Notes under the pieces: generated by a model
The model's input: the letters and a program-made list of their open reading frames with translations, nothing else
Databases searched by the model: none
Told to the model about the DNA's origin: nothing
Position numbers and translations under genes: made by a program
Shown here: piece after piece, positions 1-64,000 of the stretch
Layout of the letters: the number at the start of each line of letters is the position of its first letter
How positions within the stretch are numbered: position 1 is the first letter of the stretch
Origin: a virus
Length of the DNA: 64,000 nucleotides
Virus record (IMG/VR): IMGVR_UViG_3300038696_000205
Coordinates: 55,323 to 119,322 of that record
Strand: one strand, 5' to 3'

Positions 1-269
1 TCAATCATGAATTTGGCACCTTTAATTTTTATATCCCTGATTTTTGTGTCGGTATTGCCCCATTCTTTTAATCGGTTATCGTCCGCTGTATTAGTAAATT
101 CCTTTCTAAATTTATCGAATATTTTAATGTATTGTTCGTCCGTAAGATTAGTGTCCGATTTCCTATTTATTATGTCAAGACATTTTTCAATAATCACTTC
201 CTCACGACCCGTAATATGGGTAGGTTTTTCAGTGCCAGTTAATTCAAAATATAATTCTTCTTTTGTCAT
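1..269 (-). CDS. hypothetical protein, 3' end truncated by window edge (MTKEELYFELTG...)
   Basis: Hand translation: ATG at 269, open to position 1; the + strand ORF 7..285 is its shadow. Confidence 0.6.
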   Translation of the reverse strand, partial: MTKEELYFELTGTEKPTHITGREEVIIEKCLDIINRKSDTNLTDEQYIKIFDKFRKEFTNTADDNRLKEWGNTDTKIRDIKIKGAKFMI

Positions 270-287
270 GTTACCTGATTTATAGGA

Positions 288-509
288 TTATTCCAAATTT
301 TTTGATAAATTAAGTTCGGTTTCCAACCTATTTACTAATTCTTCAAGTTCTTCTTCATTACCTAACCATTGGAAGGCAATATCGTAATATACGTTATTAC
401 TCCATTTGCGACTTGGATTTTTATTTTCGGAGCAAATTTGTAGCCTATCGATTAAGGAATAAAACTTATCGTTAGTTCCAGCTATGTTAGGTTTTTTTAT
501 ATTTTCCAT
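288..509 (-). CDS. hypothetical protein
   Basis: ORF track; fits minus-strand gene tiling. Confidence 0.6.
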   Translation of the reverse strand: MENIKKPNIAGTNDKFYSLIDRLQICSENKNPSRKWSNNVYYDIAFQWLGNEEELEELVNRLETELNLSKNLE

Positions 510-547
510 ATTAAATAATTATTTAAGAAAATATAGCGAATATTTTA

Positions 548-1066
548 TTAAAAAACTAATTTTTTATTTAATAATTTTTCATTACCGTACACATGTAAGT
601 ATTTTAGGGTATCTAAAGACCAGATTAGATTACTTTTTCTTTTATTACACGTTTGACATGATACCACCAAATTATCTTTATCCCTTGCGGCACCTCCCTT
701 TGATTTCGGGTTGAAGTGGTCAGCGGTAGCCATCTTTTTAAGGTCTTTATTCGGGTGGTCACATTGATAGATTATTAGGTCTTCCTTGCCACAATACACA
801 CAAGTTAACTTATGGTGTTCGTCTAACATTTCCTGTAGAAACGTCATGTTGAATAAGGTTTGGGCAAGACCATCCATTCGTTTTTTTGATTTCGGTATAA
901 AGTGAATGCCTATTGACTTGAAACCAGATAATAAACTATTTATTTCATCTTGTAATAATTCATCTTTAATTAAGAGATAATCACCATACGGGGTTGACCC
1001 GTATATTTGGTGTTGCTCTATTATATTAGCTGACTTATTTTTCGATGTTACAATTGTTTGACACAT
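548..1066 (-). CDS. HNH endonuclease family protein
   Basis: CVYCG...TADHFNPKSKGG...NLVVSCQTCNKRK HNH/zinc motif. Confidence 0.85.
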   Translation of the reverse strand: MCQTIVTSKNKSANIIEQHQIYGSTPYGDYLLIKDELLQDEINSLLSGFKSIGIHFIPKSKKRMDGLAQTLFNMTFLQEMLDEHHKLTCVYCGKEDLIIYQCDHPNKDLKKMATADHFNPKSKGGAARDKDNLVVSCQTCNKRKSNLIWSLDTLKYLHVYGNEKLLNKKLVF

Positions 1067-1089
1067 ATTATTATTGTTTTTGTTCCTTA

Positions 1090-1125
1090 CAAAGATACGT
1101 AAAATATTTTAGACCACCAAATATT
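1090..1125 (-). promoter_or_regulatory. Bacteroidota sigma-ABfr-type promoter (example of roughly 25 copies)
   Basis: -7 TAnnTTTG with upstream -33 TTTG; others near 2057, 2525, 4576, 5291, 7039, 9343, 14597, 19660, 24712, 27003, 43839, 48243, 50354, 53055, 55165, 57398. Confidence 0.8.
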
Positions 1126-1657
1126 ATATATTAATAACTATACCCCCATTAATATAAGCAGGATTTATCACTATTAATGGTGATATTTTACCAAATTCGT
1201 ATGATAGGGCTAGAGTAATTATCGGTAAGATACCATTATTGCGAATCCATGTAGGTAGATTATTTGTAAGTGGGTTTGTTACCCCGTGTTCTTTGTAATT
1301 ACCATTTCTGGTAAAGTGCGCATCAAATAGATTATTATAGCCACTAATTATTCCCATATTCAAGGAAATGTCAAAATCACCTATACTTCTACCCACACCA
1401 TATTGTGTTAAAATTGATAATTTATGATAACTATTCGCTAGTACTCCTACTTGAATATCGTTGAACCAAATTTTATTGGTTTTTCTATATATGCCCACAA
1501 TACCATGTCCACCCTCTGTATTGTGATATGGTAAGTCTGGTGTCCTGTCAAAGTGATAGGTCTTTAGCGGAATATATAATTTAAATTCCGTTAACCTATC
1601 CTGTGATATTAGATTGATAGAGAAAATACAAAATAAAATTATTATAAATTGTTTCAT
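1124..1657 (-). CDS. signal-peptide protein, possibly a small outer-membrane beta-barrel (PagP-like)
   Basis: Likely start MKQFIIILF at 1657, hydrophobic N-terminus, YHFDR...G.G...NSY pattern and alternating beta strands. Confidence 0.4.
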   Translation of the reverse strand: MKQFIIILFCIFSINLISQDRLTEFKLYIPLKTYHFDRTPDLPYHNTEGGHGIVGIYRKTNKIWFNDIQVGVLANSYHKLSILTQYGVGRSIGDFDISLNMGIISGYNNLFDAHFTRNGNYKEHGVTNPLTNNLPTWIRNNGILPIITLALSYEFGKISPLIVINPAYINGGIVINI

Positions 1658-1659
1658 AA

Positions 1660-2034
1660 TTAATTGGATAAATATATGACCAAAGAGTTTATTATAATAT
1701 GAAATGTGTTGTCCACTATAAATAATAACCACATTGAAAGGTAGATGGGTGTTTCCATTGGGTAGCCGAAATTCTTTAGGTTCTGAGTTCTATTTATAAA
1801 TTGAATCCAATATCTAGCCAACCTATATCTATCTATGAAATAGTGCGTAATAAAGATTATTAACCAGTACCAATTTAGGTTGATTAATAAAAATGGTAAC
1901 GAGTACACTAGGGCGTGTATTAGAGCCACATAACTCTTGGTGGTCTTTTTATTAGCCATCCAACTAGTTTGTAATAAATAGTCACCTACAAAGTGTAATA
2001 GCAACCCGATAAATAATTTTAATTCTATACTCAT
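1660..2034 (-). CDS. DUF3307 membrane protein
   Basis: HFVGDYLLQ...HALVY...HYFID...DNTFH motifs. Confidence 0.8.
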   Translation of the reverse strand: MSIELKLFIGLLLHFVGDYLLQTSWMANKKTTKSYVALIHALVYSLPFLLINLNWYWLIIFITHYFIDRYRLARYWIQFINRTQNLKNFGYPMETPIYLSMWLLFIVDNTFHIIINSLVIYLSN

Positions 2035-2137
2035 GATATTAAGGTTTTATTTACAACAAAGATACAATAAAAAATCCTAACTATCAAAGATAATTAGGAT
2101 TTAATGAACAAACTAACAAACTAACAAACAAATTATA

Positions 2138-2488
2138 TTAAGATTTTCTTTTTAAGCCAAGTTCAGCCGCTGAATAGTGGATATTGAACCACATGGATTC
2201 CATCAGGGATTCGCTTTGTGATGCATCGTCCAATACATCCATTGCTTCTTCTTCCGAGCAATCGTAATGACCCGTTACATCTTCTATTGACCACATATTA
2301 CTTGCACATATACCAAGGTCTGTTAGAACCTCTTTGGCTTCTTTTTCCTGTGCATATTCGGAATCATTGATTTCTTCTAATGTATCGGCTATGTTGAACC
2401 TTTCATCACCAACGATAACAAACTCGTTAGACGAATACTCTTGAAGTTGTAATAATGCCAATTTTAAAAGTGCTTTTGAATTTTTCAT
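2138..2488 (-). CDS. hypothetical protein
   Basis: ORF track; host-type promoter just upstream (~2525). Confidence 0.7.
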   Translation of the reverse strand: MKNSKALLKLALLQLQEYSSNEFVIVGDERFNIADTLEEINDSEYAQEKEAKEVLTDLGICASNMWSIEDVTGHYDCSEEEAMDVLDDASQSESLMESMWFNIHYSAAELGLKRKS

Positions 2489-2558
2489 AATTTAGGTTTT
2501 TAATGTTGTTATTATTTCTTTTGTCAAAGATACGTAACTTAATTCGTTATACCAAATA

Positions 2559-3584
2559 TTATTTAAAGAAATATTTGAAATTTTCTCCACCATAAGCATC
2601 CTTGGTCAAATTAATCATTTCGCCAACACTATAATCTCGTTCCTCAATCTTAAATTCATTAACGAAATCCTTGACTCCGAACGAACATGCGCCAGTAATT
2701 ATCCTGTAACATTCTATCGCATCACCAAATGACAATACGTTATCCAACGTTAACCCTTTGTAATCTTCCACACACTTATTACTTATCTTAAATAATAAAT
2801 CAAGTTTAGCTTCTTTAATGGTTTCACCGTGCGCCCATCTATCCTCACCATCGGTAACTAAATAAAGTTTATTCTCATCGCTTAATTTCTTCACCTCATA
2901 TACATTACCCCGTTTATGTAGCACTTCGGTGAACACCCCATCAACCTTTACGTATTTCCCATCTTGCCAAAATATTGCCTTTGGGGGTAGACTTTTTTGA
3001 ATCGATGTAACCTTATCCAAATATAAGTGACCACCCACCGTAGGGTTAAATCCTTCTGGAATCATTGTAAGTGAGTTTAAGTCTAAACTACCCCCAACCG
3101 TAGGATTAAATCCTTCTGGAATATTTTTAAGTGACCTTAAGTATAAACTACCATCCACCATAGGATTAAACCCCCCTGGAATCGATTTTAGACTACTTAA
3201 ATCTAAAGTACCACCAACGGTGGGATTGAATCCTTCTGGAATCGATGTAAGTTTATATAAATCTAAATCACCACCAACGGTGGGGTTGAATCCATCTGGA
3301 ATAGAGATGAGATTTTCTAAAAATAAACCCCCACTAACGATTGGGTTAAATCCTTCTGGAATCGATGTTAGGTAACCTAAATATAAACTACCACCAACAA
3401 TTGGGTTAAAGCTATCTGGAATCGCCGTGATATTATTTAAGAATAAATGATTTCTGACTTTAGGATTAAACCCATCTGGAATCGATGTGAGTAAATTTAA
3501 GAATAAATTATCGTTAATTATATCAATTCCTAAGAATTGATTTTCCGTTATATTTGCATATTGCATTAATTCTTCTTTAGTCAT
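2559..3584 (-). CDS. LRR-like protein with 20-aa tandem repeats (about 9 units)
   Basis: LTSIPEGFNPTVGGxLxL repeats; N- and C-terminal domains shared with 5325..7013. Confidence 0.85.
   Translation of the reverse strand: MTKEELMQYANITENQFLGIDIINDNLFLNLLTSIPDGFNPKVRNHLFLNNITAIPDSFNPIVGGSLYLGYLTSIPEGFNPIVSGGLFLENLISIPDGFNPTVGGDLDLYKLTSIPEGFNPTVGGTLDLSSLKSIPGGFNPMVDGSLYLRSLKNIPEGFNPTVGGSLDLNSLTMIPEGFNPTVGGHLYLDKVTSIQKSLPPKAIFWQDGKYVKVDGVFTEVLHKRGNVYEVKKLSDENKLYLVTDGEDRWAHGETIKEAKLDLLFKISNKCVEDYKGLTLDNVLSFGDAIECYRIITGACSFGVKDFVNEFKIEERDYSVGEMINLTKDAYGGENFKYFFK
3000..3510 (-). repeat. 60-bp coding tandem repeat
   Basis: Units align at 60-nt period. Confidence 0.9.
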
Positions 3585-3756
3585 TTCAAGTATTTTTAAG
3601 TATTTTAACCAAGTGATTTTCTATAACCCATTACCCATCGTTCAAAATCTTGAACTTCATCGTGTGCTATTAAATATTCCCAAAGTCCAGATTCACTAAT
3701 CAAAGCTTGTTTTCTACTGTCTTTTATCGCTTGTGACATAAAGTTTTTATTTTAAA

Positions 3757-4080
3757 TTATTGTAGACCAACTGCCCTAAACCAATTCAATATTCTATTAT
3801 TTTCGCTTAAAGGGTAACTCCAACGCCCCGTAATAAGAAAAATAAAAGGTAATGATAACAACATTAACATCATTAATACAAACGCAAATGGCATCGTTAA
3901 TCTTAACCAAAAGGTTACTGGTGTTTTAATTTCAGAGAAAAATTCAACATTTAATTCTATAAACCTATTACAAAGTTCCTGACTATCTAATTTAGATAAT
4001 TCTGGGAATGTTTTCTTAAAATTGGGTATATGGTTTAAATAACCATGTGACCAAGTTCTTTTTAATTTTCTATACAACAT
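3757..4080 (-). CDS. hypothetical membrane protein
   Basis: ORF track; hydrophobic segment. Confidence 0.65.
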   Translation of the reverse strand: MLYRKLKRTWSHGYLNHIPNFKKTFPELSKLDSQELCNRFIELNVEFFSEIKTPVTFWLRLTMPFAFVLMMLMLLSLPFIFLITGRWSYPLSENNRILNWFRAVGLQ

Positions 4081-4085
4081 ATTAT

Positions 4086-4292
4086 TTAATATTTTTCCAA
4101 TTCTTTTTCTTCAAATTCAATACTGGCACTTATTTTTTCATCAGTATCTACAATAAGGTAATTACCCCTAACTAGAACAACAAACTTGGTATTGGTCTTA
4201 ATTACGTCATAGACCTCACCTTTTATAAACGCCAATTGACCGTGTAAGGTCAACTGGTTAATTTTTCCATTTAAGTTATTTAGTCGTATCAT
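4086..4292 (-). CDS. hypothetical protein
   Basis: ORF track. Confidence 0.55.
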   Translation of the reverse strand: MIRLNNLNGKINQLTLHGQLAFIKGEVYDVIKTNTKFVVLVRGNYLIVDTDEKISASIEFEEKELEKY

Positions 4293-4524
4293 CCTGTAAT
4301 AGTTTTTCTAAGGTTTCAAAATCTTCATCCCTACTTTTTTTATCCTCATAATATGTAAAGGATGCTATTGAGTTGGTGGCCTCTACAACCAATATAGAGT
4401 AACCGCTAACATGACTTTTTTTAACCTCAAAGTCATTTTCCTTAGCATCCTCAACTATATTTTTTATAGAACTATTATTAAATTTAGATTTTATCATAGT
4501 TTTAATTTTAAATTTAGTTTGCAA
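4276..4524 (-). CDS. hypothetical protein
   Basis: ORF track. Confidence 0.6.
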   Translation of the reverse strand: MQTKFKIKTMIKSKFNNSSIKNIVEDAKENDFEVKKSHVSGYSILVVEATNSIASFTYYEDKKSRDEDFETLEKLLQDDTTK

Positions 4525-4597
4525 TTACTATTAAATAGTGTAAGACATCGCAAACTAAATTTTAACAATGTCTTACAAATATACTGAAAATAATCGA

Positions 4598-4873
4598 CTA
4601 TTCCAAATCGTTTGTTAGGATTTTATCGATTCTATCGATTCTATCCATAATTTCATCAATCTTTAAAAACCACATATTTTCATAGTAACCTCCATCACTA
4701 TCCATACCCTCTTGAAATTCCTTATTTTCGTAGCACCAACTTTTTAATTCTTTTAATTGGTCAAGATGAAATTTAATTGATTTTTCAGCACAAAGTTCAG
4801 CAAATATTTGAGTAGGTTGATTTTTATCTATTAGTTTTTTAAAGCTAACTATTAATTCTTCTTTTGTTTTCAT
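4598..4873 (-). CDS. hypothetical protein
   Basis: ORF track. Confidence 0.65.
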   Translation of the reverse strand: MKTKEELIVSFKKLIDKNQPTQIFAELCAEKSIKFHLDQLKELKSWCYENKEFQEGMDSDGGYYENMWFLKIDEIMDRIDRIDKILTNDLE

Positions 4874-4874
4874 A

Positions 4875-5267
4875 TTATTTATTATTTGTGTAAATTTCCT
4901 TAACCAATGACATCAAAGATTCTTCGGTAATTATAACCTCATCAGGGTTTTCATAACAATCGTCCATTTCATGCGTCTGTGTATGAACCCTACCATCGGG
5001 TAAATTTGTTACCCTTGGCTCATCAAGTTCGATAAGACCGCAGTATTGTACACCGTAATTAATTTCCTGTGGGTCACTTGGTTTTGTCTTTGGTATGTCG
5101 TCAGCCCACGCATTCATATCGAATAATGGTTTACCATCATTACCTATAATCGTATCCCAACCCTCAAACTCAAAATTTCTGATTGTTTGTACGGGAATAC
5201 CCTTACCTATAACTAATGCTAATTTTTCTTTTTCGTTGATAAAAACTTGTTTGATTCTTACTTCCAT
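4875..5267 (-). CDS. hypothetical protein
   Basis: ORF track; promoter at ~5291. Confidence 0.7.
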   Translation of the reverse strand: MEVRIKQVFINEKEKLALVIGKGIPVQTIRNFEFEGWDTIIGNDGKPLFDMNAWADDIPKTKPSDPQEINYGVQYCGLIELDEPRVTNLPDGRVHTQTHEMDDCYENPDEVIITEESLMSLVKEIYTNNK

Positions 5268-5324
5268 AATATTGTTATTTTTGTTCCCTACAAAGATACA
5301 TAATTTATTTCATTATACCAAATA

Positions 5325-7013
5325 TTATTGAAAGAAATGTTTAAATTGCTGACCACCATAGCTATCTTTGGTTAAATCAATCATTTCCTCAATCGTATAG
5401 TCCTTATGCTCGACCTTAAATTTCTTAACGAAATGCTTAACACCGAATGAACATGCACCAGTTATCACCCTGTAACACTCGATTGCTTCCTCAAAGGGAA
5501 ACACGCTATCTAGCGATAAGTCCTCATAATCCTTTTTGTTTCTGTTACTTATCTTGTAGATTAAATCTTCTTTTGCATCGTTTAATGTATCACCATGCGC
5601 CCACTTACCCTGACCATCGGTGATAAGATAAAATTCTATAGGGTTGTTTAATCTCTTAACCCTATGGACATTACCCCTTTTCTTAACCACCTCAACGAAT
5701 ATTCCATCGACCGATATATATTTACCATCTTGCCAAAATAACGGTTGCCCGTTTAGTTTGGTGTGATTAATATATTTAAGATTTTCTAAATATAAATTAC
5801 CACCAACAATTGGGTTAAAGCTATCTGGAATCGATGTAATCTTACATAAAATTAAACGACCACCAACGATTGGATTAAATCCTTCTGGAATCGATTTTAG
5901 ACTACTTAAATCTAAAGTACCACCAACGGTGGGATTGAATCCTTTTGGAATCGATATTAGACTACTTAAATCTAAATCACCACCAACGGTGGGATTGAAT
6001 CCTTCTGGAATCGATGTAAGTTTATATAAATCTAAATCACCACCAACGGTGGGGTTGAATCCATCTGGAATAGAGATGAGATTATTTAAAAATAAATTAC
6101 GACCAACGTTCGGATTAAATCCTTCTGGAATCGATGTGAGATTATTTAAAAATAAACTACCACCAACAATTGGGTTAAAGCTATCTGGAATCGATGTGGG
6201 ATTATTTAAAAATAAATCACCACCAACGGTGGGGTTGAATCCATCTGGAATAGAGATGAGATTATTTAAAAATAAATTACGACCAACGTTCGGATTAAAT
6301 CCTTCTGGAATCGATGTAAGTTTATATAAATCTAAATCACCACCAACGGTGGGATTGAATCCTTCTGGAATCGATGTAAGTTTATATAAATCTAAATCAC
6401 CACCAACGGTGGGGTTAAATCCTTCTGGAATTGATGTAAGCTTACTTAAATCTAAAGTAGAACCCACCGTAGGATTAACCCCCTTTGGAATCGATGTGAG
6501 TGAATCTAAATATAAACTACCCCCGACCGTGGGGTTAAAATCCTCTTGCATTGTTGTGACTGAATCTAAATATAAACTACCTCCAACCGTAGGGCTAAAC
6601 CCCTTTGGAATCGATTTAAGCTTACTTAAATGTAAGCTTAGACCCACCGTGGGTTTGAACCCATCTGGAATTGATGTAAGCTTATTTAAATATAAAGTAC
6701 CCCCGACTGTAAGGTTAAACCCTTCTTGCATTGATGTGATATTATCTAAGTATAAATCACGACCAACCTTAAGATTAAATCCTTCTGGAATCGATGTAAG
6801 TGAACTTAAATATAAATTACCCCCAACTGTGGGGTTAAACCCTTCTGGAATCGATGTAAGTGAATCTAAGTATAAATCACGACCGACTTTAAGGTTAAAT
6901 CCCTCTGGAATCGATGTGAGATTATTTAAAAATAAATTCCCGATAATTGCATCAATACCTAAGAATTCATTTTCGGTTATATCTGCATATTCTAATAAAT
7001 TTTCTTTAGTCAT
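5325..7013 (-). CDS. LRR-like protein with 20-aa tandem repeats (about 19-20 units)
   Basis: LTSIPEGFNPTVGGxLxL repeats; paralog of 2559..3584. Confidence 0.85.
   Translation of the reverse strand: MTKENLLEYADITENEFLGIDAIIGNLFLNNLTSIPEGFNLKVGRDLYLDSLTSIPEGFNPTVGGNLYLSSLTSIPEGFNLKVGRDLYLDNITSMQEGFNLTVGGTLYLNKLTSIPDGFKPTVGLSLHLSKLKSIPKGFSPTVGGSLYLDSVTTMQEDFNPTVGGSLYLDSLTSIPKGVNPTVGSTLDLSKLTSIPEGFNPTVGGDLDLYKLTSIPEGFNPTVGGDLDLYKLTSIPEGFNPNVGRNLFLNNLISIPDGFNPTVGGDLFLNNPTSIPDSFNPIVGGSLFLNNLTSIPEGFNPNVGRNLFLNNLISIPDGFNPTVGGDLDLYKLTSIPEGFNPTVGGDLDLSSLISIPKGFNPTVGGTLDLSSLKSIPEGFNPIVGGRLILCKITSIPDSFNPIVGGNLYLENLKYINHTKLNGQPLFWQDGKYISVDGIFVEVVKKRGNVHRVKRLNNPIEFYLITDGQGKWAHGDTLNDAKEDLIYKISNRNKKDYEDLSLDSVFPFEEAIECYRVITGACSFGVKHFVKKFKVEHKDYTIEEMIDLTKDSYGGQQFKHFFQ
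5790..6950 (-). repeat. 60-bp coding tandem repeat with exact multi-unit duplications
   Basis: 60-nt period; blocks such as 6061-6135 and 6241-6315 are identical. Confidence 0.9.
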
Positions 7014-7081
7014 TTTAAATATTTTTATATTATCTACTCAAAGATAATTAGGGTTTAATGAACAAATTAACAAACAAAATT

Positions 7082-7936
7082 TTATATTTCTACTCTCATT
7101 ACATCACGTAGCTTACTGGCATAACCATAATTTTCATTGCTTATAGCAACCTCCAATAGATAAGCTATTAATTTTTTAGGGTATTTTTCATTAACCACTT
7201 CACGGTTATATATCATTTTAACCACAATGGCTTCATACGATTCTACACCATTTTTAACGTCCTCTAATATTTTATCTAATTCCCCATCGGCATTATCGAC
7301 TATATCGTATATTAAATCACTAAAAATATAACAATCTAAATCACCGTTTAACCTAACGGACATATCGAACGCTTCATAACTACCACCAACTGGGTCGAAT
7401 TGTTTTATACATTCACCATTTTTTATGTTATAAGTACCCACATTATAACCCAAATCTTCATCGGCATATTGAACTTCAATTTCCACCTCTGGAAATTTAA
7501 CACTAGCCTTTATAAATAACATGAACGGGGTAGACCAAGCAGTTATAAATTCATATTTTCCATTCTCCACCATAACACATTCAGATGCATTCCACTTAAC
7601 ACCCCAATTTAAAATACACCAATCATACCAATTATCAGCCCCAAATCTAACAATAAGGTCTTTACTCATTTTTTTGGTAATACCTCTGGACATAAAAGGG
7701 TTCTTGGGGTTATCCAATGATTCTTGTTCATCATATTTCTTTTGTGATATAATGGTGGTCGGTGCCGATGTACCCTTTAGTTCATCGGGTAATTCAATTA
7801 TCTTATTAAAGTCGATAACCCTTTCCTCACTTTGGATGGATTCAACCACTTCTTTAATTTTTTCGTCAGAACCTTTTAAGGTTAAAATATTCGTAATGTA
7901 ATTTGGCATAATATTTACTTTAATATGTTTATACAA
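7082..7936 (-). CDS. DUF1281/YubB-like ferredoxin-fold protein
   Basis: MPNYITN...DFNKII...NWYDWCILNWGVKWNA...FITAWSTP. Confidence 0.75.
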   Translation of the reverse strand: MYKHIKVNIMPNYITNILTLKGSDEKIKEVVESIQSEERVIDFNKIIELPDELKGTSAPTTIISQKKYDEQESLDNPKNPFMSRGITKKMSKDLIVRFGADNWYDWCILNWGVKWNASECVMVENGKYEFITAWSTPFMLFIKASVKFPEVEIEVQYADEDLGYNVGTYNIKNGECIKQFDPVGGSYEAFDMSVRLNGDLDCYIFSDLIYDIVDNADGELDKILEDVKNGVESYEAIVVKMIYNREVVNEKYPKKLIAYLLEVAISNENYGYASKLRDVMRVEI

Positions 7937-7961
7937 AGATACAAAAAGTTATTCTAATTGT

Positions 7962-8633
7962 CTAATCTTTTTCCTTAAATTTTTTATCTAATTTATTCTT
8001 GACTTCTTCCCAAGTGTAAAACCACTTCATCTTACCCTGTGCTATACCCACCAATAGCTTGAATAACTCTTCTCCGTGCATTACATCGTGCTTATCACTA
8101 TGTATGAACTTGCCATCCACTATTTCATCAATACCCACTTTAAAGTCCTTAAAATAGCTATAGTACGTATATTTGAAAGGAATCTCTAGGTAAAATCTTA
8201 ACCTCCATAATTTACCCAATGGTTTTAGGTCTTGATATCTTACACCTTTATTATCACTTAAATAGTTATTTTTAAATAATAACTTCTTATCGTCTAGCTT
8301 TGGGGTGTAATCACTATTTAATTTCACCCATATTTTACTTTTACCATCGGTATAGAAATTTGATATTAAATCTTTTGGAATGTACGTCATATTAAGTTCG
8401 GGGTCAGTAGATGCTATAACCTTACCTAAATTTTTAACAGTACCTAATGTACTATTAGCGAACGATACATCGAATTTATCCTCTATTAAATGAATACTAG
8501 ATGATTCGCCATTAACGATATAGTCACCGATTTTTACGGCACGTTTTATAACAATATACAAATCATGTCTATCCACGGTATGATTTTGTATTCGATTTGT
8601 TCTTATTCTAACTATTCTAGCTTTTTTATACAT
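7962..8633 (-). CDS. hypothetical protein
   Basis: ORF track. Confidence 0.7.
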   Translation of the reverse strand: MYKKARIVRIRTNRIQNHTVDRHDLYIVIKRAVKIGDYIVNGESSSIHLIEDKFDVSFANSTLGTVKNLGKVIASTDPELNMTYIPKDLISNFYTDGKSKIWVKLNSDYTPKLDDKKLLFKNNYLSDNKGVRYQDLKPLGKLWRLRFYLEIPFKYTYYSYFKDFKVGIDEIVDGKFIHSDKHDVMHGEELFKLLVGIAQGKMKWFYTWEEVKNKLDKKFKEKD

Positions 8634-8642
8634 TTTTTATTT

Positions 8643-8990
8643 TTAGATTGTACCAAGATAGCTATGTGGTAATGAACCATACTCCTCTACATAGCCTTTG
8701 GCTCTATCTTCGGACGTACCCTCGGAAATATATTGTTTAATAACTTCTACTTTAAACCCGTCCAACATTTGTTTTGCAACTTTATGGCTTGTCTCGTTTC
8801 TAGCATCGGTTGTGTATTCCTCACTAGCAACCCTCTCTATCAACTTAAATATTAATCTTAGACCAGATTGTTGTAATGTTCTATGTTCACGGCAGAAAGC
8901 ATCTATGAACTCCGTATGGTTATCTTGGTTATAACCGTTTACAAAGTTTGTTAATTCGTTGGCTAATTCTTTCCCAGTTAATTTTGACAT
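8643..8990 (-). CDS. hypothetical protein
   Basis: ORF track. Confidence 0.7.
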   Translation of the reverse strand: MSKLTGKELANELTNFVNGYNQDNHTEFIDAFCREHRTLQQSGLRLIFKLIERVASEEYTTDARNETSHKVAKQMLDGFKVEVIKQYISEGTSEDRAKGYVEEYGSLPHSYLGTI

Positions 8991-9049
8991 GATGTTTATA
9001 TTTAATATTAGTTTAGCAAATATAGTTAAATTAATCTAAGATACCAAAT

Positions 9050-9316
9050 TTAATTCAAGAAAAATGGTGCGTACTCGTAATTTAAGATTATTTTATTCTC
9101 ATGGATTTCCATGACTCTGTTGACCACCGAGATATTATGTTCGACAACCTCTATTGTATCATTACATTTTTCAATCATAGAGTAAATACCCTTTACCATT
9201 GAATCATCTTTGATAAACCTTTGTAGGCTCAATAATCTTTCCAACTCTATTGATATTGCGATTAACTCACTATAATTATCAATTTGTTTAATAACTTTAA
9301 ATTCAAGACGTAGCAT
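9050..9316 (-). CDS. hypothetical protein
   Basis: ORF track; its promoter abuts the IS right end. Confidence 0.6.
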   Translation of the reverse strand: MLRLEFKVIKQIDNYSELIAISIELERLLSLQRFIKDDSMVKGIYSMIEKCNDTIEVVEHNISVVNRVMEIHENKIILNYEYAPFFLN

Positions 9317-9356
9317 AATTTATATATTTTATTTGTTCATAGCAAAGATACAACCA

Positions 9357-10677
9357 GTGAACTACCCACCCACGCCAGAGGCGATGGGATGGGCTTCGGG
9401 TTTCATAGAGTGTGCGTTATTACTAACGTCTAATTTCCTCTCCACCTTTGTAATCGCCAGTTCCTGACGATATATTTTTAATCCTTCATTTAAAATGTTC
9501 TTTGCAGCGTTTAAATCACGGTCTAATTTATGACCATTCTTGCAAGTCCATTCTCTAATTGAAAGATTTAAGTCTTGGTTTATCCAACCACATTCACAAC
9601 ACGTTTTCGATGATGGATACCAGCGATTGATTTTAACGACTTCTTTGTCATTCCAATCTGCTTTGTATTCAAGTAACCGAACAAATGTTCCCCAACTTGC
9701 ATCTGATATGTGTTTGGCAAGTTTATGGTTCTTTACCATACCTTTAACATCCAAATCTTCTAATGCGATTATATCATAATCAGATACTAATTGGTGAGAT
9801 ACTTTATGCAAGTTATCCATTCGTGAATTGGTTATCTTCTCGTGAATAAGTGCAGTTTTTCGTCTTTGTTTTTCAAACGAACCACTACCTTTTGTTTTAC
9901 GAGAAAGATGTTTTTGTGCTTTCGCTAACTTTCTTTCATATTGCTTCGTGTATTTATTATTCTTAAATTTTATTCCATCTGATGTAATTGCAAAATCCTT
10001 TAAACCCAAATCAATTCCGCAAACTTTGCCAGTTTTTTCTTTTGGAATATATTGTTCCTCTGAAAGAATACTTACAAAGTATTTTCCAGTTGGAGTTTTG
10101 GAAAACGTGCATTTACCAATTTCACCTTTTACTTCACGATGAACATTTATTTTAATCCCTTCCTTAAATTTTGGTATGTAAAGTGTTTTATTTTCCAGTT
10201 TTGCAAATTGTGGAACAGTAAAAGTATTTTTCTTTTTTCTTGACTTAAATCTCGGAAACTTCGCTGTACCACGAAAGAAGTTCACATAGGCAGTATCCAA
10301 ACATCTTAAAGAGAACTGTAATGATTGACTATTCACTTCTTTAAGCCAAATAGTTTCTTCTTTTTTCTTTAATCCAGTTAAAGTTGCCGCTTGTTTGTAA
10401 TAATTATCAGACTTCTTATCTACTTGATATTGTTCTTTACGCTCATTTAAAAAGTGATTATAGACGAAACGGATACAACCGAAATGCTTATCCAATAGCG
10501 TTTTCTGCTCTTGGTTAGGCTGTAATTCAAATTGATATGTCCGAAATATTGTTTTCACTCTATTATTAAATAGTCTAGTATTTTGTAAATATATTTTAAG
10601 TCAATGGTAATTTAACTACATTTGTCGCTTACATCCCATCCACGCAAAAGCGATGAATGGGTTTTACGCTCCGTTTT
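9357..10677 (-). mobile_element. IS200/IS605-family tnpB-only element
   Basis: Left end preceded by TTTAT (10678-10682, minus); matching subterminal hairpins CCCATTCATCGC..GCGTGGATGGG and CCCATCCCATCGC..GCGTGGGTGGG; right end GTAGTTCAC; no tnpA. Confidence 0.85.
9362..10558 (-). CDS. tnpB: RNA-guided endonuclease TnpB
   Basis: HTH, RuvC motifs GIDLG / ALEDL / DRDLNAA, zinc finger. Confidence 0.95.
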   Translation of the reverse strand: MKTIFRTYQFELQPNQEQKTLLDKHFGCIRFVYNHFLNERKEQYQVDKKSDNYYKQAATLTGLKKKEETIWLKEVNSQSLQFSLRCLDTAYVNFFRGTAKFPRFKSRKKKNTFTVPQFAKLENKTLYIPKFKEGIKINVHREVKGEIGKCTFSKTPTGKYFVSILSEEQYIPKEKTGKVCGIDLGLKDFAITSDGIKFKNNKYTKQYERKLAKAQKHLSRKTKGSGSFEKQRRKTALIHEKITNSRMDNLHKVSHQLVSDYDIIALEDLDVKGMVKNHKLAKHISDASWGTFVRLLEYKADWNDKEVVKINRWYPSSKTCCECGWINQDLNLSIREWTCKNGHKLDRDLNAAKNILNEGLKIYRQELAITKVERKLDVSNNAHSMKPEAHPIASGVGG

Positions 10678-10909
10678 ATAAAATTCACCCTGAAAGCTTA
10701 CATAAATACTTACACCCTTATAATCTTTTACTAAACTCATATCTATTATTTTTAATTAGTACAATACAAATATAGTGATTTATTTCCGAATAAAAAAACA
10801 TTTTAATAATATTTTTTTAAACCGAATATTTGTTGTAATTTTGCAATAATGAAAAGGGCCACCCGAATTGAGTGACCCTAATTAATATAAATGTAAATAT
10901 ATGGTAAAT

Positions 10910-11260
10910 TTATGCTAAACCAACAATACCCCTGATAGTCGCTGCGTCCTTGTCATCGAATTGGTATAAGCCACCTTCCGAGTTCTTATCTTGGTGGACT
11001 TTTTTACCGAATAATGACCTGTTCACGCCAGCCTCGTCATCTTCAATACCCATTGACTTCATTACACCTACGTGCGATGGAGCTGTCGGGTTCTTGTCTT
11101 TATTCAAGGCGTTCTGAATATCACTATAATCCTTCTTAGTGGTAGATTCAACTTTCTTATCACCCCTGGCGTTACCCTTTGAGTTTGGGTCAGGCTTAGA
11201 TTCAGGCTTCTCCCTAAGTAGGGATTCTCTGACCATTTGTTTAATTTTATTTTTATCCAT
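10910..11260 (-). CDS. hypothetical protein (IKQMVRES N-terminus)
   Basis: ORF track; ATATTTATA motif upstream. Confidence 0.7.
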   Translation of the reverse strand: MDKNKIKQMVRESLLREKPESKPDPNSKGNARGDKKVESTTKKDYSDIQNALNKDKNPTAPSHVGVMKSMGIEDDEAGVNRSLFGKKVHQDKNSEGGLYQFDDKDAATIRGIVGLA

Positions 11261-11434
11261 TGTAGTTAACTTTAATTATAAATATGCGAGATTACCTTAA
11301 AATCACACTTACATGTACACAAATGTGTACACTGACACACATAAATGCTGGATGAATGTATCACACTATTCATCCAGCATTTCTATTACTATTTTTTTGG
11401 TTGACTCATCCATATTTGCTTCCCACCATTTACC

Positions 11435-11707
11435 CTATAAATTTAGGGTTAACCCAGTCTTTTCATATACGGAATATTTAATATCCACTAACTTGTTCTC
11501 AAATTTAACTATCTCTGGTTTAAACCAGCTATCCCATATTTCATCGATAACATCATCTTCCATAACGAATATTGTCTTGATATCAACAAATATATGTTGT
11601 AAATACTCGTCATCACCACTTATCTTATTGCGTAGTTTGTAACTGGTGTAGGTATCCAAACTTAATTGATACGAGAACATTAAATAATTTTTAATTACTT
11701 CTTCCAT
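11435..11707 (-). CDS. hypothetical protein
   Basis: ORF track. Confidence 0.6.
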   Translation of the reverse strand: MEEVIKNYLMFSYQLSLDTYTSYKLRNKISGDDEYLQHIFVDIKTIFVMEDDVIDEIWDSWFKPEIVKFENKLVDIKYSVYEKTGLTLNL

Positions 11708-11768
11708 CTTTGTTAATTATTAACATGTACACAAATGCGTACATAATCACACATTATATCTTATGTCG

Positions 11769-12097
11769 TTAACACCTATATAACTCATCACCAGTATTCT
11801 TTGGTGGGGTTTCTCTAACAGCTTTCGCCTCTTCTGCCAATATTTTTAATTGCTCCCCTATTGGTTTTGAACCAAAATCAAGCTCATCCATTTCTAATTG
11901 TTCCTCATCCTTTTCTTTGAAATTATGAATGTCATTCATTAGGCCCTGTACCTCTTCATCTTCTGAATAAGATGGGTCTATCTCATGTAAAAATACTAAA
12001 GCCAGATGGTTTTTAACCATCTGGGTTTGTTTAGCGTTAAGTTCTTTAGGTTCACCAAGTTCAAAAAATCCATTAATCCAAAATCCCTACTAGTCAT
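11769..12097 (-). pseudogene. conserved-looking phage protein (MTSRDF..W..GFFEL...) whose N-terminus is out of frame
   Basis: ATG at 12097 is in a different frame from WINGFFELGEPKELNAKQTQMVKNH...; duplicate start at 12942. Confidence 0.55.
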
Positions 12098-12113
12098 AAT
12101 TTTTTATTTTTAT

Positions 12114-12914
12114 TTAATTTTTATATTTCCACTGATATCCACCAGCAGTTTTGCTTCTATTTGTTAAACAATTACTAATATTAGTAATCCTAACCCCAGT
12201 CTTATTGTACGCACATGTTAAACTATCATATTCACATAATAATTTACCGCATTTAGTAAATTGTAATACACTTTTTTCGCTATGCTTTGTTTTCTCATGT
12301 TTACTAACTTTAATATCTTCATAAGCCCACATAAAACCATTTGAAGTTGTATTAGATTTTTTACACGCCCTAGTAATATTACTATGGTTAAGGCCCAATT
12401 CATTAGCAGCGTCAACCGCTGAGGCCCATTTTTTAATAAAATTACCATTTAAATCATATTGTAACACACATTTTTTAATTGAGTCAAAATACTTCCTAAC
12501 ACCCTTTTTTCGATTAGCATTACCTTTTGGTGTGTGTTTAACTGAAACACCAAGCCTAGATTTTCTATTATTGACTCTATGCTCGTCTGTCCAAGGTTTA
12601 CCCAATCTACCATATGTTGCACAACCTTCACCCCCATCTAATGTGTTGGTTAGATTATAAATTTTACGATATTCTTTAATCCAATAACGCTCACGCTCTT
12701 GCCAGTTATCCTCGGTACATTCTTCAATCTTTTCTATTAAGGGTCTAAGCCCCCGTTTGACTAAAGATTGTACCCAACACGCTGTATGGTACTTATTATT
12801 TTTACTCCTTGTAATATGCGCTTGTAATCTACGAGCTATATTTGTTGTTTTACCTACATAACGTATTTCATTAGTTATAGGGTCAATTAATTTATATATG
12901 TATATTTTCTTCAT
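12114..12914 (-). CDS. GIY-YIG homing endonuclease with NUMOD1-like repeats
   Basis: IYIYKL...RYVGKT GIY-YIG domain; two VLQY/F...A...S(N)I..C...TAGGYQWKY repeats. Confidence 0.9.
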   Translation of the reverse strand: MKKIYIYKLIDPITNEIRYVGKTTNIARRLQAHITRSKNNKYHTACWVQSLVKRGLRPLIEKIEECTEDNWQERERYWIKEYRKIYNLTNTLDGGEGCATYGRLGKPWTDEHRVNNRKSRLGVSVKHTPKGNANRKKGVRKYFDSIKKCVLQYDLNGNFIKKWASAVDAANELGLNHSNITRACKKSNTTSNGFMWAYEDIKVSKHEKTKHSEKSVLQFTKCGKLLCEYDSLTCAYNKTGVRITNISNCLTNRSKTAGGYQWKYKN

Positions 12915-12952
12915 GCCAATATGCAAAATCTCTACTAGTCATTTTTTTATTT

Positions 12953-13828
12953 TTAAAAAGTTAATTCATTAAAATCATATCCATTAGCCGTTTCATTTAG
13001 CTTTAAAAGGGTTGCATCTTTAATTTGCCTAACCCTCTCACGGCTTAGGTTGAATATATCACCAATCTCCAATAGGTTCATTCTATAGTGATAACCGATA
13101 CCATAATACATTCTTAACATGGTAGCACTATTCTTATCCAATGTACCTAATAGTTGGTCCAACCTCTTGTAACTTTCACCATTGGTGAGGTTAAAATCAT
13201 TATCCTCGAACTCGGATGATTCCATAAGTTCTACCATAGTAGAACCATCTTCATTTATAGGGGTGTCGATTGATTGTGCGTGTCCATTGGAGACCTCGAT
13301 TAGTGTAATGAGTTCCTTATCGGTTATACTATTACTACCATCAGTGCCCAATACATCGTACATGGATATAGGTCTGGATAACGTCTGTTCCATTTCAGAT
13401 ACGACTTTCCTAAGACTATTCAGGTCGTTCAACTTATTGTTCGGAACCCTAACTTGTCTTTCGTTGATATAAAGATATTTTAATATATCCTTTCTTATAT
13501 ACCACACGGCATAAGTGATGAATTTAGTACCCTGTGAAGGGTCGAATTTAGTTGCGGCTTCCATTAGACCGATGTTACCCTCGTTGACTAAATCTTCAAG
13601 CGTTACGTTGGGTTTAATGTACTGTTTGGCAACACTGATAACAAACCTTAGGTTGCGCATAACTAATTCATCCTGGGCATCCAAATCACCGTTTATGGCC
13701 CTATGTGCACACTCGGCTTCAACCTCAGGTGATTCGAATAGGTCAATATTGGATACATCCCTTAAATACTTCTTAAAGGATTCGGTTTCTCTAGTTGTAA
13801 TCACTTCACTTATTTTAAGTCCTCTCAT
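12953..13828 (-). CDS. RNA polymerase sigma-70 factor (RpoD/RpoS group, Bacteroidota-like)
   Basis: NLRFVISVAKQY, DLVNEGNIGL, KFITYAVWYIR, LSRERVRQI. Confidence 0.93.
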   Translation of the reverse strand: MRGLKISEVITTRETESFKKYLRDVSNIDLFESPEVEAECAHRAINGDLDAQDELVMRNLRFVISVAKQYIKPNVTLEDLVNEGNIGLMEAATKFDPSQGTKFITYAVWYIRKDILKYLYINERQVRVPNNKLNDLNSLRKVVSEMEQTLSRPISMYDVLGTDGSNSITDKELITLIEVSNGHAQSIDTPINEDGSTMVELMESSEFEDNDFNLTNGESYKRLDQLLGTLDKNSATMLRMYYGIGYHYRMNLLEIGDIFNLSRERVRQIKDATLLKLNETANGYDFNELTF

Positions 13829-13840
13829 ATTCTTTTGGGT

Positions 13841-14149
13841 TTATCTTAATAGGTTAAAAATTTTCTCTGCTTGTGTTTTTGAATCGATGTATTCATGAAT
13901 CCAACCGTTTAATTCCCTTAAACCTTTGCTGGTCATTTTGTCCAGCTCAACTCTAAGTTTATCAAAATCATCACACTTAAACTCAACAACTTTTTGGTCA
14001 TTCTTCATATACGCATTAGGCTGAATGTGTTGTCTAATGATAGATTCAGCGTGAGTAGTCAATAAATATATTATTTGTTTATTGGAATCATTTATTTCTT
14101 TAAGTAATTCGATTTGCGTTTTTAGACTCCTAATTTCTATATCTGTCAT
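13841..14149 (-). CDS. hypothetical protein
   Basis: ORF track. Confidence 0.65.
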   Translation of the reverse strand: MTDIEIRSLKTQIELLKEINDSNKQIIYLLTTHAESIIRQHIQPNAYMKNDQKVVEFKCDDFDKLRVELDKMTSKGLRELNGWIHEYIDSKTQAEKIFNLLR

Positions 14150-14150
14150 A

Positions 14151-14591
14151 TTACACTATTGTTTTACGGTTAATTTCCATGGTTAAATCTTTCTCCCTTA
14201 ATGAATTTCGTTTATCATAAAGTTTTTTACCCTTACCTAACCCAAGTTTGACCTTAATAAGACCAGTCCTGGTTAGATTAATTGATAATGGCACAAGGGT
14301 TAAGCCGTCTTGCGCTATTAGTTTACCTATCTTGATGATTTCGGATTTGTTCAATAATAGTTTCCTATCCCTAGATGGTTCGTGCGACCAGGCGTTTATC
14401 AACTTAACTGGAACATGCATACCCTTTAGGAATATTTCGTTGTTTTTAATATAACAGAACGAATCCTTTATGGTGGCCATATTCCCCTTAATGGGTTTTA
14501 TTTCCGAACCTATAAGTTTAATACCCGACACATACTCTTGAAGTATGTCGTATTCAAAATAAGCTATTTTATTTTTTGTTAGTGTTTTCAT
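14151..14591 (-). CDS. smpB: SsrA-binding protein SmpB
   Basis: NKIAYFEY, GIKLIGSEIK, HEPSRDRKLLLNKSEI, GKGKKLYDKR. Confidence 0.93.
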   Translation of the reverse strand: MKTLTKNKIAYFEYDILQEYVSGIKLIGSEIKPIKGNMATIKDSFCYIKNNEIFLKGMHVPVKLINAWSHEPSRDRKLLLNKSEIIKIGKLIAQDGLTLVPLSINLTRTGLIKVKLGLGKGKKLYDKRNSLREKDLTMEINRKTIV

Positions 14592-14636
14592 ACTGCAAAG
14601 ATATAAATTTTATATTGTTTCGCCAAATATATTAAC

Positions 14637-15134
14637 TTAAAAATTCATCATTCTTTCCGACACCTTTATGATTTCTTCATTATACCAGTTTTCATAAAAT
14701 CGATTAATTATTTTCTTGTTAATCCATTTAATATCCATTTTATAAAAAACATTGGTGATGTCATCCAAAGACATTACTTTACCAGATTTATCCCTAATGA
14801 GCCAATCCCTAGGACCTAACGAAATAGTTAATTCAGTATTAAAATACCGTTTAATATCGCTAACCGTTGAGTCAAAGCTTATTTTTATAGTATAGAACTC
14901 ATGATAATACCAATCATTTATGTGTTTATTGATTAAATCATCTTCATCAATACCAAAAATTAATTGTATTTCATTTAAAAATTCCTTTATGTAGGTGGAT
15001 GATTTATACTGGTCCGAAACTATTACCACAGAATCTTCACTTATGGTTTCACCCATTAGTCTAACTTCGGATAACCTTAAATGGTAATAAGTCTTAATAT
15101 AATCATCTAAAACAATATTATCAAATGTTTTCAT
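14637..15134 (-). CDS. hypothetical protein
   Basis: ORF track. Confidence 0.65.
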   Translation of the reverse strand: MKTFDNIVLDDYIKTYYHLRLSEVRLMGETISEDSVVIVSDQYKSSTYIKEFLNEIQLIFGIDEDDLINKHINDWYYHEFYTIKISFDSTVSDIKRYFNTELTISLGPRDWLIRDKSGKVMSLDDITNVFYKMDIKWINKKIINRFYENWYNEEIIKVSERMMNF

Positions 15135-15417
15135 TTATTTCTTTTAATAACTCCCTTATTTGTATGCATCTTTCAAAATCATTAATCGATGAAAAATATT
15201 CCAATGATAAATTTAAAGCATCATTCCAATATTTTGGTGCCATGTTGATTCTAATAGTAGAGTCATTGTTGGTCACTGAGAACTCCATCACAACCCTATC
15301 ATGGTCACCACTGATTATAGAATCGATAATAGTATTAACCACAAGAGTATGTACTAGTAATCGTTCATTTACCAAAAATTCGGAAACCTCTTCCATGGTT
15401 TCAAATGTCTTCTTCAT
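15121..15417 (-). CDS. hypothetical protein
   Basis: ORF track. Confidence 0.65.
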   Translation of the reverse strand: MKKTFETMEEVSEFLVNERLLVHTLVVNTIIDSIISGDHDRVVMEFSVTNNDSTIRINMAPKYWNDALNLSLEYFSSINDFERCIQIRELLKEINENI

Positions 15418-15787
15418 CGTGATTTGGATTAAATATTATATCCCAATTTTTATTATATATCTCACTTAATGTTTCTGATAATTTTTCATCTTTTGAAATC
15501 AGATTGTATAAATCCTCAAACATTAGGTAACCAAATTTTAACTCATTTAAATTACCACGACAATACATACCATTTGGGTCCTGTTGGCAAGCTAATGGTG
15601 AACAACACCCAGTCTCGCCACAACTTGTACACATTGGACAGTATACACTTTCATTGTCATCTTTATTTGTGGCTAATGTCCACACCCTTAATGCCGCCTC
15701 AAATTCGTTAAATTCAGATGTGGAAGGTCCTCTTGGGTCGTCTATATTGTAAAAATCTTCAAATAATGGTTTTTTAATTTCAGACAT
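15401..15787 (-). CDS. hypothetical Cys-rich protein
   Basis: CPMCTSCGETGCC motif. Confidence 0.65.
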   Translation of the reverse strand: MSEIKKPLFEDFYNIDDPRGPSTSEFNEFEAALRVWTLATNKDDNESVYCPMCTSCGETGCCSPLACQQDPNGMYCRGNLNELKFGYLMFEDLYNLISKDEKLSETLSEIYNKNWDIIFNPNHDEEDI

Positions 15788-15944
15788 AATTTTTAATTTA
15801 TTTCGGATAATATGTCATTACATTTTGCAACGACATAAAAAGGAATCATTATTAATATTTTAAGAATGGCTATCAACCAAAAAAATGGTAACAATAGAAT
15901 AAGTAATATAAACGGATAATCTTTTATATTTTCGGGCATAAAGT

Positions 15945-16217
15945 TTATTTTTTAACTAATATACCTGGGTTTGTTTTTAAACCTAGAGCTGAATGTAGTT
16001 TTTCACTTACATCTTTAATACAAGTATTTGATGGTAGCTCTAGAAAATATAAATAGGTAGCATGTCCATCGGATATTGTGGCCTCGAAATTAACCTTTGG
16101 TTTAAGGGTTTCAATTTTATCTTCAAGAAATTGAGCATATCTAATCATTTCATTTGCAAACTTTAGAGTTTGAAATTCATCATTGAAATCGTAATCTTTT
16201 TTACTTGGCTTATTCAT
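15945..16217 (-). CDS. hypothetical protein
   Basis: ORF track. Confidence 0.6.
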   Translation of the reverse strand: MNKPSKKDYDFNDEFQTLKFANEMIRYAQFLEDKIETLKPKVNFEATISDGHATYLYFLELPSNTCIKDVSEKLHSALGLKTNPGILVKK

Positions 16218-16234
16218 AACTTTATTTATTTATA

Positions 16235-16540
16235 TTATTCTTCTCTTTCGTAATTACAAATTTTACACGTTTCCTCATATTGAGTGTAGCCACCATCATG
16301 GGTTTCAACTTCATCTGTATAGTGATTTACATACGTTGAAATATCGGATACCCAGTAACTAGAATCCTCGAACGCTGATTCACCATTTTCATCAATATGG
16401 TCACATGAAGCTTCATGTCCTTTTAACTCATTATTTAATTTGTATATCTTTTGTTTAAGTTTAGAAATCTTAGCTTCCTTTAATCTAATCAACTCCAAAT
16501 ACCTATCTATTTTAAAGTAATACTCTTTTTTATCCGTCAT
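16235..16540 (-). CDS. hypothetical protein
   Basis: ORF track. Confidence 0.6.
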   Translation of the reverse strand: MTDKKEYYFKIDRYLELIRLKEAKISKLKQKIYKLNNELKGHEASCDHIDENGESAFEDSSYWVSDISTYVNHYTDEVETHDGGYTQYEETCKICNYEREE

Positions 16541-16546
16541 GTTATT

Positions 16547-16867
16547 TTAATCCTTTTGATTTTTTAACTTTTTTATTGGTTTCTTCCAACATTGGACCCA
16601 TATGTTTAACCAAGCGATTTGGAAATCGACTGCAAAGTAATAACTACTTGATTTGATTTGTGTATTGATTTTTAAGGTTATCCCAAAATCAAGCCAATCC
16701 CAGAAGACTGATGGTTTGATAAAATTATAGAGTTTGTATTCCATATTACAATAGCATTTATTTTTTGTTTTGCCACAACATGGCATATTTGGGCAATATT
16801 CATTCTCACATTTAGTACTTGTACTAACTCCATTACATAAGGTGCAATGGTAATATTTTTCACTCAT
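16547..16867 (-). CDS. hypothetical Cys-rich protein
   Basis: ORF track. Confidence 0.55.
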   Translation of the reverse strand: MSEKYYHCTLCNGVSTSTKCENEYCPNMPCCGKTKNKCYCNMEYKLYNFIKPSVFWDWLDFGITLKINTQIKSSSYYFAVDFQIAWLNIWVQCWKKPIKKLKNQKD

Positions 16868-16893
16868 TATAGGAAAGGTCTTTAACCGTTAAT

Positions 16894-16920
16894 GGGGGAT
16901 GCTCCTAAGAACATCCCCCT
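16894..16920 (-). terminator. intrinsic terminator-like hairpin
   Basis: GGGGATGTTCTTAGGAGCATCCCC after the OmpA-domain gene. Confidence 0.6.
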
Positions 16921-16939
16921 GATTAACTTTAAAATGTGA

Positions 16940-17446
16940 TTACTTTACTTCAAGTCTAACTCTTCTAGACAAATCAACATTCTTACCATCGGTGGTATCA
17001 ACCTCACCAACGTAGTCTAATACTATTTGGCTAAGACTAACTCCATTACTTAAAAGCTTTGCAACTACTGCTTCTGCTCTGTCCTCTGACAACGTTAAGT
17101 TGTAATCAACACTTGCTGGAGGTGAAGCATAACCAGTTACATATACTCTGGTATCTTCGGTTAAAGCATCCGTGATTTTTTGAATTGCCTTACCAGCCTT
17201 AGAATTTAACTTTGGCATGTATTCACCCATGAGGGTTTCCTTCCATAACTTTGAATCTACTTCTACACTCTTTTTAAACTCTATAGAGGAAAAATCACCA
17301 GCGACATGAAAACCTAATGCACGCCATGATTTTATTTTATATTTTTTGGCCATTTCATCTTGGGCACCAAAGGCTAAATCAAGCTTTTCAACCACTTCCT
17401 TGAATTTTAGACCAGTTTTACTATCTTTTTTTGTTATAAAATACAT
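16940..17446 (-). CDS. chimeric protein with partial OmpA-like peptidoglycan-binding C-terminal domain
   Basis: C-terminal VYVTGYAS...YNLTLSEDRAEAV...GV...SRRV; unrelated N-terminus. Confidence 0.65.
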   Translation of the reverse strand: MYFITKKDSKTGLKFKEVVEKLDLAFGAQDEMAKKYKIKSWRALGFHVAGDFSSIEFKKSVEVDSKLWKETLMGEYMPKLNSKAGKAIQKITDALTEDTRVYVTGYASPPASVDYNLTLSEDRAEAVVAKLLSNGVSLSQIVLDYVGEVDTTDGKNVDLSRRVRLEVK

Positions 17447-17462
17447 ATTATATTTTTTTAAG

Positions 17463-17711
17463 TTATTTTAAAAATGGACTTGTAAATCCACGCAAATCCT
17501 TACCACACTCAGGACAAAAGTTATTTAAAAATTCTTTTACCCTTTCCACATGCACATAGTCATGACATTCAGCTTCTAACTTTTCCATTTCGTTAACTAT
17601 CTCCACTATGTTTGTGGTGTCGATGTCATACTGCCAATCCTTATACTCTTCATCCGCATCTTTACTAGTTGCGTTTAAGTATATTTCCAATTTTTTTAAT
17701 CTACTGAGCAT
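17463..17711 (-). CDS. hypothetical protein
   Basis: ORF track. Confidence 0.6.
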   Translation of the reverse strand: MLSRLKKLEIYLNATSKDADEEYKDWQYDIDTTNIVEIVNEMEKLEAECHDYVHVERVKEFLNNFCPECGKDLRGFTSPFLK

Positions 17712-17892
17712 TTAATTATTTCTGTAGTGTTTATTGTAGTAGTCTTCCCCGACTTGTTTTTTTAAATATTCTTCACCAGACATACCATATAATTCATAAT
17801 CACTAATTCTCTTACCCCGATACATTGAGATACCCAAAATGATAAAGACTAATAGGATAGTAAATGTGGTTATGAACATTGTGAAACTCACG

Positions 17893-18414
17893 TTAATTTA
17901 TATAATTTTGAATAAATAATTTATACTTTTCGATATCGTTATCGACTTGACCAAATAAGTTTTTACATTTATCCCTATATTTTTCCTGATTACTTTTTAA
18001 GTGTAATTCTTGTGTCATGTATCTAGGGTATGTTACCCGATTTAACTTATAATACATAATTGATGCCCACCTATCGGCAAATATTTCTTCTTCGATTATT
18101 CCTTGGAAAAAGTGTTCAAAGTCTGGTCTTGACATTTTATCAAGTATGTTATCTTCACCAAGCTTTTTCATTCTAACGTAATGACCAATTTCATGTAAGA
18201 TTATATACATCCTGATTTCATCGGTCAACCTATAGTCGGATTCCAATTTATCAATATCAATATATATTCCGAAGATTGTTGCTAATCCGAGACCAAAACT
18301 TAGCTTGTTTGATTTAACGCTTATGTTTTTTTCTCGGATTATATCCAACACCCCCCTGAAATTATAATTTGTATCGGCATCTTTCTCTAAGAGATAGTTC
18401 TTAAAATTTTTCAT
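17893..18414 (-). CDS. HExxH zincin-like metallopeptidase domain protein
   Basis: ILHEIGHY and EEEIFAD. Confidence 0.55.
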   Translation of the reverse strand: MKNFKNYLLEKDADTNYNFRGVLDIIREKNISVKSNKLSFGLGLATIFGIYIDIDKLESDYRLTDEIRMYIILHEIGHYVRMKKLGEDNILDKMSRPDFEHFFQGIIEEEIFADRWASIMYYKLNRVTYPRYMTQELHLKSNQEKYRDKCKNLFGQVDNDIEKYKLFIQNYIN

Positions 18415-18415
18415 A

Positions 18416-18943
18416 TTAAATTATTTTAATAGTTTCACCGATAACATGGTTAATCTGAAATGATTTAATAAAACCATTCCCGACCATACTTTCGAAATAT
18501 TGCTTAAAGGTAACAATATGTTCTATCCTATCCTCGAACATGTTTACATGGTCGATAGGTTTGTTCTTACTCAACACATCGGCAATCTGCTCTATCTTGT
18601 TGGTAAGGGTGTCGCCACCGTAGTTGTATCTATATTCATCAAACACTAATTTATGTTTTTCTAATATAGCTTCAACCTCCTTATGTAATTTAGTCCGTCT
18701 ACCAGTAAGCATGATATTGTGAGAGTTTGGTTTTGAGGACAAACTCTTGTATTCTTCAATAACCGCTTCGATTACTGGTTGTTCGAATACTTCACAATCA
18801 AGAGATTCTGGTTTACTCCACCATCCAATATGAGGCCATTTCTTACCAGTTTTTTCAAGCCAGATGGCTTTACCAGTCTCTGGGATTTGTGTGTCTACCA
18901 AGGTAGAATCAAAATCAAAAATATTTAAAACTTTTGCACTCAT
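18416..18943 (-). CDS. HAD-family phosphatase (Swiss-army-knife RNA-repair type)
   Basis: IFDFDSTL, MLTGR, MFEDRIEH. Confidence 0.75.
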   Translation of the reverse strand: MSAKVLNIFDFDSTLVDTQIPETGKAIWLEKTGKKWPHIGWWSKPESLDCEVFEQPVIEAVIEEYKSLSSKPNSHNIMLTGRRTKLHKEVEAILEKHKLVFDEYRYNYGGDTLTNKIEQIADVLSKNKPIDHVNMFEDRIEHIVTFKQYFESMVGNGFIKSFQINHVIGETIKII

Positions 18944-18961
18944 ATTATTATTGTTTTTTAA

Positions 18962-19342
18962 TTAGAACGGTAAATCATCATCTTCGTAAGACCCATCAGT
19001 TGAATCCGACATAGCTGGCATTTTAGGTGTTACGTTCGCTTGTGCGGTCTGACCAGCAGCTGCGTTTTGTCCAACTTGGATTCTCCAACCTTGAAGGGAG
19101 TTAAAATATTTAACCTCACCTTGTGGGTTGGTCCATTCTCTACCTCTGATGTTGATGTGGACGATTACATCCTGGCCAACTTGGAAATTATTCAATTCTT
19201 CAACCTTATCCTGGATGAATTCGATTTGAATTGATTGTGGATATTGTTCCGCTGTTACAATAACCAACTCCCTTTTTCTAAAATTGTTAGTCCCAATCGT
19301 TTGGGTGTCTCCAATTAACTTAATTTTTCCTTGTACTTCCAT
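18962..19342 (-). CDS. DUF3127 OB-fold (SSB-like) protein
   Basis: FRKRELV...YPQ.IQIEF.QDK...INIRGREW...YFNSLQGWRI, acidic DDLPF tail. Confidence 0.85.
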   Translation of the reverse strand: MEVQGKIKLIGDTQTIGTNNFRKRELVIVTAEQYPQSIQIEFIQDKVEELNNFQVGQDVIVHINIRGREWTNPQGEVKYFNSLQGWRIQVGQNAAAGQTAQANVTPKMPAMSDSTDGSYEDDDLPF

Positions 19343-19394
19343 TTAATTTAAATTTTAATTATTTATTATTTAGGCAAATATATTACTTTTTTAT

Positions 19395-19640
19395 TTAAGA
19401 ATCAACTTCTGATATAATTTTAACAACTACTATTTGCATTGCATCGGAATCCTTTGACCATAGTTTATCCCAAATTTTACCTAGGAACCCCTTTTCGGAA
19501 ACAATGATTACGTATTGATTCATTTCGGTTTGTTGTTCTTTGGATATTTTACCATGCCTGACCATTTCTTTTAAGAAAACTTCCTTAAACTGGTTTGCTG
19601 ATTCCGTTAGTGCTCTAGCACCCATTGTATATGCTACCAT
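19395..19640 (-). CDS. hypothetical protein
   Basis: ORF track. Confidence 0.6.
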   Translation of the reverse strand: MVAYTMGARALTESANQFKEVFLKEMVRHGKISKEQQTEMNQYVIIVSEKGFLGKIWDKLWSKDSDAMQIVVVKIISEVDS

Positions 19641-19651
19641 ATTTCATTCTT

Positions 19652-20017
19652 TTATTTTAACAAAGATAGTAATAATCTAACACATATGCAAGTTAAAATA
19701 CCGATAAAATAATATTTTATTTTAATCTTCGTGATTTTATCTCTTTCTACACTAATTAAACTACCATAAATCCGTTTGGTTGCACTACCCAATAAATTCT
19801 TTGTAATTGGGCCGTGAGCATTAATGACCTGTTTGAGTGCACCACTTATACCGTTGGTGTATATTCTTTTGGTTTTCTTTAATTTCTCAATAGTCTTTAA
19901 GTTTACGGTTTCGTACTTATTAACAATGTTGACCATATTATTGATAGTGGGTTCGGGCTTATTCAATTCAAGTTCGATTGCATCTTTAAGTTTCTCTTCC
20001 CTACTTTTATATCTCAT
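19652..20017 (-). CDS. hypothetical protein
   Basis: ORF track. Confidence 0.6.
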   Translation of the reverse strand: MRYKSREEKLKDAIELELNKPEPTINNMVNIVNKYETVNLKTIEKLKKTKRIYTNGISGALKQVINAHGPITKNLLGSATKRIYGSLISVERDKITKIKIKYYFIGILTCICVRLLLSLLK

Positions 20018-20082
20018 GTGATAAATTTATTAATAAAAAACCCCATAATTTAATTATGGGGTTTTTAGTTGTTATTTAAAAT

Positions 20083-22758
20083 TTAGTCGAAGGTGGTATA
20101 ACAAACCTTACCATATTTATCCCTAGAGAACGTAATGTGTTGTGCTTTACCGTCCTTATGAATCAATACATGTGATTGTGCCCATGAACTTGGTCCCTCA
20201 TTGTATCCAACCCTTAACTTAGTTGTAGTTCCAACCGCTATTGCACCATCTTTTCTCCCAGGTGAGTTTCCAGTTAAAGATACAGTACCATCTTTTGCTG
20301 ATTGTACCCAAAAACATTGATTATCAACAGATACACAATAAACTTTAGTCTTTGTGGTTTGATATGAATTAAAACCCCACCCATTAAACCTAGAATCATG
20401 ATTCATTTTCTTACTATTTCTAATAAAATTCCTATCACTAGACCAAGTAATTATATTTAATGTTTTATGATTATCATTTTCATGTTCTCTTTTATTTATT
20501 CTATGAGAATACCCTAATCTATTTAAGGCTGATGATACAACATTTGCTTCAACTTTATTTGTTGTAGAATATTGGTTACCATTATTACCAGTATCATATG
20601 TACCATCCCAATACTTAAGTTCATCAACTAAGACTTCTAATGATTTATTATCCCATTCCAATATTTCAACTGAAATATTTTTAACCGATTTTAAATTATA
20701 TTTATATTCCATTAAAGTTTTATACAAGTCACCTCTAGTTGATATATAACCATCAAAATGTTCTTCAATGTCAGTGTATGTAACTAATTCAGAACCAAAT
20801 AATTCTTTTAGTCGTTCTATTTTCCTGGCTTTTTTTAAATTAAACCTAATTCTATAACCATTTTGTGAACCATCGGCAGCGATAGAAACTATTTGTCTTA
20901 TATGTTTTTCTGGAATACTTTTTCCGTAAATTTCTTCTGGTAATGCAGATATAGGTAATTCCGAAGACGACCTAGTACATATTGCCTGACTAGCTGGTAT
21001 ATAATCACCCCCATTCATCATTAACATATGTTTATCAGTAAAGGTTTGTTCAAAACCATTACCCTTTATTTGTAACATAACCCCATCATAATCAGTTTCA
21101 ATAAATTCATTAACTCTATTCCAGACATTTCTGTTAGTATTTGGGTCATAACTTAATATTTCATCACCAACACTAATAGCTCTTATTTCTTTCCAACCAC
21201 TATTTTTGGTTTGTACCTTATATTCGGCTGGTAAGCAGTGATAATGTCCTACTATAATCTTGGTATTTAACTTCCTAAACTGCACTAGGGAGCCTCTGGA
21301 GCCGTTGGCTCCTGAATCCCCATGTTGCCCAAGTTCCCAATCTAAAACCCTATAGCTATCACTCCTATCAAGTGTAATGAACTTTGGAAATTTCCTATTG
21401 ATTAGTTCTGGAATAACACCCATTACTTTTTCTGGTGTTTCACCGTGTTGTTTCAATAGTATTGCGCTATATTCCATATAAAGCGGTGAGTTCTTATAGG
21501 TCGGTTGTTTCTTCCAGTCACCGTTTTTCAGCCATCTATCCAAGAAATCGTCATGATTACTTCTAACTATGACCACATTCTCAAATTTATTGAATGGTTT
21601 AAGTCCGACCATTAATTCATCAATCTCCTTACCTAGGTCGTTGGTGTTGTTTATTTCTTTACCGTATTGGATAAACGGGTCTTTCATTGCGTGATGTGAA
21701 ATACTATAACCATCGAACACATCATGTAATACCACATGTTTAGGTGTTAACCTTTTCATAAGTTTAAAGGTTTTCTTCAATACCTTAGGGTCATGATGCC
21801 CATAGTGTAAATCGCCCAATATACAAGCCTCTACTTCGGTTATCTTCTTAATTCTTGATTCACCCACCCATTCAAAAGGTTCGGCACCACAATTTGCCTT
21901 TACCCACATAGGTTTGTCCAATGGGTCATCGAATACGATTGGTTGTCTTTTACCCTTGAACTTTACATTATAGTAAAGGTCGGTGAAATCACCATCATCA
22001 TCAGCGGTAACTTGTCTTAAATGGAATGTTTTATCATCCTGTATTTCTACAACGACAAAACCTAACATGTGGTGGAACTCACCTTTTTTACCAGCTTTTG
22101 AATCGGTATAATTACCTTGGGTACAGGCACCAGTGGACAACATCATCTTTGGTTTATTTGACTCCAATACTGAAATCATTTCCATTTGCACCTTTGGGTG
22201 TCCGAATACGCATGAGTTTATACCAGACATACCTTGTAACCCAGTTAATGGGTTTACAGCCGTTGGTTGTATCTTAACATCAGACATAATGGATACAAAC
22301 TCGTGTACGTCATGTCTAGCGGCATCCAAGTATTCCTTTATGGAAGGATGCCAAAAATCCTGACCCTTATCTACGAATACGGACGTAGGGTTTCTATATC
22401 TACCAGCGATTACATGAAAGTCTGCATTAATTTCAGCCGCATACGCTAACATGTTTTTAATAAAACGTTCTTCGACTGGTGTGTTGTTCTGTGCCCAGGT
22501 AATAATAAATCTAGTTACATTTCTATTATATTGTCTACCCTTGGCTTTGATTAGTTCTGGTGATTCAATTTCATTTTTTTCGGAAAGTTTTAACTTTTCC
22601 GATACCCATTTCCTGATGGTTCTTTCACTTACACCAAACTTTTTGCCGAGATTGAAAGCTCTGGTTTCCCATGGGTCACCACTTTTATCATGATAGACAC
22701 TTTTTATTAAATCAATGTCACCTTCGGTTAATGTTTTAAACTTTTTTTTGTTCTTCAT
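20083..22758 (-). CDS. HTH + calcineurin-like metallophosphoesterase, intein-containing
   Basis: GDLHYGH, HDVFDG, SNHD, QHGD, GHYH motifs. Confidence 0.8.
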   Translation of the reverse strand: MKNKKKFKTLTEGDIDLIKSVYHDKSGDPWETRAFNLGKKFGVSERTIRKWVSEKLKLSEKNEIESPELIKAKGRQYNRNVTRFIITWAQNNTPVEERFIKNMLAYAAEINADFHVIAGRYRNPTSVFVDKGQDFWHPSIKEYLDAARHDVHEFVSIMSDVKIQPTAVNPLTGLQGMSGINSCVFGHPKVQMEMISVLESNKPKMMLSTGACTQGNYTDSKAGKKGEFHHMLGFVVVEIQDDKTFHLRQVTADDDGDFTDLYYNVKFKGKRQPIVFDDPLDKPMWVKANCGAEPFEWVGESRIKKITEVEACILGDLHYGHHDPKVLKKTFKLMKRLTPKHVVLHDVFDGYSISHHAMKDPFIQYGKEINNTNDLGKEIDELMVGLKPFNKFENVVIVRSNHDDFLDRWLKNGDWKKQPTYKNSPLYMEYSAILLKQHGETPEKVMGVIPELINRKFPKFITLDRSDSYRVLDWELGQHGDSGANGSRGSLVQFRKLNTKIIVGHYHCLPAEYKVQTKNSGWKEIRAISVGDEILSYDPNTNRNVWNRVNEFIETDYDGVMLQIKGNGFEQTFTDKHMLMMNGGDYIPASQAICTRSSSELPISALPEEIYGKSIPEKHIRQIVSIAADGSQNGYRIRFNLKKARKIERLKELFGSELVTYTDIEEHFDGYISTRGDLYKTLMEYKYNLKSVKNISVEILEWDNKSLEVLVDELKYWDGTYDTGNNGNQYSTTNKVEANVVSSALNRLGYSHRINKREHENDNHKTLNIITWSSDRNFIRNSKKMNHDSRFNGWGFNSYQTTKTKVYCVSVDNQCFWVQSAKDGTVSLTGNSPGRKDGAIAVGTTTKLRVGYNEGPSSWAQSHVLIHKDGKAQHITFSRDKYGKVCYTTFD
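20266..21237 (-). mobile_element. intein (324 aa) with LAGLIDADG-like endonuclease
   Basis: GHYH|CLPAEY...TGN|SPG; block F VYCVSV; IAADGS. Confidence 0.85.
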
Positions 22759-22808
22759 TCTTTAATTTTTATATTTAGGGTTAAAGCCCCATCGTTATAT
22801 TGGACCAG

Positions 22809-23342
22809 TTAAGTAGTTTTTAATAATATTTCCTTAACTTTCTTTTTAGCTTTAAAAAGTGTAGCTTTTGAGGTCCCTGGGTTCAACCCAAGTTCTTTGG
22901 TTATTTCATTGTGTGAATAACCGTCTAACACAAACATGTTAAATATAGTTTTATATTTTGGACTTAATAAGTGAATCGCATTAAATATTTCACTTAAGGT
23001 ATATTGACTTTCCAAATCATATTCGGAATCATCTGATTCAAATTTAGATAAGTCCGTATTCTCCGAATACTTAATCTTCAAGGCCCTTGTTTGGTCAACA
23101 CAATAATGAATGCATAAACCTTTGACCCAAGCACCTAGTTCGGCAACCGTATCACCTATAAATAAATCTATTTTATCGAATATTTTTATAAAGCATTCCT
23201 GAATATAATCTTTACCAGTAGCTTCGTTCGGTACATATCTCATACACGTATTAAATACGGTTGAATACATCATATTATATAATTCATCCTGTGCCTTACT
23301 ATCCTTAATAAGACATAATTCTATTGTTTTTCTAAACGCCAT
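22809..23342 (-). CDS. ECF-type RNA polymerase sigma factor
   Basis: AQDELY...DYIQECFIKIF...FNMFVLDGYSHNEITKELG. Confidence 0.9.
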   Translation of the reverse strand: MAFRKTIELCLIKDSKAQDELYNMMYSTVFNTCMRYVPNEATGKDYIQECFIKIFDKIDLFIGDTVAELGAWVKGLCIHYCVDQTRALKIKYSENTDLSKFESDDSEYDLESQYTLSEIFNAIHLLSPKYKTIFNMFVLDGYSHNEITKELGLNPGTSKATLFKAKKKVKEILLKTT

Positions 23343-24340
23343 TATTTTCCAACTTTTAATAATTCAATACTAATACTTTTACTAATCCCCTTTATAGCTT
23401 TGGCTATTTGGTCAGCTATACTGACCTCTGTTACAATTTCATCTATATCGATATATAAGTCACCTAAAACGAATCCCTCGCCTATCGGTAACGAATCGGT
23501 ACAGTAGAATTTTTCCAAACCAGAATTAAATAACCTCTCCAACGCTGAACCACTTAACACACCGTGAGTTATAATTGCACTAACACTCTTTGCCCCCATT
23601 TCCAATAAATGGTCGGCAGCTTTGACCAAAGTACCGCATGTGTCGGCCATATCATCGATAATCATAACGTCCTTATCGGTAACATCACCTATCAGGACCA
23701 TCCTGTCAATTTCATTTGCCCTGATTCTAGTCTTATCTATCATAACCATTGGTAGGTCATAATCATATAAGCTGGCAACCCTATCTCTAAACCCCTTAAC
23801 CCTTTTGGTGGCCCCAGCATCTGGACTACATAGAATTAAGTTATGGTTTGTTGCTTCATGATAATCCGCTATGATTTCATCGAACATATATTTACCCTCC
23901 ATGTGTATAACTGGAATATTGAAAAAGCCTTGTGTTTGGTTGGCATGTAAGTCAAATAGGATAACCGATGTTGCCCCTCTATTTTCTAACATCTCGGCAA
24001 TTATTTTACCACCTATGGCCCCTCTTGGTTGGTTCCTTTTGTCACTTCTCCCATATGGGTAGTAGGTGATTATTGGTATGATTTCCTTGGCACCAGCCCT
24101 TTTTGCGGCATCTATCGCTAGGTTCAACATCATAATCTTATCTGAATCGTTAGGTGATGTGACTATGTAAATAGTTCTACCTCTAATCGATGTCAGATAG
24201 TCAGCCGACATTTCCATATCTGAAAATATTTCCGTATTGATTTCACCCTCTACAAATGCAACTTCTTCTTTCCTTAATTCGGAGAATAATTTACTTTTTA
24301 AAGTTTTTCTTTTTTCTAAAAAAAATATGATTGGTTCCAT
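23342..24340 (-). CDS. prs: ribose-phosphate pyrophosphokinase
   Basis: FSDME, YYPYGRSD, DLHANQ, SPDAGA, IIDDMADTCGT. Confidence 0.95.
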   Translation of the reverse strand: MEPIIFFLEKRKTLKSKLFSELRKEEVAFVEGEINTEIFSDMEMSADYLTSIRGRTIYIVTSPNDSDKIMMLNLAIDAAKRAGAKEIIPIITYYPYGRSDKRNQPRGAIGGKIIAEMLENRGATSVILFDLHANQTQGFFNIPVIHMEGKYMFDEIIADYHEATNHNLILCSPDAGATKRVKGFRDRVASLYDYDLPMVMIDKTRIRANEIDRMVLIGDVTDKDVMIIDDMADTCGTLVKAADHLLEMGAKSVSAIITHGVLSGSALERLFNSGLEKFYCTDSLPIGEGFVLGDLYIDIDEIVTEVSIADQIAKAIKGISKSISIELLKVGK

Positions 24341-24345
24341 GTGGT

Positions 24346-24693
24346 TTATTTTTTAATTAGTTTCCACTCCCTAATGTGGAACTTGGTTTTATACTCACCA
24401 AGTTCGAATGTTTGTGCATTTAAAATAATTTCGATTGCTAACGGTAATTCGATAAGTAATTTATCCATCTCCGTTTTTTGTTCCTCGGTCCAATCAAATG
24501 GGTCACCCTCGAACGGGTCGAAGTCTTCTGGTTGCCCATATAATATAACCCCCATATCCTCATGGTGATTAAGTCCACCAAATGGGGTTCCCCCAAATGT
24601 TGATATTGTAGTAAAATCCTCTATATCGGCCCAAGTTAGGTGTTTAACCAATTTTAAATGTTCTTCTTTTAATTCAAATTTTATAATGCTCAT
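24346..24693 (-). CDS. hypothetical protein
   Basis: ORF track. Confidence 0.7.
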   Translation of the reverse strand: MSIIKFELKEEHLKLVKHLTWADIEDFTTISTFGGTPFGGLNHHEDMGVILYGQPEDFDPFEGDPFDWTEEQKTEMDKLLIELPLAIEIILNAQTFELGEYKTKFHIREWKLIKK

Positions 24694-24743
24694 ATTATTG
24701 TTTTATTGTTACAAATATAGTATATTATATATTATGATTCAAC

Positions 24744-24998
24744 CTATTTATAAATTTCTTTTATTATTTCTATTGGTAAACCCCATTTTTTCATTAATCT
24801 ATGTGGATGTTCATTTTTACATACTTCCGTAAAATTATGATATTTAGATTTATTTAAGTGTTTTATATAATCATCTATATTTTTAAATTTATTTTTAGTT
24901 CTTAAATCATTTAAAATTTTATAATCTATATTTTCAAATAATTTATATTTTTTTATTCTTTTAAATAATTCAAAATTTAATTTTTTAATATCGCTCAT
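24744..24998 (-). CDS. hypothetical Lys-rich protein
   Basis: ORF track; very AT-rich. Confidence 0.45.
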   Translation of the reverse strand: MSDIKKLNFELFKRIKKYKLFENIDYKILNDLRTKNKFKNIDDYIKHLNKSKYHNFTEVCKNEHPHRLMKKWGLPIEIIKEIYK

Positions 24999-25244
24999 TT
25001 TTTTATTTTCAACAAATTTTAACTCATCAGCGGTTAATAAATTTGGGAATTTTAATTTAATTTTATATTTTAATATTTGTTCCTGAGTGATATTCTTATT
25101 TGTAATTAAATTAATTGTAGTTAGTTGTTTTTATAATTTTATTGTTCATAGTTATTATTTTAATTATTACTTATTATTTTAACAAAAGTACTCAAATAAT
25201 AAGTAATAATCAAGTTTTCAGACATATTTATATAGAAAGAAAAT

Positions 25245-26192
25245 ATGGAGAATAACCATAAACCATTTATAGTTAATACATTAAGGAATTTAAAATCAAA
25301 TAGTTTTGGTAGCACATCTTCTATAAATTATATTAATAAGGTAGTTAGCTCGATTAATATATTAAAAGAGGATATTAACTATGACGATGATACTGAATAT
25401 GAGTATGATTGGGGTAATATTGAATCCGATGTTAAGAATTCTACTAGAGGTATCAAGACCTTGGAGAACGCAAAGGAATATTTCAATATGTTACATGGTA
25501 AGGTCAAGAACTTACCAAAGTTAGCTAGAAAAAGAGTGTTCAATATAGCATTGCTTAGTTTAACAGGTCTTATGTTGAGTAATTTAAGTAAGACCAAAGA
25601 AGAGGTAATCGATGAACTACCAGAAGATGTTGTCGTAGACATTATGTCTGCCGATGTTGCCGCAGCTAAATTACTTAAGGCTGCAACGGTTAAAAAAGAA
25701 TTCCCAAAGGTTAGGGATGTCAGTAGTTCTTTTATTGAATTTTTAAAGTATGAGGAAGGTTCCCCTATTAAAAAGGGTCAACCTATATTGACCGCCTATG
25801 ATTTAGGTGACGGACACGTAACTATTGGTTACGGTCATGCTGAATCCAAGAGTTACACCAAGATGATTCCTGGTGAGACAAAGATAAGTTATGCTAGAGC
25901 CGAAAAGCTTTTGAAAAAGGATGTTGAGTGGGCCAGTAACTCTCTAAATAGAATTTTAGAGGATTGGGGTGAAGAAGGAATTAAAGTTAACGTAACTCAG
26001 GGAATGTATGATTCAATGGTATCGTTAATATACAATATGGGTATCGGTAACTTTAAAAAAAGCAAGGTTTTAAGATTGGTAAAAGCTAACAAACTTAAAA
26101 GAGCTAAGAAATTAATTAAAAATACCCATATTACATATCCAGGTCATGTTACACGTAGGAGCAAGGAGGCCGAAATGTTCGACTTACCTTAA
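25245..26192 (+). CDS. GH24 phage lysozyme with N-terminal extension
   Basis: FLKYEEG...AYDLGDGHVTIGYGH...VSLIYNMG...RRSKE; ATATTTATA upstream. Confidence 0.85.
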   Translation: MENNHKPFIVNTLRNLKSNSFGSTSSINYINKVVSSINILKEDINYDDDTEYEYDWGNIESDVKNSTRGIKTLENAKEYFNMLHGKVKNLPKLARKRVFNIALLSLTGLMLSNLSKTKEEVIDELPEDVVVDIMSADVAAAKLLKAATVKKEFPKVRDVSSSFIEFLKYEEGSPIKKGQPILTAYDLGDGHVTIGYGHAESKSYTKMIPGETKISYARAEKLLKKDVEWASNSLNRILEDWGEEGIKVNVTQGMYDSMVSLIYNMGIGNFKKSKVLRLVKANKLKRAKKLIKNTHITYPGHVTRRSKEAEMFDLP

Positions 26193-26194
26193 TT

Positions 26195-26395
26195 TCATTT
26201 ATTATAACTCCTTAACTGGTCCAACATTATCTGATGTTGCTTAATTAAGCGTTTTCTAATAGTTTCAATAACCTCTATTTGATTGTGGTTATTCAGATTG
26301 AATATTCTATCGGCTATTTCCTCACCCATAATAATATGGTCAGGTTTTGTCATTTCGTCTATTGTTGTTGAAATCTTATTTTTTAATAAGTTCAT
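26195..26395 (-). CDS. hypothetical protein
   Basis: ORF track. Confidence 0.55.
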   Translation of the reverse strand: MNLLKNKISTTIDEMTKPDHIIMGEEIADRIFNLNNHNQIEVIETIRKRLIKQHQIMLDQLRSYNK

Positions 26396-26429
26396 ATTTT
26401 TTATTTTTGAGGTTAGTTATTATTGTTTA

Positions 26430-26975
26430 TTATCCAAAAAGTGTTATCCAAATTGATGTGTCTGCTTGACCTATAATACCTACAATAGCACTTAAGATAG
26501 GGTTACCGAAGTATAGAAATAGACCGAATAGTGACCAGGATATAAGAAATGGTAGTCTAGACTCATACAAGCCCTCATATATTTCATCGTCCCACGTTAT
26601 TAATACGGCAGATATAACTATCAACCCTAACATAAAGCCAGCTAATGATTCGTAAAATTCTGGGAATCCACTAAATAGAAAGTAACCATATATCCCAAAG
26701 AAATAATCCAATAGGGTAAATATGCAAATTACTATTACACCCTTTAGGTCCTTAATTCTTACATCTTTATGTGTTGGGAATACGTATGCAAATACCACAA
26801 ATATGGGTACTAATATATATGTTATGGCACCGAAGGCTATCATGGCAAGGTTTCCAACCATGTATGAACCTATTTCTTTGTCTAACGACCACTTGAACGA
26901 ATCATAACTACCATCACTATTTTGAATGGTTTTTGTCCAATTATTACCCGAATTACTCTTTTTATTATCTATCAT
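26430..26975 (-). CDS. hypothetical multi-pass membrane protein
   Basis: Several hydrophobic segments. Confidence 0.65.
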   Translation of the reverse strand: MIDNKKSNSGNNWTKTIQNSDGSYDSFKWSLDKEIGSYMVGNLAMIAFGAITYILVPIFVVFAYVFPTHKDVRIKDLKGVIVICIFTLLDYFFGIYGYFLFSGFPEFYESLAGFMLGLIVISAVLITWDDEIYEGLYESRLPFLISWSLFGLFLYFGNPILSAIVGIIGQADTSIWITLFG

Positions 26976-27028
26976 AATTTATGTTATTTAATTATTATGA
27001 TACAAATATACGAATAATATTTAGTTTA

Positions 27029-27742
27029 TTATAATATTTTTGAATAAAGTTCGTCAAATACTTCTTTTACTCCTTTTGTTGCGGTCTTTTTTATGTATTT
27101 AATACCAGTACCCAACTGAGGACCTTCCTCGAAATAATCAACTGGGTCTGGGTCTATGTAGTAAACTTTAGTGTTTGGTCCCACCATATCCATCATACCA
27201 ACAGTGTAATGTATTTGGAATGATGTTCCCACCATAATTAAATAATCCGCTTTTGATAGTGCCCTAGTAGACTCTTCCATATTAAATGGATACTCACCAA
27301 AAAATACGGTATGTGGCCTTAACTGTGACCCCTTGATACATTTATCACCTAAATTTAATGAACCCCTACAATCATAATATAATTCTGGGTCTAAGGTACT
27401 TCTACACTTCATTAATTCACCGTGTAGATGTAGTATGTTCTTGCAACCAGCCTTTTCCAATAAATCGGATACGTTTTGGGTAACATGGGTGACATCAAAA
27501 TGCGTATCAAGTTCGGCCAATAATTTATGTGCCGAATTGGGTTTGGTCTTATGTAGGGCTTCCCTAAGCATGTTATGAAAATCTAATACCTTACTCTTAT
27601 CTTTTTTCCAACCCTCAGTGGTCGCAACTTCATCTATCTTGTAATTATACCAAAGTCCGTTGTCGGTATCCCTGAACGTATCTACGCCAGATTCTTTATC
27701 TAATCCAGCACCGCTGAATACTACTATTTTTTTTCTGCTCAT
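27029..27742 (-). CDS. cobB: Sir2/CobB NAD-dependent deacylase
   Basis: GAGLDKESG..TFR, TQNV, HLHGE, RPH.VFFGE, GTS. Confidence 0.92.
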   Translation of the reverse strand: MSRKKIVVFSGAGLDKESGVDTFRDTDNGLWYNYKIDEVATTEGWKKDKSKVLDFHNMLREALHKTKPNSAHKLLAELDTHFDVTHVTQNVSDLLEKAGCKNILHLHGELMKCRSTLDPELYYDCRGSLNLGDKCIKGSQLRPHTVFFGEYPFNMEESTRALSKADYLIMVGTSFQIHYTVGMMDMVGPNTKVYYIDPDPVDYFEEGPQLGTGIKYIKKTATKGVKEVFDELYSKIL

Positions 27743-27753
27743 AATATTTTTAT

Positions 27754-28179
27754 TTATAACGTTATGTTGAAATGATTAATTAGGTCCAACCATTCGGTTT
27801 CTGGGTTAAAACCAGCCTTATCATCCATTAACACATTCATGTATGGTTTTTTATCGTAGCACCCATAACTACCGATTTTAGTTTCTACTTCTGGGTTTTC
27901 ATTTATATAATTAAAAGTAATCCCATGTTTCTTGAAAAATTCAACATATTGCAATATTTCTTCTGGGTGCGAACACGTATACATGATAAGCACTATAGAA
28001 GTGTTTAGGGTTAAATGTTGCAAAACCTCTTTTGCATACGGATAAAATTCCGTTGGGATATCACCGACTTTATAGTTCGGCTTTATTACCGTACTATGTA
28101 AATCTATGAAATAATAAACTCTGTCCCAACCTCGTTCGGACATAATCTTCTCTGAATTTTTTACGGCATCTATTATCAT
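27754..28179 (-). CDS. HAD-like protein
   Basis: FIDLHSTV, YTCS, DDKAG. Confidence 0.65.
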   Translation of the reverse strand: MIIDAVKNSEKIMSERGWDRVYYFIDLHSTVIKPNYKVGDIPTEFYPYAKEVLQHLTLNTSIVLIMYTCSHPEEILQYVEFFKKHGITFNYINENPEVETKIGSYGCYDKKPYMNVLMDDKAGFNPETEWLDLINHFNITL

Positions 28180-28189
28180 AATTTATTCT

Positions 28190-28738
28190 TTAACTGTTTT
28201 TAATATCTCTAAAAGTTGGTAGTTCTAAATCTTTTTCACTCACCACTATTAGTTCACTTGGAATTTTCCAATCAATATCTAAATCTTTATCGTTGAATAT
28301 AATTCCAGACTCGGATTCCTTATTGTAATAGTTGTCACATTTATACGTGAATATAGAACCCATTTCCAACGATATGAATCCATGGGCAAACCCCTTAGGT
28401 ACGAATACTTGTTTTCTATTCGATTCGGTAAGGTGTACCGAAACATGTTCCCCATAAGTGGGTGAACCAACCCTAATATCTACAACGACATCTAGAACCG
28501 AACCCTTGACAACACTGACCAATTTGGCCTGGGCATGTTCCCCAGTTTGGAAATGTAATCCACGTAATACATACATATTAGATACCGATAGGTTGTCTTG
28601 GACATATGTTACATTAAGTTCTGAGTGGTCCTTATAAAAAAATTTATTATATGTTTCCATAAACGAACCTCTTTCATCATTATATCTATCTAACTGTATA
28701 ATATAACAACCCTTTAATTTAGTTTCTCTTACCCACAT
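28190..28738 (-). CDS. rmlC: dTDP-4-dehydrorhamnose 3,5-epimerase
   Basis: DERGSFMETY, QDNLS, LRGLHFQ, GFAHGF. Confidence 0.95.
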   Translation of the reverse strand: MWVRETKLKGCYIIQLDRYNDERGSFMETYNKFFYKDHSELNVTYVQDNLSVSNMYVLRGLHFQTGEHAQAKLVSVVKGSVLDVVVDIRVGSPTYGEHVSVHLTESNRKQVFVPKGFAHGFISLEMGSIFTYKCDNYYNKESESGIIFNDKDLDIDWKIPSELIVVSEKDLELPTFRDIKNS

Positions 28739-28749
28739 ATTTTTTTGTT

Positions 28750-29613
28750 TTATCTGCATATTAATTTCTTTAAATATAGGCCGTAACCACTCTTAATCAA
28801 TGGTTCTGCCAATAACTCTAACTCACTTTTATTTATATATCCCATATTGAACGCCATTTCCTCTATACAACCTATTTTTAAACCTTGTCGTTCTTCAATG
28901 ACCTCAACAAATTGACTTGCTTGATTCAGCGATTTAAACGTGCCAGTGTCCAACCAAGCTGTACCCCTATCCAAAATACTTACCTTTAACTTACCGAATC
29001 TTAAGTATTCCTTATTAATGTCGGTTATCTCATATTCACCCCTAGGGCTGGGTTTTATGTTTTCAGCAATCCAAACTACATTATTATCATAAAAATATAT
29101 ACCAGGAACCGCATAACTTGATTTCGGGTTTTCTGGTTTTTCCTCAATAGATATGGCTTCCCCATCATTATTAAATTCGACCACCCCATATCTTTCTGGG
29201 TCATGTACATGGTAACCATATACAACACCACCATTTGGGTCATAATTAGACTGTAAGAGCGTATCTAAACCAGTACCATAGAAGATGTTATCCCCAAGTA
29301 TTAAAGCTACAGAATCGCCTCCAATGAACTCTTTACCGATTATAAAGGCTTGTGCCAAACCATTTGGTTCTATTTGTGCGGCATATTTAAAACTACACCC
29401 CAATTTACTACCATCACCCAATAGATTCTCGAATAATGGTAAATCATGTGGGGTCGATATAATAAGGATTTCATTGATACCCGAACTCATTAATGTTGAT
29501 AACGGATAATAAATCATCGGCTTATCGTAAATCGGCATCAGTTGTTTACTAATGCTAAGTGTCAATGGATATAATCTAGTTCCTGAACCGCCAGCTAATA
29601 TAATTCCTTTCAT
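28750..29613 (-). CDS. rmlA: glucose-1-phosphate thymidylyltransferase
   Basis: [33 protein letters not shown]. Confidence 0.97.
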
Positions 29614-29626
29614 ATTACTATTTTAT

Positions 29627-30025
29627 TTATTCTTCCTCGTCTTCATCTTTAAAATCAACTGGGTAATATAACTCATATAAAGAATTTTCAGTCTTAAACT
29701 TTACATAACCTGGTGATTCTTCAATTACCTCGGTAACCATTGTTGTTTGCCAAGTGTAAAAATGATTAAATGGACTCATTATTAGACATCTACCTACCGA
29801 AATTTTTTCAAATTTATTCTTAAATGTTCCATCCTCGTTATATTCAAGCCAAAGAACATCTGGGGATGCCTTTATGAACCTAGTAGAATCTGATTTGAGT
29901 AAACGACATTTAATGTTCATGTGGTCGCACTCATTGCACACGCCAAAACCCTCTTTGAAGGCATCCATTTTCTCCCTATGTTTTGTAACCTTTTCACATT
30001 GGTCACAATATATTAATTTACCCAT
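29627..30025 (-). CDS. hypothetical zinc-ribbon protein
   Basis: CxxC pairs. Confidence 0.65.
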   Translation of the reverse strand: MGKLIYCDQCEKVTKHREKMDAFKEGFGVCNECDHMNIKCRLLKSDSTRFIKASPDVLWLEYNEDGTFKNKFEKISVGRCLIMSPFNHFYTWQTTMVTEVIEESPGYVKFKTENSLYELYYPVDFKDEDEEE

Positions 30026-30547
30026 TGTTCCTAACCCTTTCTAAATTTTTCAACGTTATGATTTCCTTTACCCTTTCATATGATATTGGGGTGAAGTTAT
30101 GTGAATCAACACCCACATCAAATTGGTTGGGTGATAATACTAAATCTTGAAATTCATCGGACACTTCCTGGTCCATAACTCGTATATCTAAACGTTCATA
30201 TATTCCACCACGAAATTCATCGATATTATAACTTTTTTTAAGGACTGTCTTTTCGTGATTACCTTTAATCAAAACCTTATGTCCATTTAATTTTTTTAAT
30301 ATTTTTAAACAATCCTGTTCTTTACCTAAAGCAAAATCACCCAGACAAAAAATTAGGTCTTCGTCTTTTACAACGCTGTTCCAGTTTTCAATTATTTTTT
30401 TATCCATTTCACCTATATCACTAAATGGTCTTTTACAATATTTAATAATATTTGCATGCATGAAGTGACAATCTGAGGTGAAATAAACCCCCTATTAGGT
30501 AAACTTTTAAAATTAAATGGGAAAGTGTCTTTTTCCTTATATTCCAT
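30018..30547 (-). pseudogene. calcineurin-like phosphoesterase, frameshifted and internally deleted
   Basis: ATG 30547 (MEYKEK...NRG) needs one more G in the G5 run at 30488-30492 to join VYFTSDCHF; the usual HYP...HGHxH block is absent before NQFDVGVD. Confidence 0.7.
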
Positions 30548-30549
30548 AT

Positions 30550-31095
30550 TTATTTTTTAATTAATTTTAAAATTTCTGACCATTCTTTTTTCTTAAATTC
30601 TGGATTTAAATATAAAATAGAATTCCATAAGTTTTCATTTTTCTCTCGCAAATAACCTATTCCACGATTACAAATATCACATAATAACCCCCTAACCTCA
30701 CCAGTTTCATGGTCATGGTCAACAACTAATTTACTTTCAAGGTTACATATTAAACATTTATTATCCTGTTCTAATATCATTTTATTTTTACCATCAATAT
30801 CAAGATTATAATAACGTTTTAAATTGCATTCTTGCATTTGTATTCTGTGACATTCTTTACATTGTCGTCTAAAACCAAATTTATTTTTATTTGAAATATG
30901 AAAATTATTTTCGTTCATATCTTTTAAAAAATCACATTTAGTGCATCGTAATTGTTTTGGGGAATAATTAATTTTACTTTTATTTTTTCGACAACTTTTA
31001 CAATCACCCCTATAACCATCTGGTCTATCTTTAGCTTTATGAAATTCAACCACTGATTTAATTTCATCACAGTAAATACATCTTTTTTCTTTCAT
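30550..31095 (-). CDS. endonuclease VII-like homing endonuclease with zinc fingers
   Basis: CLIC...VVDHDHETGEVRGLLCDICNRGIG. Confidence 0.85.
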   Translation of the reverse strand: MKEKRCIYCDEIKSVVEFHKAKDRPDGYRGDCKSCRKNKSKINYSPKQLRCTKCDFLKDMNENNFHISNKNKFGFRRQCKECHRIQMQECNLKRYYNLDIDGKNKMILEQDNKCLICNLESKLVVDHDHETGEVRGLLCDICNRGIGYLREKNENLWNSILYLNPEFKKKEWSEILKLIKK

Positions 31096-31215
31096 ACGTT
31101 TCTTTAATAATAAATATAATTAAAATGTATTTTATTCCAAAAATATGTATTTGATTCCAAATTAACTATTTTAATACACTCTTCTAGATTTGGATTATTA
31201 ATTTAATATTCCATT

Positions 31216-31971
31216 TTATTTTTTGGGTATTAAGTTTGTAAATAATTCTCTTTCTTTTGTTATCCAGATTGCTGGGTTAATGGCCCACCTACTTCTTAGA
31301 GCTTCCGTATTTTCTTTTTGGAATTCATTATTTGTTGCCGCAATCTTATATATCTCCTTTGTAATCATCCTACCCCTTTTAAAACCATCGGGTTGGTCGT
31401 TCCAGTTAACGCCTTTGGTCATACATAAATCTTGCATACCACTTGTGTTAACACCATTAAGTTCTTTATGGCTAAATAGGGATTGTGCGGTCATACTAAT
31501 TGAATTTCTAACACAATCTTGTTGTGTCCATATAAAATAGTTTTCAACCTCAACAGCTTCTGATATTGTGAATACCCTACTATCAAAAATAGCTAATTTA
31601 TCGGTTATGTTATGGGTTCTCATATAATCGTTAAAATATGTACTGGCCATTGATGCTGTAACACTAACAATTTTCTGTATAGCACCATCAAAAAATGCGG
31701 ATGTACCAATTTTTTCAAAATCCGTTAACAATATACTGATTTCATCTGATTGCGTATACCCCAATCTTGCACCTTGGATATTGGCACATAGCATTGAGGT
31801 CGTGTAATCCATGGCATCCATTAACCTGGTATCATACGGTATTTCAAATCCCTTGGTGAAGGTATGAAAAGCTTTACCGTCCATTCTTATAATAGAATAG
31901 GTACGTCTAGGTAAGTAACTTTTTGACCTAGATTCGTACATTTTCATTCTATCACCTAATTCATCTTTCAT
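31216..31971 (-). CDS. tRNA(His) guanylyltransferase Thg1-like protein
   Basis: DRMKMYE, IRMDGKAFHTFT, YTQSDEIS, FDSR, QQDCVRNS. Confidence 0.92.
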   Translation of the reverse strand: MKDELGDRMKMYESRSKSYLPRRTYSIIRMDGKAFHTFTKGFEIPYDTRLMDAMDYTTSMLCANIQGARLGYTQSDEISILLTDFEKIGTSAFFDGAIQKIVSVTASMASTYFNDYMRTHNITDKLAIFDSRVFTISEAVEVENYFIWTQQDCVRNSISMTAQSLFSHKELNGVNTSGMQDLCMTKGVNWNDQPDGFKRGRMITKEIYKIAATNNEFQKENTEALRSRWAINPAIWITKERELFTNLIPKK

Positions 31972-31981
31972 ATTGTTTTAT

Positions 31982-32626
31982 TTAAAATTTTAAAACTTTC
32001 ATAATACAAGTTATCGATATCCTGTATTCATCACTTAAGTTGGGTGATGAAAAGTGCATGCAATTTTTATCGTGCACAAGTATTTGACCCTTTTTCATTG
32101 GAACCATTGTAAAATCCTTATTCTGATAAACATCGGAATATAGGGAAACGCCCTTTTTACCTGTTCTAACCCTAACGTTGGTCCCAATCGCCTTATGTTC
32201 GACCAGACCACCTAAATGACTTCCAGGTACATAGAACATACAGGAATTTATTAAATCAACATCCTGTAATGGAATCCAAAATGTAAAAACATCTTCATCC
32301 GTTTCAAAGTATGCGTTATCCTGATGTGCGGAGGTCATTTTATAGTTTGGGGGTTTACAGAAATATTGGTTATTCAATATTTCATATTCTTCCGCACCTA
32401 TTAAATTGGCCAATAATGGATTTAGATGTTTAAAATTTAAATTCTGGATTTGTTTTATATCCCCTAATTTGGTCCTAAACACATTGTTATTATCTACACT
32501 ACTACCTATGCTTTCAAGATTGGTGGAAAACTTATTTATTAAATTTAGCACCTTACTTGAATCTATAACTTGGAAACCATCCTTACCTAGATTTTCACTA
32601 CCGTTTACTTTATTGAATTTAAACAC
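31982..32626 (-). CDS. phytanoyl-CoA dioxygenase family 2OG-Fe(II) oxygenase
   Basis: HQDNAY, WIPLQD, VPGSH, H.S.PN. Confidence 0.85.
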   Translation of the reverse strand: MFKFNKVNGSENLGKDGFQVIDSSKVLNLINKFSTNLESIGSSVDNNNVFRTKLGDIKQIQNLNFKHLNPLLANLIGAEEYEILNNQYFCKPPNYKMTSAHQDNAYFETDEDVFTFWIPLQDVDLINSCMFYVPGSHLGGLVEHKAIGTNVRVRTGKKGVSLYSDVYQNKDFTMVPMKKGQILVHDKNCMHFSSPNLSDEYRISITCIMKVLKF

Positions 32627-32828
32627 GTTTCTTTTCTTTTTTTAGATTAGCCTTTACTTCAACACCAGAGAATACATAGCTTGGTGAGTAATCACCATAA
32701 TTAGATTCAGCTTTAACATTAAATCTAACATCTTCAACCGTGTAACCACTGTCTGTTAAGAATTTAATAATTATTTTTTGAACACTGTTCGGGTCCAGAT
32801 TTATAGTTGTTTCAGTTTTTATATCCAT
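32619..32828 (-). CDS. hypothetical protein
   Basis: ORF track. Confidence 0.6.
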   Translation of the reverse strand: MDIKTETTINLDPNSVQKIIIKFLTDSGYTVEDVRFNVKAESNYGDYSPSYVFSGVEVKANLKKEKKRV

Positions 32829-32831
32829 AAT

Positions 32832-33185
32832 TTATTGCACGTTTTTTAATAATATACACTTCTTGTGATTGTAAAGATAAGTAATTTCATTTGCATTTGC
32901 AAGGAAATGAGATAATTCTTCACACCAAATATCTAAAATTAGGTACTGACCTAACTTAAATTTAAACCCACCATAGTTATTTATAGTATAGTTTGAGTCC
33001 GTTAAATGCATCAACGATACAATCGTATTATGGTATAATCCCCTATCAGGTACTATAATATCATAATCACTTATTAACCCATCATTTACTATTTGATTTA
33101 CGGACCCACCCACCAACCAACCTTCACTTGAAAGTAAAATTGATTTTATTCTATTGTTTAACTTTGAATATACTACACTTTTCAT
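32832..33185 (-). CDS. small nucleotidyltransferase-like protein (poly(A) polymerase/CCA head-like)
   Basis: LVGGSV...DYDI motif. Confidence 0.55.
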   Translation of the reverse strand: MKSVVYSKLNNRIKSILLSSEGWLVGGSVNQIVNDGLISDYDIIVPDRGLYHNTIVSLMHLTDSNYTINNYGGFKFKLGQYLILDIWCEELSHFLANANEITYLYNHKKCILLKNVQ

Positions 33186-33187
33186 GA

Positions 33188-35824
33188 TTAGTAGTTATTA
33201 GAATCCTTATTAGGTGCGTAAACACTTAATAATCTTAATCTTTCATCCAATATTGCCTCACTAGCTGGGTAGTAATTATCACCTCTATTTAAACACTTGG
33301 GCATGTTAGCCATTTGCTCCTTAATTCTACGTCTAATTTGTATAAAATCATCATCCTGACCAGGACCAAAAGGTTTATTAAGATTAGTACCATCAAAATA
33401 AAGAACCATGGCATCTTCACCCATTTCATTTTCAAAGACAATCGTAGTCTTTTTGGATAAAGCTTCTGGTGAACGTAATACCTTGAATGGACCTGGTAAT
33501 GTAGTTTTACCTAGTGTCTCGGAAAACTTAACTACACCTATATTAGCAAAACCCATTGCAGCCAGAGCATACTTTGCGGATAGATTATCTCTCTTTAGAC
33601 CATTTCTACCGCCACCACCTTGACCGAATAGACCCCAAGCGAAGGGTGCATAACCTTTTTCAATCATAGCCATCATAATATCCCACATATTTTTATGTGT
33701 CATACCATCACCCTCTATGAACCTTAAGGTGGTCCCAAAATACCATGTTTTCCCATCAATTATTTCAGTGGTACAAAGGTTGTTTTTAATGGCCAACTCA
33801 ATAGTCCATAATACTTGTTCAAGCGCATCACCAGAATTACCACAAACCATAGTAGACCTATTACGTTTAACCATAATCTTACCAGATGGTACTTGGACAC
33901 AATACACCTTTCCCACATAATTTATATTATTCTTTTTAATTGATTGACCACCGATTAAATTATTTCTAGTTATGTGTAATGTCCAAACATTATTAAATTT
34001 ATCACTTCTAGTATCCTCATATTCTGAAATCAAACAACCATACCCACAAGATAATACAATTAATTCAACAATATACACTATTTCTTTATTAGTTGTGTCA
34101 AATTTAATTTTATTTTCGTTTCTAACACAAGAGTCCCAATTACTTAATTCATCGATAAATTGTTTACACCAAGTTAATGATAAAGACGTTAAATCTACCC
34201 ATTCAAAATTTTTAGTTACGTTTATACTTATATCTAACCATATATAAATGGTGTAATTATTTGGTCGTTTAGGTTCAATTTTTTCAGAATATTCAAATCC
34301 ACCATTTTCGCAAATTTCTATAAGTTTATCTCTTTTTCTTTTTTTAGTGAAATTAAACCTATATACTTTTTTACCGCTAATTAACCCTTCATTCACTCTT
34401 TCATGTTTTGATGTAAATGACCCATCAGCTTGAAATGCAATTAAAAATCTTTCAAAATTAGTTAATCTTTTATTGGTTTCCTTAACTTTTGCACTTCTAA
34501 CCATATATTTACCATGATAACCAATATTTCCAACTTCTTTAGCGTATTGTGATAAAAATTTATTATTTTTCTTATAAATCATTTTATGTTCTGGAGTCAC
34601 TAATAAATCCACTTTTCCTTTATTCCCACTAAAATGACACATTTCTCCATTATAATCATAAATTTGTTTTTTTAATGGTTGAATAAATTCATAGGAACCA
34701 TCATCTAAAACTTGTGCAACTAATGTTTCATCTGTTAAATCCTTAAATAAAACCCATCCATCATTACTTAAAATAAGTGTATCATCAGAATAACAATCTG
34801 GTCTGCCAACAACTATCTTATCGTTCTTAAGAGTTTCACTTAACTTTGCAAGCGGTAATAACATTTGTTCGACCGCAACGAAATAGTCGTTACAATCGGC
34901 AACCATCGAAATAAAAGAACCATCCGTACATGAGTTATAAATAGCCTCATAACAATCATTCTCAAATTCATAACCTTGGACATTTCTATGTGCTAATGCA
35001 TTAACTGAATTACCGACTGGTTGCTCGCTAGCATTTTTCCAGGCTTGGTAGGCTCCAGAGCACGTATCGGTTCCAGGGAATGTATATAGTTGGGCCATAC
35101 TCAACACTTCGGATTCCTCGGCTGTAATGCCAGCTCTATCACCGAAATCGGTTAACATAATAGATGCTAGGAATATTGCTTTTTCTTCTTCAATATTTGG
35201 ATATACCATTCGAACCATTGATTTTAGTTTAAGCATCCAATGTTCGTTCTGGGTTATTTTTTCGGATACGGCCCAAGTTTGAAGTAATTTGGATTCAAAC
35301 CAAGCAGCAAGAACCCCCATACCATCGATATCGCACACGATTTGCATATTGGGTTCGTTAGGATAACAAACGGAACCTTCTGGTAACGCCTTTATCTTGA
35401 TTGGTGGTCTACCGTTGAATTCGTCAACAACTCTTCGCCATATTTCTTCTGGGAATTCATATTCGGATAGACCACGAGGTCCAACTTTAAATGTTTTTAA
35501 GAATTCCTTGGCCTCATCAATTTCTTCATGGGTAATTGGTTCGAAGAATAATTTTTCAAGTATAATCTGTAACCCACCGAATATAATTCTATTATCATCG
35601 GCAGTGTAAATTGTTGGGTCAATCGTTATTAATTGTTTTCTAAAAACATTATAATATGTAGATTTTTGCTTAACTAAATCACTCTCGAATTTATTAGACC
35701 CCACCGTATAGGCATCGGCCATTAACAATCTGGGCGTTTTATGAATTTTATTCTTGGGTAATATTAACTCTTTTTCCATACTCTTATATTTAAAATTTAT
35801 ACTATGCTTCACTACCTTCCGCAA
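33188..35824 (-). CDS. nadV: nicotinamide phosphoribosyltransferase (NadV/NAMPT), intein-containing
   Basis: MADAY, TDFGDR, FPGTD, RPD|SGD, EGDG, FGQGG. Confidence 0.9.
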   Translation of the reverse strand: MRKVVKHSINFKYKSMEKELILPKNKIHKTPRLLMADAYTVGSNKFESDLVKQKSTYYNVFRKQLITIDPTIYTADDNRIIFGGLQIILEKLFFEPITHEEIDEAKEFLKTFKVGPRGLSEYEFPEEIWRRVVDEFNGRPPIKIKALPEGSVCYPNEPNMQIVCDIDGMGVLAAWFESKLLQTWAVSEKITQNEHWMLKLKSMVRMVYPNIEEEKAIFLASIMLTDFGDRAGITAEESEVLSMAQLYTFPGTDTCSGAYQAWKNASEQPVGNSVNALAHRNVQGYEFENDCYEAIYNSCTDGSFISMVADCNDYFVAVEQMLLPLAKLSETLKNDKIVVGRPDCYSDDTLILSNDGWVLFKDLTDETLVAQVLDDGSYEFIQPLKKQIYDYNGEMCHFSGNKGKVDLLVTPEHKMIYKKNNKFLSQYAKEVGNIGYHGKYMVRSAKVKETNKRLTNFERFLIAFQADGSFTSKHERVNEGLISGKKVYRFNFTKKRKRDKLIEICENGGFEYSEKIEPKRPNNYTIYIWLDISINVTKNFEWVDLTSLSLTWCKQFIDELSNWDSCVRNENKIKFDTTNKEIVYIVELIVLSCGYGCLISEYEDTRSDKFNNVWTLHITRNNLIGGQSIKKNNINYVGKVYCVQVPSGKIMVKRNRSTMVCGNSGDALEQVLWTIELAIKNNLCTTEIIDGKTWYFGTTLRFIEGDGMTHKNMWDIMMAMIEKGYAPFAWGLFGQGGGGRNGLKRDNLSAKYALAAMGFANIGVVKFSETLGKTTLPGPFKVLRSPEALSKKTTIVFENEMGEDAMVLYFDGTNLNKPFGPGQDDDFIQIRRRIKEQMANMPKCLNRGDNYYPASEAILDERLRLLSVYAPNKDSNNY
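33836..34795 (-). mobile_element. intein (320 aa) with LAGLIDADG-like endonuclease
   Basis: RPD|CYSDDT...VCGN|SGD; TPEH block B; FQADGS. Confidence 0.88.
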
Positions 35825-36836
35825 TTAACTTTGACCTTAATATTTTAATATCAAGAGTAGTATCGGTAATCTTTTTTATTAACTCTTGCATAAGTTCAAC
35901 ATGTTCTTCCATAATCCTATACTTGATTTGGCTTTCGGTCGCAAATTCAGTTATACTTACCCACTTAAGTTCGGCTATATCATCGGATGCTTTTGCCAAT
36001 CCCCAACTACGTGGTGCAATGAACAAGGTTGTCATAATACCAGATTCTTCTTTTCTATAACGCCAATCGTCAATTTGTTTGGAGGTAACATATGTTAATG
36101 GCCCCATTTCGAAATTACCACCAGTTTCTTCCATGAATTCACGTCTAGCAGCAGTTTCGTATGAGGAATCATTTCTATCAACGAACCCACCAATAAACCT
36201 TAAATTTTTCTCACTTGCTTTCCTGGCCAATAACAATTCGGCATCTTCATTATATACCACTATATCAACTGTGGGATATGTAACCGCCCTTTGCGCATAG
36301 TTTGCGTGTATGACACCAGCTCTAAAATCTCTTGACTCACGTATTTCTTTTGAAATCTCATTCCTAATCTGCGTACCACTAACTGGTCCATTGGAGATTA
36401 GTTCCGTAGTTGCGTGTCTGCCGTGGTAATGTGGTATAAAAGAATCCCTACTACCATATAACAATGCGGAAGCTTCACCAAACACCATATTAATCTGTGA
36501 ATCCAAACTGTTACTCCAAGTAATGTCGCATCTATTATCCTTTTGTGGTAATACTATGGCATTGGGAACATATTCTTGAATCATCGCTTTTCTAGTTGCA
36601 AAATCAAGTGGATTTATCTTAGTGTTTGGAGTATTGGATACCCCAAGGAAAATCAATATTTTTCTATGGTGTTTAGCAACCATATCAATTAACCCTTTAT
36701 GGGCATCATGTAATTCATCAACTTGGAAACGGGCCACAAGTACACCGCAAGTGTAATCCTGAGGGTCAATTATTGTTCTTATATTCATAGTATATTTATT
36801 TAATGCAAATGTAGTGAATTTATTTAACATCTGCAA
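35802..36836 (-). CDS. bifunctional NMN adenylyltransferase / Nudix hydrolase (NadM-Nudix)
   Basis: VARFQ...HDAH, GSRDSF, SGTQIR, GGFVD...AARREFMEETG Nudix box. Confidence 0.92.
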   Translation of the reverse strand: MQMLNKFTTFALNKYTMNIRTIIDPQDYTCGVLVARFQVDELHDAHKGLIDMVAKHHRKILIFLGVSNTPNTKINPLDFATRKAMIQEYVPNAIVLPQKDNRCDITWSNSLDSQINMVFGEASALLYGSRDSFIPHYHGRHATTELISNGPVSGTQIRNEISKEIRESRDFRAGVIHANYAQRAVTYPTVDIVVYNEDAELLLARKASEKNLRFIGGFVDRNDSSYETAARREFMEETGGNFEMGPLTYVTSKQIDDWRYRKEESGIMTTLFIAPRSWGLAKASDDIAELKWVSITEFATESQIKYRIMEEHVELMQELIKKITDTTLDIKILRSKLIAEGSEA

Positions 36837-36853
36837 ATAAAAAAAGGGTAATT

Positions 36854-37408
36854 TTATTTACCCTTTAGTTTATCCCTTAATTTTTGAAGTTCTGGGTTAT
36901 CCCCTAAACTATGTGTTGCACCTATTTTCTTTACGGTTGGACTTTTGGATGGCCTTTCTTTTTTAGGTATAAATGGATTGTCACCCTTAAGTAACCAGGT
37001 AATGTGTTTATCACCAACCAATACTTTGTTTATAACCCAATCCTGAAATAAATGATATGTCGGTAACGCCATAAACGTGGTTGTATTAGTCCCTTGTACC
37101 GCTAGCTTTCTATCACCGAACAAACTTTTAATAGGTGTTTCAACCTCAACATCTTGGTCCATCATATTGTGTAGGAATTTAAAAAAATTCTCTTTATATT
37201 CTTCACTATGCATTCCACTGATTACCTCGTCTATAGAGATTAATTGCTGGTTTGTAATGGCGCATTTAAAGTCACCCTTTGGAGGTAGGAATACTTTACC
37301 CACAGTATTAACTGGCAAATATGATTTAACCAAATGGCTTATGAACCCACGGGTTTTCTTATTAGCTAAAAGGTCATCGAATTTCTTAATTATTTCTTTT
37401 GGTTCCAT
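36854..37408 (-). CDS. hypothetical protein
   Basis: ORF track. Confidence 0.7.
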   Translation of the reverse strand: MEPKEIIKKFDDLLANKKTRGFISHLVKSYLPVNTVGKVFLPPKGDFKCAITNQQLISIDEVISGMHSEEYKENFFKFLHNMMDQDVEVETPIKSLFGDRKLAVQGTNTTTFMALPTYHLFQDWVINKVLVGDKHITWLLKGDNPFIPKKERPSKSPTVKKIGATHSLGDNPELQKLRDKLKGK

Positions 37409-37412
37409 AAAT

Positions 37413-37802
37413 TTATGCTTTTAATATTTCTTTAGTTAATTCAGATGCCATTTTACCATCATACTCACCAGCGTAATTTTCTCTTAAATATTTCATGATA
37501 GAACCCATATTTTTATTTATTCCATCGATAATACCAGTTGTTATTACGGTTTCCAATTCATCACTTGTCATTTGCCTTGGGACATATTTATTGAGTATGT
37601 CCAACTCTAATGAATTAAGGGAATTTGTTTCTAACGAATTTTTAATCATCGCCTTAAACTTCCCAACGATATATGCATCGTCTGGTGTCTTGGTTTCTTT
37701 GGTGACCTCGGACTTTAAAAAGCCTAGATAATTTTTGGTTTCCATATCCCTATTTTTATAAGCGGACATGAAGTCTTTATTAATTTTCTCTAATAATTCC
37801 AT
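37413..37802 (-). CDS. GatB/YqeY domain protein
   Basis: AYKNRD...L..YVPRQMT...NMGSIM...YDGK.AS. Confidence 0.85.
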   Translation of the reverse strand: MELLEKINKDFMSAYKNRDMETKNYLGFLKSEVTKETKTPDDAYIVGKFKAMIKNSLETNSLNSLELDILNKYVPRQMTSDELETVITTGIIDGINKNMGSIMKYLRENYAGEYDGKMASELTKEILKA

Positions 37803-38246
37803 TTATTTTAATTTTAAGTAATAATGATACCCGATATTGTTTTCCATTGTATAATATACCCACTTAACCTCACCTCTTTGAATCTTATCACCCATTTCAA
37901 TAAATTTAACAGATTTGGAATTAGTACTTATTTTAATATATTTTGTACTATCAACAATTCTGTGTTTATTTGGTTTAGCCTTTACAACAGTTAAATTATC
38001 AACTGGTGACTTAACTGGCATCTCCACAACTTTTTTAGGTGTGCTTCTTTTCCTACTTAAAGAGGCCGTTACCTTTTTTTTAGGTGCAACCTTTGTTGTC
38101 TTTTTAGTCGGAGGACTTGGTTTAGGTTTCTGTTTGACCACTTTGGTAGTGACCGTTTTACTCTGGTTAACCTTCTTAGGGGCTTTTTTTAAAGTGGGCT
38201 TTATTGCCTCACTCATTTTTTTTGTTTTAGTTACTCTCTTCGCCAT
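37803..38246 (-). CDS. basic Lys/Pro/Thr-rich protein
   Basis: Histone-H1-like composition. Confidence 0.6.
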   Translation of the reverse strand: MAKRVTKTKKMSEAIKPTLKKAPKKVNQSKTVTTKVVKQKPKPSPPTKKTTKVAPKKKVTASLSRKRSTPKKVVEMPVKSPVDNLTVVKAKPNKHRIVDSTKYIKISTNSKSVKFIEMGDKIQRGEVKWVYYTMENNIGYHYYLKLK

Positions 38247-38341
38247 AGTTAATATTCTATGACTAATAGTAGTAATTTATTATGAAAAGTAAAGTTTAAT
38301 AGTATACACCATCTAAATAATCACTTCTACACCCCATATAT

Positions 38342-38638
38342 TTATTTTTTAATTAAATTTTCAAGTTCCGAACAAGTCGATGTGCTATTGTATAAATTGA
38401 TTAAAAGTTCTAATTTCATTTGGTCATCTAACGATTCGACCACAATCTCATCAAATTCTTTTATAGAAATACTATCGAAGGCTCTCCTTAACGCTGACCA
38501 TTCGTAGGGTTCGCAAGTTCTAATATAATTTAAAGTGTCGCTGAACTCATCCCTATCATCTTCATAAAATGGGTGGCTTTTTATCTTATTAACTAATATC
38601 TCAAAATCTTTTTGAGTTATATTTGTTTTATAATTCAA
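38342..38638 (-). CDS. hypothetical protein
   Basis: ORF track. Confidence 0.6.
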   Translation of the reverse strand: MNYKTNITQKDFEILVNKIKSHPFYEDDRDEFSDTLNYIRTCEPYEWSALRRAFDSISIKEFDEIVVESLDDQMKLELLINLYNSTSTCSELENLIKK

Positions 38639-38747
38639 CGTTACCGATAATGAATTAAGTACTGTTACTAAGGGGGGTGTTTTCTTTAGCCATAATTTTT
38701 TTTATATTAACAAATATAGTAAAAATTTGTTTAACAAACCAAATAAT

Positions 38748-39518
38748 TTAGTATATTTTTTTATTTTTAATTGATAAATTTCTAAAACATGTTACTATTC
38801 CCACCGTTAAGGCCACGAATAAGATGTAAATTCCACTAATGCCGTTGGGGTCGTTTAATACTATCTCTAGGTTATATATCCCGTGTAAAATGCTGGATAT
38901 GATTAAACCACACACAATAAAAAATGTAAATTTTACCCTTGGAAATCTTTCAACGAACCACCCGAATAAGGATTTTGGCCTTATATTTACGATTTTTGCC
39001 TTAGCTATAAAGTAACCCATGTAAAGACCAAAGAACAGATGTGCAACTACGGCACTTATTGACCTCCACCCTAGTGTTACAAATGGTGATTCGGACCTAA
39101 TGGCGTGGAATATATTTTCAACAGAAGCGAACCCAAGTGATACCATACCCATATAAACCATAAGTGCTATTGGTGATTCACCTTTAATTTTAAAATTAAA
39201 TTTAAGATAATAATAAATTAGAATAAAAGCCAATAATTTAAAAAACTCTTCTATAAAGCCTACCTGAATAAAATATTTAATATGTAAGTGTAGGGTTTCA
39301 TCCAACACTGGATTAACATATGATGCCGCCAGTATTCCCCATTGTAGGAATAAGTCAAAGAAGGTAAATAAAGGGCCGACCGAAAGGGTTCCAAAAAGCA
39401 AATAAACTAAAGCAATATTTAACTTAAAAGATTTAAAAGGTAAATTGATGAACAATATCGAACAATAAAATAGTGCTGGCAATATTGAAAAAATGATTAT
39501 TAATATTTTTTGTTCCAT
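38748..39518 (-). CDS. PrsW-family intramembrane metalloprotease
   Basis: GFIEEFFK, GFASVEN, AH, LHGIYN in a multi-pass membrane protein. Confidence 0.85.
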   Translation of the reverse strand: MEQKILIIIFSILPALFYCSILFINLPFKSFKLNIALVYLLFGTLSVGPLFTFFDLFLQWGILAASYVNPVLDETLHLHIKYFIQVGFIEEFFKLLAFILIYYYLKFNFKIKGESPIALMVYMGMVSLGFASVENIFHAIRSESPFVTLGWRSISAVVAHLFFGLYMGYFIAKAKIVNIRPKSLFGWFVERFPRVKFTFFIVCGLIISSILHGIYNLEIVLNDPNGISGIYILFVALTVGIVTCFRNLSIKNKKIY

Positions 39519-39535
39519 ATCGGTTACTTGATAAT

Positions 39536-39775
39536 TTATTCGTCACTAGTCACATCTATCACTTCAACTCCCCAATCAACAGAATCTAGCTCACCAACAT
39601 TTTTACAAAGCCAACCGTATGCTAGGGGATACTTGGATGTGTCGTTTAATTTTCTAGAGTCAGAATCAATTTCAGCGGACACTAATTCATTATAAACATC
39701 TTCTGGTATTTCTAAATCTTTTAAATCAACCTCATACGTTACCTTGACACTTAGATTATTAACTTTTTTTAACAT
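39536..39775 (-). CDS. hypothetical protein
   Basis: ORF track. Confidence 0.6.
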   Translation of the reverse strand: MLKKVNNLSVKVTYEVDLKDLEIPEDVYNELVSAEIDSDSRKLNDTSKYPLAYGWLCKNVGELDSVDWGVEVIDVTSDE

Positions 39776-40134
39776 GTTATCTTATTTAAATTTATAATTC
39801 TTTTTTTCACCATTAGCCTTGCTGTAAACTATTTTCTTTGGTGTAATCATTATTGGGTCCTCTAGTGACTGAATATATTTTTTACCCTCACCAGCCTTAA
39901 CGACCCTATTATTTACACAAAAATACACATTTTTTTGGTCGTATGCAACTTTCACACATATTTATTATTATAATGTAATACATAAATTTTGTAACACAAT
40001 GAAAGATAAACACCTAAGTATTCGTATACCATATGAATTATATCAAAAATACGTTAAAGAAACAATAAAAAGAACCAATCAAGAAAATAGATTAGTTAAG
40101 GTAAGTGAAATAATAAGAGAAATATTAGAAAAAG

Positions 40135-40887
40135 GTGTTAAAGGTGAATAAAGAATTTAATAAACAATGTCCTAAATGTGATATTACACTCACATATTCT
40201 AGAAAAGACTCTTTAAAAGAATCGATAGATAAAGGTAGACTATGTAAATCATGTTCTAAAAAAGGTAAGCAACCAGCGTTCTATGTTGATGGAAAGATAC
40301 CAGAAGATATATTAGTTAAAATTAGTAAAAACTGGTTCATTAAAGGACATAGGCCAGTTAATGCTGACCAAAGAAAGGGTAAAACAATAGAGGAAATATA
40401 TGGTACAGAAAAATCAAAAGAAATTAGAGAAAAATATTCGAAATGGGAAAGAACGAGGGAAAGTAATATTAAAAGAACAAAAACACTAATTAAACAATGG
40501 GAGAACGGTGCCTTTGATAATGTAAATAGAGAAGTGAGTGAAGAAACTAGACGTAAACATAGGTTAAATATGTTTAAAAGATTAAAAGCCACTGGTAAGA
40601 ATTTCCACCCAGGTTATAATAGAGATGCGTGTTATTATTTTAATGAATTAATGAAAGAAACCAATACAAATATTCAACATGCTTTAAATGGTGGTGAATT
40701 TCAGATTGAAGAACTTGGATTTTGGGTAGATGGTTACGATTTAAAAAATAATATAGTTTACGAATTCGATGAAAAACGACATTTTAATAAAAAAAATAAA
40801 TTAAAGAAAAAAGATGTTCATAGACAAAAACTTATCACTGAACACCTTAATTGTAAATTTATTAGGATTAGATGGGATACTATTTAA
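40135..40887 (+). CDS. putative homing endonuclease (NUMOD3-like repeats + PD-(D/E)xK/Vsr-like domain)
   Basis: VSEETRRKH; FWVDGYD...VYEFDEKRH; counter-oriented insertion. Confidence 0.7.
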   Translation: MLKVNKEFNKQCPKCDITLTYSRKDSLKESIDKGRLCKSCSKKGKQPAFYVDGKIPEDILVKISKNWFIKGHRPVNADQRKGKTIEEIYGTEKSKEIREKYSKWERTRESNIKRTKTLIKQWENGAFDNVNREVSEETRRKHRLNMFKRLKATGKNFHPGYNRDACYYFNELMKETNTNIQHALNGGEFQIEELGFWVDGYDLKNNIVYEFDEKRHFNKKNKLKKKDVHRQKLITEHLNCKFIRIRWDTI

Positions 40888-41434
40888 ATTTATAACTCTT
40901 TTTTTCACCATTTGCTTTACTGTAAACAATTTTATTGGGTTTGATAACTATAGGTTCATCTAGGGTTTGGGTATATTTCTTACCCTTACCAGCCTTAACA
41001 TAAAATAAAGTTACGTGAGCGTGATAATCTGGATAATTACTAGTAAATGGAAGTTTTTTAAATTTATCGTTCATCTTAACAAGCTCCTTGTTTTCCACAT
41101 CGAACTTAACAACATCAAATCCCTTATCCGCATTATCAAAAATACTGATTTTATCTAACATTAATTCTGGTGCAACTAGTGCATCGATTAATTCTTCAAC
41201 ATCCTCGTCTGGCACATCACTATGGATACCACATAAAACCGTTACATGTGGTTCTGTTTCCCTACCATATCCAGGGTCTTCTTTTGTACCCAGGTACAAG
41301 TCTTCTTCCTCGACTAACCCCTGAATTTCTTTTTGTTTTTCATTATTTAATTCTAGATAAAGCATAACACAACCATATTTATGTTTTTCCTTACCCTCGG
41401 TAATCAATTCTGTGTAAATTTTATTTAATTTCAT
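40880..41434 (-). CDS. 2H phosphoesterase, Acb1 (T4 57B)-like
   Basis: Two HxT motifs: PHVTV and AHVTL. Confidence 0.75.
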   Translation of the reverse strand: MKLNKIYTELITEGKEKHKYGCVMLYLELNNEKQKEIQGLVEEEDLYLGTKEDPGYGRETEPHVTVLCGIHSDVPDEDVEELIDALVAPELMLDKISIFDNADKGFDVVKFDVENKELVKMNDKFKKLPFTSNYPDYHAHVTLFYVKAGKGKKYTQTLDEPIVIKPNKIVYSKANGEKKSYKFK

Positions 41435-41445
41435 CTTATTATTTT

Positions 41446-41715
41446 TTATTTTTGTTTTTTAACCCAAACAATAAAGTCATTTATCTTATCATTGGTTAAT
41501 AATTTATCTACGGTATTGTAGGTTTCACCTAATTCTCTATGTGTAAAAAATTTATGGATAGTCTTATGACACATCCTACATAACTCGGCCCTTCTCTTAG
41601 TCATATCCAACCTAGTGAACATGCGCTTACACCAACTCTTACTGTGCACTTGTTTTGGTATAAGGTGGTGAGAGGTCAAGGTTTGTTCCCTATTGCACAA
41701 TTCACACTTATCCAT
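41446..41715 (-). CDS. small HNH protein
   Basis: CELC...HHLIPK...LCRMCHKTIH. Confidence 0.75.
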   Translation of the reverse strand: MDKCELCNREQTLTSHHLIPKQVHSKSWCKRMFTRLDMTKRRAELCRMCHKTIHKFFTHRELGETYNTVDKLLTNDKINDFIVWVKKQK

Positions 41716-42236
41716 TAAAACCCCCTATATATTAAAACATCATTTTCCCAATCAAAGGATTTTAAAATCCTAACAAGTTCAAAAACCTCATATTCGTATT
41801 TCCAACTCGAAACTATTGTTTTATTTTTTTCGTCTATATCATAAGGCCAAATTTCCCAACTAGAACCACCCCACTCGTTAATCATTGTTTTAGTGTGGAT
41901 TATGTGCTTATCCAGTGGTTCGTCTTTTAAATTCTGATACCAAGATAAAACTTTAACCCTATAATCCTCTATTAGGGCCAATAACAACTCTTTTTTAGCT
42001 ATCGAACATTCACAATCGGAATCTTTATATTTGGTAAAAAAATCTGACTTTAAGTCATCAATTGGGAAATCACAATATTTGCCTAGTTCATGAATATCCT
42101 CTAACTCTGGTATATCAAAAACTGAAAAATAGTTATCTTCTCCATCATATTTTTTACATAACTCAGCCGTACTTAGGTCTTTAATTTCTTCATAAACCGA
42201 TTTTGGGATTCTGGATAAATAATTTCTATAACCCAT
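41715..42236 (-). CDS. hypothetical protein
   Basis: ORF track. Confidence 0.7.
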   Translation of the reverse strand: MGYRNYLSRIPKSVYEEIKDLSTAELCKKYDGEDNYFSVFDIPELEDIHELGKYCDFPIDDLKSDFFTKYKDSDCECSIAKKELLLALIEDYRVKVLSWYQNLKDEPLDKHIIHTKTMINEWGGSSWEIWPYDIDEKNKTIVSSWKYEYEVFELVRILKSFDWENDVLIYRGF

Positions 42237-42239
42237 CGA

Positions 42240-42626
42240 TTAATCTTTTATTATTTGTTTCAACTTTTTTTCCTTAACTTTTTTTCTTTTCTTTTCCTTC
42301 TCTTCTTTTTCTTTTCTTTTCTTTTCCACCTCAACTTGAATTAAGAATTCTGCCTGAACAGCTTCTTTAAATTTAGTTAATGTCGAGATTAGGGTATCCA
42401 GCTTATACAAGGAATTTTCCCTATCATATTCCCCATCACTAGAAATAGTTAATTTAACGATTTCAGAACAATCGGTAATAATCAAATTATAATCGACCAT
42501 TCTTTCCGTTTCTGTTATTTCATGCCATTCACTTCTGATAATATCAGTAAGTATGGAGGCAATTGTCTCTTGCCCTGGTAAATTTAAAAACTCTTTTTTT
42601 GAGTATATAACGTCTTTTCTTTTCAT
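42240..42626 (-). CDS. hypothetical protein
   Basis: ORF track. Confidence 0.65.
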   Translation of the reverse strand: MKRKDVIYSKKEFLNLPGQETIASILTDIIRSEWHEITETERMVDYNLIITDCSEIVKLTISSDGEYDRENSLYKLDTLISTLTKFKEAVQAEFLIQVEVEKKRKEKEEKEKKRKKVKEKKLKQIIKD

Positions 42627-42907
42627 ATCATTTATTAGTTATAAAGTTATCATCCAAGTATTTGATACATAACTTTGTTAGTTCTTCACCATCAAAATAA
42701 TCATTATCTGAACCTAATTGAATTAACGCACCCAAGCCATTACATAATGTAGTAATGTCCAACATTACCATTTCCTTAGCGGTACCATTTCCATCCACAC
42801 CTAAAACTTTATTTTATGGTTTGGATATTTTAATAGATGGCTCTCTATCACTATCTAAATCTATTAATATAATATTTTTCATAATCAAATATAGTATTTT
42901 ATTATTA

Positions 42908-43159
42908 TTAAATCAAGTTATCAGTAGTGAATTTTAGGTCACTAATGATATTATCAACTATTTCAACTGAAATTAATTGTTCGAAAAAACCACACCAAAA
43001 ATTACGATGTTGCATTAAATTACCATTATCGGCTTTAAGTTTCATACAGGTATCCTTGTACTCATCAACAAACCACCATTTATTTGAATATTTTATCAAT
43101 TTTAACTCAAGTTCCGAATTGGTTAAAAATATGAACCCAAATCTATATTTAAAAACCAA
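42908..43159 (-). CDS. hypothetical protein
   Basis: ORF track. Confidence 0.45.
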   Translation of the reverse strand: MVFKYRFGFIFLTNSELELKLIKYSNKWWFVDEYKDTCMKLKADNGNLMQHRNFWCGFFEQLISVEIVDNIISDLKFTTDNLI

Positions 43160-43295
43160 TGTTCTTTGATTGCTAATAAATTTTCTTTTGCTATTTCTAA
43201 ATTATCCCAAGATAATGTAATTACATCGCTAGTATCCTCCGATGTAAACGAATTACCAGTGGTATATTCTATTTTTATTGTATATCTACCCATTT

Positions 43296-43823
43296 CTATG
43301 TTTTAAAATTATAATTCAATGATTGCATATCAACATGTTGTTTAATATTTTTATCCACATGTTCGGCTGACCATATAATATCCGTATCTCTCCAACTTTT
43401 TTGTAAATCAGATTTACTGTATTTATGTGCCTTTGTTATATCGGTCGTATAACCGTTACCACCCTTGGCCCACCACAATATTGAATTACCAACGTAGCTT
43501 CGCCTGTCTTGTACATAATATGTATCATCCTCTGGCAAGTTTTTAATGGCAACACGTCTCTCTATATTAACTATTTGACTTCTTTTGACCACTTCCCCAT
43601 TGGTGTATCTGATAACATCGGATTCTTTACGTCTACGGACCTTAACCGTTAAGTAATCAATATTCTCACCATTACTTAATAAGGTGCAACTATCGTAATC
43701 AACAATAGCCCTACTCTTAGCATGACCCCTTGTACCATAATAAATGCAATCATCTTCGTCAACAAAGTAAGGTTCATCTAGATTAGACTTATTTATGCTC
43801 CATGCTTTTTCTAATATTTCCAT
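43296..43823 (-). CDS. hypothetical protein
   Basis: ORF track; promoter at ~43839. Confidence 0.75.
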   Translation of the reverse strand: MEILEKAWSINKSNLDEPYFVDEDDCIYYGTRGHAKSRAIVDYDSCTLLSNGENIDYLTVKVRRRKESDVIRYTNGEVVKRSQIVNIERRVAIKNLPEDDTYYVQDRRSYVGNSILWWAKGGNGYTTDITKAHKYSKSDLQKSWRDTDIIWSAEHVDKNIKQHVDMQSLNYNFKT

Positions 43824-43872
43824 AAAACTTATTTAGATTACAAATATACGACTTTTAAATTATATATGCAAT

Positions 43873-43901
43873 AAAAAAAGTCATAACTTTCGTCATGACT
43901 T
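43873..43901 (-). terminator. terminator at end of tRNA array C
   Basis: AAGTCATG-loop-TATGACTT followed by a T-run. Confidence 0.6.
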
Positions 43902-43976
43902 TGGAGCGGAAAATGAGATTCGAACTCACAACCTTTGAATCGGCAATCCAATACTCTACCGTTGAGCTACTTCCGC
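43902..43976 (-). tRNA. tRNA-Gly(GCC)
   Basis: Full cloverleaf, loop TT-GCC-GA, encoded CCA. Confidence 0.92.
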
Positions 43977-43986
43977 ATTATTTATT

Positions 43987-44634
43987 CTAATAGCTTTTAC
44001 CCCCTTTATATCTTTCTCTCCTACTGTACCTACCATTACCACTATTTAACGCTTTATAAGTAGGGGTCAATGAATGACAATTAGGGCAAAGTAATTTTAA
44101 ATTATCTAATGAATTATTACTTGAGTTACCATCAATATGTTCTAATTCAATTGGCACCTTACCACTATGGGGGTTAACTTCACGCCAACCACAACCCATA
44201 CATTTTTTACCATTCTTATAAATTAAATATTTTCTATATTGCCCGACAAATAATGTAGTATCACCTTCTTCAATTTTTTCAAATATTATTTTTCTATTAT
44301 AATTTTGCTGACAAGTATTATCGCAAAATTTATTTAATACTAAATTGCCACAACCCAAACATTCATTAAGTGATTTTAACCTTAACTTATTATTATAAGT
44401 CGCACTACAAGAACGTGAACAAAATTTTTCACCTTTATTTTTTATTTCATTTCCACATTTAATGCAAATTTTAGATTCTTTAAATTTGTATTTGGATAAT
44501 GTTTCACCCATCTTACCTAATTTATTTCTAATTGCATTATTACCCCTTCCCGTTATTTCACTTATTTCATCGTAAGTTTTACCCTCTTTAAGTAATTTAA
44601 TACTAAATTTAATTTCCTTTTTACACCATTTCAT
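43987..44634 (-). CDS. HNH homing endonuclease
   Basis: ELEHIDGNSSNN...LLCPNCHS; zinc-ribbon repeats. Confidence 0.88.
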   Translation of the reverse strand: MKWCKKEIKFSIKLLKEGKTYDEISEITGRGNNAIRNKLGKMGETLSKYKFKESKICIKCGNEIKNKGEKFCSRSCSATYNNKLRLKSLNECLGCGNLVLNKFCDNTCQQNYNRKIIFEKIEEGDTTLFVGQYRKYLIYKNGKKCMGCGWREVNPHSGKVPIELEHIDGNSSNNSLDNLKLLCPNCHSLTPTYKALNSGNGRYSRRERYKGGKSY

Positions 44635-44695
44635 ATTTTATATATAATAAAATGAGCGGAAAAGTCAAGTCGAAATTATAATTAATTTCATTTTG

Positions 44696-44767
44696 AGCAC
44701 AAAATCAGATTCGAACTGATGACTAAGCTTTACAAGGGCCTTATTTTTCCAACTAAACTATGTGTGC
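44696..44767 (-). tRNA. tRNA-Thr(TGT)
   Basis: Cloverleaf, loop CT-TGT-AA. Confidence 0.8.
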
Positions 44768-44817
44768 ATTTATAGTCTTTCCTATCGTCAACCTTTGAAA
44801 GAGTAGTTATCTCCTAG

Positions 44818-44890
44818 TGCGAAAGAAGAGATTCGAACTCTCACTGTGGACTTGGAAGGCCCCTGTGCTAACCGTTAACACCACTCTCGC
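44818..44890 (-). tRNA. tRNA-Gly(TCC)
   Basis: Cloverleaf, loop CT-TCC-AA. Confidence 0.88.
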
Positions 44891-44972
44891 AATTTATGTG
44901 TCTCTCCACATCGTCACCCATTCCTTGAATTTCAACCACGCACAGTTATAGGTATCCTTGCGCTAATATTAA

Positions 44973-45431
44973 TTAATTTATATATTTACCATAATTTTTA
45001 CCAGCGTATGTATCAGTTTGAGAATGACAATTAGGACATAAAAAACGTAAATTATTTAACCGATTATCGTTTCTAATACCATTTATGTGGTCTAACTGTA
45101 ATTTTATTACTCTATCCATCCACTCACCTTCGTTACCACACCCACAACATTTATATTCTACTATATTTTCACTTATAATTCTTTTCTTTAAACTAGTGTT
45201 ATTAGTGTATTTTGAATCTTTAACTAAAATTTCAACCATTGGTGTTTTATTTTTAACATTCCTCAAATGTTTACTATTCAACCTTAGCATATGGTCAACA
45301 TTCAACCCCTCATTATCAATACGCTCTTTAATGCTTTTATGTATTGCACCACTTTTATTTTTATACCCTAATTTACGTAAAATATCCGTAATAGAATCAC
45401 TATTTTTCACTAACTTTTTAAACTCACTCAA
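44973..45431 (-). CDS. HNH homing endonuclease
   Basis: LQLDHINGIRNDNRLNNLRFLCPNCHS. Confidence 0.88.
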   Translation of the reverse strand: MSEFKKLVKNSDSITDILRKLGYKNKSGAIHKSIKERIDNEGLNVDHMLRLNSKHLRNVKNKTPMVEILVKDSKYTNNTSLKKRIISENIVEYKCCGCGNEGEWMDRVIKLQLDHINGIRNDNRLNNLRFLCPNCHSQTDTYAGKNYGKYIN

Positions 45432-45520
45432 TTCAATAGAATTAATTCTATTTTTTTTTTAACATTTTTAATATTTAATTATAAATATGATAATAAAAGT
45501 AAAAGACCTAATATCTTATA

Positions 45521-45561
45521 CTTTACAGTCCCGCTGCCGTATCCGAACGACTTTCACCCCC
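45521..45561 (-). pseudogene. 5' half of tRNA-Tyr(GTA)
   Basis: GGGGTGAAAGTCGTTCGGATACGGCAGCGGGA-CT-GTA-AA, then sequence switches to the HNH upstream region; no 3' half seen. Confidence 0.6.
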
Positions 45562-45568
45562 AATTTAG

Positions 45569-45640
45569 TACCCCCAGAGAATTTTGAAATCTCGACTCCC
45601 CCGTTAAAAGCGGGGTGCTCTGCCTCTGAGCTATGAGGGC
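45569..45640 (-). tRNA. tRNA-Lys(TTT)
   Basis: CCCCG-CT-TTT-AA-CGGGG. Confidence 0.88.
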
Positions 45641-45722
45641 GTTTTGAATGTGTCCACTTTCCACCTATCGGGTCTTTCACCTGTCAAAACGGGTGGTGCG
45701 TTACACATTCAATTTTTATTTG

Positions 45723-45793
45723 AGCACAATGTGGGAATCAAACCCCGTCCTCTGCTTGGAAGGCAAATGCTTTATCATTAAGCTACATCATGC
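45723..45793 (-). tRNA. tRNA-Gly(TCC)
   Basis: TTTGC-CT-TCC-AA-GCAGA. Confidence 0.85.
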
Positions 45794-45911
45794 ATTAAAT
45801 GATTTCAATAAATAGATGTATCATGAATTTACTATTTATTTCAAACGCAACTATCCCAAGTCTCACCGAGGCGTTACAGACGTGCTTGTACATTGCACGA
45901 ATAATCATTTG

Positions 45912-45982
45912 AACCACCACACGGAAACGAGCCGAGATTTTATCCCTACCAAGGACACGTAATACCATTATACCATGGCGGC
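45912..45982 (-). tRNA. tRNA-Thr(GGT), degenerate T-loop
   Basis: TGTCC-TT-GGT-AG-GGATA; T-loop CTCGTTT. Confidence 0.65.
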
Positions 45983-45989
45983 AATTTGT

Positions 45990-46075
45990 TGGGTAATGAG
46001 GATTTGAACCTCTCAGTCAATAAACAACACCCTTACGTATGGTGCTATCGATTCACACATCGATTAGTTACCTGT
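45990..46075 (-). ncRNA. tRNA-like RNA with palindromic D-arm and 9-nt anticodon loop
   Basis: T-arm GAGG-TTCAAAT-CCTC; partial acceptor pairing GGTAA/TTACC. Confidence 0.4.
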
Positions 46076-46114
46076 GATAGTTTTTATTAAGTTCAGTTCT
46101 ATCAACTGACACAG

Positions 46115-46189
46115 TTCCCCCAGTCGGGTTCGAACCGACATTGATGCCTAGTTAAAAGCTAGGTGCTTTACCCAGTCAGCCATGGGGGA
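46115..46189 (-). tRNA. tRNA-Lys(TTT)
   Basis: CCTAG-CT-TTT-AA-CTAGG. Confidence 0.9.
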
Positions 46190-46195
46190 ATATTG

Positions 46196-46277
46196 TGGGG
46201 GTAGAGGGATTCGAACCCCCAATGTCGTAAGACCACAGATTTACAGTCTGCTGAGCAACCAGTTGCTCAATACCCCC
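46196..46277 (-). tRNA. tRNA-Tyr(GTA)
   Basis: GCAGA-CT-GTA-AA-TCTGT, long variable arm. Confidence 0.92.
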
Positions 46278-46286
46278 ATTAATTTG

Positions 46287-46357
46287 TCGATAGACCAAGA
46301 ATCGAACTCAGTCCTTAACCCCCAATGGGTCACATGCTTTCATTACACCATCTACCG
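46287..46357 (-). tRNA. atypical tRNA: Pro-type acceptor (C1:G72, A73), loop CA-TTG-GG
   Basis: Well-formed cloverleaf with A33. Confidence 0.6.
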
Positions 46358-46361
46358 TTAG

Positions 46362-46435
46362 TTGGGGTGGAGGGATTTGAACCCCCAATCTGAAATGGCT
46401 CAAAACCACCCGTAATACCATTATACCACACCCCA
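46362..46435 (-). tRNA. tRNA-Gln(TTG)
   Basis: U1:A72; GGTGG-TT-TTG-AG-CCATT. Confidence 0.88.
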
Positions 46436-46444
46436 ATATACTTG

Positions 46445-46515
46445 TTACTCCACCAAGGTTCGAACTTGGGATACGAGAATCAAAATCTCGTGTCTTACCA
46501 CTACACCATGGAGCA
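46445..46515 (-). tRNA. tRNA-Gln(TTG)
   Basis: U1:A72; CGAGA-TT-TTG-AT-TCTCG. Confidence 0.9.
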
Positions 46516-46523
46516 AAAACTTG

Positions 46524-46597
46524 TAAGGAGAATGGGATTCGAACCCACGACCTCGCCCGTCCAAGGGGCGTAAACAACCTGACCGTTATCTCTCCTT
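46524..46597 (-). tRNA. tRNA-Pro(TGG)
   Basis: CGCCC-CT-TGG-AC-GGGCG; atypical A1:U72. Confidence 0.85.
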
Positions 46598-46659
46598 ATA
46601 TAAACTTTTATTAATAATAAAACTAATAGTACCTTTAGATGATATATTATGTTTATCCA

Positions 46660-46911
46660 TTATTTCACTATATGTCTTACCACAATCCCCCCTTCAAATA
46701 TCTTATCTCCAAATTTCTGATAAGCTTGTAGTCTATGGGTCATTACAACTGACCTTAAACCTTTATATCTTATCGTAAAAAAATGATACCCACCAGTACT
46801 TATAGTATTCCTTGATAATTCATGTCCACGCAATCCAATAACATTACCCTTACTTGTGACCCTGTAACCTTTTTTATGTGCTTCTTTTAAAATCAATGAC
46901 ATTCCATTCAT
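46660..46911 (-). pseudogene. truncated HNH endonuclease
   Basis: THRLQA...VVRH, then a stop before the Asn/His of the HNH motif. Confidence 0.6.
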
Positions 46912-46943
46912 ATTATTCCTTATTTTTATTAACTTTCGGGCAT

Positions 46944-46981
46944 AAAAAAAGCCCAGTTAAAATCGGTTGATTAAACTGGGC
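46944..46981 (-). terminator. attenuator terminator C
   Basis: GCCCAGTT-loop-AACTGGGC-TTTTTTT. Confidence 0.9.
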
Positions 46982-47010
46982 CTGTTGTATTAGATTTAAG
47001 TATATGTATC

Positions 47011-47121
47011 TTATATTCCTGTTTCGGTTTTAGATGACGTTATACACAACATTCCCAGTCTGCTCGGCTTTTGGCCTTGCGGATACTGCTTCCCTTGATA
47101 TGTAGTTGTATAATTTTTCAT
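47011..47121 (-). CDS. leader peptide C (36 aa) MKNYTTTYQGKQYPQGQKPSRLGMLCITSSKTETGI
   Basis: Hand translation; A-rich start; residues 4-19 only Y/T/Q/G/K/P. Confidence 0.85.
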   Translation of the reverse strand: MKNYTTTYQGKQYPQGQKPSRLGMLCITSSKTETGI

Positions 47122-47139
47122 CTTATTTTTCTTTGTGGG

Positions 47140-47175
47140 TTTTAACCCTTTGTTATTAAATATACACAAATATAC
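47140..47175 (-). promoter_or_regulatory. promoter of leader C (TATATTTG + TATATTTAATAACAAAGGGTTAAA)
   Basis: Near-identical block upstream of leader A (61025-61060). Confidence 0.7.
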
Positions 47176-47303
47176 TAAAAAGTACATTAATGTGCAACTA
47201 TTTTTATTATTTTTTTTTAATTAACTGATAATCAGTTATTTTTATAATTCAGAATGGTCTTTTTTCTACATTTGAGAGTTTAGATGCTGAAATCATTCTT
47301 TAG

Positions 47304-47372
47304 TCAGGCCAGGAGAATCGACACTCCATCTTCATCCCCAATGGATGATATCTTCAATTAGACCATGGCCCG
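47304..47372 (-). tRNA. atypical tRNA: Pro-type acceptor (C1:G72, A73), loop CA-TTG-GG
   Basis: TCATC-CATTGGG-GATGA. Confidence 0.55.
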
Positions 47373-47378
47373 TTGCAG

Positions 47379-47443
47379 TTGAACTAGTGGGATTCGATAC
47401 CACATTACCTAATTAAGGTGACTTCAATTAGTCGATAGTTCAA
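47379..47443 (-). ncRNA. reduced tRNA-like RNA (short anticodon arm)
   Basis: Acceptor TTGAACT/AGTTCAA, D- and T-arm-like hairpins, ACCT-TAATT-AGGT. Confidence 0.4.
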
Positions 47444-47444
47444 G

Positions 47445-48235
47445 ATGAATGCTTGAGTGGTGGGCATATATGTTAAAATTTAATAGGGTTTCCCCTCTTA
47501 CACACACCTTTCATTTCTGTCAGGTAGTCAACATTAAGGTAGCATTAGAGTTGCTATTACTCACTACACACGTTAATATAAACTTTCTTCAACACCCAGT
47601 CTCCTTGCGAGAGTTCAGAGGGGCAAACCTCTTACTAATGACATTTACTAGAAGTTTCAGTCTTGGCCTTGTGAGCTTACTAACTGCCTATATATTTCAA
47701 TAGGATAACTTAATTTTCAACGTATGTTCAACAGAACTTTTACTTTTGTTATCATTTAAAGATATTTTTTTGTTATTCTCTTAAATCCAGGATGTGTCTG
47801 TTGATTGACAATCGTACTACCTTTTGAGTAGGTTAGATTACGACACCCCAATGTACCTTTTTACAGCTACGTCAATAAATTCACTTCAAACCTTATTGTA
47901 AGCCCCAACCGAAGTCAGGTAACTTACTAGTTATCCCATGAACTTTCATGATGAATTAAGCCTCTAGGATTTTTAATCCCCTTGACCCAATTCTAACTAT
48001 TCATTTATTTGTATTTCTACATCAACACCCAACGAGAAAATTGAATGTAGCACCTCCGAGCAGTGCTCTCTTAGTGCCGTAAATAGCTTGCTTACACGGA
48101 TTACATAAATGTAACGCAATAGCTGTTTCCGAAACTACTGCTTTATCCCATCACTGGATTATCCTTAATTACCCGAAGGTAAATGGAGCATAAGCACCCC
48201 AATTTTTTAATATTTTAAAGAACGTTTGTTTTTTA
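47445..48235 (-). ncRNA. large (~0.8 kb) structured ncRNA, GOLLD-like candidate
   Basis: No credible ORF, raised GC, many hairpins, own TATATTTG promoter at ~48243, lies among tRNAs; family not verified. Confidence 0.55.
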
Positions 48236-48296
48236 TTACTCTGCAAATATACTACTTTAATTTGATACTTGCAAGATTTTTTTAAAAAACTTTTTG

Positions 48297-48365
48297 TAGA
48301 GTCAGAAGATTTGATACTTCATTTCCAAGCTTCACGCCAGGTGTCCTAACTTAGATGATAACTCC
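48297..48365 (-). pseudogene. degenerate tRNA (anticodon TGA or GTG, uncertain)
   Basis: Acceptor GGAGTTA/TGACTCT; weak anticodon and T arms. Confidence 0.4.
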
Positions 48366-48407
48366 GTTTTTAATACTCGACAAATATAATACTTTATTTT
48401 TAAATAG

Positions 48408-48740
48408 TCAAGCTTTTTTGAAAATATTTTTAATAAAAATAAAAATCCTTTCTTTTAATGATGCTTTATATAATTTATACTCTTCATCTTGGATACTATA
48501 ATTAGTGTCGTACTTTTTAATATACAGTAAACTTTTTCGTTTTCTGAATACACTTAGGTATTCGTAATTTTCACTAACTTCAAAAGTTTCTACCCATTCA
48601 TTGATTAGATTTATTTGAAGGTCTATATCTAGGTTGAGCTTATTAACTTCAAACTCAAACTTTAAAAGTAAAGCCTTTATTTGGTCGTTAACTAAATCAT
48701 CCTTTGAATATCTTATGTATTTGTATTTATTTAAATTCAT
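48408..48740 (-). CDS. hypothetical protein
   Basis: ORF track. Confidence 0.55.
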   Translation of the reverse strand: MNLNKYKYIRYSKDDLVNDQIKALLLKFEFEVNKLNLDIDLQINLINEWVETFEVSENYEYLSVFRKRKSLLYIKKYDTNYSIQDEEYKLYKASLKERIFIFIKNIFKKA

Positions 48741-48789
48741 AATACAAATATAATAATTTTTAATTCAATAAACAAGTTATAAATAACTT

Positions 48790-49266
48790 TTATTTGATTT
48801 TATTTCTGGCACCTAACTTAAAGACATACTCGAATAACTTATCAAAACGATTGTATAAGAAATTCATTATATCATTTAATAAGTCGGATAATACCCAGTT
48901 AATAAATGATAATGGAAAGAGAACCCACCATTTAATTATTTTATCTTTTATACCATATTTTTTATTATCAAAATCTTTTTTACTGGTTATTTTATTACCA
49001 TGAAAATATGTTCTAATCAGGGCATAAATAAATCCAATAATTAAATAGTATAAAAGATACCAAGGACTAAATGATTCCCTTATATCAAAATTAGAACCAC
49101 CTTGTATAAGTACTAAATACCCCAAAATTATAAATATTAACCAGAACCAACTATTATGTTTTTCACTAATTAGTAATACTATGGCCGAACCCACTGTGAG
49201 AAACCAAAAATTTAAAATACTCCCAAATAATGTAAACCCCACTAATATTTCTAAAAAATTTTCCAT
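48790..49266 (-). CDS. hypothetical membrane protein
   Basis: Hydrophobic segments. Confidence 0.7.
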   Translation of the reverse strand: MENFLEILVGFTLFGSILNFWFLTVGSAIVLLISEKHNSWFWLIFIILGYLVLIQGGSNFDIRESFSPWYLLYYLIIGFIYALIRTYFHGNKITSKKDFDNKKYGIKDKIIKWWVLFPLSFINWVLSDLLNDIMNFLYNRFDKLFEYVFKLGARNKIK

Positions 49267-49291
49267 ATTTATTTAAGTTAATTTTAAAATG

Positions 49292-49420
49292 ATTGACATA
49301 CAGAGGCCACACGGGGTCCAAACATTAGGCTTTTTATTAATCCACCTCACATCATTGCTGACGGGTCTCATTTCCGTATCTTTTCCTAACTTACAACCTT
49401 TTACGCATGTATGTCAAATC
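49292..49420 (-). ncRNA. putative structured RNA closed by TTGACATAC/GTATGTCAA
   Basis: 9-bp terminal inverted repeat around a GC-richer core. Confidence 0.4.
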
Positions 49421-49511
49421 ATTAAGCTAATTGGTATTTTTCGGTAGCAGAAATTATCTTTAAATAATCTCCCCCTTACTCATATTTAGCAAAAGAGTCA
49501 CTTCTTATTGG

Positions 49512-49599
49512 TTGGATTGTTAGGACTCGAACCTACGACCTTGGTTACTCCAACCGTAATCGGATGTTTTACCACGCTCTCCCACTGAGCTACAACCCA
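49512..49599 (-). ncRNA. tRNA-like RNA with enlarged anticodon arm
   Basis: Normal acceptor, D and T arms; TGGT-(25 nt)-ACCA. Confidence 0.55.
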
Positions 49600-49617
49600 A
49601 TATTAAACTAATACTTG

Positions 49618-49689
49618 TTATCTAGGTTGGGTTCGAACCAACAACCGAGCAGACAATGCCACCCACTCTACCAATTGAGCTACTAGATA
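49618..49689 (-). tRNA. atypical tRNA, loop CA-TTG-TC
   Basis: Perfect acceptor TATCTAG/CTAGATA, normal D and T arms, weak anticodon stem. Confidence 0.5.
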
Positions 49690-49695
49690 ATTTTG

Positions 49696-49769
49696 TGGTG
49701 GAGACTCGATTCGAACGAGTGACACCAAGGCGTTCGGTCCCTGTGCTCTACCAACTGAGCTACCCCACC
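49696..49769 (-). tRNA. tRNA-Phe-like (GAA) with irregular 8-nt loop ACCGAACG
   Basis: Phe-like body GGTGGGG/CTCCACC. Confidence 0.55.
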
Positions 49770-49779
49770 ATTAAATTAG

Positions 49780-49866
49780 CACGGAACAATCAGATTCGAA
49801 CTGACATCTTAGCCATAGCTAAAAGCTTCGATTCATTTATAGCTATACCAATGAATCATATTCCGT
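49780..49866 (-). ncRNA. tRNA-like RNA with extended D-stem
   Basis: Acceptor ACGGAAT/GTTCCGT, GATTCAT/ATGAATC 7-bp D-stem, canonical T-arm. Confidence 0.45.
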
Positions 49867-49879
49867 ATTTTGATAATCA

Positions 49880-49996
49880 GAATGGACTATTACGGGCTCT
49901 ATCCAGTTGAGCTATAAGGTAGTCAAACTACCCTAGTAGGATTCGAACCTACAACCACGAGCTTACAAGGCTTAGTTTTTATTGCTGGAGCCATTC
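49880..49996 (-). tRNA. circularly permuted tRNA gene (anticodon TGT, Arg-like body)
   Basis: 3' half 49928-49972 precedes 5' half 49893-49921; 6-nt linker; enclosing stem GAATGG/CCATTC with CAGCAA. Confidence 0.7.
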
Positions 49997-50029
49997 TTTA
50001 ATATCATCAATATGTCAATAATTAATTAC

Positions 50030-50283
50030 AGATTCAACGTGAATTAGATTTAGACAAAATCAACACCACATGATACGGTCTCCGTACATTACATTTTTTA
50101 GGGCCGAGCGTCTAACCTCGTTTAACCAACCCACATATGTAACACTGGGAACTTCATACTTTCGTAACGCCTAGGGGCCTTACCTACCACCGAACTAAAT
50201 CGGTTAATACAAATATCGCTCGAACGCTTTCACGTTTGTTACTACCTTAGGACCATTTTTCAGTTTATTGCTGAAATGAATCT
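50030..50283 (-). ncRNA. ~250-nt structured RNA in a stem+CAGCAA module
   Basis: AGATTCA-TTT-CAGCAA ... TGAATCT; internal GNRA-capped hairpins. Confidence 0.55.
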
Positions 50284-50553
50284 TTAAATTAATTTTGTAA
50301 AACTATCGGTAGTGTTTTCTCTTAGTCCAAATCGGATATCGATAATTTTACATTGCAAATATACTACTTATTTTTCAATACTGCAAGCTTTTTTAAAAAA
50401 ATATTAATATTAGTTGTAAATTTTATCCTTGCCTCTCCTTATTAGGACACCCCACATAATAGTGAGTTTAGCTAATATATCATCAATTCCGTGGGGAAGG
50501 CTTTTACAATTAAGTTTAACCCTATTATACCAACACTAATATAAATATTTTTG

Positions 50554-50733
50554 AGCCAGCGGTAGGTACTCGAACCCTTAAAACCTATGCTTGTGTTTAT
50601 AACCACTAAGCTACCTAACTTCGGTGTAGACTTACAATTCCATTATTCTTTTTAATAACTAGAATATTTCAAATGACACTCATGAATATCAAGGGATATC
50701 TAGATTAAAAACCATCTACTTTTGACCGCTGGC
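50554..50733 (-). ncRNA. 180-nt RNA with tRNA-like acceptor and T-arm
   Basis: GCCAGCGG/CCGCTGGC 8-bp stem, GGG-TTCGAGT-ACCT. Confidence 0.5.
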
Positions 50734-50741
50734 ATATTAAT

Positions 50742-51275
50742 TTAATTCTTATTCAAAATTACATTACTAAATGTTGAATCAATCTGCATTTGCTTGATTA
50801 ATTCATCGGCTGTCATTTCTTTAGCTCTATCCAATATTTTTTGTTTACTATCGGCAACACCCAGGTCTACTTTGGCATCTTTGGCCATTTGTCTCAACTC
50901 AATAGATACAAAATTTACCATATCCTTTGGTAGGGTCTTAGCTATAGAATCATTTGTCATAAAATTAAGTGTCTGTCCACCAGCTATAATAAGTAATGCA
51001 TCTTTTTTGTTTGGGGTAAAAATCCATAAAGTTAAAAATAATAACATGAATGGGGTTGAATACCAAGTCCACTTATTACATCTATTTAAAAAATCTTTAT
51101 GTCTTGACCCACCAGCAGTATAAAGTGATGGTGTATCTTCACCTGGTATATAACTAAAAATTCTAACTAACGTTACAATTATAAATACCAAAATAAATAT
51201 GATGGCAAACCAACCAAAGAATGTTTTTGCATTATCTGCAACCGTTAACCAATAAAAAACTTTTGTCCAATCCAT
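50742..51275 (-). CDS. hypothetical membrane protein
   Basis: Start MDWTK; two hydrophobic segments. Confidence 0.75.
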   Translation of the reverse strand: MDWTKVFYWLTVADNAKTFFGWFAIIFILVFIIVTLVRIFSYIPGEDTPSLYTAGGSRHKDFLNRCNKWTWYSTPFMLLFLTLWIFTPNKKDALLIIAGGQTLNFMTNDSIAKTLPKDMVNFVSIELRQMAKDAKVDLGVADSKQKILDRAKEMTADELIKQMQIDSTFSNVILNKN

Positions 51276-51359
51276 AGTATTATTTTTAATTATTCTACAC
51301 AACAAAGATAGTGCTTTTATATTTAGTAATCAAATATTTTTAAACTTTTTTAAAACTAT

Positions 51360-51612
51360 TTTATGGTGTAAGTATGTCTTAATCTCTAGGTAATTACTCC
51401 CGTCTTTAAACCTCTAACTTCTTGAACGAACATACAACATTAAGTTGCACCAAAAAAATAGTTAATGTAATTATTATGGGTATTTGCATTTCTACTTTGG
51501 CAAGCTAATCCTGTTTCCAGTGCTACTTAGACCCTGAGTCTTTAACCTTCATCCCACATCGTCCACACGTCTATTTCGGAAACTGGTTTCTGCGTTTCCA
51601 CGATTAACAATT
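51360..51612 (-). ncRNA. putative structured intergenic RNA
   Basis: ORF-free, GC-richer, hairpins; no family recognised. Confidence 0.3.
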
Positions 51613-51620
51613 ACAATGTT

Positions 51621-52145
51621 TTATTTACCATCAAAATTTACCAGAGTGACATAACAGTCACGCATTTCATTTTTAATGATTCCCTTTATTACCTCCCAGT
51701 CACCACCAGCTAAATCGGACCCAATTTTAGGTAAACCAAGACGACTACCCTTAAAGGTGTGATTAATTTTTCGCAGACATAAGGTCAACGCTTCATAATC
51801 GATTGGTTTATCTATACCGCTCATATGATTTCTACCGTAATGGAATTGAGAGTATGCATTAACCACATATAAACTAACTTCACTATCACGATATTCGTTA
51901 TAAGGTTGTAAAAATCCATCTTCATCAAAAAGGTAAGCTTCATAATCTATCGTACCCAATTTATTGATATCACCCTTAAATTCGTGACCCTCCATTTTAA
52001 ATTTATCACAACCAAATGCCTTTGCCATTTGTGGGGCCAAACCAGCACCCATGGTACAAAAACAATTCACCCCGTGGCATATTACATCAAATACACCTTC
52101 GTTTGCCAACGTTATTAAATTTCCAGTAACTTCTACGTATTTCAT
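51621..52145 (-). CDS. macrodomain (Appr-1''-p processing family) protein
   Basis: VTGNLI...HGVNCFCTMGAGLA...PKIGSDLAGGDW. Confidence 0.88.
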   Translation of the reverse strand: MKYVEVTGNLITLANEGVFDVICHGVNCFCTMGAGLAPQMAKAFGCDKFKMEGHEFKGDINKLGTIDYEAYLFDEDGFLQPYNEYRDSEVSLYVVNAYSQFHYGRNHMSGIDKPIDYEALTLCLRKINHTFKGSRLGLPKIGSDLAGGDWEVIKGIIKNEMRDCYVTLVNFDGK

Positions 52146-52160
52146 ATTTTTTTATAATAG

Positions 52161-52978
52161 TGATTCTAATGGGGGTCGAAAGTTATTTTTCGAAATATTT
52201 TTATATTTATTAATAAATATTAATTATGAGACCAATGTATACTGAAAATGAATTTAACTTAGCTAAACCAATTGATGAACTTCCATGTGAATGTTACAAT
52301 TGTAATAACATTTTTTATATTACAAAACACAAAATTCAAAGGTCGTTAAACAAAAATCATGTTAGCACTAGTCACTTTTGTTCTAATAAGTGTAAATTTA
52401 TAGCACAAAAAACAAAACAAAAAATAAACTGCACAAATTGTAATTTAGAATTTGAAAAATTTCCTAGTCAAATAAAAAAATCAAGCAATCATTATTGTAA
52501 TAAATCTTGTGCCGCCACCTATAACAATAAAAATAAAAAACACGGTACAAAACGCTCTAAACTTGAAATCTGGTTAGAAGAACAGTTAACAATTCTTTAC
52601 CCTAATTTAGTTATTCATTTTAATAGAAAAGATACAATCGGTTCTGAATTAGATATTTATTTCCCAACACTTAATTTAGCTATTGAACTTAATGGGATAT
52701 TCCATTATGAGCCAATATTTGGTATAGATAAATTAAGTAAAATACAAAAAAATGATAAATCTAAATCAAAAACTTGTATCGATGCAAAGATTGATTTATG
52801 TATAATCGATACATCAGCACAAAAATACTTTAAACCAAAGACATCACAAAAATATTTTGATATCATAATTAAAATTGTCAATGAACGTGTTAATATTTTA
52901 GTCACCTAAATTAGGTGTGCGATAACCACTACGTGCAAGTAGATTAACTTTGGTTATCTGATTCTAATGGGGGTCGAA
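52161..52978. mobile_element. endonuclease cassette flanked by a 20-bp direct repeat of the suppressor tRNA 3' end
   Basis: tgattctaatgggggtcgaa at 52161-52180 and 52959-52978. Confidence 0.7.
52226..52909 (+). CDS. zinc-ribbon + PD-(D/E)xK (Vsr-like) putative homing endonuclease
   Basis: CxxC repeats; ELDIYFP...AIELNGIFHY. Confidence 0.75.
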   Translation: MRPMYTENEFNLAKPIDELPCECYNCNNIFYITKHKIQRSLNKNHVSTSHFCSNKCKFIAQKTKQKINCTNCNLEFEKFPSQIKKSSNHYCNKSCAATYNNKNKKHGTKRSKLEIWLEEQLTILYPNLVIHFNRKDTIGSELDIYFPTLNLAIELNGIFHYEPIFGIDKLSKIQKNDKSKSKTCIDAKIDLCIIDTSAQKYFKPKTSQKYFDIIIKIVNERVNILVT

Positions 52979-53031
52979 CCCATAACCGTCATTTTTAGAG
53001 AATGCAGCTCTGCCAGTTGAGCTATAGAACC
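52959..53031 (-). tRNA. amber suppressor tRNA (anticodon CTA)
   Basis: Full cloverleaf; GCATT-CT-CTA-AA-AATGA; own TATATTTG promoter at ~53055. Confidence 0.85.
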
Positions 53032-53124
53032 GAATCGTCTTATCTTTATTAACAGGGCAAATATACAACTTATTATTTAAATATGCAAGAGTTAATTAAA
53101 AATAATCAAAAATTAATTTTAAAT

Positions 53125-53385
53125 CTACCGAGTTAAATCACATTCCTGTGCATCTTTACAATCCCGACATACTGAGCGTTCATCCATATGGGTGCCACGG
53201 TCACAATCACCACATAGTAAATTTTCACAACTAGAGCAACTATACTCGTGTCTATTTCCACAAGTACATTCACGCCTTTCCTCGTGCACATTTATCATTA
53301 TCGCTAACGCTTCATGTATTCTAACATCGCTTTCGTCCTTAAGGCTACTAGTTAGATACCTTATCGATTTAAGTAATTTCGTCAT
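53125..53385 (-). CDS. hypothetical Cys-rich protein
   Basis: ORF track. Confidence 0.55.
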   Translation of the reverse strand: MTKLLKSIRYLTSSLKDESDVRIHEALAIMINVHEERRECTCGNRHEYSCSSCENLLCGDCDRGTHMDERSVCRDCKDAQECDLTR

Positions 53386-53387
53386 GA

Positions 53388-53591
53388 CTAGCGATAATCT
53401 TCGTGATTACATATCCCACACCTAAAATAATCTTTGTTGTGACCATTTCCATACCACTCCATAGCATCCTCACCGCCTTCACGTTTATGTTGACAAAGAT
53501 TCTGTAACGCTTTAATGGCAGTTTCAACTAATTTAAGTTGTTTTTTTAATTCTGATTTTTGATTTAATAAATTCGTAATAGTATTTTTCAT
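53388..53591 (-). CDS. hypothetical protein
   Basis: ORF track. Confidence 0.6.
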   Translation of the reverse strand: MKNTITNLLNQKSELKKQLKLVETAIKALQNLCQHKREGGEDAMEWYGNGHNKDYFRCGICNHEDYR

Positions 53592-53607
53592 AATTGTTCT
53601 TATTTTA

Positions 53608-53946
53608 TTATTTAAAATTCTTGCTAGTTATATGAATTGCACCACATTCTGGGAGGTATTCCCCTATTAGCTCTATTTCAATTTCATCATCATCAAAGAA
53701 TAAATCAAAACCCTTTAAAAAAGAATGTTTATCGCTACCCTCGGTAAATATAACATTATTTCTGGGTATATTTAATTCATCAACAATTTTAAATAATAGT
53801 TTATTATTCCAGGATAATGTTACACTTGGGTTGGCCTGTCTGGTCGTTACTACCCACACTTCATGCCCATCAGCTATGAATTTCTTCGCAACTTTCTGAA
53901 TTCTACGTGTGGCCAGTGTGCTATCAAAATCGAAACCTACTTTCAT
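53608..53946 (-). CDS. HAD-family phosphatase
   Basis: MKVGFDFDSTL, VTTR, FFDDD. Confidence 0.75.
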   Translation of the reverse strand: MKVGFDFDSTLATRRIQKVAKKFIADGHEVWVVTTRQANPSVTLSWNNKLLFKIVDELNIPRNNVIFTEGSDKHSFLKGFDLFFDDDEIEIELIGEYLPECGAIHITSKNFK

Positions 53947-54357
53947 AATATGATTATTTAATTGATTTATCGCAAATATAGGTAAAAAAAATAAGACTAA
54001 CAAGTAAATGTCAGTCTTATTTTAATTAGGCAACGTGCCTACTCTTTGTTTTCCAAACAACCCTACTGGTTGTTGCGTGTATACTACGTCTTCTTCGGTT
54101 AGCATACTGCGTTCTTAAATTTCCTTGTAACATCTGTTCATCATTTTTATTTATTAATCATTATTTATTTACTCATTATTTATATTTCACTCAATCTATT
54201 GGTCATTACGTCCCAATTATTCTCACCATTACTAGTTACCGTAGTAAAAAGTTTTTGGGGTGTCTGTCTGACTACCGTTACTTCACTACCATTGGCGTGG
54301 TCCTTATCCAACTTAACAACTTGCCCAACATTAAATGATTTACGAAGGTTACTCATG

Positions 54358-54885
54358 TTATTTTATATATTTAGGTAAAACTTTATCCGTTAACCAAACA
54401 CCATTTTTTGATTTATAGAACTTGACCCCATCAGCATTCATGCTAGCCGAATCTATTGTTAGTATAATAGCCTTACCTCTTCTATTCGCAACTTTTGTCG
54501 CTGTTTCTATTTCATCACTTAAATGAACGTGTTGCCTATTCATTTTATTGAGGCCAACTTTTCTAATATCTATCGTAAACCTTTCAACTGTTCCATGATA
54601 TAATTCAATTGGTGGCCTTTCAGCTATTAACTTTAAATCTACCTTTAATGAATGACCCTGATTGGCCCTGATTTTGGTTATATCATCATTAAAGGCAAAT
54701 CTTTGTTTATCATTACCATCAACAATACTGATTAACTCCGTTAAATTAATATCGTTACCGTTCTCATTTAATTTGGTTAATAATATATCAACCTCGGTCC
54801 AACCATTTTTATCTAACTTAATACCAATAGTTTCTGGTTTATGCCTTAACACTAAACTTAATAATCTACTTATATTGTACCCCAT
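54358..54885 (-). CDS. kptA: RNA 2'-phosphotransferase Tpt1/KptA
   Basis: SLVLRH, KQRF, IRANQGHS, LYHGT, RQHVHLS, NGVWLT. Confidence 0.95.
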   Translation of the reverse strand: MGYNISRLLSLVLRHKPETIGIKLDKNGWTEVDILLTKLNENGNDINLTELISIVDGNDKQRFAFNDDITKIRANQGHSLKVDLKLIAERPPIELYHGTVERFTIDIRKVGLNKMNRQHVHLSDEIETATKVANRRGKAIILTIDSASMNADGVKFYKSKNGVWLTDKVLPKYIK

Positions 54886-55139
54886 TATTGAAATCTAATA
54901 GTAACACCCTTTAAAACACCACTACATATACAACCCTCGACCATGTTACCTTCTTTGTCCTTAGCTGTGAAACCAGTTGAGAAAGTATCTTCCTCACCAC
55001 AACAGAATAAGTCATAACCAGTGCTTTGTATTTCGGTAAATCCCTGATTTTCCAATATTGCCTGACCTTTATCAAAATCATTACTACTGGTACAGCTCAT
55101 TAATAAAATGGTAAGTAACGTAAACATTAATTTTTTCAT
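54885..55139 (-). CDS. putative lipoprotein
   Basis: Signal peptide ending LMSC. Confidence 0.7.
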   Translation of the reverse strand: MKKLMFTLLTILLMSCTSSNDFDKGQAILENQGFTEIQSTGYDLFCCGEEDTFSTGFTAKDKEGNMVEGCICSGVLKGVTIRFQ

Positions 55140-55203
55140 ATCTTTGTATTTTTATAATTAAATACAAAGATAATATAAATATTTCAATAAAGCAAGTATT
55201 TTT

Positions 55204-55241
55204 GAGATATAGTAGGAATCGAATCCTAATAAACCCATCTC
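55204..55241 (-). ncRNA. tRNA minihelix-like remnant (acceptor + T-arm)
   Basis: GAGATGG...TAGGA-TTCGATT-CCTA...ATATCTC. Confidence 0.35.
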
Positions 55242-55254
55242 AGTGCAAATTTTG

Positions 55255-55393
55255 TGGAGACGACAGGGTTCGAACCTGTGGCGCACCCTTCCTTCTAGGC
55301 CGCTCTACCTTAAGGTTAATTAATACCAATTTTATAGTTTTATGTACAATCATTCTATAAAATTCTCTATGCGACCCTCTGAGCTACATCTCC
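55255..55393 (-). pseudogene. tRNA-like gene with ~70-nt D-loop insertion and degenerate anticodon arm
   Basis: GGAGATG/CGTCTCC, GCTC...GAGC split by an AT-rich insert, canonical T-arm. Confidence 0.5.
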
Positions 55394-55412
55394 GTTTTTA
55401 ATCTTAATCTAG

Positions 55413-55484
55413 TAACCCCAACGGGATTCGAACCCGTGACTTCACCGTGAAAGGGTGATGACTTAACCGCTTGTCGATAGGGCT
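55413..55484 (-). tRNA. tRNA-Glu(TTC)
   Basis: TCACC-CT-TTC-AC-GGTGA. Confidence 0.92.
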
Positions 55485-55618
55485 AGTTGGGTAGAATCAT
55501 GATGCACCATGTCTACCGTGTCCAAGTTGCATGTTCTAAAACTTCACAGAACAGAGGCTTACTTGACCCAATTATTTATTATGATACAAATATAACACTT
55601 TTATTTAACCTAATTATT

Positions 55619-56251
55619 TTAAATTATTTTTCTGCCCAATCTCCAACCATCTGGTATTAAATCACCTTTCATTATCTTTTTACTCTCGATTTCATTGGTT
55701 ATCCAACATGTACCAAATTGAGAATTTATCCCCCCCTTACCTTGGCCAGTCTTGATTTTACTAATTTTTAATTTAGTTTCTTCAGAATGTTGTTTACCAG
55801 TGAAAGTATCATATTTAATTTTACCATTTTTGTGATTATCTTTCATAGTGTTAGATGATATTTTACTAATTTTAGCTCTGTGGTCCAAGTCATTTTTTAA
55901 TTTTAAAGCATTTGCTAAACCACCAGCCTTTGAACATCTAAAATGATGGTCATCTAACATGAATCCTCCCCCACCAACAACTAAATTCATACAATCAATC
56001 TTAACTACCTCATTTAGAGTGACTAATTCCTCTTCTCGTTTCTTTAATTCTTCCCTAGAAACACAATATTCAAGTATTTCTCTAATAAAATTCTCTTTAC
56101 CATGTTTTCTTACAGCTAACCTTAATCTATTTCCACTACCTAAATAACCATCATCTAAATTTGATGTACTATGCATCCCTATATAATAACGACCACTTAA
56201 TACATTTGTGGTCTTATATATGAAATGATATTTTTTTTCTTTTCTCGCCAT
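55619..56251 (-). CDS. GIY-YIG (Seg-like) homing endonuclease with NUMOD3
   Basis: FIYKTTN...YYIGMH...YLGSG; HSEETKLKIS. Confidence 0.88.
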   Translation of the reverse strand: MARKEKKYHFIYKTTNVLSGRYYIGMHSTSNLDDGYLGSGNRLRLAVRKHGKENFIREILEYCVSREELKKREEELVTLNEVVKIDCMNLVVGGGGFMLDDHHFRCSKAGGLANALKLKNDLDHRAKISKISSNTMKDNHKNGKIKYDTFTGKQHSEETKLKISKIKTGQGKGGINSQFGTCWITNEIESKKIMKGDLIPDGWRLGRKII

Positions 56252-56311
56252 ATCTATATCTTTTTAATATAAATATCCAGAAAAACGTTAAAGTACAAAA
56301 ACGTGTCCAGG

Positions 56312-56386
56312 CGGTTTAGACGGGACTCGAACCCGCAAATCTCGCACCGTGACAGGGTGGAACATACGCCAATATGCTGCTAAACC
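56312..56386 (-). tRNA. tRNA-Asp(GTC)
   Basis: CCACC-CT-GTC-AC-GGTGC, G73. Confidence 0.9.
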
Positions 56387-56414
56387 GTTTAATAGTCTTT
56401 CCTATTAGTCTTTG

Positions 56415-56487
56415 TACTCCCGAAGGGAATCGAACCCTCATTTGGTGATAGAAAGTCACCCGTACTGAGCCATTATACGACAGGAGC
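56415..56487 (-). tRNA. tRNA-Glu(TTC)
   Basis: GGTGA-CT-TTC-TA-TCACC. Confidence 0.9.
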
Positions 56488-56491
56488 AAAT

Positions 56492-56566
56492 TGGTGGGGA
56501 GAGAGGGAGTCGAACCCTCGACGCTTGCCGCTTCAAGACAACGCTCTACCACTGAGCTACCTCCCC
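56492..56566 (-). tRNA. tRNA-Phe(GAA)
   Basis: TTGTC-TT-GAA-GC-GGCAA, encoded CCA. Confidence 0.92.
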
Positions 56567-56605
56567 AATTATAATACTAACAAAATGTCAAAAAACTATT
56601 TCCAG

Positions 56606-56679
56606 TGGAGGTAAACGGTATCGAACCGTCCTCAGGTTGGTTGCAAACCAATCTCGCCTTGCCTTGGACATGTACCCCC
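56606..56679 (-). tRNA. tRNA-Ala(TGC)
   Basis: G3:U70; TTGG-TT-TGC-AA-CCAA. Confidence 0.88.
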
Positions 56680-56692
56680 AATTATTAATAAC

Positions 56693-56722
56693 AAAAAAGC
56701 CCGAATCTTTCGAGTCGGGCTT
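56693..56722 (-). terminator. attenuator terminator B
   Basis: AAGCCCGACTC-GAAA-GATTCGGGC-TTTTTT. Confidence 0.9.
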
Positions 56723-56749
56723 GCTATTTAGTTTAGTTGTTATGAACAC

Positions 56750-56839
56750 TTAACTTATATCAATACTCGACCTTCCCAGGCTAAAATCCGCCTCGGCTGC
56801 TTCTATAGCAAAATCAAATATGTTGTTAAATGTTTTCAT
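56750..56839 (-). CDS. leader peptide B (29 aa) MKTFNNIFDFAIEAAEADFSLGRSSIDIS
   Basis: Hand translation; residues 8-19 are 11/12 F/D/A/E. Confidence 0.85.
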   Translation of the reverse strand: MKTFNNIFDFAIEAAEADFSLGRSSIDIS

Positions 56840-57103
56840 AATTTCTATTATTTATTCGTTAATGGATATTAATATCCTTTTTAATTAAATATGTGCTTTT
56901 TCTTTAAAAGTACATTTATTTTTTAATACACTGCAAATATACTACATTAAAATGTAATAATCAAGCTTTTTTGAAATTATTTTTAATTTATTTCAATGCT
57001 CTAATAAGAAGTTTGGATGTTGTCCAAGTTAATTCTCCGTTTGTTTCCATTTCCACTTCGGCAGAGTCTATGATTCTATTAATTTGTTTTTCCGATAATT
57101 CCT

Positions 57104-57379
57104 TCATTTTCTGATTTTAATTTCTTTTGCATTGGTATAGTCTACGACAACTAACTCACCAGAGTTATTTACGTGTGGCTTTTGCTCCACTTCATCTAAG
57201 TTAACCTCAACACCTCTTTCATTTAAAATTTCAAGACAAACCTTTTCGATTTCAGCCTTATCACTTCTATCACACTTATTAGCGTAATCTATAATGTTAA
57301 TCAAGTGGTCACTTTCCAATTCGCTTAACGGGGCAACGTTACCTTCGTAATTCTGCCATAATGTATCTTTTGTTATCAT
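57104..57379 (-). CDS. hypothetical protein
   Basis: ORF track; promoter at ~57398. Confidence 0.65.
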   Translation of the reverse strand: MITKDTLWQNYEGNVAPLSELESDHLINIIDYANKCDRSDKAEIEKVCLEILNERGVEVNLDEVEQKPHVNNSGELVVVDYTNAKEIKIRK

Positions 57380-57622
57380 ACTATTTTATTTTATACTGCA
57401 AATATACATCAAATAAATGTAACTCACAAGTTTTTTTATTTAAAATTCTATTTTAACTGGAAATTTATCCCCATCATCACCATAATACCATGTATCAAAA
57501 CTATCAACCAACCTTGTTGCGATTTGCTCGTTGGTCCATGAGGACCTGATATCAAAACCATCGGATACTGATTCAATAAAGTTTAAATAAACGGTAAAAC
57601 CAAATAATTTTGAATAAAGTTT

Positions 57623-58189
57623 TTACATATTGTACTCTACAAAACGTTTTAGGTCATTGTAACCCAACTTACTGATACCGTTTGGATATCCAACAGCCAT
57701 AAGGTCTTGGTTCAATTCATCGTAGTCCATGTCCTTGAACTGGTTTACATATTCTAAGAACTCATCATTGTTCAAGTGTTTAATCTTAACAACTGGAATA
57801 AGACTACAATCGTTCATCATTGCCGCCATAGCTCTGTGTCTACCTTCCTGACTTGAGTTATCGTGAGTGTAGAAACCAACTGGGGCCTTCTCACCGTTTC
57901 TCATTCTCTCGGCATACTTAGCAGCTCTTTCCTTATCATAACCACCACCTAAGGCATCCTCATAAGATATTCCGAAACCGTTTGCTATTCTATATATGTA
58001 TTGTTTTGGTGATATGTATTCAATGATACCAACCCTTCTTTTAGCCACAATGGAGTAAAGTGGTTTTTCAATTTCAATATAATCGTTTACTGTGTTCATA
58101 TCAAAGTACTTACAACAGTCACAATCGTTTGACAGGTTTTCCCTGATTAACTTTTTAATTAATGTTTTTGTTTCTGATAGCTGTTTCAT
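57623..58189 (-). CDS. ParB/Srx-like domain protein
   Basis: QEGRHRAMAA motif. Confidence 0.55.
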   Translation of the reverse strand: MKQLSETKTLIKKLIRENLSNDCDCCKYFDMNTVNDYIEIEKPLYSIVAKRRVGIIEYISPKQYIYRIANGFGISYEDALGGGYDKERAAKYAERMRNGEKAPVGFYTHDNSSQEGRHRAMAAMMNDCSLIPVVKIKHLNNDEFLEYVNQFKDMDYDELNQDLMAVGYPNGISKLGYNDLKRFVEYNM

Positions 58190-58193
58190 ATTT

Positions 58194-58862
58194 TTAAGAA
58201 TAATATGAGGTATATGTATTTTTATCTAATCCATAATCTATTATTACAATAGTATCTTCACCATTTCTTTGTACAATACCATATGAATTTAATCTAACTA
58301 AATCGCCAACGGGTAAGTCGTAATTACCCACATAATCCAAAATACCGCTAACAAACTCATCGTCCCACATGGCATCAGATAATTCTGGGTCTACCTTAGG
58401 ATATGTGGGTCTAGGTTTATCCCTATCACTATAACTAAGTAATAGTGTTGAGTAATCTTTGAAATCAAAACCAGTTATACGTTTAAAATCACTAATTCTA
58501 ACCTTTCTAGCTAATTCCATTTCACTCCATAAGTTATCTGGGTGATAATCAAATACCCGTGCGACCACATCTTCTATATCGTTATATCGTGAATGCGATA
58601 TTTCTATTTCGTTCTGGGCCAGACCTTTTGAGTTCTTAGCTAATTTTAAAACTTTTTCATCATCTATTTTATATACTATTCTAGCTGAACCAGATGATAT
58701 TCTCTGTAAATTTTCTTGACAATATCTTATCCTAGCATTAAAAGAGTTTAGTTTTTTAAACTCATCCATATTAAAGCTAGATGGGTAATCTTCACCTATC
58801 ATGTTTTCTAGTACTTCAAAAACCAAGGATTCACTTAGTAACTTTTTTATATTATCTTTCAT
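58194..58862 (-). CDS. protein-kinase-like fold protein
   Basis: GSARIVY, VLKLA, NEIE, GDL...NSYG, IIDYG. Confidence 0.65.
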   Translation of the reverse strand: MKDNIKKLLSESLVFEVLENMIGEDYPSSFNMDEFKKLNSFNARIRYCQENLQRISSGSARIVYKIDDEKVLKLAKNSKGLAQNEIEISHSRYNDIEDVVARVFDYHPDNLWSEMELARKVRISDFKRITGFDFKDYSTLLLSYSDRDKPRPTYPKVDPELSDAMWDDEFVSGILDYVGNYDLPVGDLVRLNSYGIVQRNGEDTIVIIDYGLDKNTYTSYYS

Positions 58863-59265
58863 ATAAATTAGATTCTTTGAGCAATTTTATAATTATTGAT
58901 TTACCCTCACCTATATCCAACATAAATTTTGAATTAGGAAATAATACTATTTCCCCAGTGCCATACTTTTTATCTCTAGTTATAATTGAATCATAACCTT
59001 GTGACATTAATTTTTTAGTTAAATTTGCACCCTTTGCCTTAAATTTAGTGGATAAATCCATCTTATAGTCAATTGGGTTATTGTATTCATCTAAGTCAAT
59101 GTATAATGGTTTGGTTAAATTGGCCATACCACCTATCCAACCTGGAAATAGTTTGATGTTTCGGTCCCATTCTAACACATATGTACCCTTAGGTTCCACA
59201 TCCTGTCCAAATTCGGAACCGTGGTATTCAGCGGCTTCCATATTTTTCATTATACTTAACTGCAT
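58852..59265 (-). CDS. ADP-ribosyltransferase-like small protein
   Basis: YHGS ... GYDSII ... EIVLF pattern. Confidence 0.45.
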   Translation of the reverse strand: MQLSIMKNMEAAEYHGSEFGQDVEPKGTYVLEWDRNIKLFPGWIGGMANLTKPLYIDLDEYNNPIDYKMDLSTKFKAKGANLTKKLMSQGYDSIITRDKKYGTGEIVLFPNSKFMLDIGEGKSIIIKLLKESNLYER

Positions 59266-59326
59266 TTGTTTTATTTATAAATACTTTATAAAACAAAAAA
59301 GGCTGGTAAATACCAACCTTTTAATG

Positions 59327-59409
59327 TAACTCAGAAGGGATTCGAACCCTTAAAGGTCTGGCCTTCTTAGGGCCAATGCTCTGCCATTCGCTTTTTTACC
59401 CACTGAGCA
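59327..59409 (-). tRNA. atypical tRNA-Leu(AAG) with D-arm insertion and short variable loop
   Basis: TGGCC-CT-AAG-AA-GGCCA; GTAAAAAA inserted before the D-stem. Confidence 0.65.
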
Positions 59410-59417
59410 ATATAACA

Positions 59418-59501
59418 GGATGAGATTGTTAGTGGGTTTGAACCACCGAAAATAGAGTATAAGTCTAGTTTTTTATCCGTTTTCTTTTGCTGTAATCATC
59501 C
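59418..59501 (-). ncRNA. stem+CAGCAA module with anticodon arm (TAT) and T-arm only
   Basis: GGATGA-TTA-CAGCAA...TAGA-CT-TAT-AC-TCTA...GGTGG-TTCAAAC-CCAC...TCATCC. Confidence 0.55.
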
Positions 59502-59505
59502 TTTG

Positions 59506-59556
59506 TAACCTAGGTGAGATTCGAACTCACACGCCCTTTCGAGCATTGGTTTCTTA
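59506..59556 (-). pseudogene. 3' half of a tRNA-Leu
   Basis: TAA-GA-AACCAAT, long variable arm GCTC-GAAA-GGGC, T-arm, CTAGGTT; TAA is also the HNH stop. Confidence 0.65.
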
Positions 59557-60003
59557 TTTATTATAGTTTCCTTTATTTTTACCAGAATTATTTTCTGTTA
59601 ATGAATGACAATTAGGACATAAAATCTGTAAATTAGTAAAATTATTGTTATATTTATTACCATCAATGTGGTGTAATTCTATAGGTATTAATTTACCCAT
59701 CCACATATGTAAGTCACAATTTTCACATTTATGTTTTTTTACATTATCTTCTATTAACTTATTTTTTAATAAATTACTTTTAACACATGTTGACTTTGAA
59801 TATTCTAGAGCTGTTTTTCTATCGTTACTAATTTTAATATTTTTACCACCTTTATTACCACCATAAATAATACCCATTTTATCTAAATAAGAATTTAATG
59901 TTTCTGGTTTACACTTTAATTCTCTACATATAAACGCTTTAGATTGATTAATATCAATCCACCCATTAATTTCATCTTTTCTTTCTAATATATCTATTCT
60001 CAT
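59554..60003 (-). CDS. HNH homing endonuclease
   Basis: IELHHIDGNKYNN...ILCPNCHS. Confidence 0.88.
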   Translation of the reverse strand: MRIDILERKDEINGWIDINQSKAFICRELKCKPETLNSYLDKMGIIYGGNKGGKNIKISNDRKTALEYSKSTCVKSNLLKNKLIEDNVKKHKCENCDLHMWMGKLIPIELHHIDGNKYNNNFTNLQILCPNCHSLTENNSGKNKGNYNK

Positions 60004-60057
60004 ATTAATAAATACGGTACACATTAATGAAAGGCTACTTTAGTGTATAATAATTTG

Positions 60058-60140
60058 TAACTCAGAAGGGATTCGAACCCTTAAAGGTCTGGCCTTCTAA
60101 GGACCAATGCTCTGCCGTTCGCTTTTTTACCCACTGAGCT
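60058..60140 (-). tRNA. atypical tRNA-Leu(TAG), paralog of 59327..59409
   Basis: TGGTC-CT-TAG-AA-GGCCA; same GTAAAAAA insertion. Confidence 0.65.
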
Positions 60141-60148
60141 ATTTTAAA

Positions 60149-60174
60149 CGTGTCTACCATTCCACCACTAAGCC
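60149..60174 (-). pseudogene. 5' half of a tRNA-Leu
   Basis: GGCTTAG-TG-GTGGAATGGTAGACACG; acceptor strand pairs with CTAGGTT of the 59506 half. Confidence 0.6.
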
Positions 60175-60182
60175 ATAATATG

Positions 60183-60268
60183 TGGGCCAGAAGGGAGTCG
60201 AACCCTCACGCCCCTTACGAGGCACAGGGGCTTAAACCCTGTGTGTCTACCAGTTCCACCACTAGGGC
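60183..60268 (-). tRNA. tRNA-Leu(TAA), acceptor stem with two mismatches
   Basis: CAGGG-TT-TAA-GC-CCCTG; near-duplicate of 60600..60685. Confidence 0.7.
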
Positions 60269-60522
60269 AATTTGTGGGGGTTAACCCCACTGTTTATTTT
60301 TATAATTCTTCCAGTTATCATCTATACCATATTTCTTTCCATTACACCCTTTATTAGGTGGACAAAAATCACAGTGTAAATGTACTTTTCTCATAGTCAT
60401 TTTATACACACGACTATCTGTTGTGTTTTCGACAATTATTTTGTGTCTTCCCATAGTTTTGATGTGCTTTTATTTGCACTAACCAAAACCGTAAATTTTT
60501 ACATACATAATCATTAATTTTG

Positions 60523-60593
60523 TACCCCCAAACAGATTCGAACTGCTGACTCTTGCATGTAAGGCAAGGATGTTCCCATTACACTATAGGGGC
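60523..60593 (-). tRNA. tRNA-Val(TAC)
   Basis: CTTGC-CT-TAC-AT-GCAAG. Confidence 0.88.
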
Positions 60594-60599
60594 AATTTG

Positions 60600-60685
60600 T
60601 GGGCCAAGAGGGATTCGAACCCTCACGCCCCTTACGGAGCACAGGGGCTTAAACCCTGCGTGTCTACCAGTTCCACCACTGGCCC
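60600..60685 (-). tRNA. tRNA-Leu(TAA)
   Basis: Full cloverleaf with long variable arm. Confidence 0.92.
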
Positions 60686-60691
60686 AATTTG

Positions 60692-60766
60692 TACCTTTAG
60701 AGGGAGTCGAACCCCCGACCTTCACCTTGTAAAAATGTTGCTCTAAACCAACTGAGCTATAAAGGT
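60692..60766 (-). tRNA. tRNA-Val(TAC)
   Basis: Loop TT-TAC-AA; perfect acceptor. Confidence 0.82.
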
Positions 60767-60779
60767 ATTTCACTATTTG

Positions 60780-60862
60780 AGCCTAATGTTGGATTCGAAC
60801 CAACGTGAGATTTCTCTAGCGGTTTTGCAGACCGCCCCATTCGGCCACTCTGGCAATTAGGC
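60780..60862 (-). tRNA. tRNA-Cys(GCA) with long variable arm
   Basis: GCGGT-CT-GCA-AA-ACCGC, U73. Confidence 0.88.
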
Positions 60863-60863
60863 A

Positions 60864-60897
60864 TAAAAAAAGTCCGATGCTTTACAGTATCGGACTT
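60864..60897 (-). terminator. attenuator terminator A
   Basis: AAGTCCGAT-loop-ATCGGACT-TTTTTT. Confidence 0.9.
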
Positions 60898-60919
60898 TGT
60901 ATATTAATTAAAATTTAGT

Positions 60920-61003
60920 TCAATTAATTCCACAGCCCGACACGCTCACTAAGACTAGTAAACATAAACAAAGGACAGATAGTATGTTATTAATTGTTTT
61001 CAT
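60920..61003 (-). CDS. leader peptide A (27 aa) MKTINNILSVLCLCLLVLVSVSGCGIN
   Basis: Hand translation; residues 8-19 are 11/12 L/V/C. Confidence 0.82.
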   Translation of the reverse strand: MKTINNILSVLCLCLLVLVSVSGCGIN

Positions 61004-61024
61004 TTTTATTTTTATTTTATTAAA

Positions 61025-61060
61025 GGTTTAACCCTTTGTTATTAAATATAAGCAAATATA
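61025..61060 (-). promoter_or_regulatory. promoter of leader A (TATATTTG + TATATTTAATAACAAAGGGTTAAA)
   Basis: Shared with leader C upstream region. Confidence 0.7.
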
Positions 61061-61101
61061 GTAAAAGTATTCTTATTAGTCAAGTTTTTTTATAATTATT
61101 T

Positions 61102-61419
61102 TTATTTATTTCTATAATTGGAGTCTAAATGGTGTGTATAATTGCCCCAATGGAACCTATCGGTAACTTCACTCCTGAATTTATCCAAATCACATAGGTC
61201 TATCATATTCAAAGCATCTTCAAGGGCATCTTCATATTCTATAAATGAACCTGAAAATTCACAATTACCATTAAACTCGGAATAACCTAAATCGGTTCCA
61301 CTATCCACCATACACATACTCCAAAGGAATCCTGATGCGTTAGTATAAATAGAGACAATAATATTCTTAGTGTCCATTATCACCTTATGTCTCTTTGTTA
61401 GTTCAATTAATCTTTCCAT
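61102..61419 (-). CDS. hypothetical protein
   Basis: ORF track. Confidence 0.65.
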   Translation of the reverse strand: MERLIELTKRHKVIMDTKNIIVSIYTNASGFLWSMCMVDSGTDLGYSEFNGNCEFSGSFIEYEDALEDALNMIDLCDLDKFRSEVTDRFHWGNYTHHLDSNYRNK

Positions 61420-61554
61420 ACATTTATATTTTAAAGATGCTTATCGCACCACTCCCATTTTTCTTTTAGCGTTGGATTGTCGTTTGGCTTTCCAGCCAAT
61501 TTGTACTTGTTGCCCCTACATGGGCATTTAAAAATTCTAACTGGTTGTTCCATA

Positions 61555-62265
61555 TTATTTTGTTTTTTTAGGTCTGGTCCTGAAACCATATTTAGGGTCA
61601 AAACCCTTGCTGTTAATAATCACTTTATCGTCACCTACTGGCATCTTTGGGGTTGATACGTCAACTAATGTTGAACCTAGAAACATGCTTATCTCTTGGA
61701 ATGCCTGATACGCATCAAGAATCTTATAAAAATCGATATCACTTAATTTTTTGTTAATATTAACTTCCCAAACCCCCGTTTCATAATAATATAGTGTGGG
61801 TGACTGGTATTTAATATGTTCATCAAGAATTACTTTATCAGTTAATGATGAAATAACTAAATTAAATAACTCAACTCTATTCCACTTACTCCAATTTACT
61901 TTGAAATCATATTCTATCTCTTTGAAGAACTCTAAACACTCGTCAACCCCTATTATTCTTTTGGTTATTAACTGGTCATTTACTCTACCACCAACCCTAT
62001 AGTTATAGTTTACTTCTGGATATACTTTACCACAAAAAAATAAGAATCTTGTAAAATATGATTCTATATTTCGAGTGTTATATATCAAGTTTGAGGTAAT
62101 ATAGTTACCACTATTTAGTGTTGTCCACCCTGGGGGTGACAACAAATCGTCTATTTCTTTACTTGCGATTTCGGTATTGGGTATCCTAAGATAATGAATA
62201 GTTTCATCTATACCAAATGAGACACCGATATCATAATAATCCTTAAATTTAGAAATAATTTTCAT
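61555..62265 (-). CDS. hypothetical protein
   Basis: ORF track (MKIISKFKDYYD... phage-type protein). Confidence 0.75.
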   Translation of the reverse strand: MKIISKFKDYYDIGVSFGIDETIHYLRIPNTEIASKEIDDLLSPPGWTTLNSGNYITSNLIYNTRNIESYFTRFLFFCGKVYPEVNYNYRVGGRVNDQLITKRIIGVDECLEFFKEIEYDFKVNWSKWNRVELFNLVISSLTDKVILDEHIKYQSPTLYYYETGVWEVNINKKLSDIDFYKILDAYQAFQEISMFLGSTLVDVSTPKMPVGDDKVIINSKGFDPKYGFRTRPKKTK

Positions 62266-62268
62266 GAC

Positions 62269-62667
62269 TTATAATATTTTACTTAATTCACTTAAGCGTT
62301 CTTTTTCCTTAATCGTTAGGTTGTCGATTCCACCTCTATCCACTAACAAGTCCAAAAAGTAATTAATATCTTCGGATATGTTGGCATCTATTGTAAAGTC
62401 CCTAACATCCTCGAATATCCTAGGACTATAACAGAATAGTGTTGTACCTAAGTTGAAGTCATTGATTTCAGTTATTCCGACTAATAGTTTATTCTTAATC
62501 GCTAGAATATCATATATTTCATCAATATTGAATCTGGTATCCACACAAATGATATTGTGATTTATATATTCAACCAAATGGTTCTCATCCAAGCCTTCTA
62601 GGGTTGATAATATCAAACCAGAGCTTACAAGGTCGCCACACTCTATTAAAAACATTCTATAATTCAT
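62269..62667 (-). CDS. hypothetical protein
   Basis: ORF track. Confidence 0.65.
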   Translation of the reverse strand: MNYRMFLIECGDLVSSGLILSTLEGLDENHLVEYINHNIICVDTRFNIDEIYDILAIKNKLLVGITEINDFNLGTTLFCYSPRIFEDVRDFTIDANISEDINYFLDLLVDRGGIDNLTIKEKERLSELSKIL

Positions 62668-62755
62668 AATATTTACTTTTCAAAAATCCAGACCTATATT
62701 ATGGTCATGGGAATAGTATATTTATTAAGGGCTGATAATGGTGATTGTGATTTAT

Positions 62756-64000
62756 GTGAACTACCCACACACTAAAAAGATGTGTGGGCTTCCTGTACAA
62801 CGCATAGCCTAATGGCTTACGTTAGCGTACAAAGGGTTGTCCCTAACCCCGAAATTTTTTATATTATACGCAGCGTTAAGGTCTCTATCTATTGAATTAT
62901 TACACTTATCACAATTATATGTCCTATCTGAAAGTTTTAAATCTTTCTTGTGGTTTCCACAATTAGAACATACCTTACTGCTCGGTTCAAATCTACCAAT
63001 TACAACAAGGTTTTTACCTTGCCAATCAGTCTTATATTCAAGCATTGTTCTTAATTGTCGCCAACCCATATCAGATATTGCTTTAGCTAAATTATGGTTC
63101 TTAACCATATTACTAACAGCTAAATCTTCCAAAACAATCGTATCATACGTGTTTATTAATTCAGTAGATATTTTATGCAAGTAATCAGTCCTTTGGTTAC
63201 GGATTTTCTCTTGCAACAATGCTACTTTTAATTTTTGTTTCTCTCTATTTATTGAACCTTTCTGTTTTCTCGCAAGACTTCTTTGTTCGACTCTTAATCT
63301 CTTTTGTTGTGATTTAAAAAAGTTTTTATTTTCATATACCACACCATCGGAAGTTATTGCTAAATCTTTAATACCAAAATCAATACCAACAGACGTTTCT
63401 GTTTTTATACTTTTTTGTTTTGGTTTTTCTGTTTGTGTATCAACCAATATTGAAACAAAGTATTTACCAGTTACTGTCTTTGTTAGTGTAACTCTTTTAG
63501 GTAAACCTTTAAATTCTCTATGGTAGTCAATAGCAACTTCTTTAAGTTTAGGTAATTTTAAAATATTATCCTTAAATGATATTTCAAATCCTTGTGGAAA
63601 TGTAATTGACTGTTTAGAGTACTTATTTTTAAATTTAGGGAATTGACCCCTACCTTTAAAAAAGTTTTGGTACGCAGTATCTAAATTAATTATACTATGC
63701 TGTAAAACTTGACTTGGACACTCTTTAATGTAATCAAACTCTTTTCTTAATTCTGGTAGTTGTTTTATTAAGTCGTATTTAGATATTGATTTTTTGTTTG
63801 AAGCATATGCAACAGTCTTAGTTTCTAAACCAAGATTATACACCAACCTGTTCACACCAAAATACCTTTGTAATTGGTCTTTTTGGTCATCCGTTGGAAA
63901 TATTCTGTATTTGTATCCTTTTAGCATATATTATTAAATAGTCTAAACTTTTGTAAAAGTACAATATTTTTTATCTAAAATCAAGTTCTGGTTAAAATTT
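62756..64000 (-). mobile_element. IS200/IS605-family tnpB element (left end outside window)
   Basis: Right-end hairpin CCCACACATC..GTGTGTGGG followed by TAGTTCAC at 62756. Confidence 0.8.
62809..63927 (-). CDS. tnpB: RNA-guided endonuclease TnpB
   Basis: GIDFG, VLEDL, DRDLNAA, zinc finger. Confidence 0.95.
   Translation of the reverse strand: MLKGYKYRIFPTDDQKDQLQRYFGVNRLVYNLGLETKTVAYASNKKSISKYDLIKQLPELRKEFDYIKECPSQVLQHSIINLDTAYQNFFKGRGQFPKFKNKYSKQSITFPQGFEISFKDNILKLPKLKEVAIDYHREFKGLPKRVTLTKTVTGKYFVSILVDTQTEKPKQKSIKTETSVGIDFGIKDLAITSDGVVYENKNFFKSQQKRLRVEQRSLARKQKGSINREKQKLKVALLQEKIRNQRTDYLHKISTELINTYDTIVLEDLAVSNMVKNHNLAKAISDMGWRQLRTMLEYKTDWQGKNLVVIGRFEPSSKVCSNCGNHKKDLKLSDRTYNCDKCNNSIDRDLNAAYNIKNFGVRDNPLYANVSH

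Follow-up and report, generated by a model that had tools for sequence, protein, structure and literature searches.

Enterobacterial leader peptides such as trpL, hisL, pheL and pheM (of pheST) control transcription by attenuation, and multivalent versions exist in thrL, with Thr and Ile codons, and in the ilvGMEDA leader, with Ile, Leu and Val codons. To our knowledge, all ribosome-mediated attenuators described so far regulate genes of amino-acid biosynthesis, amino-acid transport or aminoacyl-tRNA synthetases. In the Firmicutes, T-box riboswitches sense uncharged tRNA through a specifier codon, and we know of no T-box that regulates tRNA genes in this way. A regulated tRNA array is found in Anabaena sp. 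PCC 7120, whose trn operon (L-array) is silent and becomes induced under translational stress (PMC8421152). The operon is repressed by the RHH protein TrcR, a type of repression in which the protein binds 9-nt direct repeats, arranged in tandem, that cover the -10 box and the start site (PMC10272220). In Flavobacterium, amino-acid operons have been inferred to be controlled by leader-peptide attenuation (PMC9723704), which makes its use in the host plausible. No description of tRNA genes controlled by leader-peptide attenuation was found in the literature.

Here we analyse a window of 64 kb, the whole stretch of viral DNA under study, taken from a 119-kb contig. Its minus strand carries three paralogous units, one located 5' of each tRNA array, which most likely represent ribosome-dependent leader-peptide transcription attenuators gating phage tRNA operons, although both the translation of the leaders and the regulated read-through are inferred from sequence.

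Anatomy of the three units and their arrays

The units share one order, in which a Bacteroidota-type promoter is followed by an ORF of 27-36 codons, an intrinsic terminator and the tRNA genes:

61053..61083, minus strand: promoter of unit A, TTGACT-N19-TATATTTG, Bacteroidota type (pattern scan)
61022..61037, minus strand: 5'-UTR hairpin of unit A, AAAGG-GTTAAA-CCTTT, within the 23-nt motif ATATTTAATAACAAAGGGTTAAA
60920..61003, minus strand: leader ORF A, MKTINNILSVLCLCLLVLVSVSGCGIN, 27 codons and TGA
60863..60898, minus strand: intrinsic terminator/attenuator A, AAAGUCCGAU...AUCGGACUUU and U7, hairpin of -14.0 kcal/mol
56934..56964, minus strand: promoter of unit B (pattern scan)
56750..56839, minus strand: leader ORF B, MKTFNNIFDFAIEAAEADFSLGRSSIDIS, 29 codons and TAA
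56691..56722, minus strand: intrinsic terminator/attenuator B, AAGCCCGA...UCGGGCUU and U6, hairpin of -14.5 kcal/mol
47167..47197, minus strand: promoter of unit C (pattern scan)
47011..47121, minus strand: leader ORF C, MKNYTTTYQGKQYPQGQKPSRLGMLCITSSKTETGI, 36 codons and TAA
46944..46982, minus strand: intrinsic terminator/attenuator C, GGCCCAGUU...AACUGGGCU and U7, hairpin of -16.2 kcal/mol

A promoter of the form TTG-N19-TAnnTTTG precedes every leader ORF, at 61083 (A), 56964 (B) and 47197 (C), and a pattern scan revealed a strong enrichment of this motif on the minus strand of the window. A copy of the -7 box is present in A and C and decayed in the promoter of unit B. The 23-nt motif around the 5'-UTR hairpin of unit A is common to unit C, and a hairpin is kept at this position in both B and C with a different sequence. 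All leader ORFs start with ATG in an A-rich upstream context, 35-95 nt past the promoter, and show a conserved ATG-AAA-ACA start from which the frame runs through to the stop codon. A blind scan of the 119-kb contig for a promoter, a small ORF and a terminator recovered the three units and one unrelated membrane peptide. The arrays behind the terminators consist of tRNA genes with homing endonucleases inserted:

59297..60862, minus strand: array A, with Cys(GCA), Val(UAC), Leu(UAA), Val(UAC), a 57-codon ORF and Leu(UAA), then four further elements
3' part of array A, minus strand: atypical Leu(UAG)-like gene, HNH endonuclease, atypical Leu(AAG)-like gene and operon-end terminator (59322-59297)
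55413..56679, minus strand: array B, with atypical Ala(UGC), Phe(GAA), Glu(UUC), Asp(GUC), a GIY-YIG endonuclease and Glu(UUC)
43877..46597, minus strand: array C, with Pro, Gln x3, Tyr, Lys, Thr(GGU), Gly(UCC), Lys, Gly(UCC), Thr(UGU) and Gly(GCC)
43902-43877, minus strand: operon-end terminator of array C

The Leu(UAG)- and Leu(AAG)-like genes were read via their anticodon loops as atypical tRNAs, with support from homology to phage phi38:1. The tRNA-Ala of array B (56679-~56606, UGC, G3:U70) is likewise atypical, found by ARAGORN at -ps85 and not called by ARAGORN at default settings or by Rfam. From the T-run to the first tRNA there are only 2 nt in A (tRNA-Cys) and 14 nt in B (tRNA-Ala), and since this leaves no space for a promoter, arrays A and B can be transcribed only via read-through. 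No promoter motif was detected by the pattern scan between terminator C and its array.

A first-pass annotation had pointed to three overlooked short ORFs at 61003, 56839 and 47121, which prove to be real, ATG-started and provided each with a promoter and a terminator; its placement of the arrays on the minus strand also agrees with the tRNA calls. The claim that each terminator is followed by an array holds for A, B and C, with the reservation that array C begins only ~350 nt later, past an 83-codon ORF.

Leader codons, array content and competing pairings

Each leader contains a central tract whose codons correspond to the tRNAs located downstream:

60982-60947, minus strand: sensor tract A, codons 8-19, L S V L C L C L L V L V, 11/12 L/V/C
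56818-56783, minus strand: sensor tract B, codons 8-19, F D F A I E A A E A D F, 11/12 F/D/A/E
47112-47065, minus strand: sensor tract C, codons 4-19, Y T T T Y Q G K Q Y P Q G Q K P, 16/16 Y/T/Q/G/K/P

The earlier proposals that the central codons specify almost only amino acids of the downstream tRNAs, and that the sets do not overlap and end at the same codon, were thus confirmed in all three units: the sets are disjoint, every tract stops at codon 19 and is followed by AGC at codon 20, and no tract holds more than one residue from outside its set (Ser in A, Ile in B). When the leaders were scored against the arrays by their best in-set segment, the matrix was 10/0/2, 1/8/2 and 2/1/16, and each leader ranked first among the 755 small ATG ORFs of the 119-kb contig for the set of its own array. 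All 16 sensor codons of C are readable by array C anticodons. Elsewhere, some codons require four-way wobble by U34 (GUC by Val-UAC, GCU/GCC by Ala-UGC), and CUA and CUU need the atypical tRNAs.

The same architecture occurs in phi38:1, a cultured phage of Cellulophaga; between them, its three leaders and their arrays comprise all 20 amino acids. Its leader 1 (MKTIMNIATDIRTKGVK...) precedes Ala, Lys, Ile, Gly, Met, Asp, Thr, Val, Arg(UCU) and Ile; leader 2 (...TYNNFSWYSNCSFSSYN...) precedes Tyr, Ser, Ser, Asn, Trp, Phe and Cys; and leader 3 (...LLHQEPLEQLRLP...) precedes Pro, Glu, Gln, His, Leu, Leu and Arg(ACG). Even Arg is split by codon, with AGA in leader 1, for tRNA-Arg(UCU), and CGA in leader 3, for tRNA-Arg(ACG). 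Units 2 and 3 of this phage are nearly leaderless. More than 10 other viral contigs carry the device with the amino acids partitioned differently, as in L130 (leader SSSSRSRRSSSRRS, array of Ser x2 and Arg x3), L061 (S/R/L/T/C), L125 (Q/P/D) and L019 (L/A/D/C/V/F), and orthologs of leader B were found in L001, L032, L051, L099 and L244.

That leaders should track array content in related phages had been suggested beforehand, and this was borne out across 21 units taken together. The amino-acid-level match summed to 16.75 of 21, whereas none of 100,000 permutations exceeded 11.92, and under strict wobble the codon-level match reached 14.08 against a permutation maximum of 10.0 (0/100,000 reached the observed value). 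Some related units match poorly (L063, 0.17; L075, 0.33; L035, 0.42), the score of L035 resting on an incomplete locus. Between phi38:1 and L018, the tract of leader 1 shows five synonymous changes and one change within the set, and A-type and B-type orthologs exchange whole codons within their sets (E>F, A>E, C>L, L>V). Ortholog differences fall mainly at third codon positions, and set membership is conserved whereas peptide sequence is not. Such synonymous and within-set substitutions point to a selection, inferred from these alignments, on which codons occur and not on the peptide sequence.

Directly 3' of the sensor tract, across units, lies a strand with the potential to pair with the 5' arm of the terminator:

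60934..60943, minus strand: antiterminator 5' strand of A, GUGUCGGGCU, codons 21-24, partner AGUCCGAUAC, 10 bp
56761..56772, minus strand: candidate antiterminator strand of B, GGUCGAGUAUUG, codons 23-26, weak in this window
47054..47061, minus strand: antiterminator 5' strand of C, AGACUGGG, codons 21-23, partner CCCAGUUU, 8 bp

In the minimum-energy fold of unit A, which is the antiterminator, this strand forms 10 bp with 60896-60887; the duplex energy is -16.7, where shuffles average -6.7 (p=0.003). Read-through of A would therefore be expected in the absence of translation. The strand of C pairs within the 5' arm of its terminator (p=0.043 versus shuffles). For B the pairing in this window was not above chance, with only GGUCG:CGACU or UCGAGU:ACUCGA available (p=0.60 versus shuffles). 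The first-pass annotation had placed an antiterminator strand inside every leader, which thus stands for A and C but not for B here; the same strand position in B orthologs pairs well with their own, different terminators (L001, p=0.007; L099, p=0.003). Overall, the 3' part of the ORF pairs with the terminator 5' arm better than dinucleotide shuffles (p<=0.05) in 15 of 22 units. Moreover, the strand changes along with the terminator, as in GAGAGG:CCUCUU of phi38:1 versus GAAGGG:CCCUUC of L018, and in the B-type pairs GUCGAG:CUCGAU of L001 versus AAGUUGAGU:ACUCAACUU of L099.

A putative mechanism and its alternatives

These features would be compatible with the following sequence of events. Host RNA polymerase would initiate at the Bacteroidota-type promoter, and a ribosome would translate the short leader. 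When the sensor codons are decoded fast, the ribosome would traverse codons 21-28 up to the stop, covering or unwinding the antiterminator strand, so that the terminator hairpin forms and transcription halts just 5' of the first tRNA gene. Should a shortage of the cognate charged tRNA slow the decoding of any sensor codon, the ribosome would stall upstream, the strand at codons 21-24 would pair with the terminator 5' arm, and the polymerase would enter the array. As the array tRNAs read the sensor codons, their build-up would restore the speed of the leader and turn the array off; each unit would therefore be a separate negative-feedback loop on one tRNA subset. In short, the phage probably makes each tRNA block only when the matching codons are read slowly. 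The unit anatomy, the leader-array match, its co-variation across phages and the competing RNA pairings are direct observations, while leader translation, transcription-translation coupling and the direction and size of the response are inferred. The core of the initial interpretation, in which codon-matched stalling attenuators each gate their own array, finds its support in the comparison across phages and not in experiment. In addition, termination at unit A would need a tight timing between ribosome and polymerase, and such timing is uncharacterised in Bacteroidota. It also counts against the scheme that extra tRNA is no remedy where the amino acid, and not the tRNA, is short.

What makes decoding slow is a separate matter. 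Host anticodon nucleases of the PrrC, PARIS, retron or VapC type, the specific trigger proposed in the first-pass annotation, cut particular tRNAs, and the attenuators could serve chiefly as a counter-defence in which the matching sensor stalls and the lacking set alone is transcribed as a replacement, a possibility that we regard as doubtful. PrrC and T4 constitute an established precedent, and modular disjoint sensors would permit a set-specific response. One proposal in the literature is that phage tRNAs stand in for host tRNAs that have been cleaved, or evade the cleavage (PMC10264068). However, nothing in the sequence favours nucleases over phage mRNA demand, host tRNA loss or codon-usage mismatch, and the phi38:1 sensors, in spanning all 20 amino acids, look like a general supply control and not like a response to a few targeted tRNAs. 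Anticodon nucleases are thus one of several possible causes of slow decoding. A wider alternative, which we hold to be unlikely, is a general switch for translation stress or timing, where any slowing of ribosomes by amino-acid starvation, ribosome poisons or late-mRNA saturation leads to read-through and the codon match merely makes the leader as hard to read as the phage messages. The default fold of unit A, by which any failure of translation yields read-through, fits this possibility, as does the cellular precedent of the Anabaena trn array, induced whenever translation is impaired (PMC8421152, PMC10272220). Under such a switch, on the other hand, disjoint amino-acid sets per unit would be needless, and so would the AGA/CGA split of Arg between two phi38:1 units and the within-set substitutions of orthologs.

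Two further explanations dispense with stalling altogether. The small ORFs might be ordinary small-protein genes, or be untranslated, with leaky terminators and a coincidental or compositional match; leader A taken alone does resemble a lipoprotein signal peptide (a hydrophobic tract, then SGC), and the phi38:1 annotation places two leaders inside hypothetical proteins. But leaders B and C are not hydrophobic, the match was unreached in 100,000 permutations with every leader ranking first of 755, and sets are kept while the peptide drifts and antiterminator strands co-vary with terminators, so that this explanation is strongly disfavoured. Still less credible is a direct, ribosome-free sensing of tRNA by the leader RNA through T-box-like codon-anticodon contacts. 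The sensor codons are indeed complementary to the array anticodons, yet they stand in frame with the conserved ATG-AAA-ACA start and reach a stop codon, ortholog differences fall chiefly at third codon positions, about 40 nt cannot scaffold six to nine different tRNAs per leader, and Rfam gave no match to a T-box or other riboswitch in 40000-64000.

Returning to stalling attenuators, Bacteroidota phages likely carry a modular monitor of decoding capacity, where each leader is the codon roster of one tRNA operon, the speed of ribosomes on it would set the transcription of that operon, and tRNA homeostasis in infection would be kept set by set in a closed loop. This monitor may act as an inducible counter-measure against tRNA-cleaving host defences.

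Relation to described regulatory systems

As observed for the Anabaena trn operon, we find a supernumerary, horizontally mobile tRNA array that would stay off until translation is impaired, induction being inferred for the phage. Unlike the phage units, the Anabaena operon is controlled at the promoter by a repressor on direct repeats, and its response is global instead of specific for a codon set. The promoter type also differs, being Bacteroidota -7/-33 in the phage, so the TrcR system is a functional analogue only; the terms leader ORF, terminator and attenuator have zero occurrences in the Anabaena trn paper. With T-boxes, the units share a terminator/antiterminator decision that depends on tRNA status upstream of translation-related genes. 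T-boxes, in contrast, need no ribosome and use one tRNA per element on a structured scaffold. No T-box (Rfam RF00230) hit was obtained at E<=0.1 in 40000-64000, and no Rfam leader family matches the three units.

In form, the units resemble enterobacterial attenuators, which also have a short translated leader rich in regulatory codons (translation being inferred here), a terminator before the regulated genes, a competing antiterminator with its 5' strand in the last part of the ORF, a stalled ribosome that favours read-through (again inferred here) and, in some cases, several amino acids sensed by one leader. In contrast with them, the phage units lack an obvious 1:2 anti-antiterminator, so that untranslated unit A would read through where the trp leader terminates. 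The setting is that of Bacteroidota phages, and some units (phi38:1 units 2 and 3) have hardly any leader. The regulated genes encode tRNAs instead of biosynthetic enzymes or synthetases, and since this product reads the sensor codons, the feedback would be on decoding capacity and not on amino-acid supply; if true, this is the first case of leader-peptide attenuation governing tRNA genes. Finally, phage leaders list up to 6-9 amino acids, most of them only 1-4 times, and multiple units split the code within one phage genome, which, if the proposal is true, makes this the most highly multiplexed attenuator known, with up to 9 amino acids per leader and all 20 in the three leaders of phi38:1.

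Leader ORFs ahead of three tRNA arrays

The window makes up the right-hand 64 kb of one 119-kb contig; its G+C content is about 32%, and almost all of its genes are on the minus strand. A pattern scan found around 40 minus-strand copies of TTG-N19-TAnnTTTG ahead of genes; this element, the −33/−7 promoter of Bacteroidota, indicates that the contig belongs to a phage whose host is a member of the Bacteroidota. ARAGORN predicts 24 tRNA genes in the contig, every one of them on the minus strand at 43902-60862 of the window, and Rfam supplies a few further tRNAs, intron-bearing or odd. Stop-codon recoding was considered and rejected, since reading TAG as sense lengthened the ORFs of the contig no more than TGA did, and leader stop codons were therefore taken at face value.

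Three leader units, with their codon tracts and tRNA arrays
Unit A, minus strand: promoter 61083; ORF 61003-60920, 27 codons; codons 8-19 L S V L C L C L L V L V; array Cys, Val x2, Leu(UAA) x2, two atypical genes (loops UAG, AAG)
Unit B, minus strand: promoter 56964; ORF 56839-56750, 29 codons; codons 8-19 F D F A I E A A E A D F; array Ala(UGC), Phe, Glu, Asp, Glu
Unit C, minus strand: promoter 47197; ORF 47121-47011, 36 codons; codons 4-19 Y T T T Y Q G K Q Y P Q G Q K P; array Pro, Gln x3, Tyr, Lys x2, Thr x2, Gly x3

Upstream of the three main arrays, the minus strand shows a common design of promoter, small 5′ hairpin, ATG ORF, hairpin with U-run and tRNA genes. The three units can be taken as paralogous; a 23-nt 5′-UTR motif is common to A and C, the leader start MKT-x-NNI to A and B, and codon 20 is AGC in all three. 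Terminator strength was taken from RNAfold energies (−14.0, −14.5 and −16.2 kcal/mol for hairpins A, B and C) rather than from a simple terminator scan, which A and C escape with their loops of more than 8 nt. Between the T-run and the first tRNA lie 2 nt in A (tRNA-Cys) and 14 nt in B (tRNA-Ala), and in C an 83-codon ORF (46660-46911, minus strand), without Pfam match, separates the terminator from tRNA-Pro. No promoter motif was detected by pattern scan between terminator and array in any unit, so that the arrays appear transcribable solely by read-through. Rfam matched neither a leader family nor a T-box family here.

Each small ATG ORF of the contig (n = 755) was scored by its best run of residues from each array's amino-acid set, and every leader was the single top scorer for the set of its own array, with a leader-by-array matrix (rows A, B, C) of 10/0/2, 1/8/2 and 2/1/16. 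The first-pass annotation had proposed both the three units of ORF, terminator and tRNA array and the correspondence of leader codons with the amino acids of the downstream tRNAs; the former is borne out by the minus-strand reading and the latter by these ranks. Moreover, a blind scan of the contig for a promoter, a first small ORF and a strong terminator returned the three leaders plus one unrelated 41-residue membrane peptide. A signal-peptide role of leader A was rejected, given the hydrophilic character of B and C and the scrambled sequences of orthologs.

Pairing between leaders and terminators

In the minimum-energy fold of unit A, GUGUCGGGCU (codons 21-24) pairs with AGUCCGAUAC in the 5′ arm of the terminator, and in unit C, folded as the transcript up to emergence of the 3′ arm with a ribosome stalled in the sensor tract (the leader codons matching the array), AGACUGGG (codons 21-23) pairs with CCCAGUUU. 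An antiterminator strand had been claimed earlier for each leader; against dinucleotide shuffles the claim held for A (p = 0.003) and C (p = 0.043), and in B of this window a pairing of only 5-6 bp was not above chance (p = 0.60). A modelled ribosome stalled at codons 8-16 leaves the antiterminator strand free; placed at codons 24-28 or on the stop codon, it covers either this strand or the loop that needs closure.

Among the units collected here and in other genomes, the 3′ part of the ORF pairs with the terminator 5′ arm better than shuffles (p ≤ 0.05) in 15 of 22, always just after the tract. In homologous units with different terminators, changes in the leader match those in the terminator.

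Co-varying pairs of leader segment and terminator arm
phi38:1 (cultured Cellulophaga phage), unit 2: CGAGAGG with CCUCUUG
L018 (another viral contig), unit 2: ACGAAGGG with CCCUUCGU
L018, unit 3: UCGGGAGG with CCUUCCGA
L099 (another contig): UAAGUUGAGU with ACUCAACUU(A)

The near-identical viral contig L001 retains leaders A and B; its leader B is followed by a different terminator, which can nonetheless pair with that same segment of the leader. A metagenome contig (L233) carries a variant of the L001-type leader B that lacks 17 nt including the antiterminator strand and keeps the terminator; constitutive termination would be predicted for it, unless it is an assembly artefact.

Related units and atypical tRNAs

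A 5′-UTR motif scan of IMG/VR returned L001 as sole near-identical relative, and the same motif in metagenomes gave three more near-identical relatives in 118 mostly random matches. A wider search by the shared leader start, ATGAAAACA-N-TT-NNN-AAY-ATA, found further units with other amino-acid partitions, nearly all with a TAnnTTT[G/A] box upstream. Small ORFs starting MKT-x-x-NI, of a 13-residue type and a Lys/Arg-rich type of about 18 residues, also recur in viral contigs without tRNA genes nearby (L057, L068, L078, L080, L088, L103 and others; L050, L071, L072, L110).

Partitions in units found by the shared start (contig handles)
L130: SSSSRSRRSSSRRS; array Ser x2, Arg x3
L061: S/R/L/T/C
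L125: Q/P/D/K
L019: L/A/D/C/V/F
L032, L099: F/D/A/E
L035, L055: L/V/C
Three 51-codon leaders: arrays behind them long and mixed

Against deposited phages, blastn in distant mode revealed no close relatives, only tRNA and homing-endonuclease matches, including Cellulophaga phages. Through these matches we arrived at phi38:1, a phage cultured on Cellulophaga baltica, 72.5 kb in size, with three units of the same kind (NC_021796.1 30544-46628, our L015). The atypical tRNA-Ala served as a further search handle.

Leader tracts and arrays of phi38:1
Unit 1: A T D I R T K G V K; Ala, Lys, Ile, Gly, Met, Asp, Thr, Val, Arg(UCU), Ile(UAU)
Unit 2: Y N N F S W Y S N C S F S S Y N; Tyr, Ser, Ser, Asn, Trp, Phe, Cys
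Unit 3: L L H Q E P L E Q L R L P; Pro, Glu, Gln, His, Leu, Leu, Arg(ACG)

All 20 amino acids are represented across these units. Leader 1 uses the Arg codon AGA ahead of tRNA-Arg(UCU) and leader 3 uses CGA ahead of tRNA-Arg(ACG), a split indicating that the match extends beyond amino acids to codons. Over codons 1-20, leader 1 and its L018 counterpart differ at 12 nucleotide positions, of which 8 are third codon positions; the tract itself shows five synonymous changes and a single within-set change. In units 2 and 3 the −7 box lies just 4 nt ahead of the ATG, so these leaders may be leaderless mRNAs. The deposited CDS gp066 and gp070 begin at alternative starts further upstream and run across leaders 1 and 3, and the Ala, Tyr, Trp, Cys, Pro, Glu, Leu(UAG)-like and Ile(UAU) tRNAs are missing from the annotation. 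The RNA-seq paper on this phage (PMC5335546) has nothing on phage tRNA expression or leaders.

For statistics over 21 units the tract was set at residues 8-19, the frame that the first-pass annotation had fixed on the window. The summed in-set fraction was 16.75/21, and 100,000 permutations of the array assignments reached at most 11.92; at codon level with strict wobble the values were 14.08 and 10.0. Leader codons thus co-vary with array content in other phages, the match lying above every permutation, although these figures somewhat overstate significance because orthologous units, with about twelve distinct partitions among the 21, are not independent. Orthologs of the B and A types swap whole codons within the set (GAA>TTT, GCG>GAA, TGT>TTA), keeping composition and scrambling peptide order, which is what a roster of codons, and not a functional peptide, would predict.

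Atypical tRNAs and neighbouring elements of the window, all minus strand
56679-~56606: tRNA-Ala of array B, G3:U70, unusual D region
60146-60058 and 59423-59335: atypical Leu-like genes, anticodon loops UAG and AAG
59554-60024: free-standing homing-endonuclease-type gene in array A, HNH
55619-56251: free-standing homing-endonuclease-type gene in array B, GIY-YIG/SegE-like with NUMOD3
52959-53031: tRNA with anticodon CUA (amber-suppressor type)
55255-55393 and 49512-49599: tRNA matches with long insertions (139 and 88 nt), no leader unit
49893-49959: weak Y-RNA-like (YrlA) match, no leader unit, beside a "permuted tRNA" of the first-pass annotation
47450-47849: GOLLD-like RNA
62809-63927: TnpB/IS605 OrfB-type gene upstream of unit A (OrfB_IS605, Cas12f1-like TNB and HTH domains)

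ARAGORN detects the tRNA-Ala of array B under relaxed thresholds only. The atypical tRNA-Ala(UGC) family, with G3:U70 and a conserved D region CCAAGGCAAGGCGA, is common to the window phage, phi38:1 (L015 ~11222) and 8 other IMG/VR contigs (L016-L024), and is missed or misread by ARAGORN defaults and Rfam. In the Leu-like genes the D region is long and odd (GTAAAAAAG.GAA.GGCAGA) and the variable arm is short. Their homology to an unannotated phi38:1 gene (L015:8092-8005), with compensatory changes in acceptor and anticodon stems, led us to accept both as tRNA-like genes; their putative Leu identity is inferred from the anticodon alone. The tRNA(CUA) has its own promoter at 53088 and no leader ORF, which fits a sensor made of sense codons. 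The GOLLD-like match (Rfam RF02032, full model length, 57.6 bits, E 8.6e-13) falls far under the gathering score of 150 and lies just upstream of the unit C promoter, adjoining tRNA-like fragments.

Proposed mechanism and comparison with known systems

Altogether, the observation is confirmed and its interpretation as attenuators is supported. We regard it as likely, on comparative evidence and without read-level data, that classical ribosome-mediated attenuation gates each tRNA array. Fast decoding of the leader would result in termination ahead of the first tRNA, whereas slow decoding of any listed codon would let the antiterminator form and the polymerase read through; the newly made tRNAs would in turn speed leader decoding, closing a negative-feedback loop for each set.

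Candidate natural causes of slow decoding are the demand of phage messages, loss of host tRNAs during takeover and tRNA-cleaving defences. The last had been suggested earlier as the trigger, and we consider it unlikely to be the main purpose of the device. An untranslated unit A is predicted to read through, a difference from the trp leader, so any block of translation would also open this unit.

The regulation and purpose of phage tRNAs have been disputed for decades, with codon compensation, replacement of a degraded host pool and escape from anticodon nucleases all put forward. If the attenuator reading is true, phage tRNAs are made on demand, the phage gauges translation capacity per codon set, and the trp/his mechanism has been redirected to a novel class of target, the product of which has a direct effect on the sensor. 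The device would offer a natural, compact and multiplexed reporter of tRNA availability, and draws attention to many atypical tRNAs and unannotated small ORFs of phages. It is directly testable, since the cultured Cellulophaga baltica/phi38:1 pair carries three units.

Leader-peptide attenuation has been inferred for amino-acid operons of Flavobacterium (PMC9723704). The nearest published regulated extra tRNA array is the trn operon of Anabaena, which is induced under translational stress; control there is exerted by the promoter-bound repressor TrcR, and neither a leader nor a terminator nor an attenuator is mentioned (PMC8421152, PMC10272220). The full-text literature searched, which left subscription journals largely uncovered, gave no description of attenuation upstream of tRNA genes, so that publication is not excluded. 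The thrL and ilvGMEDA leaders are multivalent leader-peptide attenuators, and the phage units are like them in design, but differ in the regulated genes, which are tRNAs, in the breadth of the sensor and in the splitting of the code over several units in one phage.

Follow-up and report, generated by a model that had tools for sequence, protein, structure and literature searches.

The sequence analysed here stems from IMGVR_UViG_3300038696_000205, a large uncultured phage whose whole record comprises 119,322 bases; the window, i.e., the entire stretch of DNA under analysis, spans 64,000 nt and corresponds to record positions 55,323-119,322. On the minus strand it carries a locus, denoted unit C, which consists in this order of a promoter, a leader ORF, an intrinsic terminator, a tRNA array, and a closing terminator, and which, as judged from this layout, probably represents a single transcription unit with 12 tRNA genes and homing-endonuclease inserts behind an attenuator. 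The features are listed in the direction of transcription; the tRNA genes were recognized both by ARAGORN and by the Rfam tRNA model unless indicated otherwise.

47167-47197, minus strand: promoter of Bacteroidota type (TTG at 47197-47195, 19-nt spacer, TAnnTTTG -7 box at 47174-47167)
47137-47148, minus strand: small 5'-UTR hairpin with a GGG/CCC stem in the MFE fold, followed by an A-rich stretch and the start codon
47011-47121, minus strand: leader ORF C, 36 codons plus a TAA stop (47013-47011)
47065-47112, minus strand: sensor codons 4-19 (three Tyr, three Thr, four Gln, two Gly, two Lys, two Pro)
47105-47112, minus strand: region 1 (putative anti-antiterminator arm), within sensor codons 4-6, pairing with 47050-47043 in MFE folds
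47043-47061, minus strand: region 2, codons 21-27, with region 1 or region 3 as partner
46973-46990, minus strand: region 3, comprising the terminator 5' arm and the 8 nt before it, forming the antiterminator with region 2
46944-46982, minus strand: intrinsic terminator, stem 46982-46974 with 46958-46950, U-tract (U7) 46950-46944
46660-46911, minus strand: truncated HNH homing-endonuclease ORF, 83 aa (phrog_959, E 8e-6, profile positions 9-82 of 138)
46523-46597, minus strand: tRNA-Pro(tgg)
46444-46515, minus strand: tRNA-Gln(ttg)
46361-46435, minus strand: tRNA-Gln(ttg)
46286-46357, minus strand: atypical tRNA with UUG anticodon and an unusual-looking anticodon loop (ARAGORN, not the Rfam tRNA model)
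46195-46277, minus strand: tRNA-Tyr(gta)
46114-46189, minus strand: tRNA-Lys(ttt)
45911-45982, minus strand: tRNA-Thr(ggt)
45722-45793, minus strand: tRNA-Gly(tcc)
45568-45640, minus strand: tRNA-Lys(ttt)
44973-45431, minus strand: HNH homing-endonuclease ORF within the array (PF01844; phrog_10822, E 2e-47)
44817-44890, minus strand: tRNA-Gly(tcc)
44695-44767, minus strand: tRNA-Thr(tgt)
43987-44634, minus strand: HNH homing-endonuclease ORF within the array (PF01844/PF13392; phrog_1271, E 6e-21)
43902-43976, minus strand: tRNA-Gly(gcc), the final gene of the unit
43877-43902, minus strand: closing terminator, 11-bp stem plus T-run

The array (46597-43902) had been described in a first-pass annotation as holding just the six tRNA classes Pro, Gln, Tyr, Lys, Thr, and Gly, and ARAGORN indeed reports no other class: its 12 tRNAs are Pro(tgg), three Gln(ttg), Tyr(gta), two Lys(ttt), Thr(ggt), Thr(tgt), two Gly(tcc), and Gly(gcc), 11 of which are recovered by the Rfam model. 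The two Gln genes and the "UUG oddity" counted separately before become three Gln(ttg) genes in the ARAGORN assignment. A "Tyr half" proposed earlier is present as a piece resembling the 3' half of a tRNA within 45983-46113, whose best local alignment is weak (score 16 to the tRNA-Tyr of the window), so that a Tyr identity is at most tentative. The truncated HNH ORF separates the attenuator terminator from the first tRNA and is missing at that place in related phages.

Promoter motifs of the Bacteroidota type are enriched in the window (32, of which 29 on the coding strand, vs 6.2 +/- 2.5 expected), and the same form also heads the two other leaders of this phage, A and B. A scan for sigma-70-type promoters gave 94 instances vs 89 expected and was left unused because of this lack of enrichment. 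In a motif scan of the minus strand from 47200 to 43902, the promoter of unit C is the sole full motif of the Bacteroidota type. Constitutive transcription from internal promoters had been named beforehand as the observation speaking against control by the leader, and the corresponding in silico search for an internal array promoter of the phage's type found none; the next promoter (43871-43841) follows the closing terminator. The stem of the 5'-UTR hairpin is retained in the related leaders L081 and L084 and resembles the UTR of leader A, and no Shine-Dalgarno sequence precedes the start codon of leader ORF C. Unit C adjoins other structured RNAs, namely a GOLLD-like RNA and a Y-RNA-like element.

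Translation from 47121 downward bears out that leader residues 4-19 are solely Y, T, Q, G, K, and P, and gives a leader of 36 codons instead of the approximately 30 implied before. A mechanical ORF track starts the frame earlier, at the ATG of 47187; this codon precedes the -7 box of the promoter and is therefore outside the transcript. Anticodons of the downstream array can read all 16 sensor codons; among these, ACA and ACT fall to Thr(tgt) and Thr(ggt), and GGG and GGC to Gly(tcc) and Gly(gcc). No longer run of array-readable codons occurs in any of the six frames of the 119,322-base genome, where the runner-up has 10 codons; with an array-readable share of 29.9% among the codons of long ORFs, a run of 16 has a probability of 4e-9 per position. 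A codon-level comparison of the three leaders with the three arrays yields a diagonal pattern: leader C contains 23 codons of its own array among its 36 vs 2 and 1 for the other two arrays, leader A 8 vs 0 and 4, and leader B 9 vs 0 and 3. For Pro, Gly, and Lys, the sensor uses the synonymous codons that are rare in the phage, a modest bias (P about 0.04) which is to be taken as a hint only.

The leader C RNA is predicted to allow three alternative pairings, 1:2, 2:3, and 3:4. Of the 18 positions of the antiterminator arms (47061-47044 and 46990-46973), 16 are paired, as noted in the first-pass annotation; 14 of these pairs are Watson-Crick and 2 are G-U, and the remaining positions are 2 A/G mismatches. 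The resulting duplex has an energy of -24.0 kcal/mol vs -8.9 +/- 2.4 for shuffled arms, none of 200 shuffles being as good; the values for the 1:2 duplex are -13.3 vs -7.3 +/- 2.6 kcal/mol, and the terminator amounts to -16.5 kcal/mol. The MFE fold of the free leader combines 1:2 with the terminator, and removal of region 1 favours the 2:3 pairing (-27.3 vs -17.4 kcal/mol). Ribosome stalls were modelled by a 28-nt mask and equilibrium folding. In the full transcript, masked stalls at codons 2-6, 8-10, and 13 give an antiterminator probability of 0.5-0.9, and the terminator has a probability of 0.98-1.00 without a ribosome, with a ribosome at the stop codon, or with one on codons 14-30. As stalls at sensor codons 14-19 still yield the terminator in the equilibrium model, the last third of the sensor would act only kinetically, or not at all. 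Before region 4 has emerged, the mask model permits 2:3 for stalls up to codon 18 and blocks it while the ribosome sits over codons 19-28.

Homologous leaders were revealed by pattern scans in contigs from phages and metagenomes; all 19 distinct versions start with ATG, keep the frame, and comprise 29-36 codons. ORFs of this length and kind account for 12 of 12 matches in IMG/VR and 23 of 30 in the metagenomes. A T-run follows within 120 nt of the stop codon in each of the homologues, and the tRNA array that they precede begins with Pro(tgg) or, in the L084 group, with Gln, the exceptions being two truncated contigs and L114, in which the nearest tRNA is 1.8 kb from the leader. Nearly all homologues with enough downstream DNA on the contig lie ahead of Pro-Gln-Tyr-Thr-Gly-Lys arrays. 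Codons 7-10, 14, and 17, which were not forced by the metagenome pattern, are occupied by T, Y, Q/K, G/P, P/T, and Q/G/T, respectively, with one Asn as the single outlier; exchanges of Gly/Pro, Pro/Thr, and Gln/Gly would make sense in terms of tRNA identity, not of peptide chemistry. Phages possessing only Thr(tgt) spell the core Thr residues with ACA or ACG, and ACT is used in the window, which also has Thr(ggt). Other leader classes in related phages mirror their own arrays as well: Leu/Val/Cys leaders stand before Cys-Val-Leu arrays and Phe/Asp/Glu/Ala leaders before Phe-Glu-Asp-Ala arrays, and one Ile/Asn/His/Arg/Met/Ser leader precedes an Asn-His-Ser-Ile-Met-Arg array.

The pairings are likewise reflected in the alignment. 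For the antiterminator, 80.4% of the cells are paired vs 32-45% when the arms are slid, and seven pairs show two-sided changes (33 such cells vs 15.4 +/- 3.4 after shuffling); for the terminator, 88.9% of the cells are paired, with five pairs and 32 cells showing two-sided changes. Alignment column 157 covaries both with column 65 (C-G in 10 cases, U-A in 9, none unpaired) and with column 179, and the peptide tail encoded over region 2 varies freely among the homologues. The 1:2 duplex is better than its shuffles in all eight variants tested (0-5 of 200 as good), its register varying among the homologues, which is why column-wise covariation gives no support for this pairing. Between terminator and first tRNA, the relatives also share a conserved TTGACAT-containing motif, which is degenerate in unit C of the window; a motif scan found no TTGACAT-type motif inside this unit. 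If the motif were a promoter, it would add an attenuator-independent input to the arrays of the relatives. As a -35 box of the sigma-70 type it was rejected, as no properly spaced -10 box follows and the tRNA begins about 15 nt after it in L088 and L089.

A blastn search of unit C against 50,697 phage records matched the HNH genes only, with no related array or leader, and the exact promoter/UTR word led to one near-identical contig in IMG/VR, with units A and B only. Two close relatives found via the neighbouring protein (43823-43296), L003 and L004, yielded no leader because both break off exactly at tRNA-Pro. The leader pattern gave six matches in 185,579 cellular genomes, all of them chance occurrences within unrelated sequence and none with tRNAs. 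Among 5.8 billion entries of protein collections, the 58-aa mechanical ORF retrieved two matches, namely itself and one relative of 34 aa; such collections contain hardly any of these leader ORFs, which are therefore missed by protein-based surveys. An Rfam cmscan (E <= 1, 43000-64000) found no T-box and no leader family (Trp, His, Thr, Leu) in 46940-47200; leader C, which appears to work like the Rfam leader families, is no sequence member of them.

The attenuator interpretation of leader C put forward in the first-pass annotation is supported by these observations, as its sequence-level features are present, with 1:2 as a candidate anti-antiterminator, and the comparative data agree. We consider it quite likely that leader C is a multivalent, ribosome-mediated attenuator of the trp/ilv style, which turns the array on when any of the six tRNA classes decodes slowly. 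During translation at normal speed, the ribosome would traverse region 2 while regions 3 and 4 are being transcribed; behind the moving ribosome region 2 could re-pair with region 1, the terminator (3:4) would form, and transcription would end at 46950-46944. Slow decoding of the sensor, as would follow from a shortage of charged Tyr, Thr, Gln, Gly, Lys, or Pro tRNA, would stall the ribosome on or near region 1, leaving region 2 free to pair with the emerging region 3, so that no terminator would form and the polymerase would enter the array. Since exactly the six sensed classes are encoded there, the accumulating phage tRNAs should lift the stall and switch unit C off again. The net effect would be that tRNA is supplied in a closed loop according to demand, with OR logic across six classes.

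The physiological trigger may be defence nucleases or simple supply and demand. A possible, though rather doubtful, extension is that the leader acts as a sentinel, which is stalled when a host anticodon nuclease cleaves any of the six tRNA classes and then induces replacement phage tRNAs, possibly nuclease-resistant ones; leaders A, B, and C would each guard one subset of the code, together with RNA-repair genes (Tpt1, Y-RNA-like element). If true, the phage would possess a counter-defence that is induced by the damage itself, sensed directly at the ribosome. To name PrrC or a retron effector as the trigger is speculation.

The same attenuator might also respond to general translation stress or amino-acid starvation, or act as a timer that follows shifts in the translation capacity of the host in the course of infection, the array serving as a general boost instead of a targeted replacement. 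The rare Pro, Gly, and Lys codons of the sensor would fit such a generic gauge of slow codons, and an extra tRNA operon of Anabaena is induced by general translational stress (PMC8421152); because any slow-down of decoding stalls the ribosome, the sequence cannot tell tRNA scarcity from amino-acid scarcity. However, such a gauge would need no array-specific set of amino acids, whereas the three leaders of this phage and four classes in relatives mirror their own arrays, and extra tRNA gives no relief from amino-acid starvation. We regard this explanation as unlikely.

Two further explanations dispense with the stalled ribosome, and both appear very improbable. The leader ORF might encode a functional small peptide or be a fortuitous conserved frame, with the hairpin acting as a constitutive, partly leaky terminator or a processing signal that sets the level of the array. 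In favour of this, the order of the core peptide is fairly well conserved, and the N-terminal motif common to leaders A and B also arises by chance in many phage contigs. Part of the conservation is forced by the search patterns, so conservation alone cannot separate a function of the peptide from a sensor role. Such a peptide or frame would nevertheless leave unexplained that its composition equals the tRNA set and that exchanges at free positions stay within it, that changes in region 2 are matched in the 5' strand of the terminator while the encoded residues drift, and that the sensor run is unique in the genome. Readthrough could alternatively be caused by a phage or host factor acting on the leader RNA or the polymerase, such as a protein antiterminator or uncharged tRNA bound in a T-box-like manner, with the ribosome uninvolved. 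Antitermination factors are common among phages, and the structured RNAs next to unit C would suit this idea, yet Rfam contains no T-box or other cis-regulatory match to leader C, nothing resembling a specifier for six different tRNAs is present, and such a factor would leave the conservation of start codon, frame, and codon choice without explanation.

The purpose of phage tRNA genes has been debated for fifty years, mainly in terms of codon compensation and escape from tRNA-cutting defences; to our knowledge, their control has hardly been asked about, and a literature search returned no published account of leader-peptide attenuation controlling tRNA genes. If the leader reads the codons of its array, the phage gauges decoding capacity at the ribosome and makes tRNAs on demand, class by class, and it becomes a testable question which tRNA losses turn on which array. 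Leader C may also offer a compact, programmable sensor of tRNA availability.

As a countermeasure to tRNA-targeting defences, phages carry tRNAs, among them ones for Lys and Tyr, that take the place of host tRNAs cleaved by defence nucleases (PMC10264068; PMC11555353; for PARIS AriB, PMC12409363); a search of PMC10264068 for regulatory terms found no mention of a leader peptide, attenuation, or a promoter. Such replacement provides a rationale for sensing these codons. The long tRNA array (trn operon) of Anabaena PCC 7120 is cryptic and induced by impaired translation (PMC8421152, without mention of a leader peptide, attenuation, or a terminator), being regulated at the promoter by the repressor TrcR bound to direct repeats (PMC10272220). 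Like this operon, unit C is an extra tRNA array that would be silent by default, but the Anabaena operon is cellular, not viral, and regulated at its promoter.

The leader pheM of pheST mediates leader-peptide attenuation of an aminoacyl-tRNA synthetase gene and reads one amino acid, and T-box riboswitches bind uncharged tRNA directly, with no ribosome needed. Unit C would resemble both in its feedback on translation-apparatus genes from the state of the cognate tRNA pool, but unlike pheM it would control tRNAs, not a synthetase, and sense six classes. Enterobacterial attenuators include multivalent ones, ilvGMEDA (Ile/Leu/Val) and thr (Thr/Ile), and those for single amino acids, trp, his, leu, and phe. 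The pheL leader has been reviewed (PMC3082878). Like these, unit C has a short ORF near the promoter in which sensor codons follow one another, as well as an intrinsic terminator; its leader RNA is predicted to form mutually exclusive pairings (1:2, 2:3, 3:4) and to act as an OR gate over several amino acids. Unit C differs in its phage setting, its Bacteroidota-type promoters, and the lack of a Shine-Dalgarno sequence and of an Rfam leader match, and it would read six amino-acid classes in one run of 16 codons. In place of biosynthetic enzymes it appears to regulate tRNAs, so its product would act directly on the sensor, which would extend classical attenuation to non-coding products feeding straight back on the element that controls them.

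All 26 tRNA-like genes called by ARAGORN in the 119,322-base IMG/VR phage record lie on the minus strand of the window, which is its 3' part. Unit C, one of three leader-plus-array units in the window, comprises the following elements:

47197-47167, minus strand: Bacteroidota-type promoter
47121 (ATG) to 47013-47011 (TAA), minus strand: leader ORF C, 36 codons
47112-47065, minus strand: sensor, residues 4-19, only Tyr, Thr, Gln, Gly, Lys and Pro
46982-46974 with 46958-46950, minus strand: terminator stem of leader C, followed by seven U
46911-46660: truncated HNH gene between the attenuator and tRNA-Pro
46597-43902, minus strand: tRNA array C
43902-43877, minus strand: strong terminator closing array C

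The first-pass annotation had described a leader in which residues 4-19 are drawn solely from six amino acids, ahead of an array of the same six tRNA classes. Translation from ATG 47121 and the ARAGORN calls bear out these coordinates and contents; the array encodes Pro(tgg), three Gln(ttg), Tyr(gta), two Lys(ttt), Thr(ggt), Thr(tgt), two Gly(tcc) and Gly(gcc), and no others. A mechanical ORF list placed the start at ATG 47187, which was rejected because it lies upstream of the -7 box of the promoter. The Rfam tRNA model confirmed 11 of the 12 tRNAs of array C. The remaining one (46286-46357, minus strand), previously listed as a "UUG oddity", is the third Gln(ttg), called by ARAGORN only and absent from the Rfam matches; its anticodon loop looks atypical, apparently lacking a U before the anticodon. 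The gaps of the array contain a piece resembling a tRNA 3' half, with T arm and acceptor strand (45983-46113, minus strand), and an 81-nt hairpin-like spacer (45641-45721, minus strand).

The match between sensor and array extends to the level of codons and anticodons. All 16 sensor codons are readable by array C anticodons under standard wobble rules, the Thr codons ACA and ACT fitting Thr(tgt) and Thr(ggt), and the Gly codons GGG and GGC fitting Gly(tcc) and Gly(gcc). No other array-readable run in any of the six genomic frames is as long as this one of 16; the runner-up has 10 codons, and the chance of such a run of 16 is 4e-9 per position at a readable fraction of 0.299. Each of the three leaders in the window matches its own array and not those of the others, as judged from codon scores of 23/36 for leader C on its own array versus 2 and 1 on the others, 8 versus 0 and 4 for leader A, and 9 versus 0 and 3 for leader B. 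Note that the Pro, Gly and Lys codons of the sensor are rare synonyms in this phage (CCG 7%, GGC 7%, GGG 14%, AAG 29%), which would raise the sensitivity of the gauge, even if the preference for rare codons is a modest one (P about 0.04). Along 47065-47112 (minus strand), the rare codons are two CCG, GGC, GGG and two AAG, alongside common codons for Tyr, Gln and Thr.

Four RNA arms of the leader are predicted to form alternative helices, 1:2 as anti-antiterminator, 2:3 as antiterminator and 3:4 as terminator. The free leader folds as the 1:2 helix (47112-47105 with 47050-47043) plus the terminator. If region 1 is omitted, region 2 (47061-47043) and region 3 (46990-46973) form a helix at -27.3 kcal/mol, compared to -17.4 kcal/mol for the terminator alone, and the isolated 2:3 duplex reaches -24.0 kcal/mol versus -8.9 +/- 2.4 for shuffled arms. 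A stalled ribosome was modeled by masking a 28-nt footprint codon by codon along the leader. On the full transcript, a stall that places any of codons 2-6, 8-10 or 13 in the A site yields an antiterminator probability of 0.5-0.9, while the terminator forms at 0.98-1.00 without a ribosome, with a ribosome at the stop codon, or with one on codons 14-30. As long as the 3' arm of the terminator has not emerged, stalls at all positions through codon 18 allow the 2:3 helix in this model, and a ribosome over codons 19-28 physically blocks this helix. The modeled masking behavior is that of a classical attenuator, with the caveat that the last third of the sensor would be functional only if kinetics, rather than equilibrium, decides.

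Homologous leaders were sought with a conserved-core pattern, yielding 12 IMG/VR contigs, and with a looser pattern leaving the N-terminal half free, yielding 30 metagenome contigs. An ORF of 29-36 codons with a T-run no more than 120 nt past its stop codon was present in 12 of 12 and 23 of 30 of these matches, respectively; the other seven metagenome matches were dismissed as chance hits without tRNAs. A leader pattern gave six matches in 185,579 cellular genomes, none of them real. Where the contigs continue, the leader is followed by a tRNA array starting with Pro(tgg), or with Gln in the group of contig L084, the exceptions being two truncated contigs (L091, L093) and L114, with its nearest tRNA 1.8 kb away. 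The class C arrays of these relatives are made up of Pro, Gln, Tyr, Thr, Gly and Lys genes; they lack the truncated HNH insert, and their first tRNA starts about 60-110 nt past the U-tract. The invariance of the core is partly imposed by the search patterns. The positions left unforced by the looser one hold T, Y, Q/K, G/P, P/T and Q/G/T, apart from one outlying Asn. Exchanges such as Gly to Pro or Gln to Gly would be odd for a functional peptide and natural if the called tRNA is what matters. Core Thr codons are ACA or ACG in relatives whose sole Thr tRNA is Thr(tgt); the window, with Thr(ggt) in addition, carries ACT at a site where its closest relative has ACG.

The homologues comprise 19 distinct leader RNAs, on contigs of up to 362 kb, and covariation was computed on their alignment. 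Of the 16 antiterminator pairs, 80.4% of the cells are paired (32-45% when slid), seven pairs are changed on both sides, and 33 two-sided cells are found versus 15.4 +/- 3.4 after shuffling. The nine terminator pairs yield 88.9% paired cells (17-60% when slid), five pairs changed on both sides, and 32 two-sided cells versus 11.5 +/- 3.5. Alignment column 157 in region 3 forms C-G with its region 2 partner in ten sequences and U-A in nine, is never unpaired, and covaries with its region 4 partner as well. Covariation of this three-way kind would be expected of two helices that exclude each other. The register of the 1:2 helix varies among the homologues. Where the ORF overlaps region 2, its peptide sequence drifts freely, suggesting that this part of the ORF is constrained as RNA and the sensor part as codons.

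Constitutive transcription of the array from internal promoters had been named as the observation that would speak against attenuation. The phage employs a Bacteroidota-type promoter (TTG, 18-20 nt, TAnnTTTG), of which the window contains 32, with 29 on the coding strand, versus 6.2 +/- 2.5 expected. Within 47200-43902, the minus strand contains exactly one, just upstream of leader C, and an in silico search found no further one within the unit. Since the next promoter (43871-43841) follows only after the closing terminator, the twelve tRNAs depend on the promoter of the leader, as far as the sequence can tell. A motif containing TTGACAT, GTTC[TA]TTGACATnnTGG, is conserved in relatives 40-60 nt past the attenuator terminator, just before the first tRNA, and is also present between tRNAs (L072 13771, L078 16632, L079 3246, L081 483, L084 5912, L087 1686, L088 2558, L089 2581, L090 3891 and 6782, L074 1371; window 56580-56596, minus strand). 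It is degenerate in unit C of the window; in the relatives, it could represent a second promoter and thus a second input, or a processing signal.

Sequence anatomy, codon match, conservation, covariation and thermodynamic plausibility form the basis for regarding array C as most likely controlled by a multivalent leader-peptide attenuator. Slow decoding in any of the six codon classes would hold the ribosome on the sensor, leaving region 2 free and preventing the terminator, so that the polymerase would enter the array, and the newly made tRNAs would end the stall. Translation of the leader, its coupling to transcription, readthrough and the natural trigger are what we infer from this basis. 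Host defenses that cleave tRNAs could provide the trigger, as could plain supply and demand in a phage of 32% G+C. Such defenses are known to be countered by tRNAs of phage origin (PMC10264068, PMC11555353, PMC12409363).

Additional leader classes occur in the relatives, with Leu/Val/Cys leaders ahead of Cys-Val-Leu arrays and Phe/Asp/Glu/Ala leaders ahead of Phe-Glu-Asp-Ala arrays. A fourth class, rich in Ile/Asn/His/Arg/Met/Ser (L074 864-962), precedes an Asn-His-Ser-Ile-Asn-Met-Arg-Arg-Ser array, a type absent from the phage of the window. Contig L076 carries a hybrid leader with a class C-like tail (5639-5740; G005:C1 about 73640) before a merged array of Pro, Gln, His, Arg, Pro, Ser, Phe, Glu and Asp, the match being partial (11/20 residues); leader and array were apparently reshuffled in concert.

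Unit C contains three homing-endonuclease ORFs. Array B carries a GIY-YIG/NUMOD3 homing endonuclease (55619-56251, minus strand); together with the HNH genes of units A and C, it marks the arrays as hot spots of such genes, a possible reason for the breaks of related contigs at array borders. A TnpB-like protein with OrfB_IS605, Cas12f-like TNB and HTH domains is encoded at the upstream end of the tRNA region (62809-63927, minus strand). A GOLLD-like large RNA (47450-47849, minus strand; Rfam RF02032, E 7.5e-13) adjoins the leader C promoter on its upstream side; the match spans the whole model (1-416), but its 57.6 bits fall short of the gathering score (150). A tRNA with a CUA anticodon, of the amber-suppressor type ("Pyl" in ARAGORN; 52959-53031, minus strand), has its own full promoter (53088-53058) without a leader ORF. 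A Tpt1/KptA RNA 2'-phosphotransferase encoded among the arrays (54358-54885, minus strand; PF01885, E 1.2e-49) may point to an RNA-repair pathway that accompanies the tRNAs.

An Rfam search of leader C returned neither a leader-family nor a T-box match, and full-text literature searches turned up no account of tRNA genes being controlled by a leader peptide. The nearest published case is the stress-induced tRNA operon of Anabaena (PMC8421152), a paper mentioning neither a leader peptide nor attenuation. Control of that operon, unlike that proposed for unit C, involves repeats at the promoter and the repressor TrcR (PMC8421152; PMC10272220). At the level of function, leader C would work like the leaders of the ilvGMEDA and thr operons.

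Follow-up and report, generated by a model that had tools for sequence, protein, structure and literature searches.

The leader-peptide attenuators of enterobacteria (trpL, hisL, pheL, leuL) include multivalent ones such as ilvGMEDA (Leu/Val/Ile) and thr (Thr/Ile). The pheM leader attenuator of Escherichia coli controls pheST, encoding phenylalanyl-tRNA synthetase. T-box riboswitches bind uncharged tRNA directly, with one specifier codon and no translated ORF. Attenuator-like leaders of E. coli pheU and pheV were not confirmed in the literature and are not relied upon here. To our knowledge, the regulation of phage tRNA genes, which are common in large phages, has been little studied. Leader-peptide attenuators have been reviewed (Gollnick and Babitzke 2002, as cited in PMC9723704). 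Promoters of the TAnnTTTG consensus are documented for Flavobacterium; Flavobacteria combine such promoters with a lack of Shine–Dalgarno sequences and with signs of leader-peptide attenuation (PMC9723704). Translational stress is reported to induce the long tRNA operon of Anabaena PCC 7120 (PMC8421152), and TrcR to repress it (PMC10272220).

We analyzed a locus, leader B, on the minus strand of a 64,000-nt stretch of an uncultured Bacteroidota-type phage genome (IMG/VR record IMGVR_UViG_3300038696_000205; hereafter, the window). Its sequence and the modelled structures of its RNA make it likely that this locus is a ribosome-mediated (leader-peptide) transcription attenuator gating a phage tRNA operon. 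Like the enterobacterial attenuators, it has a short leader rich in the putatively sensed codons, would sense more than one amino acid, and has an intrinsic terminator immediately ahead of the genes that it would control; four regions of its RNA are predicted to form 1:2, 2:3, and 3:4 pairings that exclude one another. Unlike them, it would target tRNAs rather than biosynthetic enzymes, so that the product would relieve the stall directly, and it is phage-borne, in a Bacteroidota-type context (TAnnTTTG, no Shine–Dalgarno sequence). As in pheST/pheM, a leader with Phe codons would govern a component of the decoding machinery and not a biosynthetic pathway; however, pheST is a host gene with a synthetase as the target, a single amino acid sensed, and no tRNA array. 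The locus shares with T-box riboswitches a predicted terminator/antiterminator switch that would answer the state of specific tRNAs but differs in having a leader ORF and no match to the T-box model. Leader B does not resemble the Rfam leader families in sequence. The Anabaena operon is likewise an accessory tRNA array, reportedly silent until translation becomes impaired; unlike leader B, it is controlled by a protein repressor that acts on transcription, TrcR, lies on a cellular megaplasmid rather than in a phage, and is not known to have a codon-matched leader ORF.

The features of the locus, in the direction of transcription, were as follows.

56934-56964, minus strand: promoter of the Bacteroidota sigma-A type, with TTG at 56964-56962, a 20-nt spacer, and the -7 box TATATTTG at 56941-56934
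56840-56930, minus strand: A-rich 5' UTR of about 90 nt (transcription start inferred), with the perfect hairpin GGATATTAATATCC at 56877-56864
56750-56839, minus strand: ORF of leader B, MKTFNNIFDFAIEAAEADFSLGRSSIDIS, 29 codons plus TAA; ATG at 56839, TAA at 56752-56750
56810-56821, minus strand: region 1, AUAUUUGAUUUU, predicted to form the 1:2 helix with region 2 in untranslated RNA
56783-56818, minus strand: putative regulatory codons, numbers 8-19 of the ORF, encoding F D F A I E A A E A D F; Phe, Asp, Ala, and Glu account for all but one of the 12
56776-56796, minus strand: small conserved hairpin within the ORF, CC-GGC...GCC-GG, from the folding consensus
56757-56774, minus strand: region 2, AAGGUCGAGUAUUGAUAU, with the core GGUCGAGUAUUG at 56772-56761; 5' strand of the antiterminator
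56713-56727, minus strand: region 3, AUAGCAAGCCCGACU; shared by the antiterminator (as its 3' strand) and the terminator (as its 5' arm)
56693-56722, minus strand: intrinsic terminator, AAGCCCGACUC / GAAA / GAUUCGGGCUU, then U6 at 56698-56693
56606-56679, minus strand: atypical tRNA-Ala(UGC), found by relaxed ARAGORN only; G3:U70 and a weak D arm (2-bp D stem)
56492-56566, minus strand: tRNA-Phe(GAA), found by ARAGORN and the Rfam tRNA model
56414-56487, minus strand: tRNA-Glu(UUC), found by ARAGORN and the Rfam tRNA model
56310-56386, minus strand: tRNA-Asp(GUC), found by ARAGORN and the Rfam tRNA model
55619-56251, minus strand: SegB/SegE-like gene for a GIY-YIG/NUMOD3 homing endonuclease, inserted among the tRNA genes
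55412-55484, minus strand: second tRNA-Glu(UUC), found by ARAGORN and the Rfam tRNA model

The ORF of leader B has its own start and stop codons and lies between the promoter and the tRNA genes. A preliminary description of this DNA had set the ATG at 56839 on the minus strand and given a peptide of 19 residues, MKTFNNIFDFAIEAAEADF; the start and these residues are correct, but the peptide does not end there, as the ORF runs for 29 codons to the TAA at 56752-56750. As that description had stated, the leader draws on every Ala codon (GCT, GCA, GCC, GCG) and on both codons for Glu (GAA, GAG), and the start MKT[F/I]NNI is common to leader B and to leader A at 61003. Phe, Asp, Ala, and Glu make up 11/12 of the leader core against a background of 21.7% (binomial tail 4.7e-7), and the runner-up among the 734 small ORFs of the genome scores 8. 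The preferred codons of the phage include TTT, GAT, and GAA. No Shine–Dalgarno sequence was present in the 5' UTR (56840-56930); by analogy with Flavobacteria (PMC9723704), a leader-peptide attenuator would be plausible for the host.

Within the leader, the regulatory codons occupy nt 22-57, region 2 occupies nt 68-79, and the stop codon occupies nt 88-90. With the ribosome footprint taken from standard sizes, a ribosome with its A site on codons 8-18 would end before nt 67 and leave region 2 free, and a ribosome at the stop codon would mask region 2. The hairpin inside the ORF (56776-56796) could possibly serve as a pause hairpin.

The terminator of the preliminary description was confirmed, at 56722-56697 with the U-tract at 56698-56693; its stem has 10 pairs and a single mismatch, the loop is GAAA, and U6 follows (-15.1 kcal/mol for the hairpin, z -3.9). 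The antiterminator pairing proposed in the same description, of GGTCGAGTATTG (56772-56761) with CAAGCCCGACT (56723-56713), is the structure of lowest energy for the nascent RNA; this antiterminator (2:3) and the terminator (3:4) exclude each other. In the window, the antiterminator has an energy of -11.9 kcal/mol (z -2.26; 3/200 shuffles fold equally well) and is among the weakest of the 17 copies compared below, its helix a having just 5 bp, one of them G-U. The whole terminated state of the window RNA reaches -19.6 kcal/mol. When a ribosome block was slid along the window RNA under equilibrium folding, the terminator was the minimum-energy state at nearly every simulated position. Folding had been suggested as a check on the attenuator: the antiterminator wins in the nascent RNA, and the terminator wins at equilibrium. 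Since the terminator is the more stable structure at equilibrium, the switch must act kinetically, and the case cannot rest on thermodynamic competition. Nascent-RNA folds and an estimate of the refolding barrier were used instead after equilibrium folding; the estimated barrier is 8.8 kcal/mol in the window, at the low end of the 7-16 in the family. For the window as well as for the family consensus (UGAUU:RGUCR), folding predicts that region 2 can also pair with the Phe-Asp-Phe codons (1:2). Both strands are near-invariant, so that this helix shows no covariation for or against it. Together, the modelled 1:2, 2:3, and 3:4 pairings suggest a trp-like four-region layout.

The array on the minus strand has the order atypical Ala(UGC), Phe, Glu, Asp, SegB-like endonuclease gene, and second Glu. 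The first tRNA does follow closely on the U-tract, but at a distance of 13 nt rather than the 14 nt given earlier, and this tRNA-Ala(UGC) is atypical; at 56679-56606, it was missed by default ARAGORN and by the Rfam tRNA model. The gap between the terminator and the first tRNA is too short for a promoter, and no second full promoter was found between that of leader B and position 55195. A lone -7 box (55594-55587) upstream of the second tRNA-Glu may give this gene a separate weak promoter as well. The genes behind leader B are tRNAs and a homing endonuclease, not classical amino-acid biosynthesis or synthetase targets. A cmscan search of 55200-57100 at E <= 1 returned tRNA hits and noise only, with no T-box and no Rfam His/Thr/Trp/Leu/Phe leader.

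Comparison with homologous phages had been proposed, and the attenuator layout recurs in 16/16 related contigs. The comparison set comprised 17 distinct copies, namely the window and 16 IMG/VR phage contigs, which carry leader B (core NIFDFA..AAEAD), the terminator, and Phe/Glu/Asp/Ala arrays. Folding of the nascent RNA gives one and the same two-helix antiterminator as the lowest-energy structure in 17/17 copies, with helix a (GGUCR:YGRCC) and helix b (UUGUCA:UGAUAA), both recovered in the RNAalifold consensus. Antiterminator cells are paired in 93.5% of cases against 88.6 +/- 1.0 in shuffles (0/500 reach the observed value), and pairing falls to 17-48% when the antiterminator partner is slid. 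Double (compensatory) changes were found in four antiterminator pairs. All 17 copies have a terminator, in 11 different sequences, and the antiterminator is kept in all of these. In most of the 11, some or all of the CC that pairs with the leader GG falls in the terminator loop, a position in which the terminator does not require it. The closest relative has a near-identical leader, an unrelated terminator and first tRNA, and still a complement to region 2. In three relatives (L065, L072, and L074), a 1-nt deletion shifts the frame of the peptide tail and keeps GGTCA.CTATTGTC and a nearby stop codon. Indels in the codon-rich part of the leader come in multiples of three. The sequences and the modelled folds thus show the parts and their spacing, the alternative pairings of the RNA, and how these are conserved and covary among the relatives.

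The match of codons to tRNAs in the 16 relatives does not represent independent occurrences because of shared ancestry. Some arrays of the relatives hold His, Ser, Gln, and Met tRNAs without a counterpart in the leader core; for the Asn tRNA in some arrays, Asn codons are present in the shared N-terminal prefix only. A blastn search of 55300-57400 against 50,697 phage records (cultured phages) gave similarity to tRNAs and Seg endonucleases only and no leader. In bacterial and archaeal genomes, 32 matches to the leader pattern proved to be chance, pattern-limited hits (nhmmer and inspection of the best one, L095), and this pattern search gave no prophage copy of leader B and no clue to the host. 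In contigs found via a neighbouring 222-aa protein (L045-L057), tRNAs, where present, stand behind plain promoters or no recognisable leader, so that such attenuators are not a feature of every member of the wider phage group.

Two sister classes of leaders precede matching arrays of Leu/Val/Cys and Pro/Gln/Tyr/Thr/Gly/Lys tRNAs. The leader-versus-array match for the three classes is 0.79, 0.89, and 0.97 on the diagonal and <= 0.05 off it. Leader A was also considered as a lipoprotein signal peptide; this was rejected, as there is nothing beyond the Cys and leaders of this class go with Cys/Val/Leu arrays.

The attenuator reading of the preliminary description is supported at the sequence level by the presence of a promoter, a matching ORF, a terminator, and an antiterminator. 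In the mechanism that we infer, which involves leader translation, stalling, coupling with RNA polymerase, and a physiological trigger, transcription would begin at the promoter 56964-56934 and a ribosome would translate the leader of 29 codons. With fast decoding of the Phe, Asp, Ala, and Glu codons, the ribosome at the TAA would cover region 2 (GGUCGAGUAUUG), the terminator (3:4) would form, and transcription would halt 13 nt short of the first tRNA. With slow decoding (scarce, cleaved, or uncharged tRNAs), the ribosome would stall on codons 8-18 and sit on region 1; region 2 would be free to pair with the 5' arm of the terminator (2:3), and RNA polymerase would read into the Ala-Phe-Glu-Asp(-Glu) tRNA genes. 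These tRNAs are probably made only upon slow decoding of Phe, Asp, Ala, and Glu codons. As the operon products would be the very tRNAs relieving the stall, the arrangement would amount to direct negative feedback on tRNA supply.

Other readings of the same parts were weighed. The prevalence of the terminator at equilibrium at nearly every ribosome position and the weak antiterminator of the window would also suit a constitutive, leaky dam, in which read-through is fixed and low, the alternative pairing regulates nothing, and the ORF either is there by accident or encodes a small peptide. We regard this as unlikely: the composition match is extreme, three leader classes each stand ahead of matching arrays, the antiterminator is kept with covariation over 11 unrelated terminators, including loop nucleotides that the terminator can spare, and the stop codon stays within the antiterminator despite the frameshifts of the relatives. 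The conserved peptide NIFDFA..AAEAD might be the active element itself, either as an arrest peptide for another signal, in the manner of the nascent arrest peptides TnaC, SecM, and ErmCL, or as a trans-acting small protein, the tRNA match being secondary. The residue order of the core is indeed well conserved in 17/17 copies, and leader peptides with functions in trans have a reported precedent in peTrpL (PMC7298713). However, core substitutions and one-codon insertions are mostly within F, E, and A, and pairing with region 2 accounts for much of the nucleotide conservation of the core. Sister class C (P/Q/Y/K/T/G) retains its composition and shuffles the residue order between relatives, the C-terminal third of leader B is not conserved as a peptide, and a role in trans would leave the terminator/antiterminator wiring unexplained. 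An active peptide is improbable on these grounds.

In the 3' part of the ORF, it is the RNA and not the peptide that is conserved, and the leader RNA is strongly structured (z -5.2), which would agree with an RNA-only switch, either T-box-like or dependent on a protein; uncharged tRNA, or else a protein of the phage or of its host, would bind the leader RNA and stabilise the antiterminator, and the ORF would remain untranslated. Against it, no T-box or other Rfam leader family was found at E <= 1; the copies keep the start codon, the reading frame with its in-frame indels, and the position of the stop; and one specifier codon could not account for a codon composition that matches four different tRNAs. 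We consider such a switch very unlikely. The locus is a real and conserved attenuator of tRNA genes, and probably a ribosome-mediated one.

Our literature search on attenuation and leader peptides ahead of tRNA genes, those of phages included, gave nothing relevant; the trp/his-type mechanism itself is known, and no published case of leader-peptide attenuation of tRNA genes was found. A general phage strategy of demand-driven tRNA supply was not found in print either. We tentatively suggest, as a possibility somewhat short of even, that the tRNA repertoire of this phage consists of at least three modules (Cys/Val/Leu; Ala/Phe/Glu/Asp; Pro/Gln/Tyr/Lys/Thr/Gly), each with its own codon-matched attenuator as a self-correcting sensor of decoding capacity that would switch on only the tRNA set being lost. 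The trigger might be host tRNA-cleaving defences or a collapse of the host tRNA pool. The closed loop from decoding to tRNA would be simpler than any tRNA control known to us.

If the attenuator is confirmed, the trp/his paradigm would extend to RNA genes and to Bacteroidota phages, and the 17 natural variants would offer ready-made compensatory mutants. Such leaders would be compact, codon-programmable sensors for synthetic biology. They would also report directly which host tRNAs run short in the infected cell, a matter of relevance to tRNA-targeting defence systems; the phage would gauge decoding speed codon by codon and feed the result straight into tRNA synthesis.

Leader B, a Phe/Asp/Ala/Glu-rich reading frame of 29 codons ahead of an Ala/Phe/Glu/Asp tRNA array, is a real and conserved element and is very probably regulatory. 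The parts of the locus were arranged in the following order (window coordinates).

56964-56934 (-): Bacteroidota-type promoter, TTG-N20-TATATTTG
Between promoter and ATG 56839 (-): A-rich 5' UTR, ~90 nt
ATG 56839 to TAA 56752-56750 (-): leader B ORF, product MKTFNNIFDFAIEAAEADFSLGRSSIDIS
56722-56693 (-): intrinsic terminator, AAGCCCGACUC / GAAA / GAUUCGGGCUU + U6
56679-56606 (-): tRNA-Ala(UGC)-like gene, found by relaxed ARAGORN only
56566-56492 (-): tRNA-Phe
56487-56414 (-): tRNA-Glu
56386-56310 (-): tRNA-Asp
56251-55619 (-): GIY-YIG homing endonuclease gene, SegB/SegE-like, between tRNA-Asp and the second tRNA-Glu
55484-55412 (-): second tRNA-Glu

The terminator (-15.1 kcal/mol, z -3.9) was separated from the leader stop codon by 27 nt, and its U-tract from the tRNA-Ala(UGC)-like gene by 13 nt. 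The latter gene possessed G3:U70 and a D stem of just 2 bp, and it was called neither by default ARAGORN nor by the Rfam tRNA model. No further full promoter was found in 56934 to 55195; thus, the array relies on terminator read-through. A single -7 box was present at 55594-55587, from which the last tRNA-Glu could receive some transcription of its own. The long 5' UTR also contained a perfect 14-nt palindrome, GGATATTAATATCC, at 56864-56877 (-), common to the window and its closest relative, the phage contig L010; the remaining relatives have shorter UTRs that lack it.

Codons 8-19 of leader B read F D F A I E A A E A D F, 11 of the 12 belonging to {F,D,A,E}, a set accounting for 21.7% of residues in the phage's long ORFs (binomial tail 4.7e-7). 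The runner-up among 734 small ORFs of the 119-kb contig scored 8 versus 11 for leader B. The preferred codons of the phage include TTT, GAT, and GAA. Reading of the ORF bore out the preliminary description in that the leader uses the complete codon sets of Ala (four) and Glu (two); the first 19 residues reported there were also right, but the frame remains open for ten codons more.

The entire leader B RNA was highly structured (z -5.2). In the fold of the whole leader RNA, region 1, AUAUUUGAUUUU (Ile-Phe-Asp-Phe codons), was paired with region 2, AAGGUCGAGUAU, the 5' strand of the antiterminator, and the terminator was formed. Nascent RNAs were folded from nt 45, 57, or 66 to the terminator loop, mimicking a ribosome on the regulatory codons just before synthesis of the terminator 3' arm; from these starts, the minimum-energy structure was the antiterminator that had been proposed from the sequence alone. 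It comprised the helices GGUCG:CGACU, GU:GC, UUG:CAA, and AUA:UAU with a hairpin cap starting at the stop codon, and tied up ~9/11 nt of the terminator's 5' arm. Its energy was -11.9 kcal/mol (z -2.26) versus -15.1 for the terminator hairpin alone, and equilibrium folding favoured the terminator at every simulated ribosome position; therefore, the switch would have to be kinetic. Classical attenuators, too, typically favour the terminator at equilibrium. For the antiterminator-to-terminator transition, a heuristic direct-path estimate gave a barrier of 8.8 kcal/mol, among the weaker values of the family.

Two exact-pattern scans of IMG/VR revealed the B-type leader in 16 more distinct contigs, with the consensus M[KR]T..NIFDFA[FI][FE](F)AAEAD.SLGRS.I..S, while none of the cultured-phage records searched carried the element. 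Each copy was followed by a terminator and, wherever the contig extended far enough, by Phe/Glu/Asp/Ala tRNAs. Most weight falls on four features of these copies: a shared fold across different terminators, constrained loop nucleotides, the exchanged terminator of L010, and retention of the RNA where the peptide tail is lost. The terminators of the 17 copies represented 11 different sequences, and the nascent RNA took the same fold in 17/17: helix a, between GGUCR (leader codons 23-24) and the YGRCC that tops the terminator's 5' arm; helix b, UUGUCA with UGAUAA immediately upstream of the terminator; and an apical hairpin located at the stop codon. Both helices were predicted by RNAalifold. 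Pairing cells on its alignment amounted to 93.5% versus 88.6 +/- 1.0 in shuffles (0/500 reaching 93.5%), and a partner-slid control on the same alignment gave 17-48% paired. Compensatory double changes were found in 4/11 antiterminator pairs. In most copies, the CC partner of the leader's GG lay wholly or partly within the terminator loop; the terminator itself would not need this CC, and the loop nucleotides are under constraint. The family consensus additionally predicts a helix between region 2 and the UGAUU of the Phe-Asp-Phe codons, which would give the classical 1:2 / 2:3 / 3:4 layout; since the helix, including this UGAUU, is invariant, covariation says nothing about it.

The leader region of L010 (2584-2733, -) was identical to that of the window except for two bases until a few bases past the stop. 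Beyond that point, its terminator, AAACUCGAUA/GAAA/UAUCGAGUUU, is unrelated to that of the window and its tRNA-Ala is canonical; this different terminator complemented region 2 all the same, via UCGAGU:ACUCGA. The change-over is a recombination joint inside the attenuator, just 3' of the stop codon. Three other contigs, L065 (10579-10726, -), L072 (10686-10831, +), and L074 (6230-6373, +), had a 1-nt deletion ahead of region 2 that shifts the frame of the last 6-9 codons (..GRSTIVKS to ..GGQLLS(KK) or ..GGHVLSKS), and retained the nucleotides GGTCA.CTATTGTC plus a stop codon close by. Indels in the codon-rich 5' part, in contrast, were whole codons; thus, the 5' part of the leader behaves like coding sequence and the 3' part like RNA structure.

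Two further units in the window were arranged like that of leader B.

Unit 60863-61003 (-), ATG 61003: leader A, MKTINNILSVLCLCLLVLVSVSGCGIN, then terminator and Cys-Val-Leu-Val-Leu tRNAs
Unit 46940-47121 (-), ATG 47121: leader C, MKNYTTTYQGKQYPQGQKP..., then terminator and Pro, Gln x3, Tyr, Lys, Thr, Gly tRNAs

In both, the antiterminator was the equilibrium fold once the first 45-60 nt were blocked. The fraction of leader-core residues having a tRNA in the following array, scored over all loci, was 0.79 (A), 0.89 (B), and 0.97 (C), and <=0.05 against the arrays of other classes. Class C leaders across phages kept a constant composition with shuffled residue order, which argues for selection on the codons present, not on the peptide sequence. 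Not every tRNA was gated: a suppressor-type (amber) tRNA(CUA), 53031-52959 (-), immediately followed a TTG-N20-TATATTTG promoter without an intervening leader or terminator, and the tRNAs of more distant relatives were preceded by plain promoters. In this phage, TAG may serve as a sense codon.

We consider it likely that leader B acts as a multivalent leader-peptide attenuator of the trp type, with an output of tRNAs that relieve the stall. In the ORF, the regulatory codons occupy nt 22-57, region 2 nt 68-79, and the stop nt 88-90. If a ribosome covers the usual ~12 nt 3' of its A site, one that stalls on codons 8-18 would block region 1 and leave region 2 free, and a ribosome at the stop codon would cover region 2; the output would be the very tRNAs that relieve the stall. 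A leaky terminator with constitutive read-through would leave both the codon match and the conserved alternative pairing unexplained. The conserved residue order of the B core does fit a functional or arrest peptide, which, however, accounts for none of three features: a tail conserved as RNA only, the shuffling among class C leaders, and the link with the terminator. A switch made of RNA only is disfavoured: the leaders keep their start codon, reading frame, and stop position, their indels are in frame, and none of the Rfam models, T-box included, matched.

The ilvGMEDA and thr attenuators are multivalent, and pheST is also attenuator-controlled. Leader B is like these systems in logic and anatomy but unlike them in its target, tRNA genes, and in its phage-borne, Bacteroidota-type setting. 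For Flavobacterium, TAnnTTTG promoters, a lack of Shine-Dalgarno sequences, and indications of attenuation by leader peptides have been described (PMC9723704). Our full-text literature search turned up no description of tRNA genes attenuated through a leader peptide; the nearest published case is the stress-induced accessory tRNA operon of Anabaena, which is under the repressor TrcR without leader control, unlike leader B (PMC8421152, PMC10272220).

Just 3' of the last tRNA-Glu, the Rfam tRNA model was matched end to end over 139 nt (55255-55393, -; 31.5 bits); this locus, not called by ARAGORN, looks like a tRNA-like gene with a ~65-nt insert. A gene for Tpt1/KptA RNA 2'-phosphotransferase (54358-54885, -; Pfam E 1e-49) adjoins the tRNA arrays and hints at tRNA splicing or repair, in agreement with the interrupted or odd tRNA-like genes nearby. 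Small ORFs also lie inside the putatively attenuator-controlled units, namely the endonuclease gene (55619-56251, -) and an 83-aa ORF (46660-46911, -), the latter without a match in Pfam and placed between the terminator of leader C and tRNA-Pro. Should the attenuator model hold, expression of the endonuclease and the 83-aa ORF would be gated too.
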